Shown here: positions 1-64,000 of the stretch, piece by piece
Numbering within the stretch: position 1 is the stretch's first letter
Layout of the letters: each line of letters begins with the position of its first letter
Origin: Squalus acanthias
Lineage: Eukaryota
Direction of reading: 5' to 3'
Assembly (NCBI GenBank): GCA_030390025.1
Contig: CM059431.1
Span: forward strand, 142,540,001-142,604,000
DNA length: 64,000 bases
Translations under genes and position numbers: made by a program
Notes under the pieces: generated by a model
What the model was told of the DNA's origin: nothing
Seen by the model: the letters and a program-made list of their open reading frames with translations, nothing else
The model's database searches: none

Positions 1-39
1 TCACCATTTCCTGCCTTACCCTGTAACCATTGTGTACTG

Positions 40-285
40 TCTCCAGGACCAGTGTGTATCTGAGTCAATGGGACTCTCTCTGACCTTTCTCCCAGTCCAC
101 CTCCAGGACCAGTGTGTATCTGAGTCAATGGGACTCTCTCTGACCTTTCTCCCCAGTACATCTCCAGGACCAGTGTGTATCTGAGTCAATGGGACTCTCT
201 CTGACCTTTCTCTCCAGTCCATCTCCAGGACCAGTGTGTATCTGTGTCAATGGGACTCTCTCTGACCTTTCTCCCCAGTCGATCT
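40..285. repeat. Minisatellite, ~61-bp unit, ~4 copies
   Basis: Tandem CTCCAGGACCAGTGTGTATCTGAGTCAATGGGACTCTCTCTGACCTTTCTCCCCAGTCCAT; reverse complement of the arrays at 24060-24140 and 26473-27150. Confidence 0.95.
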
Positions 286-654
286 CTGGAAGCTCTTTGA
301 ATCGGAAGGGTTCTCTCTGGTTGGTGCTCTCACAATCCTGTGCTGGTTCACCTGCTGTTGTTCCTCAGTCTACAATCCATGTTTACGCCAGCTGTGGACC
401 TTCCTCAATCACTCCGTCATTCCCCGGGAGATCCAATTATGGCAGAGCAGAAAATGAGAATAATATTGATGTTGTGAAGGGGAATGTAGTGTACAATTTT
501 CCTCCAACGTTTCAGATAAGTAAAAGTTCAGGGCCGAGTATTTCTGTTTGATTTTCTCCATTTCCTCAGATCCTCGTCCCGCCCGCCTGGGCTTCTGGAA
601 AATCACCAGAATTCTGGATGGAAATGTACAATTTCACCGTGCTTTAGAGAAACC

Positions 655-978
655 GGCACTATCTGATCTCACTGGGCCCATCCTCCCCGGGATACACACT
701 GCCTGATCTCACTGGGCCCATCCTCCCCGGGTTACACACTGCCTGATCTCACTGGGCCCATCCTCCCCAGGTTACACACTGCCTGATCACACTGGGCCCA
801 TCCTCCCCAGGTTACACACTGTCTGATCTCACTGGGAGCATCCTCCCCGGGTTACACACTGTCTGATCTCACTGGGCCCATCCTCCCCGGGTTACACACT
901 GTCTGATCTCACTGGGCCCATCCTCCCCGGGTTACACACTGTCTGATCTCACTGGGCCCATCCTCCCCAGGTTACACA
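655..978. repeat. Minisatellite, 40-bp unit, ~8 copies
   Basis: Tandem GGTTACACACTGTCTGATCTCACTGGGCCCATCCTCCCCG. Confidence 0.95.
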
Positions 979-979
979 A

Positions 980-2575
980 TAATAGAAACTTACAGCACAG
1001 AAGGAGGGCATTCGGCCTATCTTGTCCGTGCCGGCCAACAAAGAGCTATCCACGACGCTTGCGTCTGCGCTCACTCGGAGGTCGAACTCCAAACCATCAT
1101 CAACACCTTCACCGAAGCGTATGAGAGCATGGGCCTTACACTAAACATCCGTAAGACAAAGGTCCTCTACCAACCCGCCCCCACCACACAGTACTGCCTC
1201 CTGATTATCAAAATCCACGAAAAGGCCTTGGACAACGTGGACCACTTTCCATACCTCGGGAGCCTACTGTCAACAAGGGCAGACGTCGACGAAGAAGTCC
1301 TACACCGCCTTCAGTGTGCCAGTGCAGCCTTTGGTCGTGTGAGGAAGAGAGTGTTTGAAGACCAGGACCTCAAACCCGGCACTAAGCTCATGGTCTACAG
1401 AGCAGCAGTGATACCTGCCCTGCTGTATGTCTCAGAGACATGGACCATGTACAGCAGGCACCTTAATGCACTGGAGAGGTACCACCAGCGCTGCCTCCGC
1501 AAGATCCTGCAAATCCATTGGCAGGATAGGCGCACCAACGTCAGTGTTCTTGCTCAGGCCAACACCCCAGCAGCGAAGCTTTGACCACGCTCGATCAGCT
1601 CCGATGGACGGGTCACACTGTCCGCATGCCCGATACGAGACTCCCAAAACAAGCGCTCTACTCAGAGCTCCGACACGGCAAGAGAGTCCCAAGTGGACAG
1701 AGGAAACGCTTCAAGGACACCCTCAAAGCCTCCTTGAAAAAGTGTAACATCCCCACCGACACCTGGGAATCCCTGGCCCAAGACCGCACAAAGTGGAGGA
1801 GAAGCATCCGGGAAGGCGCCGAACACCTCGAGTCTCTTCGCCGGGAGCAAGCGGAAGCCAAGCACAGGCAGTGCAAGGAGCGCACCACCCGCCCCTTCAA
1901 CCACCGTCTGCCCCACCTGTGACAGAGACTGTAGGTCCCGCATTGGACTCATCAGTCACCGGAGAACTCATTTTTGATGTAGAAGCAAGTCATCCTCGGT
2001 TCCGAGGGACTGCCCAAGAAGATGATCATCCACCCTAATCCTACTTTCCAGCACTTGGTCCATAGCCTTGTAGGTTACGGCACTTCAAGTGCATATCCAA
2101 GTACTTTTTAACTGTGATGAGGGTCTCTGCCTCTTCCACCCTTTCAGGCAGTGAGTTCCAGACCTCCACCACCCTCTGGGTGAAAAACATTCTCCTCAAA
2201 TCCCCTCTAATTCTTCGACCAACCGCTTTAAATCTATGCCCCCTGGTTATTGACCCTTCTGCTAAGGGAAATAGGTCTTTCCTATCCACTCTATCTAGGC
2301 CCCTCATAATTTTATACACCTCAATTAGGTCTCTCCTCAGCCTCCTCTGTTCCAAAGAAAATAACCCCAGCCTATCCAATCTTCCACATAGCTAAAATTC
2401 CCCAGCCCAGGGAAAATCCTCGTAAATCTCCTCTGCACCCCCTCTAGTGCAATCACATCCTTCCTGTAATATGGTGACCAGAACTGCATGCAGTATTCTA
2501 GCTGCGGCCTAACTCGTGTTTTATACAGTTCAAGCATAACCTTCCTGCTCTTGAATTCTATGCCTCGGCTAAGAA
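980..2575 (-). mobile_element. CR1 LINE 3' fragment, interrupted by an RTE insertion
   Basis: ORFs 2041-2379 and 2337-2699 carry CR1 ORF2 C-terminal motifs ([40 protein letters not shown]); 3' tail at 980-1050. Confidence 0.9.
1054..2027 (+). mobile_element. RTE-clade LINE, 5'-truncated
   Basis: RT C-terminus (GLTLNIRKTKV, FPYLGS, LRWTGH..RMPD.RLPKQALY); 3' hairpin TCCTCGGTTCCGAGGGA; 6-bp TSD ATCCAC at 1048-1053 and 2028-2033; one frameshift. Confidence 0.9.
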
Positions 2576-2761
2576 AGATCTTTCGCCCCGGTCCATCCAC
2601 TAGAGGGTGCACAGGAGATGTAATTTTTTTCACCCAGAGGGTGGTGGGGGTCTGGAACTCACTGCCTGAAAGGGTGGTAGAGGTAGAGACCCCCAGCACA
2701 TTTAAAAAGTACTTGGGTGTACACTTGAAGAGCCATAACGTACAGGGCTACGGACCAAGAG

Positions 2762-5110
2762 TCTGCAGGACGAGTTCATGGAATGCATTTGGGACAGTTT
2801 CCTAGAATAATATGTCATGGAACCAACCAGGGAACAGGGAATTTTAGATCTTATACTGTGTAATGAGACAGGGTTAATTAGCAATCTCATAGTAAAGGAT
2901 CCTCTGCGGCAGAGTGATCATAACATGATAGAATTTCACATTCATTTTGAGAGTGACTTGCCTAAGTCCGAAACTAGAGTCTCAAACTTAAATAAAGCCA
3001 ATTACATAGGTATGAGGGGCAAGTTCGCTAAGGTAGATTGGAAAAATAGATTAAAAGGTGCGGTGGTAGATAAGCAGTGGCTAGCATTTAAAGAAATATT
3101 TCATAATTCTCAACAAAAATACATTCCATTGAGAAACAAAAACTCCACGGGAAAAGTGATCCAACCGTGGCTAACTAAAGAAGTTATGGATAGCATTAGA
3201 TTGAAAGATGATGATTATAATGTTGCAAAGAATAATATTAAGTTTGAGGATTGGGAGAGTTTCAGAAACCAGCAAAGGTTAACCAAAAAATTGGAAAAAA
3301 AACAGGAAAAAATGGAATGAGAGAAAACTAGCAAGAAATATAAAAGCAGATTGTAAGAGCTTCTACAATATGTAAAAAGGAAGAGAGTAGCAAAAGTTAA
3401 CGTTGGTCCCTTAGAGGCTGAGACAGGAGAAATTATTAACGTAATTAATATAAGTAGAGAAAAAGTACTAGAGAAACTAATGGGACTAAAAGCCGACAAA
3501 TCCCCTGGACCTGACAGCCTACATCCTAGGGTTCTAAAAGAAGTGGCTGAAGAGATAGTGGATGCTTGGTTTTGATCTTCCAAAATTCCCTAGATTCTGG
3601 AATGGTCCCAGCAGATTGGAAGGTCGCAAATGTAACACCGCTATTCAAGAAAGGAGCGAGAGAAAAACCAGGGAACTACAGGCCAGTTAGCCTGACATCA
3701 GTCGTCGGGAAAATGCTGGAATCCATTGTTAAGAAAGTGGTATCAGGGTACTTAGAAAAATCATAACATGATTAGGCAGAGTCAACATGGTTTTATGAAA
3801 GGGAAATCATGTTTGACAAATTTATTAGAGTTTTTTGAGAATATAACTAGCAGGGTAGATAATGGGGAACCAGTGGATGTAGTATATTTGGATTTCCAAA
3901 AGGCAATTGATAAGGTGCCACATAAAAAGGTTATTACACAAGATTCGGGCTCATGGGGTTGGGGGTAATATAGTAGCATGGATAGAGGAATGGTTAATGG
4001 ACAGAAAACAGAGAGTAGGGATAAACGGATCTTTTTCAGGTTGGCAGGCTGTAACTAGTGGGGTGCTGCAAGGATCAGTGTTGGGGCCTCAGCTATTTAC
4101 AATCTATATTAATGACCAAGATGAAGGGACCGAGTATAATGTATCCAGGTTTGCTGACAATACAAAGCTAGGTGGGACAGTAAGCTGCAAGCAGAACACA
4201 GAGTCTGCAAAGGGACATAGATAGACCAAGTGAGTGGGCAGTAAGGTGGCAGATGGAGTATAATGTAGGGAAATGTGAGGTTATTCACTTTGGTAGGAAG
4301 AATAGAAAAGCAGAATATTTTTAAAATGATGAGAAACTTTTAAATGTTGGTGTTGAGAGAGATTTGGATGTCCTCGTGCAAGAAACACAGAAAGCTAGCA
4401 TACAGGGACAGCAAGCAATAAATAAGGCAATGGCATGTTGGCCTTTATTGCAAGGGTGTTGGAGTATAAGAGTAAGGAAGTCTTGCTCCAATTGTACAGG
4501 GCCTTGGTGAGACCACACCTGGAGAACTGAGCCCAGTTTTGGTCTCCTTATCTAAGGAAGGATATACTTGCCTTGAAGGAGGTGCAACAAAGGTTCACTA
4601 GATTGATTCCTGGGATGAGAGTGCTGTCCTATGATGAGAGATTATGTAGAATGGGCCGATACTCTCTGGAGTTTAGAAGAATGAGAGGTGATCTCATTGA
4701 AACATACAGGATTCTGAAGGGGATTGACAGGGTAGATGCTGAGAGGTTGTTTCCCCCTGGCTGGAGTGTCCAGAACTCAGGGGCAGAATCTCAGGATAAG
4801 GAGTCGGCCATTTCAGACGGAGATAAGGAGGAATTTCTTCACTCAGAGGGCTGCGAATATGTGAAATTCTCTGCCCCAGAGGGCTGTGAATCTGTGGAAC
4901 TCTCTGCCCCAGGGGGCTGTGAGTGCTGAGTCTCTGATTATATTCAAGGCTGAGATAGATGGATTGCTGGATCTGATTGAATGTTGGAGCAGGCTCGGGG
5001 CCGCGTCACCCACTCCTGCTCCTGATGTTGTGAGAGAGATGGATTGTTTGATCTGATTGAATGGTGGAGCAGGCTCGGGGCCGGGTCACCCACTCCTGCT
5101 CCTGATGTTC
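2762..5110 (+). mobile_element. CR1 LINE ORF2 remnant with duplicated 3' tail
   Basis: Fragmented ORFs with endonuclease end (LDLIL..SDHN), RT ([20 protein letters not shown]) and C-terminal motifs; many stops and frameshifts. Confidence 0.9.
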
Positions 5111-5212
5111 TGAAGGAGCTGGAAAGTGGGTCTGGGGAGGATCGCTCTCTGTCGGCCGGCGGGGACAAGACTCCTTCTGTGCTGTAAATCTCTGTGATTC
5201 TCTGATCCCCAA

Positions 5213-5720
5213 ACTCACCCGCACCATCGCCGCCCGCCCAGTCTGTGATCCGGCTCCATCCGCCGCTTCTCAGTCTGGTTCCCAGCCTCTCCCCGGTAAC
5301 TCGGCCATTTTATCTCCGGGACCGTTTCTTCCTCAAGGAATTTTACTTCCTCCAGGGACCAGACTGGGGTGGGGTCAGTACCGAGCATGCGCACTGCGGC
5401 CACAGTGTCCACAAGAGCTATAAATAATGTCGATCACTGAGCTCGTCTCATCTATTGGGTGCGACTCATAGATTGACTGCCGCATACAGCCAATGGGAGC
5501 CCGGACCGCCACAGGGCCCCGCCCAGTATGCTGAAGAACCGCTGTCGCGCCGGGGTCACGTGTCTCCTGACATGTCCTCCCGCGCGGCCGTTCAACCGCC
5601 TCAGCGCGAGCGCGGGAGCGCGCGGATGACGTCATAGCTTCTCCCACAGCGGCTGCCGTTCCTGATGGTCGAGGCCACTCCAAGTGCGCCTGCGCCAGAC
5701 TCACTCTTAAGGAATACCTC
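5213..5720 (-). promoter_or_regulatory. CpG-rich promoter-like region with a candidate first exon facing left
   Basis: CpG-dense; YY1-like GGCCATTTT 5303, NRF1-like GCATGCGC 5385, ATTGG 5454, CCAAT 5490, E-box CACGTG 5557, CRE TGACGTCA 5627; on the minus strand GCGATGGTGCGG|GTGAGT splice donor at 5218. Confidence 0.55.
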
Positions 5721-5804
5721 ACTCTGTCAGAGCTGGTACTGGTCCCACTCCTGCAGTATTAACAGTGAGCCTTATCTCACAGCACTGGTGAATCCCTCAC
5801 TCTG

Positions 5805-8800
5805 TCAGACTGAACCCCCCCTCTCTCAGACTGAACCGTTCCCTCTCTCAGACTGAACCGCCCCTCTCTCAGACTGAACCGTCCCCTCTCTCAGGCTGAA
5901 CCGTCCCCTCTCTCAGACTGAACCGCCCCCTCTCTCAGACTGAACCGCCCCTCTCTCAGACTGAACCGTCCCCTCTCTCAGACTGAACACCCCCTCTCTC
6001 AGACTGAACCGCCCCCTCTCTCAGACTGAACCACCCCCTCTCTCAGACTGAACCGTCCCTCTCTCAGACTGAGCCGTCCCTCTCTCAGACTGAACCGCCC
6101 CTCTCTCAGACTGAACCGCCCCTCTCTCAGACTGAACACACCCTCTCTCAGACTGAACCCCCCCTCTCTCAGACTGAACCGTCCCCTCTCTCAGACTGAA
6201 CCGTTCCCTCTCTCAGACTGAACCGCCCCTCTCTCAGACTGAACCGTCCCCTCTCTCAGACTGAACCGACCCTCTCTCAGACTGAACCGCCCCCTCTCTC
6301 AGACTGAACCGTTCCCTCTCTCAGACTGAACCGCCCCACTCTCAGACTGAACCGCCCCTCTCTCAGACTGAACACACCCTCTCTCAGACTGAACCGCCCC
6401 CTCTCTCAGACTGCACCGTTCCCTCTCTCAGACTGACCCGTCCCCTCTCTCAGACTGAACCCCCCCTCTCTCAGACTGAATCGTCCCCTCTCTCAGACTG
6501 AACTGCCCCCTCTCTCAGAGTGAACCGTCCCCTCTCTCAGATTGAACCGTCCCCTCTCTCATACTGAACCCCCCCTCTCTCAGACTGAACCCCCCCCTCT
6601 CTCAGACTGAACCGTCCCCTCTCTCAGACTGAACCCCCCCCTCTCAGACTGAACGGTCCCCTCTCTCAGACTGAGCCGTCCCCTCTCTCAGACTGAACCG
6701 TCCCCTCAGACTGAAGCGTCCCCTCTCTCAGACTGAACACCCCCCTCTCTCAGACTGAAACCCCCTCTCTCAGCCTGAACCCCCCTCTCTCTCAGACTGA
6801 ACCCCCCCTCTTTCAAACTGAACCGTCCCCTTGCTCAGTCTGAACCACCCTCTCTCTCAGACTTAACCCCCCCCCCTCTCTCAGACTGAACCACGCCTCT
6901 CTCAGACTGAACCGCCCCCTCTCTCAGACTGAACCGTCCCCTCTCTCAGGCTGAACGGTCCCCTCTTTCAGACTGAACCGCCCCCTCTCTCAGACTGAAC
7001 CGTCCCCTCTCTCAGACTGAACCGTCCCCTCTCTCAGACTGAACCGTCCCCTCTCTCAGACTGAACCGTCCCCTCTCTCAGACTGAACCGTCCCCTCTCT
7101 CAGACTGAACCGTCCCCACTCTCAGAATGAACCCCCCCTCTCTCAGACTGAACCCTCACTATCTCAGTCTGAATCCCCCCTCTCTCAGACTGAACCCCCC
7201 CCTCTCTCAGAATGAACCCCCCCTCTCTCAGACTGAATCGACCTCTCAGACTGAACCGCCCCCTCTCTCAGACTGAACCGTTCCCTCTCTCAGACTGAAC
7301 CATCCACTTTCTCAGACTGAACCCCGCCTCTCTCAGACTGAACCGTCCCCTCTCTCAGACTGAACCGTTCCCTCTCTCAGACTGAACCGTCCCCTCTCAC
7401 AGACTGAACCCCCCCTCTCTCAGACTGAACCCCCCCTCTCTCAGACTGAACCGTCCCCTCAGACTGAACCGTCCCCTCTCTCAGACTGAACCCCCACCTC
7501 TCTCAGACTGAAAACCCCTCTCTCAGCCTGATCCCCCCTCTCTCTCAGACTGATCCCCCCCTCTTTCAGACTGAACCGACCCCTCTCTCAGACTGAACCG
7601 TCCCCTCTCTCAGACTGAACCCCCCCTCTCTCAGACTGAACCCCCCCTCTCTCAGACTGAACTGTCCCCTCTCTAAGACTGAACCCCCCCTCTCTCAGAC
7701 TGAACCACCCTCTCTCAGACTGAATCGTCCCCTCTCTCAGACTGAACCGCCCCTCTCAGACTGAACCGTCCCCTCTCTCAGACTGAACCGCCCCCTCTCT
7801 CAGACTGAACCACCCCCTCTCTCAGACTGAACCGCCCACTCTCTCAGACTGAACCGTCCCCTCTCTCAGACTGCATCCCCCCTCTCTCAGACTGAACCGC
7901 CCCCTCTCTCAGACTGAACCGTCCCCTCTCTCAGGTTGAACCGTCCCCTCTCTCAGACTGAACCGTCCCCTCTCTCAGACTGAACCCTCCCCTCTCTCAG
8001 ACTGAACCGTCCCCTCTCTCAGACTGAACTGTCCCCTCTCTCAGACTGAACCGTCCCCTCTCTCAGACTGAACCGTCCCCTCTCTCAGACTGAACCCTCA
8101 CTATCTCAGTCTGAACCCCCCCTCTCTCAGACTGAACCCCCCCTCTCTCAGAATGAACCCCCCCTCTCTCCGACTGAACCGACCTCTCAGACTAAACCGC
8201 CCCCTCTCTCAGACTGAACCGTTCCATCTCAGACTGAACCGTCCACTTTCTCAGACTGAACCCCGCCTCTCTCAGACTGAACCCCCCCTCTCTCAGAATG
8301 AACCGTCCCCTCTCTCAGACTGAACCGTCCCCTCTCTCAGACTGAACTGTCCCCTCTCTCAGACTGAACCGTTCCCTCTCTCAGACTGAACTGTCCCCTC
8401 TCTCAGACTGAACCGTCCCCTCTCTCAGACTGAACTGTCCCCTCTCTCAGACTGAACCGTCCCCTCTCTCAGTCTGAACTGTTCCCTCTCTCAGACTGAT
8501 CCGCCCCCTCTCTCAGTCTGAACTGTCCCCTCTCTCAGACTGAACCGCCCCCTCTCTCAGACTGAACCGCCCCCTCTCTCAGGCTGAACCACCCTCTGTC
8601 TCGGACTGAACCGTCTCCTCTCTCAGGCTGAACCGTCCCCTCTCTCAGGCTGAACCGTCCCCTCTCTCAGACTGAACCGTCCCCTCTCTCAGACTGAACC
8701 GTCTCCTCTCTCAGACTGAACCCCCCCCTCTCTCAGACTGAACCGTCCCCTCTCTCAGACTGAACCGTCCCCTCTCTCAGACTGAACCGTCCCCTCTCTC

Positions 8801-9135
8801 AGACTGAACCGTCCCCTCTCTCAGACTGAACCGCCCCCTCTCTCAGACTGAACCACCCTCTCTCAGACTGAACCGTCCCCTCTCTCAGACTGAACCGTCC
8901 CCTCTCTCAGTCTGAACCGTCCCCTCTCTCAGACTGAACCGTCCCCTCTCTCAGACTGAACCACCCCCTCTCTCAGACTGAACCGTCCCCTCTCTCAGAC
9001 TGAACCGTCCCCTCTCTCAGACTGAACCACCCCCTCTCTCAGACTGAACCGTCCCCTCTCTCAGACTGAACCGTCCCCTCTCTCAGACTGAACCGTCCCC
9101 TCTCTCAGACTGAACCACCCTCTGTCTCGGTCTAA
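5805..9135. repeat. 3.3-kb minisatellite, ~22-bp unit
   Basis: Tandem CAGACTGAACCGTCCCCTCTCT with variable core. Confidence 0.97.
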
Positions 9136-9169
9136 TCCGCTCCCTTTCGCTTCACTGTCTCAGAACAAA

Positions 9170-9580
9170 AATAGAAATTTCGGTAGCTCCTTTAATGAAT
9201 TAAAATGTCTCGAGCGTAATCTGAAAAATCATTGACTCCAAGTCACGTAAGGAGATATTCGGACAGGTGACCAAATGCTTGTTGACAGAGGGAGGTTTTA
9301 AAGACAGTCTTAAAGGAGGAGAGAGAGGTGGAGAGGGAATTCCAGAGATTAGGGCCTAGGCACTTGATGGCCAATGGAGTTATGAAGGAAATTGGGAATG
9401 TACAAGAGACCAGAATTGTAGGAGCGCAGAGATCTCGGAGGGTTGTTGGGCTGGAGGAGGTTACCGAGATAGGGAGAAGTGAGGCCATGGATGAGAACTT
9501 TAAAATCGAGGCGTTGCTGGACCGGGAGCCAATGTTGGTCAGTGAACACAGGGGTGATGGGTGAACGGGGAGCGGCACTG
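9170..9580 (-). mobile_element. L2-like LINE 3' remnant
   Basis: Minus-strand translation HWLPVQQRLDFKVL...PYL.NLLQP..P.RSLRS, typical of an L2 ORF2 end. Confidence 0.7.
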
Positions 9581-10041
9581 AATACCATCCAGTCACAGGA
9601 GAGAAGTGACCATGGGGACATCATTTCCTCCCCATTCAAGGACACCGTCATTCAGCAGTTAAATGGTTAATGTGTTGGGCCTTCGAGGCGGCTCGCCCTC
9701 CCCGCACTGAAACACCAGACACTGGCTCTGAGCTGTTGGTCTGAAAGATAAACATCAGGGAATCCGTGGAACGGTTCATAAATGCCCAGATAGAGGCGTC
9801 ACCATTCATTCCTAGAGATGGGTCTCTTTTATTGGGTTAATACTTCATAAAGAATTGTTTCTAACTCACTTTGTTCATAGTTAAATGAGTTATCAAATCG
9901 GTTCGATGAGTATTTTGAAACAGCAGCTTGCAGTCAGAGGGCGGAGATTGGCTCAAATCTCAAATAACAAGGATCAGCTCCAATTACCAAACTGTGATTG
10001 GCAGGAAGAAAACCAGGAGCAGCCTCCTGATTGGTGGCAAT

Positions 10042-10795
10042 GGGCCAGAAATTCGGGTCTCCACGGGTGAGTACGCGCTGTGTACTCGCCCGTAGGCCCA
10101 ATGAAAGTGCCGGTTTCGCGCATGCGCTGGAAACTGGAACTTCCGTTCCCTTGAAGGAAGGGGTTCACAGGTCAAACGCGGGCGCCGGAGAGGCAGCGCG
10201 TAGACCTGGAACTTCCGATTTTTTTACAGGTTTCTCCGTGCGGGTCACTCCCGAGCAGCTGCGCGGGGAAAAAGCAGGCGCAAGGCCTGCCTTTAACAAG
10301 GTAAGAGGTGAATTAAGTAAAATTAAAACATTTTTTCCACAGGTTTATTACTTTTAAATACTTTAAAGAAAGGTAAGTTTATTTTTAGCCCCATTAAAAA
10401 CGGTAATTAATTTTTTCAAAAATTAAAATTATTGTTTTAAAATAGTTATTTTAAGTCATTTATAGTTATTTTAAAAATGTGATGTTTTTTTAAAAATTTA
10501 TTTCAGTTTAAGTGCGGTTTTGGGGCCGATCTCTATTCATAGATTTGACAGGTCTTCCTGTCAAATCTATGAATGGAGATTCCCTGCTCCGATTGGCTCT
10601 CCATGGCCCACGAGATCCCAGGGGACGCTTTGAACTAACTGCGCCTCTGGGATACGTGAGCACTGCGCGCCGGCAGCTGGAGGAGGCCCAGGATCGGAAT
10701 CCCACGTGGGCCCACAGCACAACGGCAGGCGCGCTTGGTAAGTGCACCCGCTATGCTTGCACCCGCGGGAAGCCTCCGACCCGAATTTCTGGGCC
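10042..10795 (+). mobile_element. Harbinger-family MITE (754 bp)
   Basis: 18-bp TIRs GGGCCAGAAATTCGGGTC / GACCCGAATTTCTGGGCC; 3-bp TSD AAT at 10039-10041 and 10796-10798; ends homologous to the adjacent autonomous element. Confidence 0.92.
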
Positions 10796-11677
10796 AATGA
10801 GTTTGCAAAGTCAGAACTGGCAGGCTGCACACGGAAAGGAGAATCTGCGGTTCCAGGTAAATTCTGGTCGTAGGCTTCCCGCGGACACAAGCCCCCGACC
10901 TGCACTTTAGAAGCGCGCCGACCTTTGTGCTCTGGGCACGCGTGGAATTCGGTTTTAATGAGGAGGACTCCCGGGCAGCGTCTGACGTCACACCGCCCAG
11001 GAGCGCAGTGTGCGCGGATCCTCCGGCGCGGAGGGTAGGGGAGACCCGCCCTCAGAAGTTGCATTTGCATAGGCCACGCCCCTAACTTTTTTCAGATGAT
11101 CCAAAGCTTTGGTAGATGCAGAACAGCATGGTAAGTAGGTTCTTTGTATTTTTATGAATCTTTTGCTAACTTTTAGAAACTTTTAAAGACTTTTACATGG
11201 ATTGGAAGGATCTTAAATAGTTTTAAAGAGATTTGAAGCAATTTAAAGAGTTTTTAAAGCCCTGAAAGCATTTTTTTCATTCATTTTATTTAATCAGCAA
11301 AGTGAAAGGGCTGGAATGAGCACAATTCACATCAATAAGAGAACTCAGAATTTCAGTGACGATGTCCTCAGCACACTCCTCAATGAGGTTGAGGCAAAGT
11401 GCCTGTGGATCATTGGGAATGAGAATTCCAGGGCGCCGCGCAAAGGACAGATGATAGCTTGGTGAGAGTAGCCCAGGCTGTCGGCGCGAACTCCACCATT
11501 ACACGGACAGCGGAACAATGCCACAAGAAATTTAGTGATTTATTGCGATCTGTCAAGGTTCGTACAGTTATTAGAAAAGTCAACTGTAATATTTCTTTAA
11601 ATTTAACTGAACTAGTTTTAAAAAGCTATTCAATGCATGTGTGTAGTCAAGTGACTTCATTATCCAGGCACCTGAGC

Positions 11678-12291
11678 TTGCTGTATGCCTCAGAGACATG
11701 GACCATGTACAGCAGGCAACTCAAAGCACTGGAGAGGTACCACCAACGCTGCCTCCACAAGATCCTGCAAATCCATTGGCAGGATAGGCGCACCAACATC
11801 AGTGTTCTTGCTCAGGCCAACATCCCCAGCATCGAAGCTTTGACCACGCTCGATCGGTTCCGATGGACGGGTCACATTGTCCGCATGCCCGATATGAAAC
11901 TCCCAAAACAAGCGCTCTACTCAAAGCTCCGGCACGGCAAGAGAGCCCCAGGTGGGCAGAGGAAACGCTTCAAGGACACTCTCAAAGCATCCTTGAAAAA
12001 GTGTAACATCCCCACCGAAACCTGGGAATCCCTGGCCCAAGACCGCACAAAGTGGAGGAGAAGCATCCGGGAAGGCGCCGAATACCTCGAGTCTCTTCGC
12101 CGGGAGCAAGCGCAGGCAGCGCAAGGAGCGCACGTCAACCCAAGCATCCCACCCAACTGCCCCTTCAACCACCATCTGCCCCACCTGTGACAGAGACTGT
12201 AGGTCCGCATTGGACTCATCAGTCACCTGTGAACTCATTTTTAATGTGGAAGCAAGTCATCCTCGGTTCCGAGGGACTGCCTAAGAAGACG
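11678..12291 (+). mobile_element. RTE-clade LINE 3' fragment
   Basis: Closely similar to 1420-2020; 8-bp TSD ACCTGAGC at 11670-11677 and 12292-12299. Confidence 0.92.
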
Positions 12292-13197
12292 ACCTGAGCC
12301 TGCCATAAAATTTTATGGCTTTGGGGCCAGTTCAGGGTCATCCATTGTGCTCTTATCTGGATTCCACTGGTTTGAGTTGTAAAATTTCAATTAGTGAGTG
12401 AAAAAAAACCCTGTCTGCAAAGCAGGCTGTGTCCATGTTTCAAATGCAGGTGGGTGTAATCTGCAGAAAAAGCGGACGTTTCATATTTTCTGTTTTCATT
12501 TTGGAGTAAAACTGTTCCCAACGCCAGAGAGCGTGCACTGACAGGCGGTGGTGTTGTCACGCTAAGGGATTTATCCGAACATGAGGAAAGGCTCGAGCAG
12601 CTGTTTGGATTTAGTAGCGGTTGCCCCTTGGCTGGTGTAGAATCAGACATTGGGATACGTAAACGTGAGTTGCTCTGGCCAGCTATATGTTTAAAACTGT
12701 TAGGTGTGTGTTGAATATCAGCTTCACCTTTGCAAATGTTTACTGTTTCCATTCCACAGGTGTACAGTAGACCTCTGACACACGGGATGAGCAGTGCGTT
12801 GAGTCTGCGGCCGCAGAGGGCATTGGGGAAGGGGTTACTGATACAGTGGGAGCAGTGAGTGAGGTGGTGGTGGAGCAGGAGCAATTTGTGCTTTGTCAGC
12901 TAGTGGAAGAGGAGGGTATGGACCCTGGGTTGCTGCACAGTCCCTCTCCATCTCCTGGCCCCTCTGGTTCTGTGCGAGGCACCGATGACTGTTGTTCCAC
13001 AGACAGACACCAGCCTGATACTGCAGAGCAGGTGAGAGAAGCAGAAAGACATTCAACAGAACGGAATGACTTACAAGCTCCGGTGGAACAGATTGAAGGG
13101 TTGAGGCAATCGATGTGTTCTCTTACTGAGAAGAAAGTTGACTCTCTCGCCTCCATCAGGCAGGGAATTGATGATCTTGGTAAATATGTTAACATGT

Positions 13198-14147
13198 GAT
13201 TTTTATCAATGACTTGGAGGAGGGGACTGAAGGGTGGATCAGTAAATTTGCTGATGACACCAAGATTGGTGGAGTAGTGGATGAGGTGGAGGGCTGTTGT
13301 AGGCTGCAAAGTGACATTGATAGGATGCAGAGCTGGGCCGAAAAATGGCAGATGGAATTTAACCCTGATAAGTGCGAGGTGATTCATTTTGGTAGGGCAA
13401 ATTTGAATAAGGATTACAGGGTCAACGGCAGGGTTCTGAGGAATGTGGAGGAACAGAGGGATCTGGGGGTTCATATCCACAGATCTCTGAAGGTTGCCAC
13501 TCAAGTGGATAGAGCAGTAAAGAAGGCCTATAGTGTGTTGGCGTTTATTAACAGAGGGTTTGAGTTTAAGAACCGTGAGGTTATGCTACAACTGTACAGG
13601 ACCTTGGTGAGACCACATTTGGAATATTGTGTGCAGTTCTGGTCACCTCACTATAGGAAGGACGTGGAAGCATTGTAAAGAGTGCAAAGGAGATTTACCA
13701 GGATGCTGCCTGGTTTGGGGGGGAGGTCTTATGAGGAAAGATTGAGGGAGTTAGGGCTTTTCTCTTTAGAGCGGAGGAGGATGAGAGGCGACTTAATAGA
13801 GGTTTATAAGATGATGAGGGGGATAGATAGAGTGGATGTTCAGAGACTATTTCCTCGGGTGGAGGTAGCTGTTACAAGGGGGCATAACTATAAGGTGCAT
13901 GGGGGGGAGATATAGAAGGGATGTCCGAGGTAGATTCTTTACTCAGAGAGTGGTTGGGGTGTGGAATGGACTGCCTGCTGTGATAGTGGAGTCGGACACT
14001 TTAGGAACTTTCAAGCGGTTATTGGATAAGCACATGGAGCACACCAGAATGATTGGGAGTGGGATAGCTTGATCTTGGTTTCGGACAATGCTCGGCACAA
14101 CATCGAGGGCCGAAGGGCCTGTACTGTGCTGTACTGTTCTATGTTCT
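13198..14147 (+). mobile_element. CR1 LINE 3' fragment inserted in the Myb/SANT exon
   Basis: FADDTK RT motif, CR1 C-terminus, TTCTATG tail; TSD ATGT at 13194-13197 and 14148-14151. Confidence 0.92.
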
Positions 14148-15040
14148 ATGTCACTTAATCAGATAGTATTGCAGTTGCAAAAACAAGATCATGTTACAGT
14201 GGCGCTTAATCAAATAAATGAGTCTCTCGTTCGACTCTTGCAGTTGCTTAAACCACTTTCTGCTGCCATTACTTTGACTCCCGCAGAACCGCCCTTACCT
14301 GCTCCCAGCGCAGAAACAGTGCGGGCCCAAGAGCCAGCTGCTCCTCCAGTCGTGATGCAAGCAAACGTTGCTTTGCAGCAGCAGCAGCAGCAGCAGCAGC
14401 CCTGTCAGGAGCCAATTGCTGAAGGGCCAGAGATTGTACACAGGGGCCTTTCACTTGGCAGCAGAGGGCTCCGGTCACGGGGAGGGGGAAAGCGCAGGAG
14501 ACAGTAGGGTGCCACCTATTGCACAATTCACCTCCTTTGACCCTCAGGCACAGATGCAAGGGGGCAAATTGTTCAATTGTTTAATTTTTCGTTTTATTTA
14601 AATGTTAAATGTTGACGTTGCTTTTTTTATTGAAATATATATTTGTGACTGAAAGTGTATGTAACCTTTGCGTTTAAAAAGTACAGCCTCTAATCACTTT
14701 GAAAAAAAATTCAACTTTTTTATTTGCAAAAATATTTAAAATTACAACTGTTTGAAATTTAGAAAATAGCTAGTTTCCATCTTGAATGTCTTAATTGCAC
14801 TAAGAAACCAAAAAAGTCACTTTAAACTGTTTACAAACTTTATTCTAAACTATTATGTTTGCGAATGTTTGAAAAGTAGAAAATAGCTAGTTAACATTTA
14901 AAAGTTATAAACTATGTACATCAACACTGAACCTCAAAAGTCTTTGATGCTGCAATAAAAGTTCACTGTTTCACTTTAAATTGTGTCTGTTCCTTTCTTT
15001 GCCTTGCTGGGGGAGGGGGAGGGGGAGGTACAAGGCGACA

Positions 15041-16189
15041 CTACCTCGTGAAGGTGTTGGCTACCAGCTGCTCCCGAGCAGCCTTACTTTCAGCAGCACT
15101 TGGCTCCTCCCCATCAGGCCTGGCCACAGGCACATCGGCATCGTCCATGTCCTCCATTTCAGCAGGGAGCTCCTCTGCGGGGTTAAGGGTCAGTCCTTCC
15201 CGCAGGGCAAAGTTCTGCAAAGCACAACAGGCCACCACAATCCTTGCCACTTTCAGAGGAGAATACTGCAAGGTCCCCCCTGACCTGTCCAGGCACCGGA
15301 AGCGTGATTTCAGAATTCTGATTGTCCTCTCCACCATTTGCCGTGTGGACACGTGTGCCCGGTTGTATCTCTCCTGAGCCTCATTATTGGTCTTGTGGTA
15401 GGGAGTCATCAGCCATGGTCTTAGCGGGTAGCCCTTGTCGCCCAATATCCATGCGGATCCTGGAGGCAATGCGCTGAGGGCGCCATATAAGTTCGAGTTA
15501 TGGAGGACGAAGGAGTCATGATTACTTCCCCAGTGCTCTGCATTCACGTTTAGGATCCTGAGTTGCGCATCACAGACTATCATGACATTCAATGAATGAA
15601 ACCCCTTCCTGTTGATGTATGTCACAGGTGCACTCAGTGGTGCCTTCAATGCAACATGGGTTCCATCAATGGCCCCAATCACTTTGGGGAATCCAGCAAT
15701 GCTATAAAATGCAAGAGCCATCTCCTTTTGATGGCGAGTGGACAAGTCAAAGTCAATGAACTCTGAAGCCCTACGGAAAATGGCATCTGTGACCTGGTGA
15801 ATGCAGGCCCTCGCAGCATTCTTGGAGATGTTGGTAATGTTACCGGTCCTTGACTGAAATGACCCACTTGCAAAGAAGTTCAGTGCTGTGGTTACCTTCA
15901 TGTTCACTGACAAGGCAGTGACGGTCTTCGAGCGTGTTTGAAGGTCCTCCTTTAACATGTCACATAGTCGGCCGATTGCCTCTTTACTGAAGCGCAGCCT
16001 CCTCACACACAACTCCTCCGACAGCATCTCAAATGACAGCCTCTCCCTGTACACTCTCTGGGGAGGGTAGTAGTTTCTCCTGATCTGGAGACGGTTATGG
16101 TTTCTCAGTCTTCTTTCTTGTTCCCTGGCGTTTCCAATTCTCTGAAGCAAAATCGCACCGAGGATCAGGGCAACATCCTCAAGGGGCAT
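15041..16189 (-). CDS. Harbinger (HARBI1-like) DDE transposase, 382 aa, open frame
   Basis: GFPKVIGAIDGTH, YINRKGFHSLNV, GSNHDS, LGDKGYPL..WLMTP, YN.AH..TR..VERT..LK.RFRCLD; N-terminal HTH-like RLRFSKEAI..LC. Confidence 0.93.
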   Translation of the reverse strand: MPLEDVALILGAILLQRIGNAREQERRLRNHNRLQIRRNYYPPQRVYRERLSFEMLSEELCVRRLRFSKEAIGRLCDMLKEDLQTRSKTVTALSVNMKVTTALNFFASGSFQSRTGNITNISKNAARACIHQVTDAIFRRASEFIDFDLSTRHQKEMALAFYSIAGFPKVIGAIDGTHVALKAPLSAPVTYINRKGFHSLNVMIVCDAQLRILNVNAEHWGSNHDSFVLHNSNLYGALSALPPGSAWILGDKGYPLRPWLMTPYHKTNNEAQERYNRAHVSTRQMVERTIRILKSRFRCLDRSGGTLQYSPLKVARIVVACCALQNFALREGLTLNPAEELPAEMEDMDDADVPVARPDGEEPSAAESKAAREQLVANTFTR

Positions 16190-16291
16190 GTTTCTCCCTC
16201 ACAGGCTTCCTCTTTAAACAGATAAAGTACTTGTAAGGAAAAAAATGGAAAGATTTGTAAAAGTAATTTTAATAAAGTGAGTGGCTGGAAA

Positions 16292-16432
16292 ATCACGTGG
16301 GGCTCTGGTGTGAAACGTGCGGTATCGGATCGGGCACACCTCATACCCGCCTGATCAATATCACGTGGGGCTCTGGTGTGCAACGTGCGGTATCGGATCG
16401 GGCACACGTCATACCCGTCTGATCAATATCAC
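16292..16432. repeat. ~68-bp tandem duplication upstream of the transposase
   Basis: Two copies of ATCACGTGGGGCTCTGGTGTG..ACGTGCGGTATCGGATCGGGCACAC.TCATACCCG.CTGATCAAT. Confidence 0.85.
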
Positions 16433-17618
16433 GGCCCAAGATGATTTTCCAATAACTAACATTTTCAGAAAGTCATACATACATACTTAAAGGAATATAA
16501 TTGATATTTTCTTTTTTTAAACTTTTGTAAATATTACAGAATTCATTTTTAAACAGTCATTTTCACATTTAAGAAAAAATCTAATTCAATTAGGTCTTGC
16601 ACACAGCAAGAGTTGCTCCTTATAACTACACAACTCAAAACATGGTCCAAACCCGTTTTTTACAAATTTTTAAAGTTGGAAACTTACCTCAGACTTTCTG
16701 AAAAGAACTTTGCTCCCTTTCACAATTAAAAATATTCTGTTTAGTAGCCCCACTGCTGAAAGAGTTCTTCCTGATTGTCCAGGAGCTTCTGCCAAGGCTG
16801 TACGCCTGCTTTTTCCACGCGCAGCTGCTAGGGACTTACCCGCACTGCACCAGCTGAGAAAAACACGGAAGTTCCAGGTCTACGCGCTGCCTCTCCGGCG
16901 CAAGCGTTTGACCTGTGATCCCCTTCCTTCAATAGAACGGAAGTTCCAGTTTCCAGCGCATGCGCGAAACCGGCACTTCCGTTGGCCCTAAGGGTGAGTA
17001 CACAGCGCGTACACACCCGCGGGGAACGGGATTTCAGGGCCAAATCGGGCCAGAAATTCAGGTCGGAGGCTTCCCGCGGGTGCAAGCCCCCAACCTGCAC
17101 TTACATAGCGCGCCTGCCGTTGTGATGTGGGCCCGCGTGGGATTCCGATCCTGGGCCTCCTGCAGCTGCCGGCGCACAGTGCTCGCGTATCCCAGGGACG
17201 CAGTTAGTTCGAAGCGTCCCCTGGGATCACGTGGGCCATGGAGAGCCAATCGGAGCAGGGAATCTCCATTCATAGATTTGACAGGAAGACCTGTCAAATC
17301 TATGAATAGAGATCGGCCCCAAAACCTAAGTAAAACTTAAAATAAATTTAAAAAAACATCACATTTTTAAAATAACTATAAATTACATAAATTAACTATT
17401 TTAAACAATAATTTACATTTTTGAAAAACTTAATTACAGTTTTTAACGGGGCTAAAAATAAACTTACCTTTCTTTAAAGTATTTAAAAAAGATAAACCTG
17501 TGGGGAAAATGTTTTAATTTTAGTTCATTCCCCACTTACCTTGTTAAAAGCAGGAATAACAACAGAAAACGCTGGAAAAACTCAGCAGGCCAGGCAGCAT
17601 CCGTGGAGAGAGAAAGAG

Positions 17619-17655
17619 AGTTAACGTTTCAGGTCGATGACCTTTCATCAGAACT
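17619..17655 (-). ncRNA. Minimal type I hammerhead ribozyme motif
   Basis: AGUU-CUGAUGA-A-AGGUC-AUC-GACCU-GAAAC-GUU-AACU: complete core, helix II, palindromic helix III (AACGUU), helix I AGUU/AACU. Confidence 0.8.
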
Positions 17656-17934
17656 GTGAAGAGCCGGAAATCAAATAGATTTAAGGCCAGAGTAAAGCTG
17701 GGAAAAGGGGGAGGGGATAAAAGAACAAAGGGGGAGATGAAGAGACATTAAGAGACATTAAGAGATATGCAAGGCTAGAGGTGGTGTTAATGTGACAGAT
17801 TAAGGCTGAAAGAAGTGTGAAATCCACTGGCAGAATGAAGGACAGCTGCCAGCTTCTAGGAGGAAAAAAAAGGTGGGGGGGGGGGCAAATAAAAGGGTGG
17901 AAAAAATAAAATATAAATGTGATTGGAGCTGAGG

Positions 17935-19767
17935 TTATGATCTAAAATTGTTGAACTCGATATTGAGTCCAGAGGGCTGTAGCGTGCCTAAACGAAAGAT
18001 GAGGTGCTGTCCAAAAATGTGTGGGTTAGGTTGATTTGGCTATGATAAATTGACCCTTAGTGTTCGGGGGGGATTAAATATGTGGGGATAGGATGGGATA
18101 TGTCAGGGGGAATTAAATACGTGGGGTTATGGGGGTAGGGTGGGATATGTGTACTGTGGGGATTAAAGCAGGGACAGGGTACTGGATTTGGATGATCAGC
18201 CATGATCGTATTGAATGGTGGAGCAGGCTCGACGGGCCGAATGGCCTACTCCTGCTCCTAGATTCTATGTTTCTATGTTTCTATGTTTCTATGTTTCCTC
18301 AAGCTTACGCTGCGCTTCCGTGGAACAGTGTAATAGGCCGAGGACGGTGAGGTCAGAGTGGGAGTGAAGCGGTGAATTAAAGTGACAGGCCACCGGGAGC
18401 TCGGGGTCCCCCTTACGGACTGAACGGAGGTGTTCCGCAAAGCGGTCACCCAATCTGCGTTTGGTCTCCCCAATGTAGAGGAGACCACATCGTGAGCAGC
18501 GAATACAGTATACTAAATTGCAGGAAGTACAAGTAAATCGCTGTTTCACCTGGAAGGGGTGTTTGGGGCCCTGGACAGTGGGAAGAGGGGAGGTGTAAGG
18601 GCATGTGTTGCATCTCCTGCGCGTGCACGGGAAGGTGCCGGGCGAAGGGGAAGGGGTGCTGGGGGTGGTAGAGGAGTGGACTAGGGTGTCGCGGAGGGAG
18701 CGGTCCCTGCGGAATGCTGAAAGGGGAGGTGAGGGAAAGATGTGTTTGGTGGTGGGATCACGCTGGAGGTGGCGGAAATGGCGGAGGATGATCCGTTGAA
18801 TGTGGAGGCTGGTGGGGTGAAAGGTGAGGACAAGGGGAACCCTATCGTGGTTCCGGGAGGGAGGGGCAGGGGTGAGGGCAGAAGTGCGGGAGATAGAACG
18901 GACACGGTCGAGGGCCGTGTCGACCACGGTAGAGGGGAATCCTCGGTTGAGGAAAAAGGAAGACATGTCGGAAGCACTGGTATGGAAGGTGGCATCATCA
19001 GAGCAGATGCGGCGGAGACGGAGAAACTGGGAGAATGGAATAGAGTCCTTACAGGAGGCGGGGTGGGAGGAAGTGTAGTCCAGGTAGCTGTGGGAGTCAG
19101 TGGGCTTGTAGTGAATGTTAGTCAATAACCTATCCCCAGAGATGGAGATGGAGAAGTCGAGGAAGGGAAGGGAAGAGTCGGAGATGGACCATGTGAAGGT
19201 GAGGGAAGGGTGGAAATTGGAAGCATAGTGAATGAAATGTTCTAGTTCAGGGCGAGAGCAGGAGACGGCACCGATACAGTCATCAATGTACCAGAAAAAG
19301 AGGTGAGGGAGGGGACCCGAGTAGGACTGGAACAAAGAGTGTTCCACATATCCCACGAAAAGGCAGGCATAGCTAGGACCCATGCGGGTACCCATAGCAA
19401 CACCTTTAATTTGGAGGAAATGGGTAGAGTCAAAGGAGAAGTTGTTCAATGTGAGAACAAGTTCAGCCAGGCGGAGGAGGGTGGTGGTGGATGGGGACTG
19501 GTTGGGCCTCTGTTCAAGGAAGAAGCGGAGCGCCCTCAGGCCATCCTGGTGGGGAATGGAGGTGTAGAGGGATTGTACGTCCATAGTGAAGAGGAGACGG
19601 TTGGGGCCGGGAAACTGGAAACTGTTAAAATGGCGGAGGGCATCGGAAGAGTCGCGGATGTAGGTGGGAAGAGACTGGACAAGGGGAGAAAAAATAGAGT
19701 CGAGGTAGGAAGAGATAAGTTCCGTGGGGCAAGAACAGGCTGAAACGATGGGTCTACCGGGGCAGTC
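17935..19767 (-). pseudogene. Penelope RT/GIY-YIG endonuclease ORF (5'-truncated, split by a SINE)
   Basis: PGRPIVS, MDVQSLYTSIP, GVAMGTRMGPSYA, YIDD, LPFLD; NLVYCIRCSRCGLLYIGET.R.L..RF.EH; frame resumes across the SINE as QHLIFRLGTLQPSGLNIEFNNFRS*. Confidence 0.9.
18011..18295 (+). mobile_element. SINE fragment (HE1-like body) with a CR1-type 3' tail
   Basis: CCAAAAATGTGTGGGTTAGGTTGATTTGGCTATGATAAATTGACCCTTAGTG body followed by a CR1 tail ending in (TTTCTATG)n; interrupts the Penelope ORF. Confidence 0.65.
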
Positions 19768-19821
19768 CTGTTAAAAGCAGGCCTTGACTAACCTTCACTC
19801 CAAAACCTGTAAAAACCGGAA

Positions 19822-20001
19822 TAACAACAGAAAACGCTGGAAAAACTCAGCAGGCCAGGCAGCATCCGTGGAGAGAGAGAGTTAACGTTTCAGGTAAACG
19901 TTAACTCTCTTTCTCTCTCCACGGATGCTGCCTGGCCTGCTGAGTTTTTCCAGCGTTTTCTGTTGTTATTTCGGATTTCCAGCATCCGCAGTATTTTGTT
20001 A
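19822..20001. mobile_element. Fold-back Penelope-derived short insertion
   Basis: Two inverted copies of the Penelope 3' end; TSD CTGTAAAAACCGGAA at 19807-19821 and 20002-20016. Confidence 0.88.
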
Positions 20002-20165
20002 CTGTAAAAACCGGAAGTTCGCTGCGCGCGCGCTGCCTCTCCCGCGCACGCGGTTGACCCTTGAACCCCTTCTTTCACCAGACCAGAAGTTCCGGTTTCC
20101 CGCGCATGCGCAGTGGAATCTTCGAGCAGAAAGCAGCTTTTCACCAGAGGGTGAAACTCGGGCCC

Positions 20166-20620
20166 AAATCTCAACAACAAGGATCAGCTCAAATGATCAA
20201 ACTGTGAGTCGCTCCGTGAAAACCAGCCATTGGCTGCAGTGAATGTCCACAGACGGAGCTTGCAGAGAGACGGAGAATCCCGGGGACCAGGGTAATGTGA
20301 ATGGAGCTCTGAACCTGTATTCTGTCTCACTCGGCATTGATTCTTTACTCTACCCGTTTAAAGCCGGGCTCTCCCGGGGAGATTCTGTTCCACGGGCCGC
20401 TGTGGCCAATCCATTCCCGGGCGGCTATCGCCATTCTCTGTGTCCGCTCGGACAGTGACCGAGGGCGGTCTGTCCAACACTGGGACCCTCGGCTCAACCT
20501 GCTCCCGTTCCCCACCATCCCTCTCATTGTTCAGAGGGGTCGAGCGAGAGTGACCAGGAACACGGGCTCCATAGTGTCCGCCAATTCCTAGGCTGGTCAG
20601 GTAGACAGTGGTGGGATTGT
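20166..20620 (+). promoter_or_regulatory. Candidate promoter and non-coding first exon, possibly of the NLR gene
   Basis: CpG-enriched; ATTGG at 20228, donor-like CAGG|GTAATG at 20292, CCAAT at 20406. Confidence 0.35.
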
Positions 20621-20959
20621 GGAAGGAGTTTAATGTAACACAATGTGGGACAATACACTCTGGATTGAAGAGTTACAGACTGGAATACAGCGTGAATAGG
20701 GAATGACTGGGAGAGGGTCACACGGAGTTCACTCTAGATACAGAAATCACTAAACCTTGGATTCCAGCTCTAAACAACACTCGAGGTCACTGCAGTTGTT
20801 CAGTGAGCTGGAACTCGGTGTGTTGAGCTTGGGACGCCTGTCCCAGGAAGGACAGATTGGCTCTGGAGGGAGTCTGGCTGGAATTGTTCAGGGTGAGAGC
20901 TGAGATGAAGGGACTGAGCTATGATGAGAGACTCGGTTTACTTTAGTAAGATGGTTAAA

Positions 20960-23870
20960 CATAAAGTGAGAGGAAATCCTATTAAAAATGAGTTAAACTG
21001 TCTGTACAGCAATGCACACAGTGTCCGTAATAAAACAGAGGAGTTGGAGGCAATCATACGTCGTGAGGAACCAGACATAATCGTGATTACTGAGACATAG
21101 CTACAGAAAAATCAGGACTGGGAATTAAACATTGCAGGATATAACATATTTAGAAAAGATAGAGAGGGATAAAGGGGGGGGGGGTGGCGTATCTGTACTT
21201 ATTAGGGATAACATAATGGCAGTAGAAAAAAGTGACGCAAATATCAGCAAGACAAAATAGAATCCATATGGATAGAGATAAAAGATAATAAAGGATCAAT
21301 CACACTAATAGGCGTAGTCTACAGACCACCTAATAGTGGAAGGGAGGTGGAGGAAGAAATATGCAAACAAATTAGGGAAATGAGTAAAAAGCATCGAATA
21401 ATAATCATGGGGGATTTCAACTACCCCGATATTAATTGGACACAAGAGGTAGGTAAAGGGGATAAGGGACTGGAGTTCCTACAATGTGTACAGGACTCTT
21501 TTCTAACCCAATATGTAAAAAGCCCAACCAGGGAGGATTCGATATTGGATCTAGTAATGGGGAATGAGCCAGAGCAGATAAGAGAAGTAAAGGTTGGGGA
21601 ACATATAGGCAATAGTGACCATAATATAATACACTTTAAGATGATAATTGAGAAGGACACAAGTATGATGAAAACCAGGTTAATAGATTGGGGAAAAGTT
21701 GATTTTGAGGAGCTGAGAATTGAACTTGGGAAACAAAAATGGGCAACAATATTTTCAAGCAATGATGCAGAATAGCAATTGGAAACATTAATGGGAAACA
21801 TTTGAAATGGTATTCAACAGAGTGCAGGAAAAATATATTCCACTAAAAGGAAAGAACAAACTAAACAATAATGAGACTCCGTGGATGAATAAAGCCATAA
21901 GGGCAAAATTGAGGGTAAGGAAAGAGGCATACATTAAGTACATAGACAGCAGGGGAGTGCATGATAAGAGAGAATACGAAAAGATTAGGAGAGAAGTCAA
22001 AAATCAATTCGGGAGGCAAATAGGAACTATGAAATTAAATTATCAGGGACCAAACAGTAAAATATTTTATAGGCACATCAATAAAAAATTGAAGGTTGGG
22101 ATGGGAATACGGCCATTAAGGGATAGTCAGGACAATACCACAGGTAACGATAGAGAGATGGCAGAAATATTAAATTATTTTGCTTCAGTATTTACCAGGG
22201 AGATAGAACATTTGGACATGACATTGGATGCTGAGATTAGAAATGATAGAAGTGAATTTAAAATAATAAATGTGATATATTAAATAAATTAATCAAACTC
22301 AAAGAGGATAAAACCCCTGGTCTGGATGGATTGCATCCACGCATTTTAAAAGAATCCTAGGGAAGAGATAGCAGAGGCATTATTACACATATTTAATAAC
22401 TCGTTAGAAAAAGGTATAGAGCCAGAGGACTGGCGGATAGCTAACATAATACCGATATTTAAGAAGGGGGATAGAACATGTCCAGGGAATTATAGACCAG
22501 TCAGCTTAACATCGGTGGTAGGAAAAATAATGGAATCCCTACTAAAGGAGAAAATAGAACATCTAGAAACCAAAAATAATAATGAATATACAACATGGAT
22601 TTCAAAAGGGAAAGTCTTGCTTGACCAACCTTATTGATTTTTTTGGAGAGGTAACCGAGAGAGTAGACAATGGTAATGCAGTAGATGTAATTTATCTGGA
22701 ATTTCAAAAGGCCTTCGATAATGTACCCATAATAGACTGATGAACAAGGTCAGCGACTGCGGAGTCAGGGGAGAAGTAACAGAATGGATTGCTGGCTGGC
22801 TTCAGGACAGAAAGCAGAGAGTAGGAGTAAAGGGTAGCTATTCACAGTGGCAGAAGGTGGGTAGTGGTGTTTTACAAGGATCAGTGCTGGGATTACTGCT
22901 GTTCACAATTTACATTAATGATTTAGACTTGGGAATCAAAAGCACAATTTCTAAATTTGCAGTTGATGCCAAATTGGGCGGGGCGGGGGGTGTTGGTCAT
23001 TACTGAGGAGGACTGCAACAAGATACAGGAGGACATTAATAAACTTGCTGAATGGGCATATAATTGGCAAATGAAGTTCAACACCGATAAATGGGAGGTA
23101 TTACATTTTGGTAGGAAGAATAGTGAGGTCACATCACTTGGAGGGTAGAGGAACAAAGAGATCTAGGAGTACAAATCACTAGAAGTTGCGACACTGGTTA
23201 GCAAGGCCTTAAACCCTAGTTCTTGGTTTGCTTTTTTTTTATTTCTAGAGGTATAGAATTAAAAAGTAAGGAAGTTATGCTAAACCTGTATCGAAGCTTG
23301 GTTAGACCACACTTGCAGTACTGCGTACAGTTCTGGTCGCCATGTTATAAAACGGATATAGAGGCACTGGAGAGGGTGCAGAGATGATTTACAAGGATGA
23401 TACCAGCAATGCGAGGGTATACATATCAGGAAAGGATGAACAGGGTCTCATTTTCCTTGAAAAAAGAAGGCTCAGGGGTGACCCAATAGAGGTATTTAAA
23501 ATAATGAAAGCTTTTGAAAGTGGAAACATTCTCTCTGTATCCACTCTTTTGGGAGGAGCATAACTAAAGGCCATCAATATAAGATAGTCACCAAGCAACC
23601 CAACATGGAATTAAGAAAAAACTTCTTTACCCAAAGAGTGGCGAGAATGTGGAACTCGCTGCCACAGGGAGTGTTTGAAGCGAAAAGTATAGATGCATTT
23701 AAGGGGAGGCTAGACAAGCATATGACGGAGAAGGGAATAGAGGATTATGCTGATAGATTTCGATGAGGAAAGGCGGGAGGGGGCTCGAGAGGAGCATTAA
23801 AGACGGCATAGCCTGTTTGGGCCGAATGGTCTGTTACTGCGTATGTATATCCTATGTAATCCGATGTATG
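20960..23870 (+). mobile_element. CR1 LINE ORF2 remnant
   Basis: Endonuclease (MGDFNYPDINW, LDL..SDHN), RT and 3' tail, with stops and frameshifts. Confidence 0.9.
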
Positions 23871-24140
23871 TGATCCTCTTGTCTCTCGCTCTCCAACACG
23901 GGGACAGTTCAGTCTGAGTGTTCCTGCACTGACCACAGTTAATGCTGGTTCTGATTGTTGAATATTCTGATTAAGATGCCTCACTTATCGCTAGAAACCT
24001 TCCTGCCCTGCCCCGCACAGCCAAACACAGCCCGCCTCTGTCATAAAGGGAGAGGGAGGTAGACCCATTGACTCAGATACACGCTGGTCCTGGAGACGGA
24101 CCGAGGAGAAAGGTCAGAGAGAGTCCCATTGACTCAGATA

Positions 24141-26472
24141 CATAGAAACATAGAAAAATAGGAGCAGGAGTAGCCAATTCGGCCCTCCAAGCCTGCTCCG
24201 CCATTCAATATGATCATGGCTGATCCTCTATCTCAATAGCATATTCCCGCTCTCTCCCCATACCCCTTGATGCCTTTTGTGTCTAGAAATCTATCTCCTT
24301 CTTTCAATATATGCAGTGAATTGGCCTCCACAGCCTTCTGTGGTAGAGAATTCCACAGGTTCACCACCCTCTAAGTGAAGAAATTTCTCCTCATCTCAGT
24401 CTTAAATGTCCTACCCCGAATCCTGAGACTGTGACCCCTCGTTCTAGACACCCCAGTCAGGGGAAACATCCTCCCTGCATCCGGTCTGTCTAGCCCTGTC
24501 AGAATTGTATATGTTTCAATGAGATCCCCTCTCATTCATCTAAACTCTTGTGAATACAGGCCTAGTTGACCCAATCTCTCCTCATACGACAGTCCTGCCA
24601 TCCCAGGAATTGGTATGGTGAACCTTCGCTGCACTCCCTCTATGGCAAGTATATCCTTTCTTGGGTAAGCAGACCAAAACTGCACACTACTCCCGGTGTG
24701 GTCTCACCAAGGCCCTGTATAACTGTAGTAAGACATCCTTGCTCCTGTACGCAAATCCTCTTGCAATGAAGGCCAACATACCATTTGCCTTCCTACCTGC
24801 TTGCTGCAACTGCATGTTTGCTTTCCGTGACTGGTGTACAAGGACACCCAGGTCCCTCTGTACATCAACACTATTTAAATAATACCCTGCCTTTCTGTTT
24901 TTCCTACCGAAATGGATAACTTCACATTTATCCACATTATACTGCATCTGCCATGTATTTGCCCACTCACTCAACTTGTCTAAATCGCATTGAAGCCTCT
25001 TTGCATCCTCCTCACAATTCACAATCCCACTTAGGTTTGTGTCGTCAGCAAACTTGGAAATATTACATTTGGTTCCCTCATCCAAATCATTGATATATAT
25101 TGTGAATAGCTGGGGCCCAATCACTGATCCCTGCGGTACCCACTAGTCATCGCCTGCCACCCGAAAAAGACCCATTTATTCTTACTCTCTGTTTCCTGTC
25201 TGTTAATCAATTTTCAATCTATGCCAGTATATTACCCCCAATCCCATGTGCTTTAATTTTGCACACTAAACTCTTATGTGGGACTTTATCAAAGGCCTTC
25301 TGAAAATCCAAATACACCACATCCACTGGTTCTCCCTTATCTATTCTACCATTTACATCCTCAAAAAACTCCAGTAGGTTTGTCAAACACGATTTCCCTT
25401 TCATAAATCCAGGTTGACTTTGTCTAATCTCGTTGATATTTTCTAAGTGTGCTGTTATCACATCCTTTATAATAGACTCTAGCATTTTCCCTACTACTGA
25501 TGTTCGGCTATCCGGTCTGTAGTTCCCTGTTTTCTCTCTCCCTCCTTTTTTAAATAGTGGAGTTACATTTGCCACCCTCCAATCTGCAGGAACTGTTCCA
25601 TAATCTATAGAATTTTGGAAGATGACAACCAATGCATCCACTATTTCCATGGCTACATCTTTTACAACTCTGGGATGCAGATTATCAGTCCCATGGGATT
25701 CATCGGCTTTCAGTCCCATTAATTTTACCAGCACTTTTTTTACTAATACTAATTTCCTTTAATTCCTCCTTCTCACTAGACCCTTGGTTCCCTAGCATTT
25801 CTGGGAAGTTATTTGTGTCCTCTTCAGTGAAGACAGAACCAAAGTATTTGTTTAATTGCTCTGCCATTTCCTTATTCCCCATTATAATTTCTCCTGTCTC
25901 AGCCTGTAAGGGGCCTACATTTGTCTTCACTAATCTTTTTCTTTTTACATACTTGTAGAAGCTTTTACCGTCTACTTTTATGTTCCTTGCCAGTTTACTC
26001 TCATACACTATTTTTTCCCCTCTTAATCAATCTCTTGGTCCTTTTTTGCTGAACTCTAAACTGCTCCCAATCCTCAGGCTTGCTACTTCTTCTGGCAACT
26101 TTATATGACTCCTCTTTGGATCTAATACTATCCTTAATTTATTTTGTTAGCCATGGTTGGGCCGCTTTTCCTTTTGTGTTTTTGCGCCAGAAAAGAATGT
26201 ACAACTGTTGCAGTTCATGCATTTGTTCCTTAAATGTTAGCCATTGCCTATCCACCGTCATGCCTTTTAACGAAGCTCCCCAATCTATCATAGCCAACTC
26301 AATCCTCATATCTTCATAGTTTCCTTTGTTTAGATTTAGGACCCTAGTTTCGGATTGGACTTTTTCACTTTCCATCTTAATGAAGAATTCTATCATGTGT
26401 TTTTGCACCAGGAAGGAAAGTATAACTGTTGCAATTCATGCATTTGTTCCTTAAATGTTAGCCATTGCCTAT
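24141..26472 (-). mobile_element. CR1 LINE remnant inserted in the 61-bp array
   Basis: RT motifs in ORFs 24687-25124 and 25219-25734; (CATAGAAA) tail at 24141; 61-bp units on both sides. Confidence 0.9.
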
Positions 26473-27150
26473 GGTCCTGGAGATGGACTGGGGAGAAAGG
26501 TCAGAGAGAGTCCCATTGACTCAGATACACACTGGTCCTGGAGATGGACCAGGGAGAAAGGTCAGAGAGAGTCCCATTGACTCAGATACACACTGGTCCT
26601 GGAGATGGACTGGGGAGAAAGGTCAGAGAGAGTCCCATTGACTCAGATACACACTGGTCCTAGAGATGGACTGGGGAGAAAGGTCAGAGAGAGTCCCATT
26701 GACATAGATACACACTGGTCCTGGAGATGGACTGGGGAGAAAGGTCAGAGAGAGTCCCATTGACTCAGATGCACACTTGTCCTGGAGATGGACTGTGGAG
26801 AAAGGTCAGAGAGAGTCCCATTGACTTAGATACACACTGGTCCTGGAGATGGACTGGGGAGAAAGGTCAGAGAGAGTCCCATTGACTCAGATACACACTG
26901 GTCCTGGAAATGGACTGGGGAGAAAGGTCAGAGAGAGTCCCATTGACTTAGATACACACTGGTCCTGGAGATGGACTGGGGAGAAAGGTCAGAGAGAGTC
27001 CCATTGACTCAGATACACACTGGTCCTGGAGATGGACTGGGGAGAAAGGTCAGAGAGAGTCCCATTGACTTAGATACACACTGGTCCTGGAGATGGACCG
27101 GGGAGAAAGGTCAGAGAGAGTCCCATTGACATAGATACACACTGGTCCTG
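26473..27150. repeat. Minisatellite, ~61-bp unit, ~11 copies (plus 24060-24140)
   Basis: Tandem GGTCCTGGAGATGGACTGGGGAGAAAGGTCAGAGAGAGTCCCATTGACTCAGATACACACT. Confidence 0.95.
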
Positions 27151-27319
27151 TAGACAGGCCACAAAGGTTACAGGGTAAGGAAGGAAATGATGAGAATGAG
27201 ACTGGGAGAGACTGACCACTGAGCCCAATTATCCAGCATGAGGCTGTGCAATGAAATGTGAAGTGAGATCAGTTTCTGTCTCTAAACACACAGTCACAGT
27301 GAATCTTGTGTGTGTTTTA

Positions 27320-28475
27320 TTGTAAATGAAGTAACAGAGAGGGTTGATGAAGGGAGTGCTGTAGATGTATATATGGGCTTTCAAAATCAATTTGCTAAAT
27401 GGCCACATAACAGACTTGTTCGGAAAATAGAAGTGGTGGTATTAAAGGGACTGTGGTAAATTGGGTTCCTCATTGTCTGAGTGATAGGAGGCAGAGAGCA
27501 GTGGTGAACGGATGTGTTTCTGACTGGAGAGAAGTATGCATTGGGTCATCCAGGGGTCAGAATTGGGAACTTTGATTTTCTTATATTTTAAATGACCTGG
27601 ACTTCGATACAGGGAGTGGACCTTCGAGGTTTGCTGATGATACCAAGTTTGACTCTTGTAAATGGTGAGCTGGATAGTAGCAGACTTTAGAAAGACAGAC
27701 AGTCTGGTGAAATGGGCAGACACATGGCAGATGCTATTTAATGCGGATCAGTGTGAACTGACTTGACTGTCGTATTTTGAGGGGGTACAATAGCAGAGGG
27801 ATCTGGGGGTGCAGATTCAGAAATCTTTGAAGGGGGTAGGGTAAGTTGATAAGGCTTTTAAGAGAGTGCGTGGGAGATTTATCTTTGTAAATGGGGCATT
27901 GAACACAAAAACAAGGAGGTTAATGCTAACATTACAATTCACTGGTTGGGCTGGAGTATTGTGTACAATTCTAGGCACCGCACTTTAGGAAGGATGCCAA
28001 GGCCATGGAGAGGGTACAGAGGTGGTTTACCAGGATTAAATCAGGGATGACGGACTTCAATTCTGTGGAGAGATCGGAGAAGCTGGGATTGTTGCCTTTA
28101 GAGCAGAGAAGGTTAAGGGAAGAGCTAATAGAGATATTCCAGATTATGAAGATTTTTGATAGAGCAAATAGGAAGAAATATTTCTTCTGGCAAGTGGGGC
28201 ATTAACGAAAGGTCACAGTTTTAAAATAATTTGCAAAAAGAGCTGGAGGGGGAATTAGGAGAATTTGTTTTACACAGAGGTTTAAGATCTGGAATGCACC
28301 ACCTGAAAAACTGATGTAAACAAATTCCATGGGAACTTTCCAAAGGCAATTGGACCTGTACTTGGGAAATGAATTTCCAGGGTTATGGGGAGAAAGCTGG
28401 GGTGTGGGACTAGTTTGGACATATTTTCAAAGAGCCGGCACAGGCACCGTGGGCCGAATGGCCTCCTGTGTTGTA
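27320..28475 (+). mobile_element. Old degenerate CR1 LINE fragment
   Basis: MERVQRWFTR...LEQRRLREELIE remnant and a GGGCCGAATGGCCT tail. Confidence 0.8.
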
Positions 28476-29439
28476 AGATTGGAAGGGGTTTGATCCAAGA
28501 GCCCAGCAGATATTAACTGTCTCCCCGCCCCCAGCACCAACTTGGAAAGAACTGACTTTTATGTTCCCCATAATATCGATATTATACAATATTTTGAGGT
28601 AGTTCCAGACACTCCAATATATTTCATAGCCATCTCTCAATAAATAATCTTACAATTCTGAACTGGACGCTGGGTTAACTTAGTTACTTGCTATCAGTAA
28701 ATCTATTTCTGAATTTCACAATGGCGGTTGTATTAGTATAAATGGATAAAAAGATGCGTAAATCTTATATTTTAATGAATATTAGTAAAATTATTTTGTG
28801 CAGTCAGAATAACGTTTCCTGTTGGTCACATGATCCAGGTTTATAGATACATATAATTCGATAACAGTAACAGATTTAAATGGTTTAAGACAATCTGATT
28901 TTCGGGGGTCACGGGTTCTATCTCCAACAATGTGCCTATTTTATTGATGTATTTCTGTAGATGTGGAGCTGCTTAATGTTCTGTACATCTGGAACTGACG
29001 GTGGTTTCAGTAAACCTGCAGTTTCAGGTCTGATGGTGTAAAAATCCATTATTGGAATCACAGCTTCATGGTTAGAAACACTGGCTAAATGTTCAGGGTA
29101 AATGTTCTGAACTAAACTCCGAACATGTGATGTTGGTTTTGTTATTTCCGTTTTCAGTTATTTTCGCTGAGTGATTTCCTCTGTTGCCAGGGTAACAATC
29201 TGTCAGATCTCAGTACAAGAGGCCTTGGCTCCAATTTATATCCGAAAGACCGTGAAACATTCAGTGTAAACTCCTGTCTGTGTATTCGGCAGTCCAGGAG
29301 TAGGAACCTGTTGTTTCTGAGCAGTAGGTTATGTAGATACATATAATTCGTAAGACTTCCTCTTGCCATGGTTTAATAACACTTCTTTTTAAATATGATA
29401 ACCTCACTCTCAATGTATTTTGAGTCGGGAATATTGTTC

Positions 29440-30185
29440 CACATGTTATTCAGTTCTGGGCGCCGCCCCTCAGGAAAGAGATATTGGCCTTGGAGGGGAT
29501 TCAGCGCCGATTCATCGGAGTGATCCCTGAGCTAAAATGGTTAAATTATGAGGACAGGTTGCAAAGACTCGGCTTGTATTCTCTTGAATATAGAAGGCCA
29601 AGGGGTGATCTAATTGAGGTGTTTTAGATGATTAAAGGATTTGACAGGATAGATAGAGAAAAGCTAATTTTCCTCTGGTGGGGGAGTCCAGAACAATGAG
29701 GAATATCCTTCAAATTAGAGCCAGGCAGTTAGGGGTTGATAGGATCATAGAATCATCGTCACGGTAGAGTAGGAGGCCATTCAGCCCTTCCAGCCCGTGC
29801 TGGCTCTCTGCAAGAGCACTTCAGCTCAATCCCCCGCCCATCCTCCAGAGCCCTGCAATTATTTTCAGGGACTTATCTAGTTCCATTTGGGTGGCAGAAA
29901 GCTTTTGTTAAGACAAAGGGTAGTGGAAATCTGGAAATCACTCCCCCAAAAAGCTGGTGATGCTGGGGGGTCAATTGAAAATGTCATAACTGAGATTAAT
30001 AGACGTTTTTCTCTCTCCAGGGATGCTGCCTGACCTGCTCAGTGTTTCCAGCATTTTCTGTTGTTATTTTGTATTTCCAACATCCACAGTATTTTGCTAT
30101 TGTATTAATAGATGTTTGTTGGGCATTAAGGGTTACGGAACCAAGGCAGGTCTGTGGAGTTAAGACACAGATAAGCCATGGTCTA
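29440..30185. mobile_element. Nested old CR1 3' fragments with a Penelope-end fragment (~30005-30100)
   Basis: CR1 3' motifs on both strands; GATGCTGCCTGACCTGCT...TTTCCAGCATTTTCTG segment. Confidence 0.7.
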
Positions 30186-30194
30186 ATTTTTAAA

Positions 30195-31565
30195 AATTCA
30201 TTTATGGAATGTGGGCTTCGCTGGCAAGGCCAGCATTTATTGCCCATCCCTAATTTCCCTCAAGAAGCCGCCTTCTTGAAACGCTGCAGTCCATGTGGTG
30301 AAGGTACTCCCACAGTGCTGGTAGGGAGGGAGTTCCAGGATTTTGACCCAGCGACTATGAACGATCGGCGATATACTTCTCAGTCAGGATGGTGTGTGAC
30401 TTGGAGGGAAACTTGGAGGTGGTGGAGTTCCCAAGCGCCTGCTGCCCTTGTCCTTCTAGGTGGAAGAGATAGTGGGTTTGGGAGGTGCTACCAAAGAAGC
30501 CTTGGCGAGTTGCTGCAGTGCATCTTGTAGATGGTACACACTGCAACCACGGTACGCTGGTGGTGGAGGGAGTGAATGTTTAAAGTGGTGGATGTGGTGT
30601 CACTTAAGCGGGCTGCTTTGCCCTGGATGGTGTCGAGCTTCTTGAGTGTTGTTGGAGCTGCACTCATCCAGGCAAGTGGAGAGTATTCCATCACACTCCT
30701 TACTTGTGCCTTGTAGATGGTGGAAAGGCTTTCGGGAGTCGGGAGGTGAGACACTCGCTGCAGAATACCTTGCCTCTGACCTGCTCTTGTTGCCACAGTA
30801 TTTATGTGGCTGGTCCAGTTAAGTTTCTGGTCAATGGTGACTCCCAGGATGTTGATAGTGGGGGATTCGGCGATGGTAATGCCATTGAATGTCAATGGGA
30901 GGTGGTTAGACGCTCGCTTGTTGGAGATAGTCATTGCCTGGCACTTCTGTGGCGCGAATGTTACCTGCCACTTATCAGCCCAAGCCTGAACGTCATCCAG
31001 GTCTTGTTGCAGTGGGCAGGGACTGCTTCATTATCTGAGGAGTTGTGAATGGCGCTGAACACTCTGCAGTCATCAGCGAACATCCCCATTTCTGACCTTG
31101 TGTTGGAGGTAAGTTCATTGATGAAGCAGCTGAAGATGGTTGGGCCTCGGACACTGCCCTGAGCAACTCCTGCCGTGATGTCCTGGGGCTGTGATGATTG
31201 ACCTTCAACCACCACAACCATCTTCCTTTGTGCTCGGTATGACTCCAGCCAGTGGAGCGTTTTCCCCCGATTCCCATTGTCTTCAGTTTTACTAGTGCTC
31301 CTTGATGCCACACTCGGTCAAATGCTGCCTTGATGTCAAGGGCAGTCACTCTCACCTCACCTCTGGAATTCAGCTCCTTTGTCCATGTTTGGGCCAAGGC
31401 TGTAATGAGGTCAGGAGCCGAGTGGTCTTGTCGGAACCCAAACTGGGCATCAGTGAGCAGGTTATCAGTGAGTAAGTGCCGCTTGATAGCACTGTCGCTG
31501 ACACCATCCATCACTTTGCTGATTATTGAGAGTAGACTGATGGGGTGATAATTGGCCAGGTTAGA
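30195..31565 (-). mobile_element. Non-LTR LINE (CR1/L2 group) RT remnant
   Basis: NY.PISLLSIISKV, QFGFR, LDIKAAFDRVWH, QGSV.GP, FADD, ILGVTIDQKLNW. Confidence 0.85.
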
Positions 31566-31802
31566 TTTAGTACTGGGGACGGTGAAAGACATTAAACGCC
31601 AGGTGAGTGTTAGCCTCCTGTTTTATTGGTCACACAATACAGAAGTAGAACGACACTGGTCAAAGCAAGCAGGGAATGTGCTTCCAAAATCAACGTCAGA
31701 TACACAGCGAGCATCAGATTCCCAGTGTACTCTGAAATGGTGAGAACCCAAACCAAGTAGAACACAGAATATAGTCTGAAATGGGGATGCGTAATATTAG
31801 AA

Positions 31803-32032
31803 ATAAAAGCTGAAAGTGCTGGAAACACTGAGCAGGTCAGGCAGCGACTGTGGGGAGAGGAAGGTGGGGTTAATGTTTCAGATCCTGAACCTGTTCTCAG
31901 GAAAGGTCATTGACCTGAACCGTTAACCCCACCGTCCCCTCCCCACAGACCCTGCCTGACCCGCTGAGTATTTCCAGCATTTTCAGCTTTTATGACAGAT
32001 TTCCAGCATCTCCAGTATTTTGCTGTTAGTAA
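31803..32032. mobile_element. Fold-back Penelope-derived short insertion (older)
   Basis: Inverted arms ATAAAAGCTGAAAGTGCTGG.../...CCAGCATTTTCAGCTTTTAT, decayed hammerhead helix II, tail, and 11-bp TSD TAATATTAGAA at 31792-31802 and 32033-32043. Confidence 0.82.
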
Positions 32033-32279
32033 TAATATTAGAAGTTGGTTTTGATATTAGAAGAGATGTATGTTTCCTCCCTTGTACAATGTCTGTTATA
32101 TTCAGGGTAGACTGTCAGAGTGCAATAAATTCCTGTCCCCACTCTGCCCCCTGCCTCCCCCTCTCTTTCCTCTACCTCAACCCGCGCCACGATGACCTAA
32201 CCCCTGTGCCCGCTGGACGCCCAACCCCTCGGCCTGTGAGAGTGATCAGGCTTTCCATTGTAAGTGTTTCCTAGACAGT

Positions 32280-33090
32280 GCACCCTGCTGTTGTGTGGAG
32301 ATACTTGAAAGGCATCAACCAGCTGTGTCAGTGGGAGGGATTCTCATGGGTGAGCAGCACCTGTGGGGCAGGTAGAAAGGTAACATTAGCCATTGTCTTC
32401 GGTCCCCGCCACGAGCTGTGTTCCCGAGGTATCGACTCCATCCCTCTCCCTGCCCACTGTCTGAGGCTGAATAAGAGCATTCGTAACCTTGCTGTCGTAT
32501 TTGATCGTACGATGAGCTTCTGACCACATATCCACTCCATAGCCAACACCGTCTACTTCCAGCTCCGTAACAGCGCCGGTCTCTGCCCCTGCCTCAGCTC
32601 ATCTGTTGCAGATACCCTCATCCATTCCTTTGTTACCTCTAGACTTGACTGTTCCAAGGCTCTCCTGGCCGGCCTCCCTTTTCCACCCTCCATAAACTTG
32701 AGCTCATCCAAAAATCTGCTCCGTGTATTCTAACTCGCAACAAGTCCCGTTCACCCATTATCCCTGTGCTCGCTGACCTGTATTGGCTCCATGTCTGGCG
32801 TTGCATTGATTTTATAATTCTTATCCTTGTTTTCAAACCCCTCCATGGCCTTGCCCCTCCCTGTGTCTGTAATCTCTTCCAGTTCTACATCCCTCCGAAA
32901 TCCCTGCGCTCCTCCAATTCTGACCTGTGGCACATCTCTGATTTCCTTCTCTAGACCATTGGTGGCCGTGCCTTTAGCTGCGGAGGCCCTAAGCTCTGGA
33001 ATTCCCTCTTTAAACATCTCTACATCTCTCTGCTCCTTTACGGCGCTCCTTAAAAACTACTTCTTTGACCAAACGTTTGGTCACATAAAA
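32280..33090 (+). mobile_element. L2 LINE 3' remnant (a second tail lies at ~33330-33740)
   Basis: RNLAVVFD..MSF, FVTSRLD, KLELIQ, LADLYWL motifs. Confidence 0.8.
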
Positions 33091-33107
33091 GCTCCTTATG
33101 GCTTGTC

Positions 33108-33265
33108 AGTGGGGTGCGGCGCCGGGTCGGTGGGGTGCGGGGCCGGGTCGGTGGGGTGCGGGGCCGGGTCGGTGGGGTGCGGGGCCGGGTCGGTGCGGGG
33201 CCGGGTCGGTGGGGTGCGGGGCCGGGTCGGTGGGGTGCGGGGCCGGGTCAGGCGGGTGCGGGACT
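33108..33265. repeat. G-rich 21-bp tandem repeat
   Basis: (GGGTCGGTGGGGTGCGGGGCC)n, about 7 copies. Confidence 0.92.
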
Positions 33266-34121
33266 GGGCCAGTGGTGTTGTGGGGCCGGGCCTGTGGAGT
33301 GTCGACGAGCATCAAAGCCCTGCTTACCGATCATGCCTGTCCTTGCGAACCTACAATGACTCCCGGACCCCCAGCACATCCAAATTCAAACTCCCAGCGT
33401 TGTTTAAATCCCTTCCTGTCCATGTAACCTCCTCCAGCCCTACAATCCCCCACCACCAAGATCTCTCTATTCCTGCGACTCCGGCCTCTTGTGACATTTC
33501 ACCCTCTCCTCCCCCCACCTATGGAGGCTGTGCCTTCGGCTGCCCCGGCTCAATGCTCATCAATTCCCCACCTAAACCTCTCCAGCTCCCTCCTCCTTTA
33601 GAACCCTCCGAAACTCACTGCTGTGACCAACATTCTGACCACGCCTCCTTCTACCCCCTTTCGTCTGAGCCCATCTTTTGTCGTACTTTGCTTCTGTGAA
33701 GCACCTTGCGATGTGTTTCGATGGACAAGTTGTTGTTGCTGTGTGTTTATTGTACCAGTGTCAGCGTGAGTGACACAGCAGATAACTGAATCTTACAAGA
33801 TCTCAAACTGGCTTATAAGTTAATGCCGGAGATTAACTTCAACTATAGTTTGGAGAAATTACTGATCCGAGACTGAATCACTTTTACATTTCCCCAGTGG
33901 GGAAAGGAAAGGACGCTGACTGAGAGTTTCATTTGACGCACGTGCGTGGGCCCACACACAGCGAGACACGCGCACAAGTGGAGAATATTCACTGTAAAAC
34001 AGCAGGCAAATCTACCACTTGTATATTCATGGCCATTCCTGAGATTGATAAAACCTGTGAATATGTTCCACAAATCAATGCTATGCATCACCTCACTGTT
34101 TAAAGTGACATGATTCATAAC

Positions 34122-34221
34122 CTCTCACAGCTACCTCACCTGAAGAAGGAGCGAACAGCTCCGAAAGCTTGTAAAATTAAATAAATCTGTTTGACTATAA
34201 CCTGGTGTTGTGCGACTTCTG
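34122..34221 (+). mobile_element. 100-bp insertion with a minimal hammerhead motif (second Penelope-like family end)
   Basis: CUGAAGA-A-GGAGC-GAACA-GCUCC-GAAAGCUU at 34140-34170; 12-bp TSD ATGATTCATAAC at 34110-34121 and 34222-34233. Confidence 0.78.
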
Positions 34222-34957
34222 ATGATTCATAACATTATACATTGGTGTTAATATTAGTGGAACAGCGGTAAATGTCCTCACCTACAGTGCTCATTAGTCA
34301 GGTGCTGACAACATGAGAGATATGGTCAATATATTCAAATAGAAGCACCAACCAGGACACATCTCCATGTACACACAGACAATGTCACTGCCCATAGAGA
34401 CCAGAGGGATCACACCCAGCTATATATTGTGTATGTGGATAGATATCATATTCATAAAGTACCGGAATTTATATCAAAACTCAATCAAAAACATTCAACA
34501 CAAATCTACGAATAAAAATATTCCAATACACCAGACTGTGTAAAACCGAGTAGTGGATTATTCAATTCATCAACAATCACCCGCTCCATATTTCTCTGCA
34601 GAATATTCTCTACCTCAGGAATAAGTCTGGTTTTGGCCTGCACTGTGTGAGTAAATCTCACCAATGGGCGCTCCCAGTGCGGAGTCTCGGCCGACGGAAG
34701 CCCGTCTGGAACTCGGTTGTGGGGATCAGCGGGACTCACTGGATTTCATTGGGCAGCTCTCTGTGTCACACCTGATGTGGAGAGTTGATCGTAACACTCG
34801 GGAAATGCTCGATCCCAGAGCTAACAGCTGGTGTACTGATGGGGGAGGAGGGACTTGATATCATGTTTAACAAGGCAGCGCTCTCCTCATTTTAATATTT
34901 CCGTCTAACCCTCCTATTAATGTTATATTTATTACAGAGCATCAGAACCTGGGAACC

Positions 34958-37900
34958 ATGGCTGAAGGTCCAAACATGGGAGAAGATCCAACATCTTCAA
35001 CAAGAATGAGAATGGACACAGGTAGGTTCACAAAATACTGTAAAATACAATTTCTGTCTCGACAAAGGGTCCAGATCTCCTGCAAGAACCTGCAGCTCAC
35101 TCAGGAAGAGGGACCAGGAGTGGGACTGAGTATAGAAAGAGGGAAGTGAGTGACCCTCGAGAGGGACACCGCAGTCACAGGTGGAGGGAACCCCCGAATA
35201 CTGGAACTAAAACAGAAAATGTTGGAAATACTCAGCAGGTCAGGCAGCAGCTGTGGAGAGAGAGAGAGAGAAACAGTTACTGTTTCAGGTCGATGACCTT
35301 GCAGTTCTGATAAAACTGTTGGAACAGGAACAGTTAGGAAGGAAGTTCCATGATTTTTGACCCAGTGATGACAAAAGAGTGGTGATATATGTCCAAGTCG
35401 GGATGGTGTGTGACTTAGTCATAACAGCACAGAAGAAAGCCATTCGGCCCATCGAGTCCGTGCCAGCTCTCTGTAGAGCAATCCAGTCAGTCCCACTCCC
35501 CCACTCTATCCCCGTAGCCCTGCAAGTTTATTTCCCTCAAGTGCCTATCCAGTCTCCCCTTGAAAACATTGAGTGTCTCCGTTTCCACCACTTCCGTCGG
35601 CAGCGAGTTCGAGGTCCTCACCACTTGCTGTGTAAAAAAAAGTTTTTCCTCACATTCCCCCTGTATCTCTTGCCCAAAGCCTTAAATCTATGTCCCCTAA
35701 CCTTTGTATCATCAACTGGTTAGAACAACCTTTCACCGTCTAGCCTATCCAAACCCGTCATAATCTTGTACACCTCTATCAAATCACCCCTCAACCTCCT
35801 TTGTTCTAATGAAAACAAATCCAGCTTCTCCAACCTGTCCTTGTAGCTAAGATCCCCCATCCCTGGAACCGTTCTTGTAAATCTCCTCTGCACCCTCTCA
35901 ATGGCCTTCACATCCTTCCTAAAGTGTGGTGACCAGAACTGGAAGCAATACTCCAGTTGTGGCCTAACCAGCGCTTTATAAAGGTTCAGCATAACTTCTC
36001 TAATTGTGTACTCAATACCTCTATTTATGAAGCCCAAGATCCCATATGCTTTGTTAAACACTCTCTCAATATGTCCTGCCACCTTCAGGGACCTATGCAC
36101 ATTAACTTCCAGGTCCCTCTGGCCCTGCATACTCTTTAAAACTGTGACATTACTGTATATTGCCTCTCCCTGTTCCTTCTGCCAAAATGCATCACCTCAC
36201 ACTTCTCTATTAAATTCCATCTGCCACTTGTCTGCCCATTCTGCTAACCTTTCTATGTCCTGTTGCAGTCAATTGATATCATCACTGTTTGCCATACCCC
36301 CAAGTTTGGTGTCATCGGCAAATTTAGAAATTCTACTCTGCCAATATCCAGTTCATTTTTATTTTTACGTGTATATCTCAAAAAAAGCAGTGGCCCCAGC
36401 ACTGACCCTTGTGGAACACCACTGTCTACCATCCTCTAGTCTGAAAAACAGCCATTTACCACAACTCGCTGTTTTCTGTCCTTAAGCCAATTCCTTATCC
36501 AAGCTGTCACTGACTCTCCTATTCCATGAGCCTCAATTTTATTAACCAGCCTTCTGTGTGGTACTTTGTCAAACGCCTTCCGAAAATCCATGTAGACAAC
36601 TTCCATCGCATTTCGTTCATCAATCCTCCCTGTTACTTCATCAAAAAATTCAATTAGTTTAGTCAAACATGATCTGCCTTTTACAAACCAGTGTTGGTTC
36701 TGCTTAATTAGCTTAAACCTCTCCAAGTGCCTGTTTAATTTTTTCCTTCATTATTTTTTCTAAAACTTTACCCACCACTGATGTTAAACTGACCGGCCTG
36801 TAGTTACTAGGATTGTCCTTACACCCTTTCTTGAACAATGGTGTAACATTTGCCACTTTCCAATCCTCAGGCACCTCCCCTGCATCTAGGGAAGGTTGGA
36901 AAATTATGGCAAGCCCTTCTGCTATCTCCTCCCCCAATTCCCTTAGCAACCGGGGATGCAAGCCATCTGGACCAGGCGACTTATCCACTCTAAACATACC
37001 CAGCCTTTCTAGTACAACCTGTCTATCAATTTTCACCCCTTCCATTGCTTCTACCTTTTCCACTTCTACCAATATTTTGTCATCATCCACCTCCTTAGTA
37101 AACACCGATACAAAGTACTCATTGAGTATTCTAGCCTTGCCCTGCCCTCTAAGCACATATCACCTTCTTTGTCTGTAATAGGCCCCACCCCACCTGTTTA
37201 CATGCCAGTAGAAGATTTTTAGGTTCCCTTTTATGTTAACCGCCATTCTACCCTCATATTCTCTCTTTGCCAATCTTATTTTCATCTTCACTTCCCCTCT
37301 CACCTTACTGTATTTGGTCTCGTTCTCCCTTGAAGAATTCACCCAACATACATCGTACACCCTCTTTTTTGTTTCATCATCTTCTCTATCTCTCTCGTCA
37401 TCCAAGGATCCCTTGATTTGGTTCTCTTTCCCTTCCCTCTTGTTGGAATGTACCTAGCCTGTACTTGGAACATCTTCTCCTTAAAGATTACCCATTGTTC
37501 CGTTACAGGTTTTCCTGTCAGTTTTTGGTTCCATTTTACCCTGGCTAGATCCTTTCACATCCCATTGAAGTTAGCCCTATTCCAGTTTAGAAGTTCCACT
37601 CTAGATTGTTCCTTGCTCCTCTCCATTGCTAATCTATATCTTATGATCACTTGTACCCAAGTGTTCTCCCGCAGATACTTTGTCGACCTGGCCCACCTCA
37701 TTCCTCAGCACCAGATCCAGCAATGCCTCCTTCCTAGTTGGGCCAAGAACATATTGGTCAAGGAAATTCTCCTGAACACATTTCAGAAATTCCTCCCCCT
37801 CCTTTCCTTTTACCCTAGCATTATCCCAATCGATATTTGGGTAATTAAAGTCCCCAATATCACCACTCAATAGCTCTTGCATATCTCTGCGATTTCCCTG

Positions 37901-40900
37901 CAGATTTTCTCCTCTACCTCCCTCTCACTATTTGGAAGCCTATAGAATAGCGTGATCATACCCTTTTGCTCCTCAACGCTAACCAAATGGATTCTGTCCT
38001 TGTCCCCTCAAGAACATCCTCCCTTTCCATCACTACAATGTCTTCCTTAATCAGCACTGCCACACCACCTCCCTTTTTTCCTACCCTATCTTTTCTGAAC
38101 ACCTTGTACCCTTGAATATTAAGTGCCCAGTTCTCACCGTTTTTAAGCCACGTTTCCGTTATTGCCACAACATCATATTGCCACACGGCTAATTGTGCTT
38201 GTAGCTCATCAACCTTATTCACCAAACTTTGTGCGTTTACGTACATGCATTCTAAACCCATTTTTGAATTTTTCGTAGTCTTAGTCTGCTATCTAATATG
38301 GTACTAATACCGCCTCTAGTACTACCTTCTCTAGTACTATCCAACATACTCATTCTTTTATGCACCTTATTCCTCTTTTCTGCTCCTATATGCTGGTGCC
38401 CATCCCCTTGCCAAGCTAGTTTAAACCCTCCCCAACAGCACTAACAAACCTCCCCGCAAGAATATTGGTCCCGGCTCTGTTGAGGTGGAACCCGTCCGGC
38501 TTGTCCCACCTTCCCCAGAAACGGTCCCAATGCCTCAGGAATCTAAATCGCTCCCTCCTGCCCCATCTCTCCAGCCCCGCATTCATCTGTTCTATCCTCC
38601 TGTTTCCGTACTCACTAGCACGTGGCACTGGGAGTAATCCGGAGATTACTACCTTTGAGGTCCTGCTTTTTAATCTCTCTCCTAGCTCCCTAAACTCTGC
38701 CTGCAGGACCTCATCCCTCTTTCTGCCGATGTTATTGGTACCGATATGGACAACGACCTCTGGCTGTTCACCCTCCCCCCTCAGAGTGTCCTGCAGCCGC
38801 TCAGTGACATCGTTGATCCTAGCACCAGGGAGGCAACATACCTTCCTGGAGTCACGTCTGTGACCGCAGAAATGCCTGTCTGCTCCCCTAACTATTAAAT
38901 CCCCTACTACTATTGCACTCCCACTCCTTTTCCTCCCCCCCACCCCCCCACAGTCGTGCAGCTGAGCCTCCCGTGGTGCCGTGGACTTGATTCTGGCTGC
39001 ACTCCCCAGACGAACCAATTGCCCTCACCAGTACTCAGAACAGAATACTGGTTGGAGAGCGTGATTCACTCTGGGGACTCCTGCACTACCTGCTTGGTCC
39101 TCCTCTTCTGTCTGGCGGTCACCCATTCACTTTCTGCCTGCATACTATTGAGCTGCGGGGTGACCGCCTCTAGAAACGTGCTATCCATGTAACTGTCAGC
39201 CTCGCGGATGGACTGCAGCCGCGGCTCAAGCTCCGAAACCCGGAGCTCGAGTTGTTGTAGCTGGCGACACTTGCCGCACATTGCGCTGTAAGCAAACCCC
39301 TGGAATCTGTATTTCAAGGTTGAATTAGTGAAAATTTACAGATGCAGTGGATGATCGGGGTGGCTGGAAGGCAAGTCGTGTTTGACAAATTTGCACACTT
39401 TTTAAGAATTGACTATAGATTGATGGAATGCAGCACATGCGATGTATGTGGGTTTTCAGAAGGTGTTTGTTAATGTGGTTCTTTGTGTTCACAGATCCGA
39501 ACTCGAGAATCAATATGTTCTTGACCAAGTGCGACGATTACCAGCTGTTCCAGTTGACGAAATTCTACCGGGACAGACTGGAACAGGCGGTTGAAGAGGG
39601 TGTGGAGGGACTCGGTCTCTGGTTAACAGGCGGGGACTATTTCAGTGGACAAGAGTATCACGTGAGTGCGAGGGACACAGAATGAGTTTAGATTATTATA
39701 ACATCACATAACTGACACAATATCCTAACATAGGAACAAAAGAATCGCCATTACCGTTAATATCCCACCTAGTCTATTCCCAACCTCCTGCTCACTACCC
39801 ATTACTGTTAATATCCCACCTAGTCTAATCCCAACCTCCTGCTCACAGTCCATTACTGTTAATATCCCACCTAGTCTAATCCCAACCTCCTGCTCACTAC
39901 CCATTACTATTAATATCCCACCTAGTCTAATCCCCACCTCCTGCTCACTACCCATTACAGGTAATATCCCACCGAGTCTAATCCCAACCTCCTGCTCACT
40001 ACCCATTACTGTTAATATCCCATCTAGTCTAATCCCCACCTCCTGCTCACTACCCATTACTGTTAATATCCCATCTAGTCTAATCCCCACCTCCTGCTCA
40101 CTACCCATTACAGGTAATATCCCACCGAGTCTAATCCCAACCTCCTGCTCACTACCCATTACCGTTAATATCCCACCTAGTCTAATCCCAACCTCCTGCT
40201 CACTACATTACAGTTAATATCCCATCTAGTCTAATCCCAACCTCCTGCTCACTATACATTATCGTTAATTACCCATCTAGTCTAATCCCAACCTTCTGCT
40301 CACTACCCATTACCGTTAATATCCCACCTAGTCAAATCCCAACCTCCTGTTCACTACCCATTACCGTTAATATCCCACCTGGTCTAATCCCAACCTCCTG
40401 CTCACTACCCATTACCGTTAATATCCCACCTGGTCTAATCCCAACCTCCTGCTCACTACCCATTACTGTTAATATCCCACCTCGTCTAATCCCACCCTCC
40501 TGCTCAATACCATCACCGTTAATATCCCATACAGTCTCCAAGCAAGCAATAGAAATACCTGTTGTAACATTTTATAAACTTGCTTTTGCAACAATTAATG
40601 GAAGTATATTAGGCATTCTAACCACCGATACGGAAATAAATATATCCAGCCTCACCCGTAATACTGCGAATTATCCTAAATTTGGGCCCTCTGTTTCCAC
40701 TGTTTATTCAATCTGTAAACATTTATTTCATTATAAGCTTTCAGAATCTTGAATCAACTCGTCACTTATTGTGCACACCGAGAGTGACATGAGACCTAAA
40801 TTCTCAAATCCTTGCCATTACAATAACTCCTCATCCCTGATGATAACCTAGTTAATCTGCAGGACAATTTTTCATTATTTTTATTTCCTTCCTATAATTA

Positions 40901-43900
40901 ATTATCTAAACACTACACAACTGGGTAACTTACCTGCCCCTGTGCTCTTGGAACGTCACTCAAAAGGGAAACATCAGGAAATTGAGCTCATTCAGTCTGT
41001 AATTTCCTGCCCCTGTGCTCTGGGTGTGGAACGTCACTCCCCAGGGGAACGTCAAGAAATTACATAACATAAGAAATAGGAGCAGGAATAGGCCACTTGG
41101 CCCCTCGAGCCTGCTCCGCCATTCAATAAGATCATGGCTGATCTTGGGCTCAAAGCCACTTCCCCGCCTGCTCCCCATAACCCTTCACTCCCTTATCTTG
41201 CAAAAATTTGTCTCTCTCCACCTTAAATGTAATTAATGACCCAGCCTCCACAGCTCTCTGGGGCAGAGAATTCCACAGATTTACGACCCTCTGAGAGAAG
41301 AAGTTCCTCCTCATCTCAGTTCTAAAAGGGTGACCCTTTATTGTAAAACTGTGCCCCCGCGTTCTAGATTTCCCCATGCGGGGAAACATCCTCTCTGTAT
41401 CTACCTTGTCAAGCCCCCTCAGTATCTTATATGTTTTCAATAAGATCACCTCTCATTCTTCTGAACTCCAATGAGTATAGGCCCAGCCTGCTCAACCTTT
41501 CCTCATAAGTCAACCCCCTCATCTCTGGAATTAACCTAGTGAATCGTCTCTGAACTGCCTCCAATGCAAATATAACCTCCCTTAAATAAGGAGACCAAAA
41601 CTGTGCGCAGTACTCAAGGTGTGGTCTCACCAATACCCTGTACAGTTGTAGCTGGACTTCCCTGCTTTTATACTCCAACCCCTTTGAAATAAAGGCCAAC
41701 ATTCTATTTGCCTTTTTGATTACTTGCTGTACCTGCATGCTAACTTTTTGTGTTTCATGCACAAGGACAAGTTGAGCTCATTCAGTCTGTAATTTCCTGC
41801 CCCTTGGTGTGGAACGTCACTACCCAGGGGAACAGCAGGAATTATCTGTTAATTAAAATTAGTGGATGGATTTATACCCCGTTCTGGTTAAGGACAGAAT
41901 GAATTAGGGATGAAATATTAGTACGATAGCAAAATACTGCAGATGCTGGAAATCCGAAATAACAACAGAAAACGCTGGAAAAACTCAGCAGGCCAGGCAG
42001 CATCCGTGGAGAGAGAAACAGAGTTAACGTTTCAGGTCGAAGACCTTTCGTCAGAACTGGAAAAAGCAGGAAATGAAATAGATTTTAAAGCAAGTTTAGG
42101 GCTGGGAAAAGAGGGAGAGCATGAAAGAACAAAAGGGAAGGTCAGTGATAGGATAGAAAGCAGGAGAGATTAAGAGACATTGAGAGACATTAAGAGATAT
42201 TCAAGGCAAGAGGATGTGGTAATGGGACAGGTTGAGGAACAAAGGATGGCCCGAGATGAAGTGTGAATTGCGCTGGCAGAATGAAGGACAGCTGCCAGCT
42301 TCTGGGAGGGAAGAAAAAAAGGCCAAACAAAAGTGTGGATAAAAAAAAAATATATATATATAGGGCCGGGGTATTAGTAGTTGTATATATTATATTATAT
42401 TTCTCTTTCACTCTTTAGATTCAGTATCTTTTTTAATCCCCTGTTGTTACTTTGTGAAGGATTAAGCCATATATATTCAGAAAAATACACCATTCTATGA
42501 AAGCATTCTGGCCTTATTAAAACATGACAAACTGGGTTTGGAAATCTAGAAACCTCTATGAAAAAGCTGTGAAAGCATTCTGGCTATAGAGATAAGATAG
42601 TTGTTGACACTTAATCAATAACCTTATTGAAACAGAAGGTTAAAGGCTCCCGACAGGCTGACCTTTGGGAACAAGACAAGGTGTTCTAATTTACACTTCG
42701 TAAAGAAGCACAAACATCTGCCTTCGTAAAAATGACATAAAGTAAAACGCACCTGCCGTTGCACCGTTTTTTATGGTAAACTTAGAACACCTAGAGAAGA
42801 GACATAATTCTGTAATGCTACCAGCTGATCTGACTAAGAATTGCAGGGGTCAGCAGAAAAATGACTAGAGATAATTAGCTTACATCAGCAGAAAACCTTA
42901 AAGGAAATACCACTGGAAAAGGGTATAAATATTGAACTCTCAAATGGGATAGTAGATTCGCTTCAGAGGCGGCTCTGTCAGTCTCCAACTCTTTGTACCT
43001 CGGGGATCAAAGGTATTTGATTTTGGTGGATATCCTGTAGAAAACTAAGAACTGTAAAACTGTAGCGAAGTTAAGATTTGAGAGTAAGGATCTCTGATAA
43101 TAAGATTGTAAGCTTTCTCTTTTTGGAACTGTTAATGTTGCGATTGACTCACCAACTGTAAACTGCATGTTGGTTCTTTAATAAATCCATATATTTTCAG
43201 AATTGTCTCACATAAGACTTCTGTATCAAACTCGCAAACTCAATTTCTGTACATTCTTTGGTGAGGAGTTGCAGAATTCTGGGGGAGTTTTCCGGACCCT
43301 CATTATATCCGGAACGTTACAGTCTAGCTAAACTTATTAAAAGTGCTATCTGGAGGACGGTAACATTTTCAGGTTGTTCCTTTCCTTTAGGGAGAGATAG
43401 TCTGGACCTTTAGACCCAATTAAGCGTCTTTAGGATTCGGCTACCTCAAACTTTAGTTGAAAGTGAACGTCTGAGGAATATGCCTGATCCGGGGTAGCCC
43501 TAAAGGGTCTAGGACTAGTAATTATCCCTTCAACTTTAGGTTGTTTTAGATTATTTTTCCTCCAGTTAAACACTGGGAAGACTGAAGCCATCGTCTTTTA
43601 CCCCCACCACAAACCTCACCTCCTCAACACTTAATTTTATCCCCCTAATCGACCACTGCCTAAGGCTGAACTAGACTGTCCACAATCTCATCGTCCACCC
43701 CTGAGCAGGATCTTCGACCCCATATACTCTCCATCACAATGTTATGTCCTTGTAACTGTCCTGTCCTCCAGCTTTGCCTCAGCCCACCTCCTGCTGAACC
43801 CTCATTCGTGCATATTTAAACCCTAAATTCCACTGTTCCAATGACCCCCTGGTCAGCCTCCCACCTTGCACCCTCTGTAAACTTCAGTTACTCCAAAACT

Positions 43901-46900
43901 GCCTGAACCCTGTCCCGCTCAGATATCACTCGCATACTCCTTCACCAATACTGGCTCCCGGTCCTGGAATACCTCCAGTTTAAAATTCCCATCTTGCTGC
44001 TTAAATCCCTTCCTGGCCTCGCACCTGCCTATCTTTGTAACCGACTCCAGCCCTAGAACTCTCCCGTGCTATTGTAATTTCCATTGCTCTGGCTGTGGTC
44101 TCCAGTGCACCCCCTCCCTCACACCACCACTGTTGGCCGAGCGTTCAGTTTTCTTTGGCCTCACGCTCTGGAATTCATTCTCTGATCCCCTCCACCTCTA
44201 CACCTCCCTCCACTCCTTAAAACCTATCTTTCCCCGAGCTCCTAGCCACCTGTTAAGAACATAAGAACATGGAGCACACCAATCGGCCCCTCGAGCCTGC
44301 TCCGCCATTCAATGAGATCATGGCTGATCTGATCCAACCTCAACTCTAAAGAACACAAGAAGCAGGAGCAGGACCAGGCCACTCGGCTCCGCCATCCACA
44401 GGGCCTTGACCGATCCGAACTCAAACTGATGTCCAATTTCCAGCCCGCTCCCCGTAACCCCTGATTCCCTTTACTTCTAGGAAACGGTCTATTTCTGTTT
44501 TAAATTTATTTAATGAAGTAGCTTCCACAGCTTCCTGGGGTAGCAAATTCCACAGACCCACTACCCTCTGAGTGGAAAAGTTTCTCCTCATCTCAGTTTT
44601 GAAAGAGGAGCCCCTTATTCTAAGATTATGTCCCCTAGTTCTAGTTTCACCCATCATTGGGAACATCCTCACCGCGTCCACCCGATCAAGCCCCTTCACA
44701 ATCTTATATGTTTCAATAAGATCGCCTCTCATTCTTCTGAACTCCAATGAGTAGAGTCCCAATCTACTCAACCTCTCCTCGTATGTCCACCTCCTCATCC
44801 CCGGAATTAACCGAGTGAACCTTCTTTGTACTGCCTCGAGAGCAAGTATGTCTTTTCTTAAGTATGGACACCAAAACTGTATGCAGTACTCCAGGTGCGG
44901 TCTCACCAATACCTTATATAACTGCAGCAATACCTCCCTGTTTTTATAATCTATCCCCCTAGCAATAAAAGCCAACATTCCATTGGCTTTCTTGATCACC
45001 TGCTGCACCTGCATACTAACTTTTTGATTTTCTTGCACCAAGACCCCCAGATCCCTTTGTACTGCAGTACTTTCCAGTTTCTCGCCATTAAGATAATAAC
45101 TTGCTCTCTGATTTTTCCTGCCAAAGTGCATAACCTCACATTTTCCAATATTGTATTGCATCTGCCAAATCTCTGCCCACTCTCCCAGCCTGTCTATATC
45201 CCCTTGTAGGTTTTTATATGTCCTCCTCACTCTCTACTTTCCCTCCCATCTTTGTATCATCTGCAAACTTTGATATGTTACACTCGGTCCCCTCCTCCAA
45301 ATCGTTAATATAGATTGTAAAGAGTTGGGGACCCAGCACCGACCCCTGCGGAACACCACTGGCTACTGGTTGCCAGTCCGAGAATGAACCATTTATCCCA
45401 ACTCTCTGCTTCCTGTTAGATAACCAATCCTCCATCCATGCCAGAATATTACCCCCAATCCAGTGATTTTTTATCTTGAGTAATAATCTTTTATGTGGCA
45501 CCTTGTCGAATGCCTTCTGGAAGTCTAAATACACTACATCCACTGGTTCCCCTTTATCCACCCTATACGTTATGTCCTCAAAGAACTCGAGCAAATTTGT
45601 CAGACATGACTTCCCCTTCATAAAGCCATGCTGACTTTGTCCTATTAAATTATGTTTATCTAAATGTTCCGTTACTCTCTCCTTAATAATAGACTCCCAA
45701 ATTTTACCCACCACAGATGTTAGGCTAACTGGTCTATAATTTCCAGCCTTCTGCCTACAACCCTTTTTAAATAAGGGTGTTAGATTAGCAGTTTTCCAAT
45801 CTGCCGGGACCTTTGCTGAGTTCAGGGAGTTTTGGAAAATTATTACCAAAGCATCCACAATTCCTACTGCCACTTCCCTCAAGACCCTAGGATGTAAGCC
45901 ATCAGGTCATGGGGATTTATCCGCCTTGAGTCCCATTATTTTACTGAGTACCAATTCCATAGTGATTTTAATCGTATTTAGCTCCTCCCCCACTAGAGCC
46001 CCCTGTTTGTCCAGTGTTGGGATATTCTTAGTGTCCTCTACCGTAAAGACTGAAACAAAATATTTGTTCAGCATTTTTGCCATCTCCATGTTTCCCACCA
46101 TTAATTTCCCGGTCTCATCCTCTAAGGGACCTACGTTTGCCTTAAACACCCTTTTTCTTTTTATATAACTATAGAAACTCTTGCTATCTGTTTTTATATT
46201 TTTTGCTAATTTATTTTCATAGTCTATTTTCCCTTTCTTAATCAATCCTTTAGTTACTTTTTGTTGTCTTTTGAAGACTTCCCAATCTTCTATCCTCCCA
46301 CTAACTTTAGCTACCTTATATGTCCTTGTTTTTAGTTGGATACTTTCTTTAATTTCTTTACTTAGCCATGGATGGCTGTCATTTCTTTTACACCATTTTT
46401 TCCTCAGTGGAATATATTTATTTTGAAAGTTGTAAAATAACTCCTTGAATGAACACCACTGCTCATTTACCGTCTTACCCTTTAATCTATTTTCCCAGTC
46501 CACTTTAATCAATTCTGCTCTCATGCCATCAAAGTCTCCTTTATTCAAGCTCAGTATGCTTGTTTGAGAACCAACCTTCTCACCCTCTAATTGGATATGG
46601 AATTCAACCATGTTATGGTCACTCATTCCAAGGGGATCCTTAACTAGGATATTATTAATTAATCCAGACTCATTACACAGTACCAGGTCCAAGGTTGCTT
46701 GCCCCCTTGTAGAATCAGTTACATACTGCTCAAGAAATCCATCCCTAAGACACTCAATAAACTCTTCCTCAAGCCTGCCCTGCCCAATTTGATTTGCCCA
46801 GGTAATATGATAGTTAAAATCCCCCATAATTATAGCTGTTCCCTTATTACATGCCCCAACTATTTCCTGATTAATACTTCTTCCAACAGAGTTGCAACTA

Positions 46901-49900
46901 TTAGGAGGCCTATATACTACGCCCACCAGTGTTTTTTCCCCCTTATTATTCCTTATCTCTACCCAAACTGTTTCATTATCCTGATCTTTTGACCCAATAT
47001 CATTTCTCTGTATTACAGTGATTCCTTCCTTTATTAACATAGCCACCCCTCCTCCCCTTCCTTCCTGCCTGTCCTTCCTGATTGTTAAATACCCTGGCAT
47101 ATTTAATTCCCAGATGTTGTCACCCTGCAGCCATGTTTCTGTAATGGCCACAAGATCATACCCATACATAGTTATTTGTGCCGTTAACTCGTCAATTTTG
47201 TTACGAATGGTACGTGCATTCAGATAAAGAACTTTCAAATGTGTTTTGTGACACTTACTTCCTGTTTTTTCCTTATTTAACACTTTACCTTTTACTCCAT
47301 ACCTTCTGTCCCTTCCTGACATGCTTTCCTCTGTCTCCCTGCTCAGGTTCCCAACCCCCTGCCACATTAATACATCCTCCTCTGTCCCGGGGGCATTGTC
47401 TGATTCCGCCTCTGTGAAACACCTTGGGACGTTGTTCTATGTTAAAGGCCAGATATCAATGGAAACTGTTGATTACATTCGTGACTACACGAGCCCCGTT
47501 GCTGGACATGTGCTCCTAGTTACCGAGGTTTCACACCGGCAGCGAGAGTGCAAATTAAAGGTTACACATATTTCAATTACCAAGGAAAATGTGATTGGAT
47601 ATTTTTTCTCATTATAATTATTGGTCAAGATTGTCCTTACCGATAAATCAACAGTGGTTGTTTCGATTAGTGGGTGTAATTTCTCAGACAGTTTTCTAGC
47701 TGCTTCCCTCACTTCAGAATCGTCCCTCCCCTGTCACTGGAGTTCTGATTCGCTGCTGTTTTATTTCTGGAGTAAATCACAAAGTGTGACATCAGGAAGT
47801 AAGTGTGAGAAACGAGTGAAACATATTGTCAATAAGTAACCTGATGTCATGTTGGACACTGAGGGACAGAGAAAACTAATCCCATTAAAACTACTGCTGA
47901 TTCTCTGTGATTCCTTGGTCTCCTAGATCAATATTTCTGATTTCTATTTTAGTTTCACCACATTTTGTTGCCATTAATGAGTGAATCAAGATGTTTACAG
48001 AATATTCAGCCCCTGTTCAGAATGGATCAGTACCCGGCCCAGTGACTGCTTTCTGTGCTCAAAACAACTGGGAGATCCCATCACTGAGCAGATCCTTTCC
48101 TTCTCATTCTCCGTGTTTGTCTTTCTCTCCTCTCCTCAATATATTCATTATTATTATAGAAAGTCACTGAGCTCGCAGAGAAGGGAAACCGGGCGGACAG
48201 TTCCAAACTTCTCCTAACTCTGGTGATGGAGAAAGGCTCTGGAGCTCGAAGGGTGATGTGGGAATCCTTTCTGAAAATGCGCCATAGGTTACCAAAGCTG
48301 GACAAAATACTGAGAGAAATACAGGAACCTGGTACAGTAAAATCACTCACTGAATTCAATGTCCAGATTCAAACACTGAAGATTTTACTATAATATTTCA
48401 CAGATCTGATTTCATGAAAGTTAATTGATTTAAACAGGTTCTGATCCATTTAAGTACATGAACATCGCAGAAGGTTTATACGAAGTACCCAGTCACCTGA
48501 CAGGTAAGTGATGACATGGAAATTTCAAACCGCTTACTTCACCCCTGAGAACAGAATGTTTGACCGTAGCATAGAAGATAGGAGCAGGAGTAGGCCATTC
48601 GGCCCCTCGAGCCTGCTCCGCCATTTAATGAGATCATGGCTGATCATCCAAATTCAGTACCCTGTCCCTGCTTTCTCCCCATATCCCTTGATCCCTTTAG
48701 CCTTAAGAAATATATCTTTCTCCTTCTCGAATATATTTATTGAATTGGTCTCAACTGCCTTCTGTGCTAGAGAATTCCACCGGTTCACCACTCTCTGGGT
48801 GAAGAAATTCCTCCTCATCTCAGTCCTAAATGGCTGACCCCTTATCCTGAGATTATGCCCCCTAGTTCGAAACACTCCAGGAAGGGGAAACAACCTCTCG
48901 GCATCTACCCTGTCAATCCCCTTCGGAATCGTGTATGTTTCAATGAGATCACCTCTCATTTTTCTAAACTCCAGAGAGTATCGGCCCATTCTGCACAATC
49001 TGTCATCATAGGACAGCCCTCTCATCCCAGGAGCCAATCTAGTGAACCTTCGCTGCACCGCCTCCAAGGCAGGTATATCCTTCCTTAGATAAGGAGACCA
49101 AAACTGTGCACAGTTCTCCAGGTGTGATCTCACCAAGGCCCTGTACAATTGTAGCAAGACTTCCTCACTCTTATACTCCAACCCCCTTGCAATAAAGGCC
49201 AACATGCCATTGCCTTCCTTATTGCTTGCTGTACCTGCATGCTAGCTTTCAGTGTTTCTTACACGAGGACATCAAAATCTCTCTGAACACCAACATTTAA
49301 ACATTTCTCACCATTTAATAACCATTCCGGTTTTCTTTTCTTCCTAATAAAGTGAATAACCTCACATTTCCCTATATTATACTACATCTGCCACTTTATT
49401 GCCCACTCACTCAGTCTATCTATATCCCTTTGCGGGCTCTTTGTGTCCTCCTCATAGCTTACTGTCCCACCTAGCTGTGTATCGTCAGCAAACTTGGATA
49501 CATTACACTCGGTGCCTTCATCTAGGTCATTAATATAGATTGTAAATAGCTAAGACCCCAACACTGATCCTTGCAGCACCCCACTAGTTACAGCCTGCCA
49601 ACCTGAAAAAGACCCAATTATCCCTGCTGTCTGTTAACCAATCCTCTATCCATGCTACTATATTACCCCCAATTCCATGAGCCCTTATAGAGTAATAGAG
49701 TCATAACTCTATCTTGTGTAATAACCTTTAATGTGGCACCTTTATAGAATGCCTTTTTGGAAATCCAAATATACTACATCCAATGATTCCCCTTTATACA
49801 CCCTCTTTTGTACAGCTTCAAAATCTGTAATAAATTTGTCAAACACGATTTCCTTTCATAAAACAATGTTAACTCTGCCTAATCATAGAATCATAGAAAT

Positions 49901-52900
49901 TTACAGCAGGGAAGGAGGCCATTTCGGTCCATCATGTCCGTGCCGTCCAACAAAGAGCTATCCAGCCTAATCCCACTTCCCAGCACTTGGTCCGTAGCCC
50001 TGCAGGTTACAGCATCCCAAGTGCACATCAAAGTACTTTTTAAATGTGGTTAGGGTTTCTGCCTCTACCACCTTTTCAGGCAGTGAGTTCCAGACCCCCT
50101 CCACCCTCTGGGTGAAGACATTTCTCCTCAAATCCCCTTTAAACCTCCTACCAATTACATTAAATATTGTTTAAATGCCCCTGGTTGTTGACCCCTCTGC
50201 TAAGGGAACTAGGTCCTTCTTATCCACCCTATCTAGGCCCCTCATAATTTTATACACCTCAATAAGGTCTCCGCTCAGCCTCCTCTGTTCCAAAGAAAAA
50301 AAACCCAGCCTATCCAATCTTTCCTTGTAGCTAAAATTCCCCAGCCCAGGCAACAACCTCGGAAATCTCCTCTGCACCCCCTCTAGTGCAATCACATCCT
50401 TCCTGTAGTGTGGTGACCAGAACTGCACGCAGTATTCGAGCTGTGTCCTAACTAGTGTTTTATACAGTTCAAGCACAACCTCCCTGCTCTTGTATTCTAT
50501 GCCTCGGCTAATAAAGGCAAGTATTCCGTATGCCTTCTTAACCACCTTGCCTACTTGGCCTGCTATCTTCAGGGATCTGTTGACCTGCACTCCAAGGTCC
50601 CATTGTTCCTCTAAACTTCTCAGAGTCCTACCATTTAATGTGTATTCCCTTTCCTTGTTAGCCCTCCCCAAATGCATTACCCCTCACTTCTCTGGATTGA
50701 ATTCCATTTGCCACTGTTCTACCCACCAGATCAGTTCATTGATATTTTCCTGCAGTCTACGGGTGGTTTCTTCATTATCAACCACACAGCTGATTTTAGT
50801 ATCATCTGCAAACTTCTTAATCCTACCCCCTGCATTCAAGTCTAAATCATTGCTATCTACCACAAAAAGCAAGGGACCGAGTACTGAGCCCTGCGGAACC
50901 CCACATCATGTTATGATTTTCTAAGTGCCCTTACACCATTTTCTTAGCAATGGATTCCAGCATTTTCCCGACGTCTGATAGGCTAACTGGCCTGTAGTTC
51001 CCTGTTATTACTCTCCCTCCTTTGCTGAATAGCGGTGTTACATTTGCTACCTTCCAATCCGCTGGGACTGTTCTAGAGTCTCGGGAATTTTGGATGATCT
51101 AAACAATTGCATCCACGAACTCTGCAGCCACCTCTTTTGGAACCCTAGGATGTAGGCCGTCTGGTCCAGGGGATTTGGCGGGTTTTAGTCCCATTAGCTT
51201 CGCTAGTAGTTGTTCTCTATATTTATATTAATTACATTACGTACCTCACCCTCATTAGACCCTTGGTTCCCGGCCATTTTTGCTATGCTTTTTGTAGCTT
51301 CTACTATGAAGACAGATACAAAATATTTGTTTAACGTTTCTGCCATTTCTTTATACTCCATAATAAATTTCTCCTGTCTCATCCTCTAAAGGACCAACAT
51401 TTACTTTTGCTACTCTCTTTCTTTTTACATACTTGTAGAAACTCTTACAATCTGTTTTTATATTTCTTGCTAGCTTTCTCTCATATTCAATTTTTCCCTT
51501 TTTATCAATTTTCTGGTCACCCTTTGCTGGTTTCTGAAACTCTCCCAATCCTCCGGCTTACTACTAGTCATCACAACATTATAAGCTTCTTCTTTCAATC
51601 TAATGCTATCCTTAACTACTTTAGTTAGCCAAAGTTGGATCACTTTTCCCGTGGAATTTTTGTTTCTCGATGGAATGTATTTTTGTTGAGAATGATGAAA
51701 TATTTCCTTAAATGCTAGCCACTGCTTATCTACCGTCATACATTTTAACCTATTTTTCCAATCTACCTTCGCCAACTCGCCCCTCATACCTATGTAATTG
51801 GCTTTATTTATGTTTAAGACTAGTTTCGGACTTAGGATTTCACGTTTAAGTTTGAGCGTGACTTGCCTATCATATTATGGTCACGCTGTCCGAGAGGAAC
51901 CTTTACTATAACATTGCTAAGTAAACCTGTCTCATTCCACAATACAAGATCTAAAATAGCCTGATCCCTGGATGGTTCCATGACGTATTGTTCTAGGAAA
52001 CTTTCCCTAATGCATTCCATGAACTCATCCTCCAGACTACATTTGCCAATTTGATTGTCCAGTCTATATGAAGATTATAGTTCCCCATGATTATTGCATT
52101 ACCTTTGTTAAAAGCTCCTACTATTTTTTGATTGATATTCTGTCCAAAGGTATAGCTACTGTTAGGGAGCCTATATACTACTCCCATCAATGTTTTCTGC
52201 CCCTTGTTATTCCTGACCTCCACCCATACTGATTCTACTTCCTGATCTTCCGAGCCGAGGTCCTTTCTCTCGACTGTCGTTACGTCATTCTCTATTATCA
52301 ATGCTACCCCACTCCTTTTCCATTCTGCCTGTCTTTTTTAGAAATGTTAAGTGCCCTGGAACATTTACTTCCCAACCTTGGTCACCTTGCAACCAAGTCT
52401 TTGCAGTGACTATTAGATCAAACCTATTTATCTCTATTTGTGGCACTAGTTCATCTATCTTGCTTGAATGCTGAGTGCAATCAGATTAAGAGCCTTTCTT
52501 TTAATATTTTTACAATTATTCCCTGATTTGATCTTAATCTCTGCTGCGCTGCTCCTGTTAAACTCTGTGCCTTGCTGGCGCACCCTCATTATTTTTACCC
52601 AAATCGGTACACTGTTCTATTGCCTTGACATTTCTCCATTAGATTTCTAAATTTTCCCTCAGCCAAACCAACACACCATTTTAGGAAACCTCATACACAC
52701 CTGGCAGGATCCTGATACACTGTGAAACCCCATATACACCTGGCAGGATCCTGATACACTGTGAAACCCCATACACACCTGGCAGGATCCTGATACACTG
52801 AAACCCCATACACACCTGGCAGGATCCTAATACACTGTGAAACCCCATACACACCTGGCAGGATCCTGATACACTGTGAAACCCCATACACACCTGGCAG

Positions 52901-55900
52901 GATCCTGATACACTGTGAAACCCCATACACACCTGGCAGGATCCTGATACACTGTGAAACCCCATACACACCTGGCAGGATCCTGATACACTGTGAAACC
53001 CCATACACACCTGGCAGGATCCTGAGACACTGAAACCCCATACACACCTGGCAGGATCCTAATACACTGTGAAACCCCATACACACCTGGCAGGATCCTG
53101 ATACACTGTGAAACCCCATACACACCTGGCAGGATCCTAATACACTCTGAAACCCCATACACACCTGGCAGGATCCGAATACACTGAAACCCCGTACACA
53201 CCTGGCAGGATCCTGAGACACTGAAACCCCATACACACCTGGCAGGATCCTGATACACTGTGAAACCCCATACACACCTGGCAGGATCCTGAGACACTGA
53301 AACCCCATACACACCTGGCAGGATCCTGATACACTGTGAAACCCCATACACACCTGGCAGGATCCTGATGCACTGTGAAACCCCATACACACCTGGCAGG
53401 ACCCTGATAAACTGTGAAACCCCATACACACCTGGCAGGATCCTGATACACTGTGAAACGCCAGACACACCTGGCAGGATCCTGATACACTGTGAAACCC
53501 CATACTCACCTGGCAGGATCCTGATACACTGAAACCCCATACTCACCTGGCAGGATCCTGATACACTGTGAAACCCCATACTCACCTGGCAGGATCCTGA
53601 TGCACTGAAAAACACCATACACACCTGGCAGGATCCTGATACACTGTGAAACCCCATACACACCTGGCAGGATCCTGATACACTGAAACCCCATACTCAC
53701 CTGGCAGGATCCTGATACACTGTGAAACCCCATACTCACCTGGCAGGATCCTGATGCACTGAAAAACACCATACACACCTGGCAGGATCCTGATACACTG
53801 TGAAACGCCAGACACACCTGGCAGGATCCTGATACACTGTGAAACCCCATACTCACCTGGCAGGATCCTGATGCACTGAAAAACACCATACACACCTGGC
53901 AGGATCCTGATACACTGTGAAACGCCAGACACACCTGGCACAGATCCTGATACAAGTGAAACCCCATACACACCTGGCAGGATCCTGATACAATGTGAAA
54001 CCTCATACACACCTGGCAGCATCCTGATACACTGTGAAACCCCATACACACCTGGCATCATCCTGATACACTGTGGAAACCCCATACACACCTGTCAGGA
54101 TCCTGGTATAGTGTTAAACCCCGTAGAATCTTTGGAATTCTCTACCCAAGAGAGCTGTCAAGGAGGAGTCATTGAATATATTCAAGGTGGAGATTGACAG
54201 ACATTTGAACTACAAGGGAGTCAATGGGTATAGTGAGAGAGCGGGAAAGAGGTGTTGAGGCCAAGATTGGATCAGCCATGATCTTACTGAATGCCGGAGC
54301 AGGCTCGAGCGATAGGCTCCTGGCAGGATCCTGATACACTGTGAAACCCCATACACACCGGGCAGGATCCTGATACACTGTGAAACCCCATACACCCCTG
54401 GCAGGGTCCTGATACACTGTGAAACCCCATACACACCGGGCAGGATCCTGATGCACTGTGAAACCCCATACTCACCTGGCAGGATCCTGATTTACTGTGA
54501 AACCCCATACTCACCTGGCAGGATCCTGATGCACTGTGAAACCCCATACTCACCTGGCAGGATCCTGATTTACTGTGAAACCCCATACTCACCTGGCAGG
54601 ATCCTGATTTACTGTGAAACCCCATACTCACCTGGCAGGATCCTGATGCATTGTGAAACCCCATTCACACCTGGCAGGATCCTGATACACTGTGAAACCC
54701 CATACACCCCTGGCAGGGTCCTGATACACTGTGAAACCCCATACACACCTGGCAGGATCCTGATACAATGTGAAACCTCATACACACCTGGCAGTATCCT
54801 GATGCACTGTGAAACCCCATACACACCGGGCAGGGTCCTGATACACTGTGAAACCCCATACACACCTGGCAGGATCCTGATACACTGAAACCCCATACTC
54901 ACCTGGCAGGATCCTGATACACTGTGAAACCCCATTCACACCTGGCAGGATGCTGATACACTGTGAAACCCCATACACACCTGGCAGGATCCTGATACAA
55001 TGTGAAACCTCATACACACCTGTCAGAATCTTGGTACACTGTGAAATCCCATACACACCTGGTCGGATTCCAACACCACGTCAATCCAAATACAAACCTT
55101 CTATGTGCCGTAGCGACGCTCTGGGCTGACTAGTCAAGATCAGTGCTTTGTCCCAGATGTTGAGGATTACCTGCATCCCTAGAAATCTGCCCCACTGCAA
55201 TCTGTATAGATATATCTGGAGAAATGCAAAATATTAAAATGTTATTACTTCTCAGCACAGCACGAGGCCTCAGAATGTGTTCGATCCGATCTGAAAAGAT
55301 TCTGCCAGCGCATTTCACACTTCATCTCGCTTCAGCCTGTCACATTAACACCTTCTCTTGCCTTGATTATCTCTTTATGTCTCTCAATGTCTCTTCATCT
55401 CTCCTGCTTTCTATCCCACCACTGACCTTCACTTTTGTTCTTTCATCCCCTCCCCCTTTTATCAGCTTTATACTTGCTTTAAATCTATTTCCTTTTCTGC
55501 TTTTTTCCAAGTCTGACGAAAGGTCTTCGACCTGAACTGTTAACTCTGTTTCTCTCTCCACGGATGCTGCCTGGCCTGCTGAGTTTTTCCAGCGTTTTCT
55601 GTTATTTCGGATTTCCAGCATCCGCAGTCTTTTGCTATCGTGAAAAGATGTACAGATGTTCACACAGTTGAACATTAATCCAAGGAGGAATATGTGGAAA
55701 AATCAATTTCCAGGGTCACTAGGAAGTTATTGGCTAGCCTCCTAATGGCAGCGAAAGGGAGAACCTCATTTTTCTCTCAATAGTATTTTAATTCAGGAGT
55801 CTTTTAGAGCTAATGTAATGACTTACGGAAACATATTTGTAATTTCCCAAACCTGCATTATAGGAAACTAAGACTAAAATAAAACAACGGGGTATCATTA

Positions 55901-58900
55901 TTGGTCGAACAGCTCAAATGAACTGTGAATGTGTTCTGCTCTGACATTACACTGAGTGCAGTGGGCAATAGTTCTGTTTCTAATTGTAATCGCTGATATA
56001 ATAGGACTATTATAAAATCGCATTCAATTAATGTATGTGTGAAACTGCTGAAAATTGATTGCAATATCTGAAAGACAATATAATCAGTGAATAATTAGTG
56101 CCAGGAAAAGGCCATTGGTCCAAATAAGTCTGTCCCTGTTACAGAGATGAAACCACCTACCTCTCCTCTCACAAACACGTTCAATCCTCTCTGGACCCCA
56201 GTTGCACTGCCCCTTCAGCGTCCTTCACTGGTCCGCCTGATCTATTACACTTTGGGTGAAAAAAATACCCTAATTTCCTTTCTTTCTTCTGACTTTCAAT
56301 TTTCTCCATTATTAATTATTTTGGTAATTGTGAGCCTGTTTCCTGCAATAATGTTGTGAATTCCATGAAAACATTCAATAGCGAAGTCTCCTGCCCAAAC
56401 AAAATATATCATATTCCCTCACTCTTCCCTCAACCTCAACTCCTAATGCCTTAAACAATCTTTGTTTCCCCCTTCAGAATGTCAGTAACCTTTACCTGTG
56501 ATCAGGTGACTATAGAAGTGCTGGTAATACACCAGATAACCTGGCCAAGTCCTGAAACAATGGCAATGTATCTCCTGTCTATTCACAGTCTGTCCCCCTC
56601 TCAGTGCTCACAATACCACAGATAACCTGCCCGAGTCCTGAAACAACGGCAATGTATCTCCTGTCTATTCACAGTCTGTCCCCCTCTCAGTGCACACAAT
56701 ACCACAGATAACCTGCCCGGGTCCTGAAACAACAGCAATTTAACTCCTCTATTGATTCCGTCCTTCTCTCTGCACACAATACGCGAGATAACCTGTCCGA
56801 GTCCTGATACTATGAAAGTGGATCTTCTGTTAAGGGACTAAGAGGTGTAGGGAGGGAATTCCAGAGCTTAGAGCTTAGGAAACTGGAGAAACGGTGATGG
56901 AACGGTGAGAAATGATGGAACGATGAAAATCTGGAATCCGCAACAGGCCAGAATTGGAGGAGTGCAGAGATCTGAGGTTTGCCGGGCTGAAGGAGTTTAC
57001 AGAGATTGGGAGGGGTCGAGGCCATGGAGGGATCTGGATACTAGAATGATAATTTTTAAATGGAGGTGTTGCCAGACCGGGAGCTGATGCAGGTCAGTGC
57101 GTACAGGGATGATGGGTGAACAGGACTTGGTGCACATTGGGATGTGAGCAGCGGAGTTTTGTAGGACCTCAACTTTACAGAGGGTGCAGCAGAGTTTTGG
57201 ATGAGTTCAACTTTACGGAGGGTGCAAGGTGGGAGTCCGATCAGGAGAGCGTTGGAATAGTCGAGTCTGGAGGTAACAAAGGCTTTTATGAGGATTTTAG
57301 GGGCCGACGGGGGCATTATTATAGAGGTGGAAGGAGGCGGTCTTGGTGATGGGGAGGATATGGGATTCGAATCTCAGTTATAGGCCGCTGATTGGAATTG
57401 ATTTCCATCCACAGTCTGTCCCTCACCCAGTGCAAACAATACCACAGACACCCTGCTCAAGGCCAGATACAGTAACAGTGGAATTTCTGTACATTCACAA
57501 ACTGTCCATCTCTCTGTGCACACAATACACCAGATAACCTGCTCAAGGCTTGATATAATAGTGGGACCCCTGACCATTCACAGTCTGTCCCTCACCCAGT
57601 GCACACAATACCACAAATAGCCTGCCCAAGGCCTGATATAATAACAATGGGTCATCTATTCATTCACAGTGTCTCCCTCTTCCAGTGCACACACTACCCC
57701 TGATAACCTGCCCAAGGCCTGATCTGATAACAGTAGGACTCCTGACATTGAGTCTGCCTCTCTTCCACTGATATCCAATGTCATATTTCCTAGTTCTGCA
57801 GAAGGGCAGCACCACGGACGGCTTCACAGATTGATCCACTGGAACCTCTGCTGTCATATAACCAGGATCGTGTGTGGATTTGTAATGAGATGTCTATAGC
57901 ACAGGGCAGGCCGGATATAATTAACCATCGGGGAAAATATCACCGTCATAGAAATCTCCATGTTCAGTAAATATTAGAATCAAGTGAGGATTTGAAACTT
58001 TTCTCGGCCGTTGTTCACTTTCAAGCGAGATTTCCATTAACTGAGTTTAATTTCTACACTCACCTCAATTGAAGCTGTGAAGTAAATCTTGCAAATATTT
58101 TACTAAATAGTAAAGTGGTATTGAGAAGCAGTTTTTTTTGTCAATACAACTAATGTTGAGAAGCACTTTCTGTCTGTTCTAATTGCAGATCTTCAACAGA
58201 AACACAAGGAAACACTCCGGGTACAAACTGCAACACTGAGAGTGAACACTATCCTAATAAAGGAGGAGGTTAAGATTTTCCAGCTGGTTGATCGATACGC
58301 TGAGCTAACGGTCATTTCTACTGTTCGAGATCGGACACTTGTAGAACATGAACTGCTGGCAAGAGGCCGAGACCATGAAGAGTGGAGATGGAAACATCTC
58401 CGGGGAGAACTGGAAAAAATCCGAACTGATCAATTGTTCCACAGCAGTTTTTCCCAAAGGGGCAGATTGCTCCAGAAAATGAAGAGCTTCTTCCGGCAAT
58501 CCAATTCTGGGAGTTCAGCAGCACTGAGCGGAGTCCCCGGGATTGGAAAAACAACAATGGTACAAAAGATTGTTCATGACTGGGCCACTGGGAAAATATA
58601 CCCACACTTTCAATTTGTTTTCAGCTTTAAATTCCGGGATTTGAACGCTATTAACTGTAGAATAAATCTGAGGAATCTGATACTGGATCTGTATCCTTAC
58701 TTTGGGAATATTCTGGGAGAGCTCTGGAAGAACCCAGAGAGATTGCTGTTTATATTCGATGGTTTGGATGAATTCAAGGACAGTATTGATTTTGCTGACA
58801 ATCGGAGAAATACAGAACCTCAGCACATGTGCACAGATCCCGAATGCCAGTGTGAAGTGTCTGACATTGTGTACAGTTTAATACAGCACAAGCTGCTCCC

Positions 58901-61900
58901 AGGATGTTCAGTGCTAGTGACCAGCCGCCCCACTGCATTACATTTATTGGAAAAGGCTGAGATCAGTGTCTGGGCTGAAATCCTGGGATTTGTTGGTGAT
59001 GAACGGAAGGAATATTTCAACAAGTTTTTTGAAGATCAGACGGTGGCAGCAGCTGTTTTCAAACATGTGGAGGAGAACGAGATCCTGTACACCATGTGCT
59101 ACAACCCTTCCTACTGCTTCATCCTCGGTCTGGCACTGGGTCCCTTCTTTACACAAAGAGACAGGAATCAGCAGCGAGTTCCCAAGACCATCACCCAACT
59201 ATATTCCTATTATATATACAATATTCTGAAAAACCATGGCCGAGAGATTGAAAGCCCCCGTGATGTGTTACTGAAGCTTGGTGAGATGGCCTTCACAGGA
59301 GTCTCCGAGAAGAAGATTGTGTTTGGAAATGGCGATTTGATCAAGTACAATCTGCAACCTTCCCAGTTCTTGTCTGGGTTCATGATGGAACTTTTGGAGA
59401 GAGATGATTCTGCCCAGAGCGTGGTGTATACATTCCCGCACCTCACCATCCAAGAGTTTGTAGCCGCACTCGCACAATTCCTGACTCCAGATCCCGGGGA
59501 CATCCTGAAACTCCTCAGTGAAGCCCACAGCAAGGAAGATGGGCGATTTCAGATATTTCTCCGTTTTGTTGCTGGTCTCTCCTCTCCACAGTCAGCTCGG
59601 CCCCTGAAGGAGTTTCTGGGTCCATTTCTTCATCAAACCACCTGCCGAGTGATTGACTGGGTGAAGGAAAAGATTGAAGGACAGATTGGAAACACAGAGA
59701 GTGAAACTGGTAAAAGGAACCACCTGAACACATTGCACTACCTGTTTGAATCTCAGAATACAGCACTGACTCGAGCCACAGTGGGATCTGTGGAAACACT
59801 TACATTTAGTGGATTGACATTGACCCCGATTGACTGTGCGGTCCTGTCTCATGTCATTGGACTCTGTGATACAATAAAACACCTCGATCTATGGAACTGC
59901 TCCATTCAGTGTGAAGGACTCCAGCGGCTGGGACCTGTACTGCACAAATGCCAGGTGTTGAGGTAACTGTGTATTTGTCTCTAACTGTTGGGCGAATTGT
60001 AGAACAGTCACGGATTGTGTTGTTGCTCCGTAATGAAGGGAAACAAACAGTTCAGTTAAACCAGAGAGAAGCAGATTCAACACAATTATGACCAATAATA
60101 AGAGGATCGGTCAGTAATTCCCTGAGGACTGGAGAATCTAGAATGGATCCTTGTGAACAAGTAGGGATTTTACAGTATTTATCAGATCAGCAAATACAGG
60201 TCACTGAGAGCCTGATAATTTAATTACAATAAATCTTGTTGAATAAGGCTGGACAACGGAATGTAAACATAAAATATAATTTAACAGTAAAGATAAAATT
60301 AATTTAATTTATTTTCCACATCCACCATTTCAACTAGAAACAGGAGAGAAACCCGAGTTTAAATCATTAACAGTTCGATATTTACTCCAATCCCGTGCAG
60401 GGTGTGTTTTGTCGAGGGGGAAGTTTCCTGGATTGGGAATATTGGGGAATCGGGAATTCTTGCAACTGTAAATATTTACCATTATTCACAGTCCTGAACA
60501 TTAAGACAAGAATGTTATTCAGGATCTTAAATCTGCCGGTATAAAGATTCCAATCTAACGTGTTGTGGGGTATAAGCCCCGGAGTACAGACACACACCGG
60601 CCAGCGGTGGGGCCTCGCACACAGCGGGCGGCTCCTGTGTAAACCGGGGGCAGTGAACCCGGGAATTCCCCATAATACACCCCCTGTGTGTGAGGCCCCG
60701 CTCGGGGAGGGAACTTCCGAAAATTCCCCAAAACTGTCGGTCAGTTACACCTGAAATAAATGTAGAGCCAGTTTAATGGGGAATAAAGTGAAAGACTCCC
60801 CTCCCCTATAAACTAGGAGCACAGGGACATTTAAAACTTGTAATGGGGCAGAATAAACTCACCTTGTTATATAAAATCCTGGGGGATGGATTTTACAGCA
60901 GCAGTTAGCGCCGTTTCACAATATAACTCACCCCGAGATATTATACAGATTAATATAATGCACAGAGTATAATGTACAGGGAATCGCCGCTTTATCATTT
61001 ATTTCCGGGAAAATAGCACCATTCCCATAAACGTCAGGATTTAAGGAGCAGCAGACATGTGACAAGTTTCTCCAGGAGGGTAATTCTGATTATCAGGGAG
61101 TGAGACCGGACTGAGGGACATTTAAAGGCTTCACACAGACAACACTTTATTTAATAAATACATTTACTGACAGTCCCTGAATATATGCGTAGTTGGACAG
61201 AGTGAGATTCATTGTCAGTGACAGGAAAACCGGATTATTAGTTTCCGAAATAACTTTGAGTGATTGCTCTAATATCCGAGAGAGAAAAATATATCAGATC
61301 CAATGTTTCATTCAGTTTGTTTTTCACACTCTGTTTGTGTTTAGACTGAATGACAATAAACTGGGAGATTCAGGAGTGAAACTACTGTCTGCGGCTCTGA
61401 GGAACCCGGAGTGTAAAATACAGAAATTGTAGTAAGTGTCAGACTGTGTGAGATTGTGGGTCTAATAACTGGATGTCTAACACTGCTTTATTATTACTAT
61501 CAGTAATAGTGTTATTAATAAACACTGGGGATTTGCTGTGATTCCTGTTATTTCTCTCTCTGATCCACAGTCTCCGGGGTGTCGGTCTCACAGATTCTTG
61601 TGCCGAGGATCTCGTCTCCGCTCTCAGTACAAACCAGTCACTGACGGATCTGACCCTGAGTTACAATAAACTGGGAGATTCAGGAGTGAAACTAGTGTCT
61701 GCGGCTCTGAGGAACCCGGACTGTAAAATACAGAAACTGGGGTAAGTACCAGACTATGTGAGATTGTGTTTATAATAATTGGATGTCTGACACTGTACAT
61801 TATTATTAGTATCAGTAATATTGTTATTAATAAACACTGGGGATTTACTGATTCCTGTTATTTCTCTCTGATCCCCAGGCTGGGTGCTGTCGGTCTCACA

Positions 61901-63699
61901 GATTCTTGTGCTGAGGATCTCGTCTCCGCTCTCAGTACAAACCACTCACTGACGGTTCTGCTCCTGGGTGATAATAAACTGGGAGATTCAGGAGTGAAAC
62001 TACTGTCAGCGGCTCTGAGGAACCCGGACTGTAAAATACATCTACTGGGGTAAGTACCAGTCTGTGTGAGATTGTATTTATAATAACTGGATGTCTGACA
62101 CTGTACATTATTATTAGTATCAGTAATAGTGTTATTAATAAACACTGGGGATTTACTCTGATTCCTGCTAATTTTTCTCTCTCTCCTCTCAGGCTGGATA
62201 ATAACGGTCTCACAGATTCTTGTACCAAGGACCTCGTCTCCGCTCTCAGTACAAACCGCTCACTGACGGTTCTGAACCTGAGTAATAATAAACTGGGAGA
62301 TTCAGGAGTGAAACTACTGTCTGCGGCTCTGAGGGACCTGGACTGTAAAATACAGAAACTGGAGTAAGTACCAGACTGTGGGAGATTGTGTTTACAGTAA
62401 CTGGATGTCTGACATTTTACACTATTATTAGTATCAGTAATAATGGCCCAAAAATTCGGCCGTTCTCGGGTGAGTACTCAGTGCGTACTCACCCGTATTC
62501 ATTTCTGAAGTGCCGGTTTCCTGCATGCACTGCGCATGCGCGGGAAACCGGCACTTCCGGTATGGCGAAGGGGGCGGTTCCTAGGTGAACCGCGTGCGCA
62601 CTAGAGGCTGCGCGCACGCAGCACACTTAGGGTTTTTTTCAGGTTTCTACGCGAGGGTAAGTATTGAAGATTCTACGCTAGTAAAAAGGAGGCGTAAGAC
62701 CCCTTTTGAACAAGGTAAGTAGTTAATTAAGTATAATTTTACATTTTTTTCAACAGGTTTATCTTTTTTAGAGACTTTAAAGAAAAGTAAGTTTATTTTT
62801 ATAACTTTTAAAAAGTATTTTAATTTTTTCAAAATTTTAAATTTTTGTTTAAAGTGGTTAATTTATTTAACTATAGTTATTTTATTAATGTGATGGTTTT
62901 TTTAAAAAATTTATTTGAGGTTTAGCTGTTCTTTTGGGGCCGATTTCAATTCACAGATTTGACAGGTCTCCTGTCAAATCGATGAATGAAAGATGGTCTG
63001 CTGCCATTGGCTCTCCATGGCCCACGTGATCCCAGGGGTCGCATCGCACTAACTGCGCCCCTGGGACAGGCAAGCACTGCGCGCCGGCAGTTGGGAGAGG
63101 CCCAGCAGGACCCGAGGTTCCTGTGGGGGCAAACAAGAACGGCAGACGCGGTAAGTGATATCGCGCGCGATCCTTACCCCTGCGGCAAGCCTCAGAATAG
63201 AATTTCTCGGCCAATGTTATTAATAAACACTGGGGATTTACTCTGATTCCTGTTATTTCTCTCTGATCCCCAGGCTGGCTGATGTCGGTCTCACAGATTC
63301 TTGTGCCGAGGATCTCGTCTTCGCTCTCAGTACAATCCGTTCACTGATGGTTCTGGACCTGGGATCAAACTCCTTCACAGACCGATCTGTCCCCGCTCTC
63401 CGCCGACTCATATTGACCTGCAGGAGTCTGCAGTGGATCCGGTGAGTGAATGTGTTAATGTTTAATGTAAGAAATAAAATATCAATGGGATTCAGTCACT
63501 AGTATGGGTAATAATTGTCTAATTATTATTGAAATATTAACCCCAGTCTCCCTGTTATTTACACTGTTGTTCAATCTGTTTATTTCCTGTTCAATCTTTA
63601 ATCTGTTTCAGACTGTGGGGGAATCAGTTCAGTTCAACCGGAGAGAATCAGCTGAAGTCACTTCAGGGAACCAGACGCGGACTGAGTGTTGAAGTGTGA
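34958..63699 (+). CDS. NLR receptor (CARD-like death fold + NACHT + LRR), 11 coding exons, ~1032 aa
   Basis: Exons 34958-35021, 39495-39661, 48160-48331, 48438-48503, 58189-59962, 61345-61431, 61571-61741, 61879-62049, 62193-62363, 63274-63441, 63612-63699; all GT-AG, phases compatible, 3099 nt open frame. Confidence 0.88.
35200..35310 (-). mobile_element. Degenerate Penelope 3'-end fragment
   Basis: CAGCAGGTCAGGCAGC...TTTCAGGTCGATGACCTT matches the family end. Confidence 0.7.
35415..39280 (-). mobile_element. Near full-length CR1 LINE including ORF1, degenerate
   Basis: ORF1 with CGKC and coiled coil (39066-39317) and SGNH-esterase-like domain (IVVGD, VVHIGTN, DGFHLN; 38416-39018); ORF2 endonuclease and RT fragments; 3' tail. 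Confidence 0.9.
39750..40530. repeat. Minisatellite, 54-bp unit
   Basis: Tandem CCATTACTGTTAATATCCCACCTAGTCTAATCCCAACCTCCTGCTCACTAC-like units; the 18-aa periodic ORFs are artefacts of it. Confidence 0.93.
41062..41770 (-). mobile_element. CR1 LINE 3' fragment
   Basis: ORFs 41150-41449 and 41427-41762; splits a short tandem repeat (40925-41060 / 41771-41845). Confidence 0.9.
41924..42371 (-). mobile_element. Penelope 3'-end copy with an intact hammerhead motif (42022-42058)
   Basis: AGUU-CUGACGA-A-AGGUC-UUC-GACCU-GAAAC-GUU-AACU; candidate TSD TATTAGTA at 41916-41923 and 42372-42379. Confidence 0.82.
42382..43532 (+). mobile_element. Possible solo LTR
   Basis: Starts TGT, TATA-like TATAAATA at ~42924, AATAAA at ~43180, possible CA end; no TSD found. 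Confidence 0.35.
43560..44240 (+). mobile_element. Old L2 LINE remnant
   Basis: Similar to 32370-33060 (GGGAAGACTGAAGCCAT...CTCTGGAATTC). Confidence 0.7.
44255..47367 (-). mobile_element. CR1 LINE with nearly intact ORF2
   Basis: Consecutive ORFs 45907-47367 (APE endonuclease), 45214-45882 (RT, FADD) and 44421-45230, broken by one stop and one frameshift. Confidence 0.95.
48570..52680 (-). mobile_element. CR1 LINE remnant with a nested CR1 fragment (~49880-50905)
   Basis: CR1 ORF2 fragments similar to 2762-4900; the inner copy has its own (CATAGAAT) tail. Confidence 0.88.
52685..55070. repeat. Minisatellite, 39-bp unit, interrupted by a CR1 tail (54125-54318)
   Basis: Tandem CCTGGCAGGATCCTGATACACTGTGAAACCCCATACACA. 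Confidence 0.96.
55301..55640 (+). mobile_element. Penelope 3'-end copy with a mutated hammerhead
   Basis: CTGACGA-A-AGGTC-TTC-GACCT-GAACT at 55513-55538; 9-bp TSD TGAAAAGAT at 55292-55300 and 55641-55649. Confidence 0.82.
56525..57770. repeat. ~87-bp tandem repeat split by an L2 remnant (56812-57375, minus strand)
   Basis: ATTCACAGTCTGTCC..CAGTGCACACAATACCACAGATAACCTGCCC units on both sides; L2 [20 protein letters not shown]...LIQNSAA. Confidence 0.85.
58189..59962 (+). CDS. NACHT exon of the NLR gene
   Basis: Walker [16 protein letters not shown], Walker [11 protein letters not shown], sensor 1 VLVTSRP, winged-helix FPHLTIQEF. Confidence 0.96.
60418..61011. promoter_or_regulatory. Intronic cluster of NF-kB, IRF and STAT-like motifs
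   Basis: GGGAATTCCC 60661, GGGAACTTCC 60709, GAAAATTCCC 60719, GGGAAGTTTCC 60418, AAAGTGAAA 60785, TTCCGGGAA 61003. Confidence 0.4.
61345..63441 (+). repeat. Tandemly duplicated LRR exon + intron units (~310 bp)
   Basis: 171-nt phase-2 exons encoding [47 protein letters not shown]; the introns are also near-identical. Confidence 0.93.
62445..63212 (+). mobile_element. Harbinger-family MITE in an NLR LRR intron (768 bp)
   Basis: TIRs GGCCCAAAAATTC / GAATTTCTCGGCC; TSD AAT at 62442-62444 and 63213-63215; colinear with the 10042 MITE; sibling introns show the empty site. Confidence 0.92.
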
Positions 63700-64000
63700 A
63701 CTTTTCAATTGATGACTCACTGGTCTCATCATAGAACCATTTATGGCCGATTTTCTGCCCCTCCCCTTTAAGAGGCCGAGATCCAGGTTTAAATCCTATC
63801 GGCCCCTTTATGGTTTTCCAGCTCGAGCTGCGAGGGTGTCATCTCCCATTGTGAGGTCAGAGGCCCAGCCACAGGGTCCCGAGACTCAGCCGCCCGGCCC
63901 CACAGCGCTGCTTCTGCAGGATATCCGGGGCTGAATGTTCCCCAATGGGGCACTGGGGAAATGCACAGACAGGAAGGGCCCAGGGTGGGGCTCAGTCTGG

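Follow-up and report, generated by a model that had tools for sequence, protein, structure and literature searches.

In the reading that we consider very probable, the window (the whole 64,000-nucleotide stretch of Squalus acanthias DNA that was analysed) contains copies of an EN+ Penelope-like retroelement whose 3′ pseudo-LTR (pLTR) carries a known minimal type I hammerhead, and the short copies represent 5′-truncated or 5′-inverted insertions whose solo ribozymes are inert. The copies can be divided into two families: seven insertions with a total of ten arms (family 1, the Penelope-like copies with the palindrome AACGUU), and a single insertion at 34122-34221 (family 2). Directly established are the ribozyme motif, the open reading frame (ORF), the target-site duplications (TSDs), the varied 5′ ends, two 3′ end points 34 nt apart, the inverted arms and the pattern of decay.

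The coding capacity of family 1 is represented by one long copy, with the following features:
17555..19768, minus strand, long Penelope-like copy, 5′-truncated, ending without the 34-nt tail and flanked by a 13-bp TSD (17542-17554 and 19769-19781)
18292..19770, minus strand, open frame of 493 codons comprising a reverse transcriptase (RT, from mid-domain), thumb, CX4CxxC linker and GIY-YIG endonuclease
18010..18294, plus strand, later insertion of 285 bp with a (TTCTATGT)n end, which splits the C-terminus of the endonuclease from the remaining ORF
17935..18009, minus strand, final 24 codons of the ORF with its stop, displaced

The 493-codon frame has YIDD at residue 161, and Pfam recognizes RVT_1 and GIY-YIG within it, both weakly and below the curated cut-offs. 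Of 8000 proteins scored in a search with the frame, 961 reached E ≤ 1e-20; among the 120 matches listed, shark and ray relatives show 61-71% identity, and relatives of full length have about 800 aa. In a shark relative of 654 aa the frame sets in at about residue 289, and the long copy is therefore 5′-truncated; as it is also interrupted, it is not autonomous. It carries one pLTR, and no full-length copy with two pLTRs is present in the window. [quoted passage not shown] The CX4CxxC linker occupies residues 382-390, and the CX2-5CxxC form is found in 78 of the 120 homologs listed. In the accessible text of Craig et al. 2021 (PMC8557442) the CX2-5CxxC linker is given for Neptune and Nematis, not for Penelope/Poseidon; this comparison of linkers points toward Neptune or Nematis and away from Penelope/Poseidon. 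Protein alignment found no relatives in viral contigs, and a 28-nt pattern matched 0 loci in viral contigs and 0 in metagenome contigs.

Two complete minimal type I hammerheads are present among the family-1 copies:
17619..17655, minus strand, intact minimal type I hammerhead about 280 nt past the ORF stop, predicted cut after GUU
42022..42058, minus strand, intact minimal type I hammerhead within a 448-bp tailed fragment

Both motifs consist, in order, of helix I (4 bp, open-ended), CUGANGA, an extra A, helix II (5 bp, closed by a 3-nt loop), GAAA, CG, UU and helix I′. Loop 3 is absent, and positions 15.2-16.2 are palindromic (AACGUU in family 1, AAGCUU in family 2). The differences between the two motifs are confined to N7 and loop II (chance about 0.01-0.02). 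A relaxed descriptor run over the 64-kb window matched these two places and no other, and the mean over 200 dinucleotide block shuffles was 0.03 matches, with 0 of the minimal type. As far as sequence features can be compared, the motif is that of the minimal hammerheads in Penelope pLTRs, and cleavage is predicted. The original prediction of two hammerhead cores with a loopless AACGUU helix III is confirmed by these searches, and its assignment of the copies to a PLE with a putative dimer-type minimal hammerhead is borne out by the motif, the ORF and the ends. The hammerhead search that it proposed succeeded in part: the descriptor finds both motifs, but an Rfam scan of the window at E ≤ 1 contains no hammerhead family, probably because the Rfam models do not fit a loopless helix III. 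Nine Rfam matches were listed, all below the gathering scores, and those displayed map to the 19.8-kb and 31.9-kb inverted repeats. A third CUGANGA/GAAA match at 36870 does not satisfy the full descriptor and was rejected. Fold z-scores were not significant for the family-1 motif and the downstream stem. In the best predicted fold of the family-1 monomer the core is buried by pairing with CGUUA, an inactive shape; cofolding gave other shapes, and does not model the catalytic fold.

Decayed copies had been placed at 55513, about 31900 and about 35285, and these positions are correct, with core defects located in each. The core sequences CUGANGA, GAAA and UH are complete at 17619-17655 and 42022-42058 but not at 55513, 31.9 kb and 35.2 kb. 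In the copy at 55513 (motif 55509-55545, plus strand) A15.1 is changed, the palindrome is broken and helix I is altered. The copy near 31900 has CUCAGGA and GAAC in its core, and in the copy near 35285 an inversion has turned the 5′ half of the core round.

Family 2, which is absent from the original prediction, is represented by one insertion:
34122..34221, plus strand, family-2 hammerhead insertion with an intact CUGAAGA/GAAA/UU core, the palindrome AAGCUU and a 12-bp TSD

Its motif has G10.1-C11.1 and one mismatch in helix I. Contig depth over the insertion is very high in three of four runs, where the run data stem from 4 of 24 runs and from contigs with small word shares (0.06-0.23) and of uncertain RNA status.

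Besides the long copy, family 1 comprises six short insertions:
19822..20001, young inverted-plus-direct insertion, with arms 19822-19895 (minus strand, tail-less) and 19896-20001 (plus strand, tailed) and a 15-bp TSD
30004..30103, plus strand, 100-bp tailed 3′ fragment starting just past the predicted cut, without ribozyme, 9-bp TSD
31803..32032, older inverted-plus-direct insertion of another subfamily, with arms 31803-31884 (minus strand, tail-less) and about 31890-32032 (plus strand, tailed) and an 11-bp TSD
35204..35314, minus strand, tail-less arm 35204-35300 with a 13-nt remnant of the opposite arm, in the first coding intron of a NACHT-LRR (NLR) gene, no intact core and no TSD
41924..42371, minus strand, 448-bp tailed 3′ fragment, 8-bp TSD, in an NLR intron, antisense
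55301..55640, plus strand, 340-bp tailed 3′ fragment, 9-bp TSD, in an NLR intron, sense

TSDs of 8-15 bp flank seven of the eight insertions (13, 15, 9, 11, 8 and 9 bp in family 1, 12 bp in family 2), and at the 35.2-kb copy a TSD was sought and none was found. Random position pairs attain a repeat of 8 bp in 0.2% of 5000 trials, a control to be read with the caveat that the search for TSDs partly defined the 5′ boundaries of the copies. Near 10286, a paralogous empty site has a single copy of each sequence that is duplicated around the long and the 19.8-kb copies. The insertion sites are A/T-rich and non-microsatellite. The claim that ribozyme-bearing short ends insert separately with TSDs of 8-15 bp is supported; the lengths had been put at 180-450 bp, and the measured range is 100 to 448 bp. 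Two further copies of the family, at 19822-20001 and 30004-30103, are without the full motif. Both arms of the 19.8-kb insertion start inside the ribozyme, and therefore neither has it complete; the decayed core of the 31.8-kb insertion lies in the tailed plus-strand arm. Recent activity had also been proposed, and this holds for some insertions (the 19.8-kb arms are identical at 69/69 positions, apart from one 4-nt gap), but ages are mixed (69/79 between the 31.8-kb arms).

The 3′ ends fall into two classes about 34 nt apart: tailed ends at 19.9, 30, 32 (direct arm), 42 and 55 kb, and tail-less ends at 17555, 19822, 31803 and 35204. In contigs over the 35.2-kb copy the tail forms a loose end in each of the four runs (86, 68, 31 and 66 records), and at a related locus (L002) the tail is on the inverted arm only. 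The 5′ ends of the copies all differ. Five arms cross the predicted cut uncut: those of the long, 42-kb and 55-kb copies and the direct arm at 32 kb, all four of which extend over 30 nt to its 5′ side, and the 35-kb arm, which includes most of helix II. An origin of the short copies as 3′ cleavage products was rejected, since 0 arms start at the cut.

The anole Poseidon element suggests the following course of insertion. The RT-endonuclease would nick A/T-rich DNA, and reverse transcription would begin inside the element’s own uncut RNA at either of two sites. The two internal start sites would give rise to tailed and tail-less arms, and synthesis that mostly ends early would leave inserts of 100-450 bp. 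A lone ribozyme would be unable to close helix III, and cleavage after GUU would occur only when two copies pair via AACGUU, in a transcript, tandem or with two pLTRs, that comes from an intact source element; the element’s protein would probably assist cleavage by the paired ribozymes. Solo copies are most likely inert passengers that would decay neutrally irrespective of their orientation in NLR introns. Dimer cleavage is reportedly also described by Lunse et al. (RNA Biol).

The short copies had originally been regarded as a distinct non-coding derivative family, and one may ask whether they constitute a family apart, non-autonomous and retrozyme- or SINE-like, which has a master of its own and is transcribed, cut by the ribozyme, perhaps circularised, and mobilised in trans by the Penelope protein. 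The 42-kb and 55-kb copies have in common a 28-nt segment that the long copy lacks, and their upstream sequences are identical at 184/207 positions, versus 146/179 for the comparison with the long copy. The window is without a full-length two-pLTR source, and so a shorter non-autonomous master for these two copies is conceivable; several subfamilies of the full element would, however, explain the differences equally well. The repeat is very abundant in the contigs of all four runs examined, and vertebrate non-LTR retrozymes akin to pLTRs, one chondrichthyan included, are reported in the accessible text of a recent preprint (bioRxiv 10.64898/2026.07.22.740005). Against this, the short copies are co-linear with the 3′ UTR of the long copy, and inversions together with a tail are, in the available descriptions, signatures of the autonomous mechanism. 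Retrozyme arrays were rejected, as ribozymes in consecutive tandem units were not found and none of the 28 tandem-repeat rows of the window contains a tandem unit. An origin as SINEs was likewise rejected, the 5′ ends being varied, with none at the cut, and Pol III A and B boxes (sought as simple patterns) being absent from six of the six copies scanned. A separate family is therefore quite unlikely, and the short copies are better read as truncated or inverted insertions of the full element.

The positions of the 5′ ends bear on a further possibility, in which the ribozyme fold, cutting aside, acts as an RT pause or template-switch site that sets the starts of the short copies and the inversion joints. 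Seven of the ten family-1 arms have 5′ ends in the stretch from 35 nt ahead of the predicted cut to about 7 nt past it (offsets of -7, -12, -13, -22, -34, -35 and about +5 to +7), and each of the three inversion joints lies within or at the motif. Counted per insertion the figure is four of seven, with a rough p of 0.004-0.04 if exponential truncation is assumed. The comparison is nevertheless post hoc, with a small n and an invented null model, and copies shorter than about 50 nt go undetected. In related loci, moreover, the inverted repeat extends upstream of the core by about 490 nt in L002 and by about 46 nt in L003, and such a pause site is considered unlikely. The fuller proposal, that the hammerhead fold doubles as the pause or template-switch site of the Penelope RT and that an abundant shark repeat owes both its length class (100-140 nt) and its inversion joints to this fold, is distinctly improbable. 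If true, the ribozyme would have a structural part in transposition even at places where it never cleaves, and many-copy shark genomes would make the pause role, and intronic strand filtering of intact cores, directly testable.

Between the long and the 42-kb copies the motif and its downstream block are identical at 98/101 positions, versus 146/179 upstream (p=0.0001), a pattern that fits possible constraint in the source elements. Conservation of the ribozyme is matched by that of the downstream block and therefore need not reflect catalysis. Among the window copies the core has 4/71 mismatches and downstream DNA 52/566 (p=0.50), where the core count excludes eight cells beyond two inversion joints; with them it becomes 9/79, likewise no different from downstream. 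The core of inserted copies is thus kept no better than downstream DNA, in agreement with neutral decay. It had been anticipated that core nucleotides would be more conserved than flanks, and this is seen for the motif with its downstream block over upstream sequence in the long and 42-kb copies, not for the core among the window copies.

Related loci allow a broader comparison (80 loci kept out of 522 encoding relatives). Nine motifs of the same build occur in eight of the 80, versus 0.07 per shuffled set, and of the 31 related loci whose downstream DNA is long enough, only 4 have a sense motif near the ORF end under a strict descriptor. Across eleven motifs, helix I always has standard pairs at its first two positions, and helix II at all four of those counted, with several pair types represented, an observation to be read in the knowledge that 10 of the 11 were chosen by a descriptor that demands pairing. 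The extra A between positions 9 and 10.1 and the self-complementary 15.2-16.2 are found in 11 of 11. Family 1 has A10.1-U11.1, and the other nine of the eleven (family 2 and eight of eight related loci) have G-C; G10.1-C11.1 is, in the accessible text of PMC4209133, a typical trait outside the authors’ own descriptor and hence not defining.

Several copies lie within or close to a host gene:
34940..63700, plus strand, NLR gene with coding exons at about 34940-35021, 39494-39661, 48160-48336, 48437-48499 and 58190-59963, followed by LRR exons

The first coding exon opens with a splice acceptor and is joined to the second by contigs of three runs, and the NACHT exon shares 81-90% identity with the 120 proteins listed, all of which are from sharks. 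The exon positions, taken from homologs, place the 35.2-kb, 42-kb and 55-kb copies in introns, each between coding exons, in agreement with the earlier claim of three copies inside the NLR unit. It also proved correct that the intact intronic core (42 kb) is antisense and the core of the sense copy (55513) is broken; on neither strand does the 35.2-kb copy have an intact core. The family-2 insertion lies about 720 bp 5′ of the first coding exon, with its intact core on the strand of the gene.

It is tempting to view this arrangement as the product of selection that filters introns, wherein an intact sense hammerhead would cut the NLR pre-mRNA, leaving antisense or broken copies. The sole intact motif among the three intronic copies is indeed antisense, and between the sense and the 42-kb copies 4/37 motif positions are changed, versus 1/61 downstream (plus a 3-nt gap). 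Retroelements in introns show a general antisense bias, however, which would imitate the pattern, and n is three, with the third intronic copy lacking an intact core on both strands. A broken plus-strand copy also occurs at 31.9 kb, 3 kb upstream of the first coding exon and outside the mapped gene; decay therefore also occurs outside the gene as mapped. Mismatches in the core versus downstream DNA (4/71 and 52/566, p=0.50) likewise argue against selection. In the accessible texts, Xenopus retrozymes are reported to be depleted in introns, strand aside (bioRxiv 10.64898/2026.07.22.740005), but single minimal motifs are uncleaved in vitro (PMC4209133) and the anole motif required protein (PMC11167929). 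A literature search, mostly outside subscription journals, found no paper devoted to strand bias of PLE hammerheads in introns. Filtering of this kind is very improbable, and the claim of selection against a sense ribozyme in NLR introns is unsupported.

The finding is one further shark example of a class known since 2014, when minimal hammerheads (min-HHR) in the pLTRs of metazoan PLEs were described by Cervera and De la Peña (PMC4209133). In the accessible text of that paper, a single minimal motif shows no cleavage and dimers show low cleavage, and min-HHR are reported from fish Xena, Poseidon and Neptune elements; the accessible part of a review supports the dimer view of cleavage. The motifs of the window resemble these min-HHR in being of type I, in their 4-bp helix I, the extra nucleotide between 9 and 10.1, the absence of loop 3 and the palindromic 15.2-16.2, and in occurring mostly as single motifs on truncated copies, with some opposite-strand pairs. 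They differ in their elasmobranch host, which is not named in the accessible text, in having A10.1-U11.1 in family 1 rather than the usual G-C, and in the 5-bp helix II. A literature search, mostly outside subscription journals, found no paper devoted to hammerheads of shark PLEs.

Animal non-LTR retrozymes (Li, Clavereau and Pollet 2026, bioRxiv 10.64898/2026.07.22.740005) are, as far as the accessible text shows, also short, non-coding, pLTR-related and equipped with a type I hammerhead. That study defines them as tandem repeats in which two or more consecutive units carry a ribozyme, whereas the copies described here are solo or inverted and of varied length. The family may figure under the single chondrichthyan sampled in that study.

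What such ribozymes do for the element is the open question of the field, as the accessible parts of PMC11167929 and PMC8557442 convey. A family with many copies, whose ends are defined by TSDs, offers useful material for this question, for which a single window is insufficient. Compared with the EN+ PLEs Neptune and Nematis, as accessible in PMC8557442, the element shares an RT followed by a C-terminal GIY-YIG, the CX2-5CxxC linker and CCHH-type residues, together with 5′ truncation, an inverted 5′ arm and a tail of 30-40 bp at one end. It differs from them in its clear 8-15 bp TSDs and A/T-rich non-microsatellite sites, and no full-length copy is present in the window.

An account of such ends exists for PAc, the Poseidon element of the anole Anolis carolinensis (Frangieh et al. 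2024, PMC11167929). In the accessible text its tail is explained by two internal priming sites, and its ribozyme requires protein, is dispensable for insertion in vitro and yields no reads ending at the cut site. PAc belongs to Penelope/Poseidon, is without the linker zinc finger, unlike the shark element, and has a ribozyme that overlaps the ORF start. The two agree in a pair of 3′ end points separated by the tail, in A/T-rich targets and in uncut copies that span the cleavage site.

A single host repeat has taken two independent insertions of Penelope family 1, the Penelope-like element with a minimal type I hammerhead, at sites lying 25 bp apart and marked by target site duplications (TSDs) of 13 bp (17542-17554 and 19769-19781) and 15 bp (19807-19821). 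The interval that separates the two insertion sites is shorter than its counterpart in an empty paralog. The repeat adjoins a transposase frame and may be a related DNA-transposon end, and it recurs elsewhere in the window, once within the NACHT-LRR (NLR) host gene.

15041-16198 (-): open 385-codon DDE_Tnp_4 (Harbinger-type) transposase frame
~10040-10750 and ~62530-62950: further copies of the Penelope-hosting repeat, the insertion within the LRR exon units of the NLR gene spanning ~62440-63215
61355-63400 (+): tandem exon-intron units of ~308 bp that hold the NLR gene's LRR exons
38419-39024 (-) and 45910-47436 (-): LINE-fragment frames in NLR introns, esterase-like (GDSL/OSK) and AP-endonuclease
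5800-9116, 52685-55062, 39748-40529 and 26472-27154: long minisatellites with units of 22, 39, 51 and 61 bp
34122-34221 (+): second minimal hammerhead family, unrelated in sequence to family 1, with a 12-bp TSD

The 61-bp minisatellite unit recurs in inverted orientation at 40-286. Contig depth of the second hammerhead repeat is high in three of the four sequencing runs compared and nil in the remaining one, and for this family we infer a connection with a Penelope ORF.

The tail, an extra 34 nt at the 3′ end of some family 1 copies, is predicted to fold onto the block directly 3′ of the ribozyme in a 9-bp stem (within 41924-42021, minus strand), and the end point of tail-less copies falls inside this hairpin, for which the fold z-score is not significant. 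In a related element on a metagenome contig (L002), both arms bear a ribozyme and the inverted arm alone carries the tail.

1864-2457 and 3648-4238 of L002: regions with direct and inverted arms

Among the 120 homologs of the ORF listed, one, a zebra shark gene model of the element (P0160), contains a hammerhead-like readthrough peptide (LMKG..PKRQ, residues 509-519), which matches the putative translation of a minimal hammerhead. The ORF in the window is itself interrupted.

18010-18294 (+): insertion within the Penelope ORF, ending in (TTCTATGT)n

The 3′ portion of this insertion is found again at ~24.2, 41.1, 44.3 and 48.6 kb, and the insertion looks like a possible shark SINE whose tail derives from a LINE.
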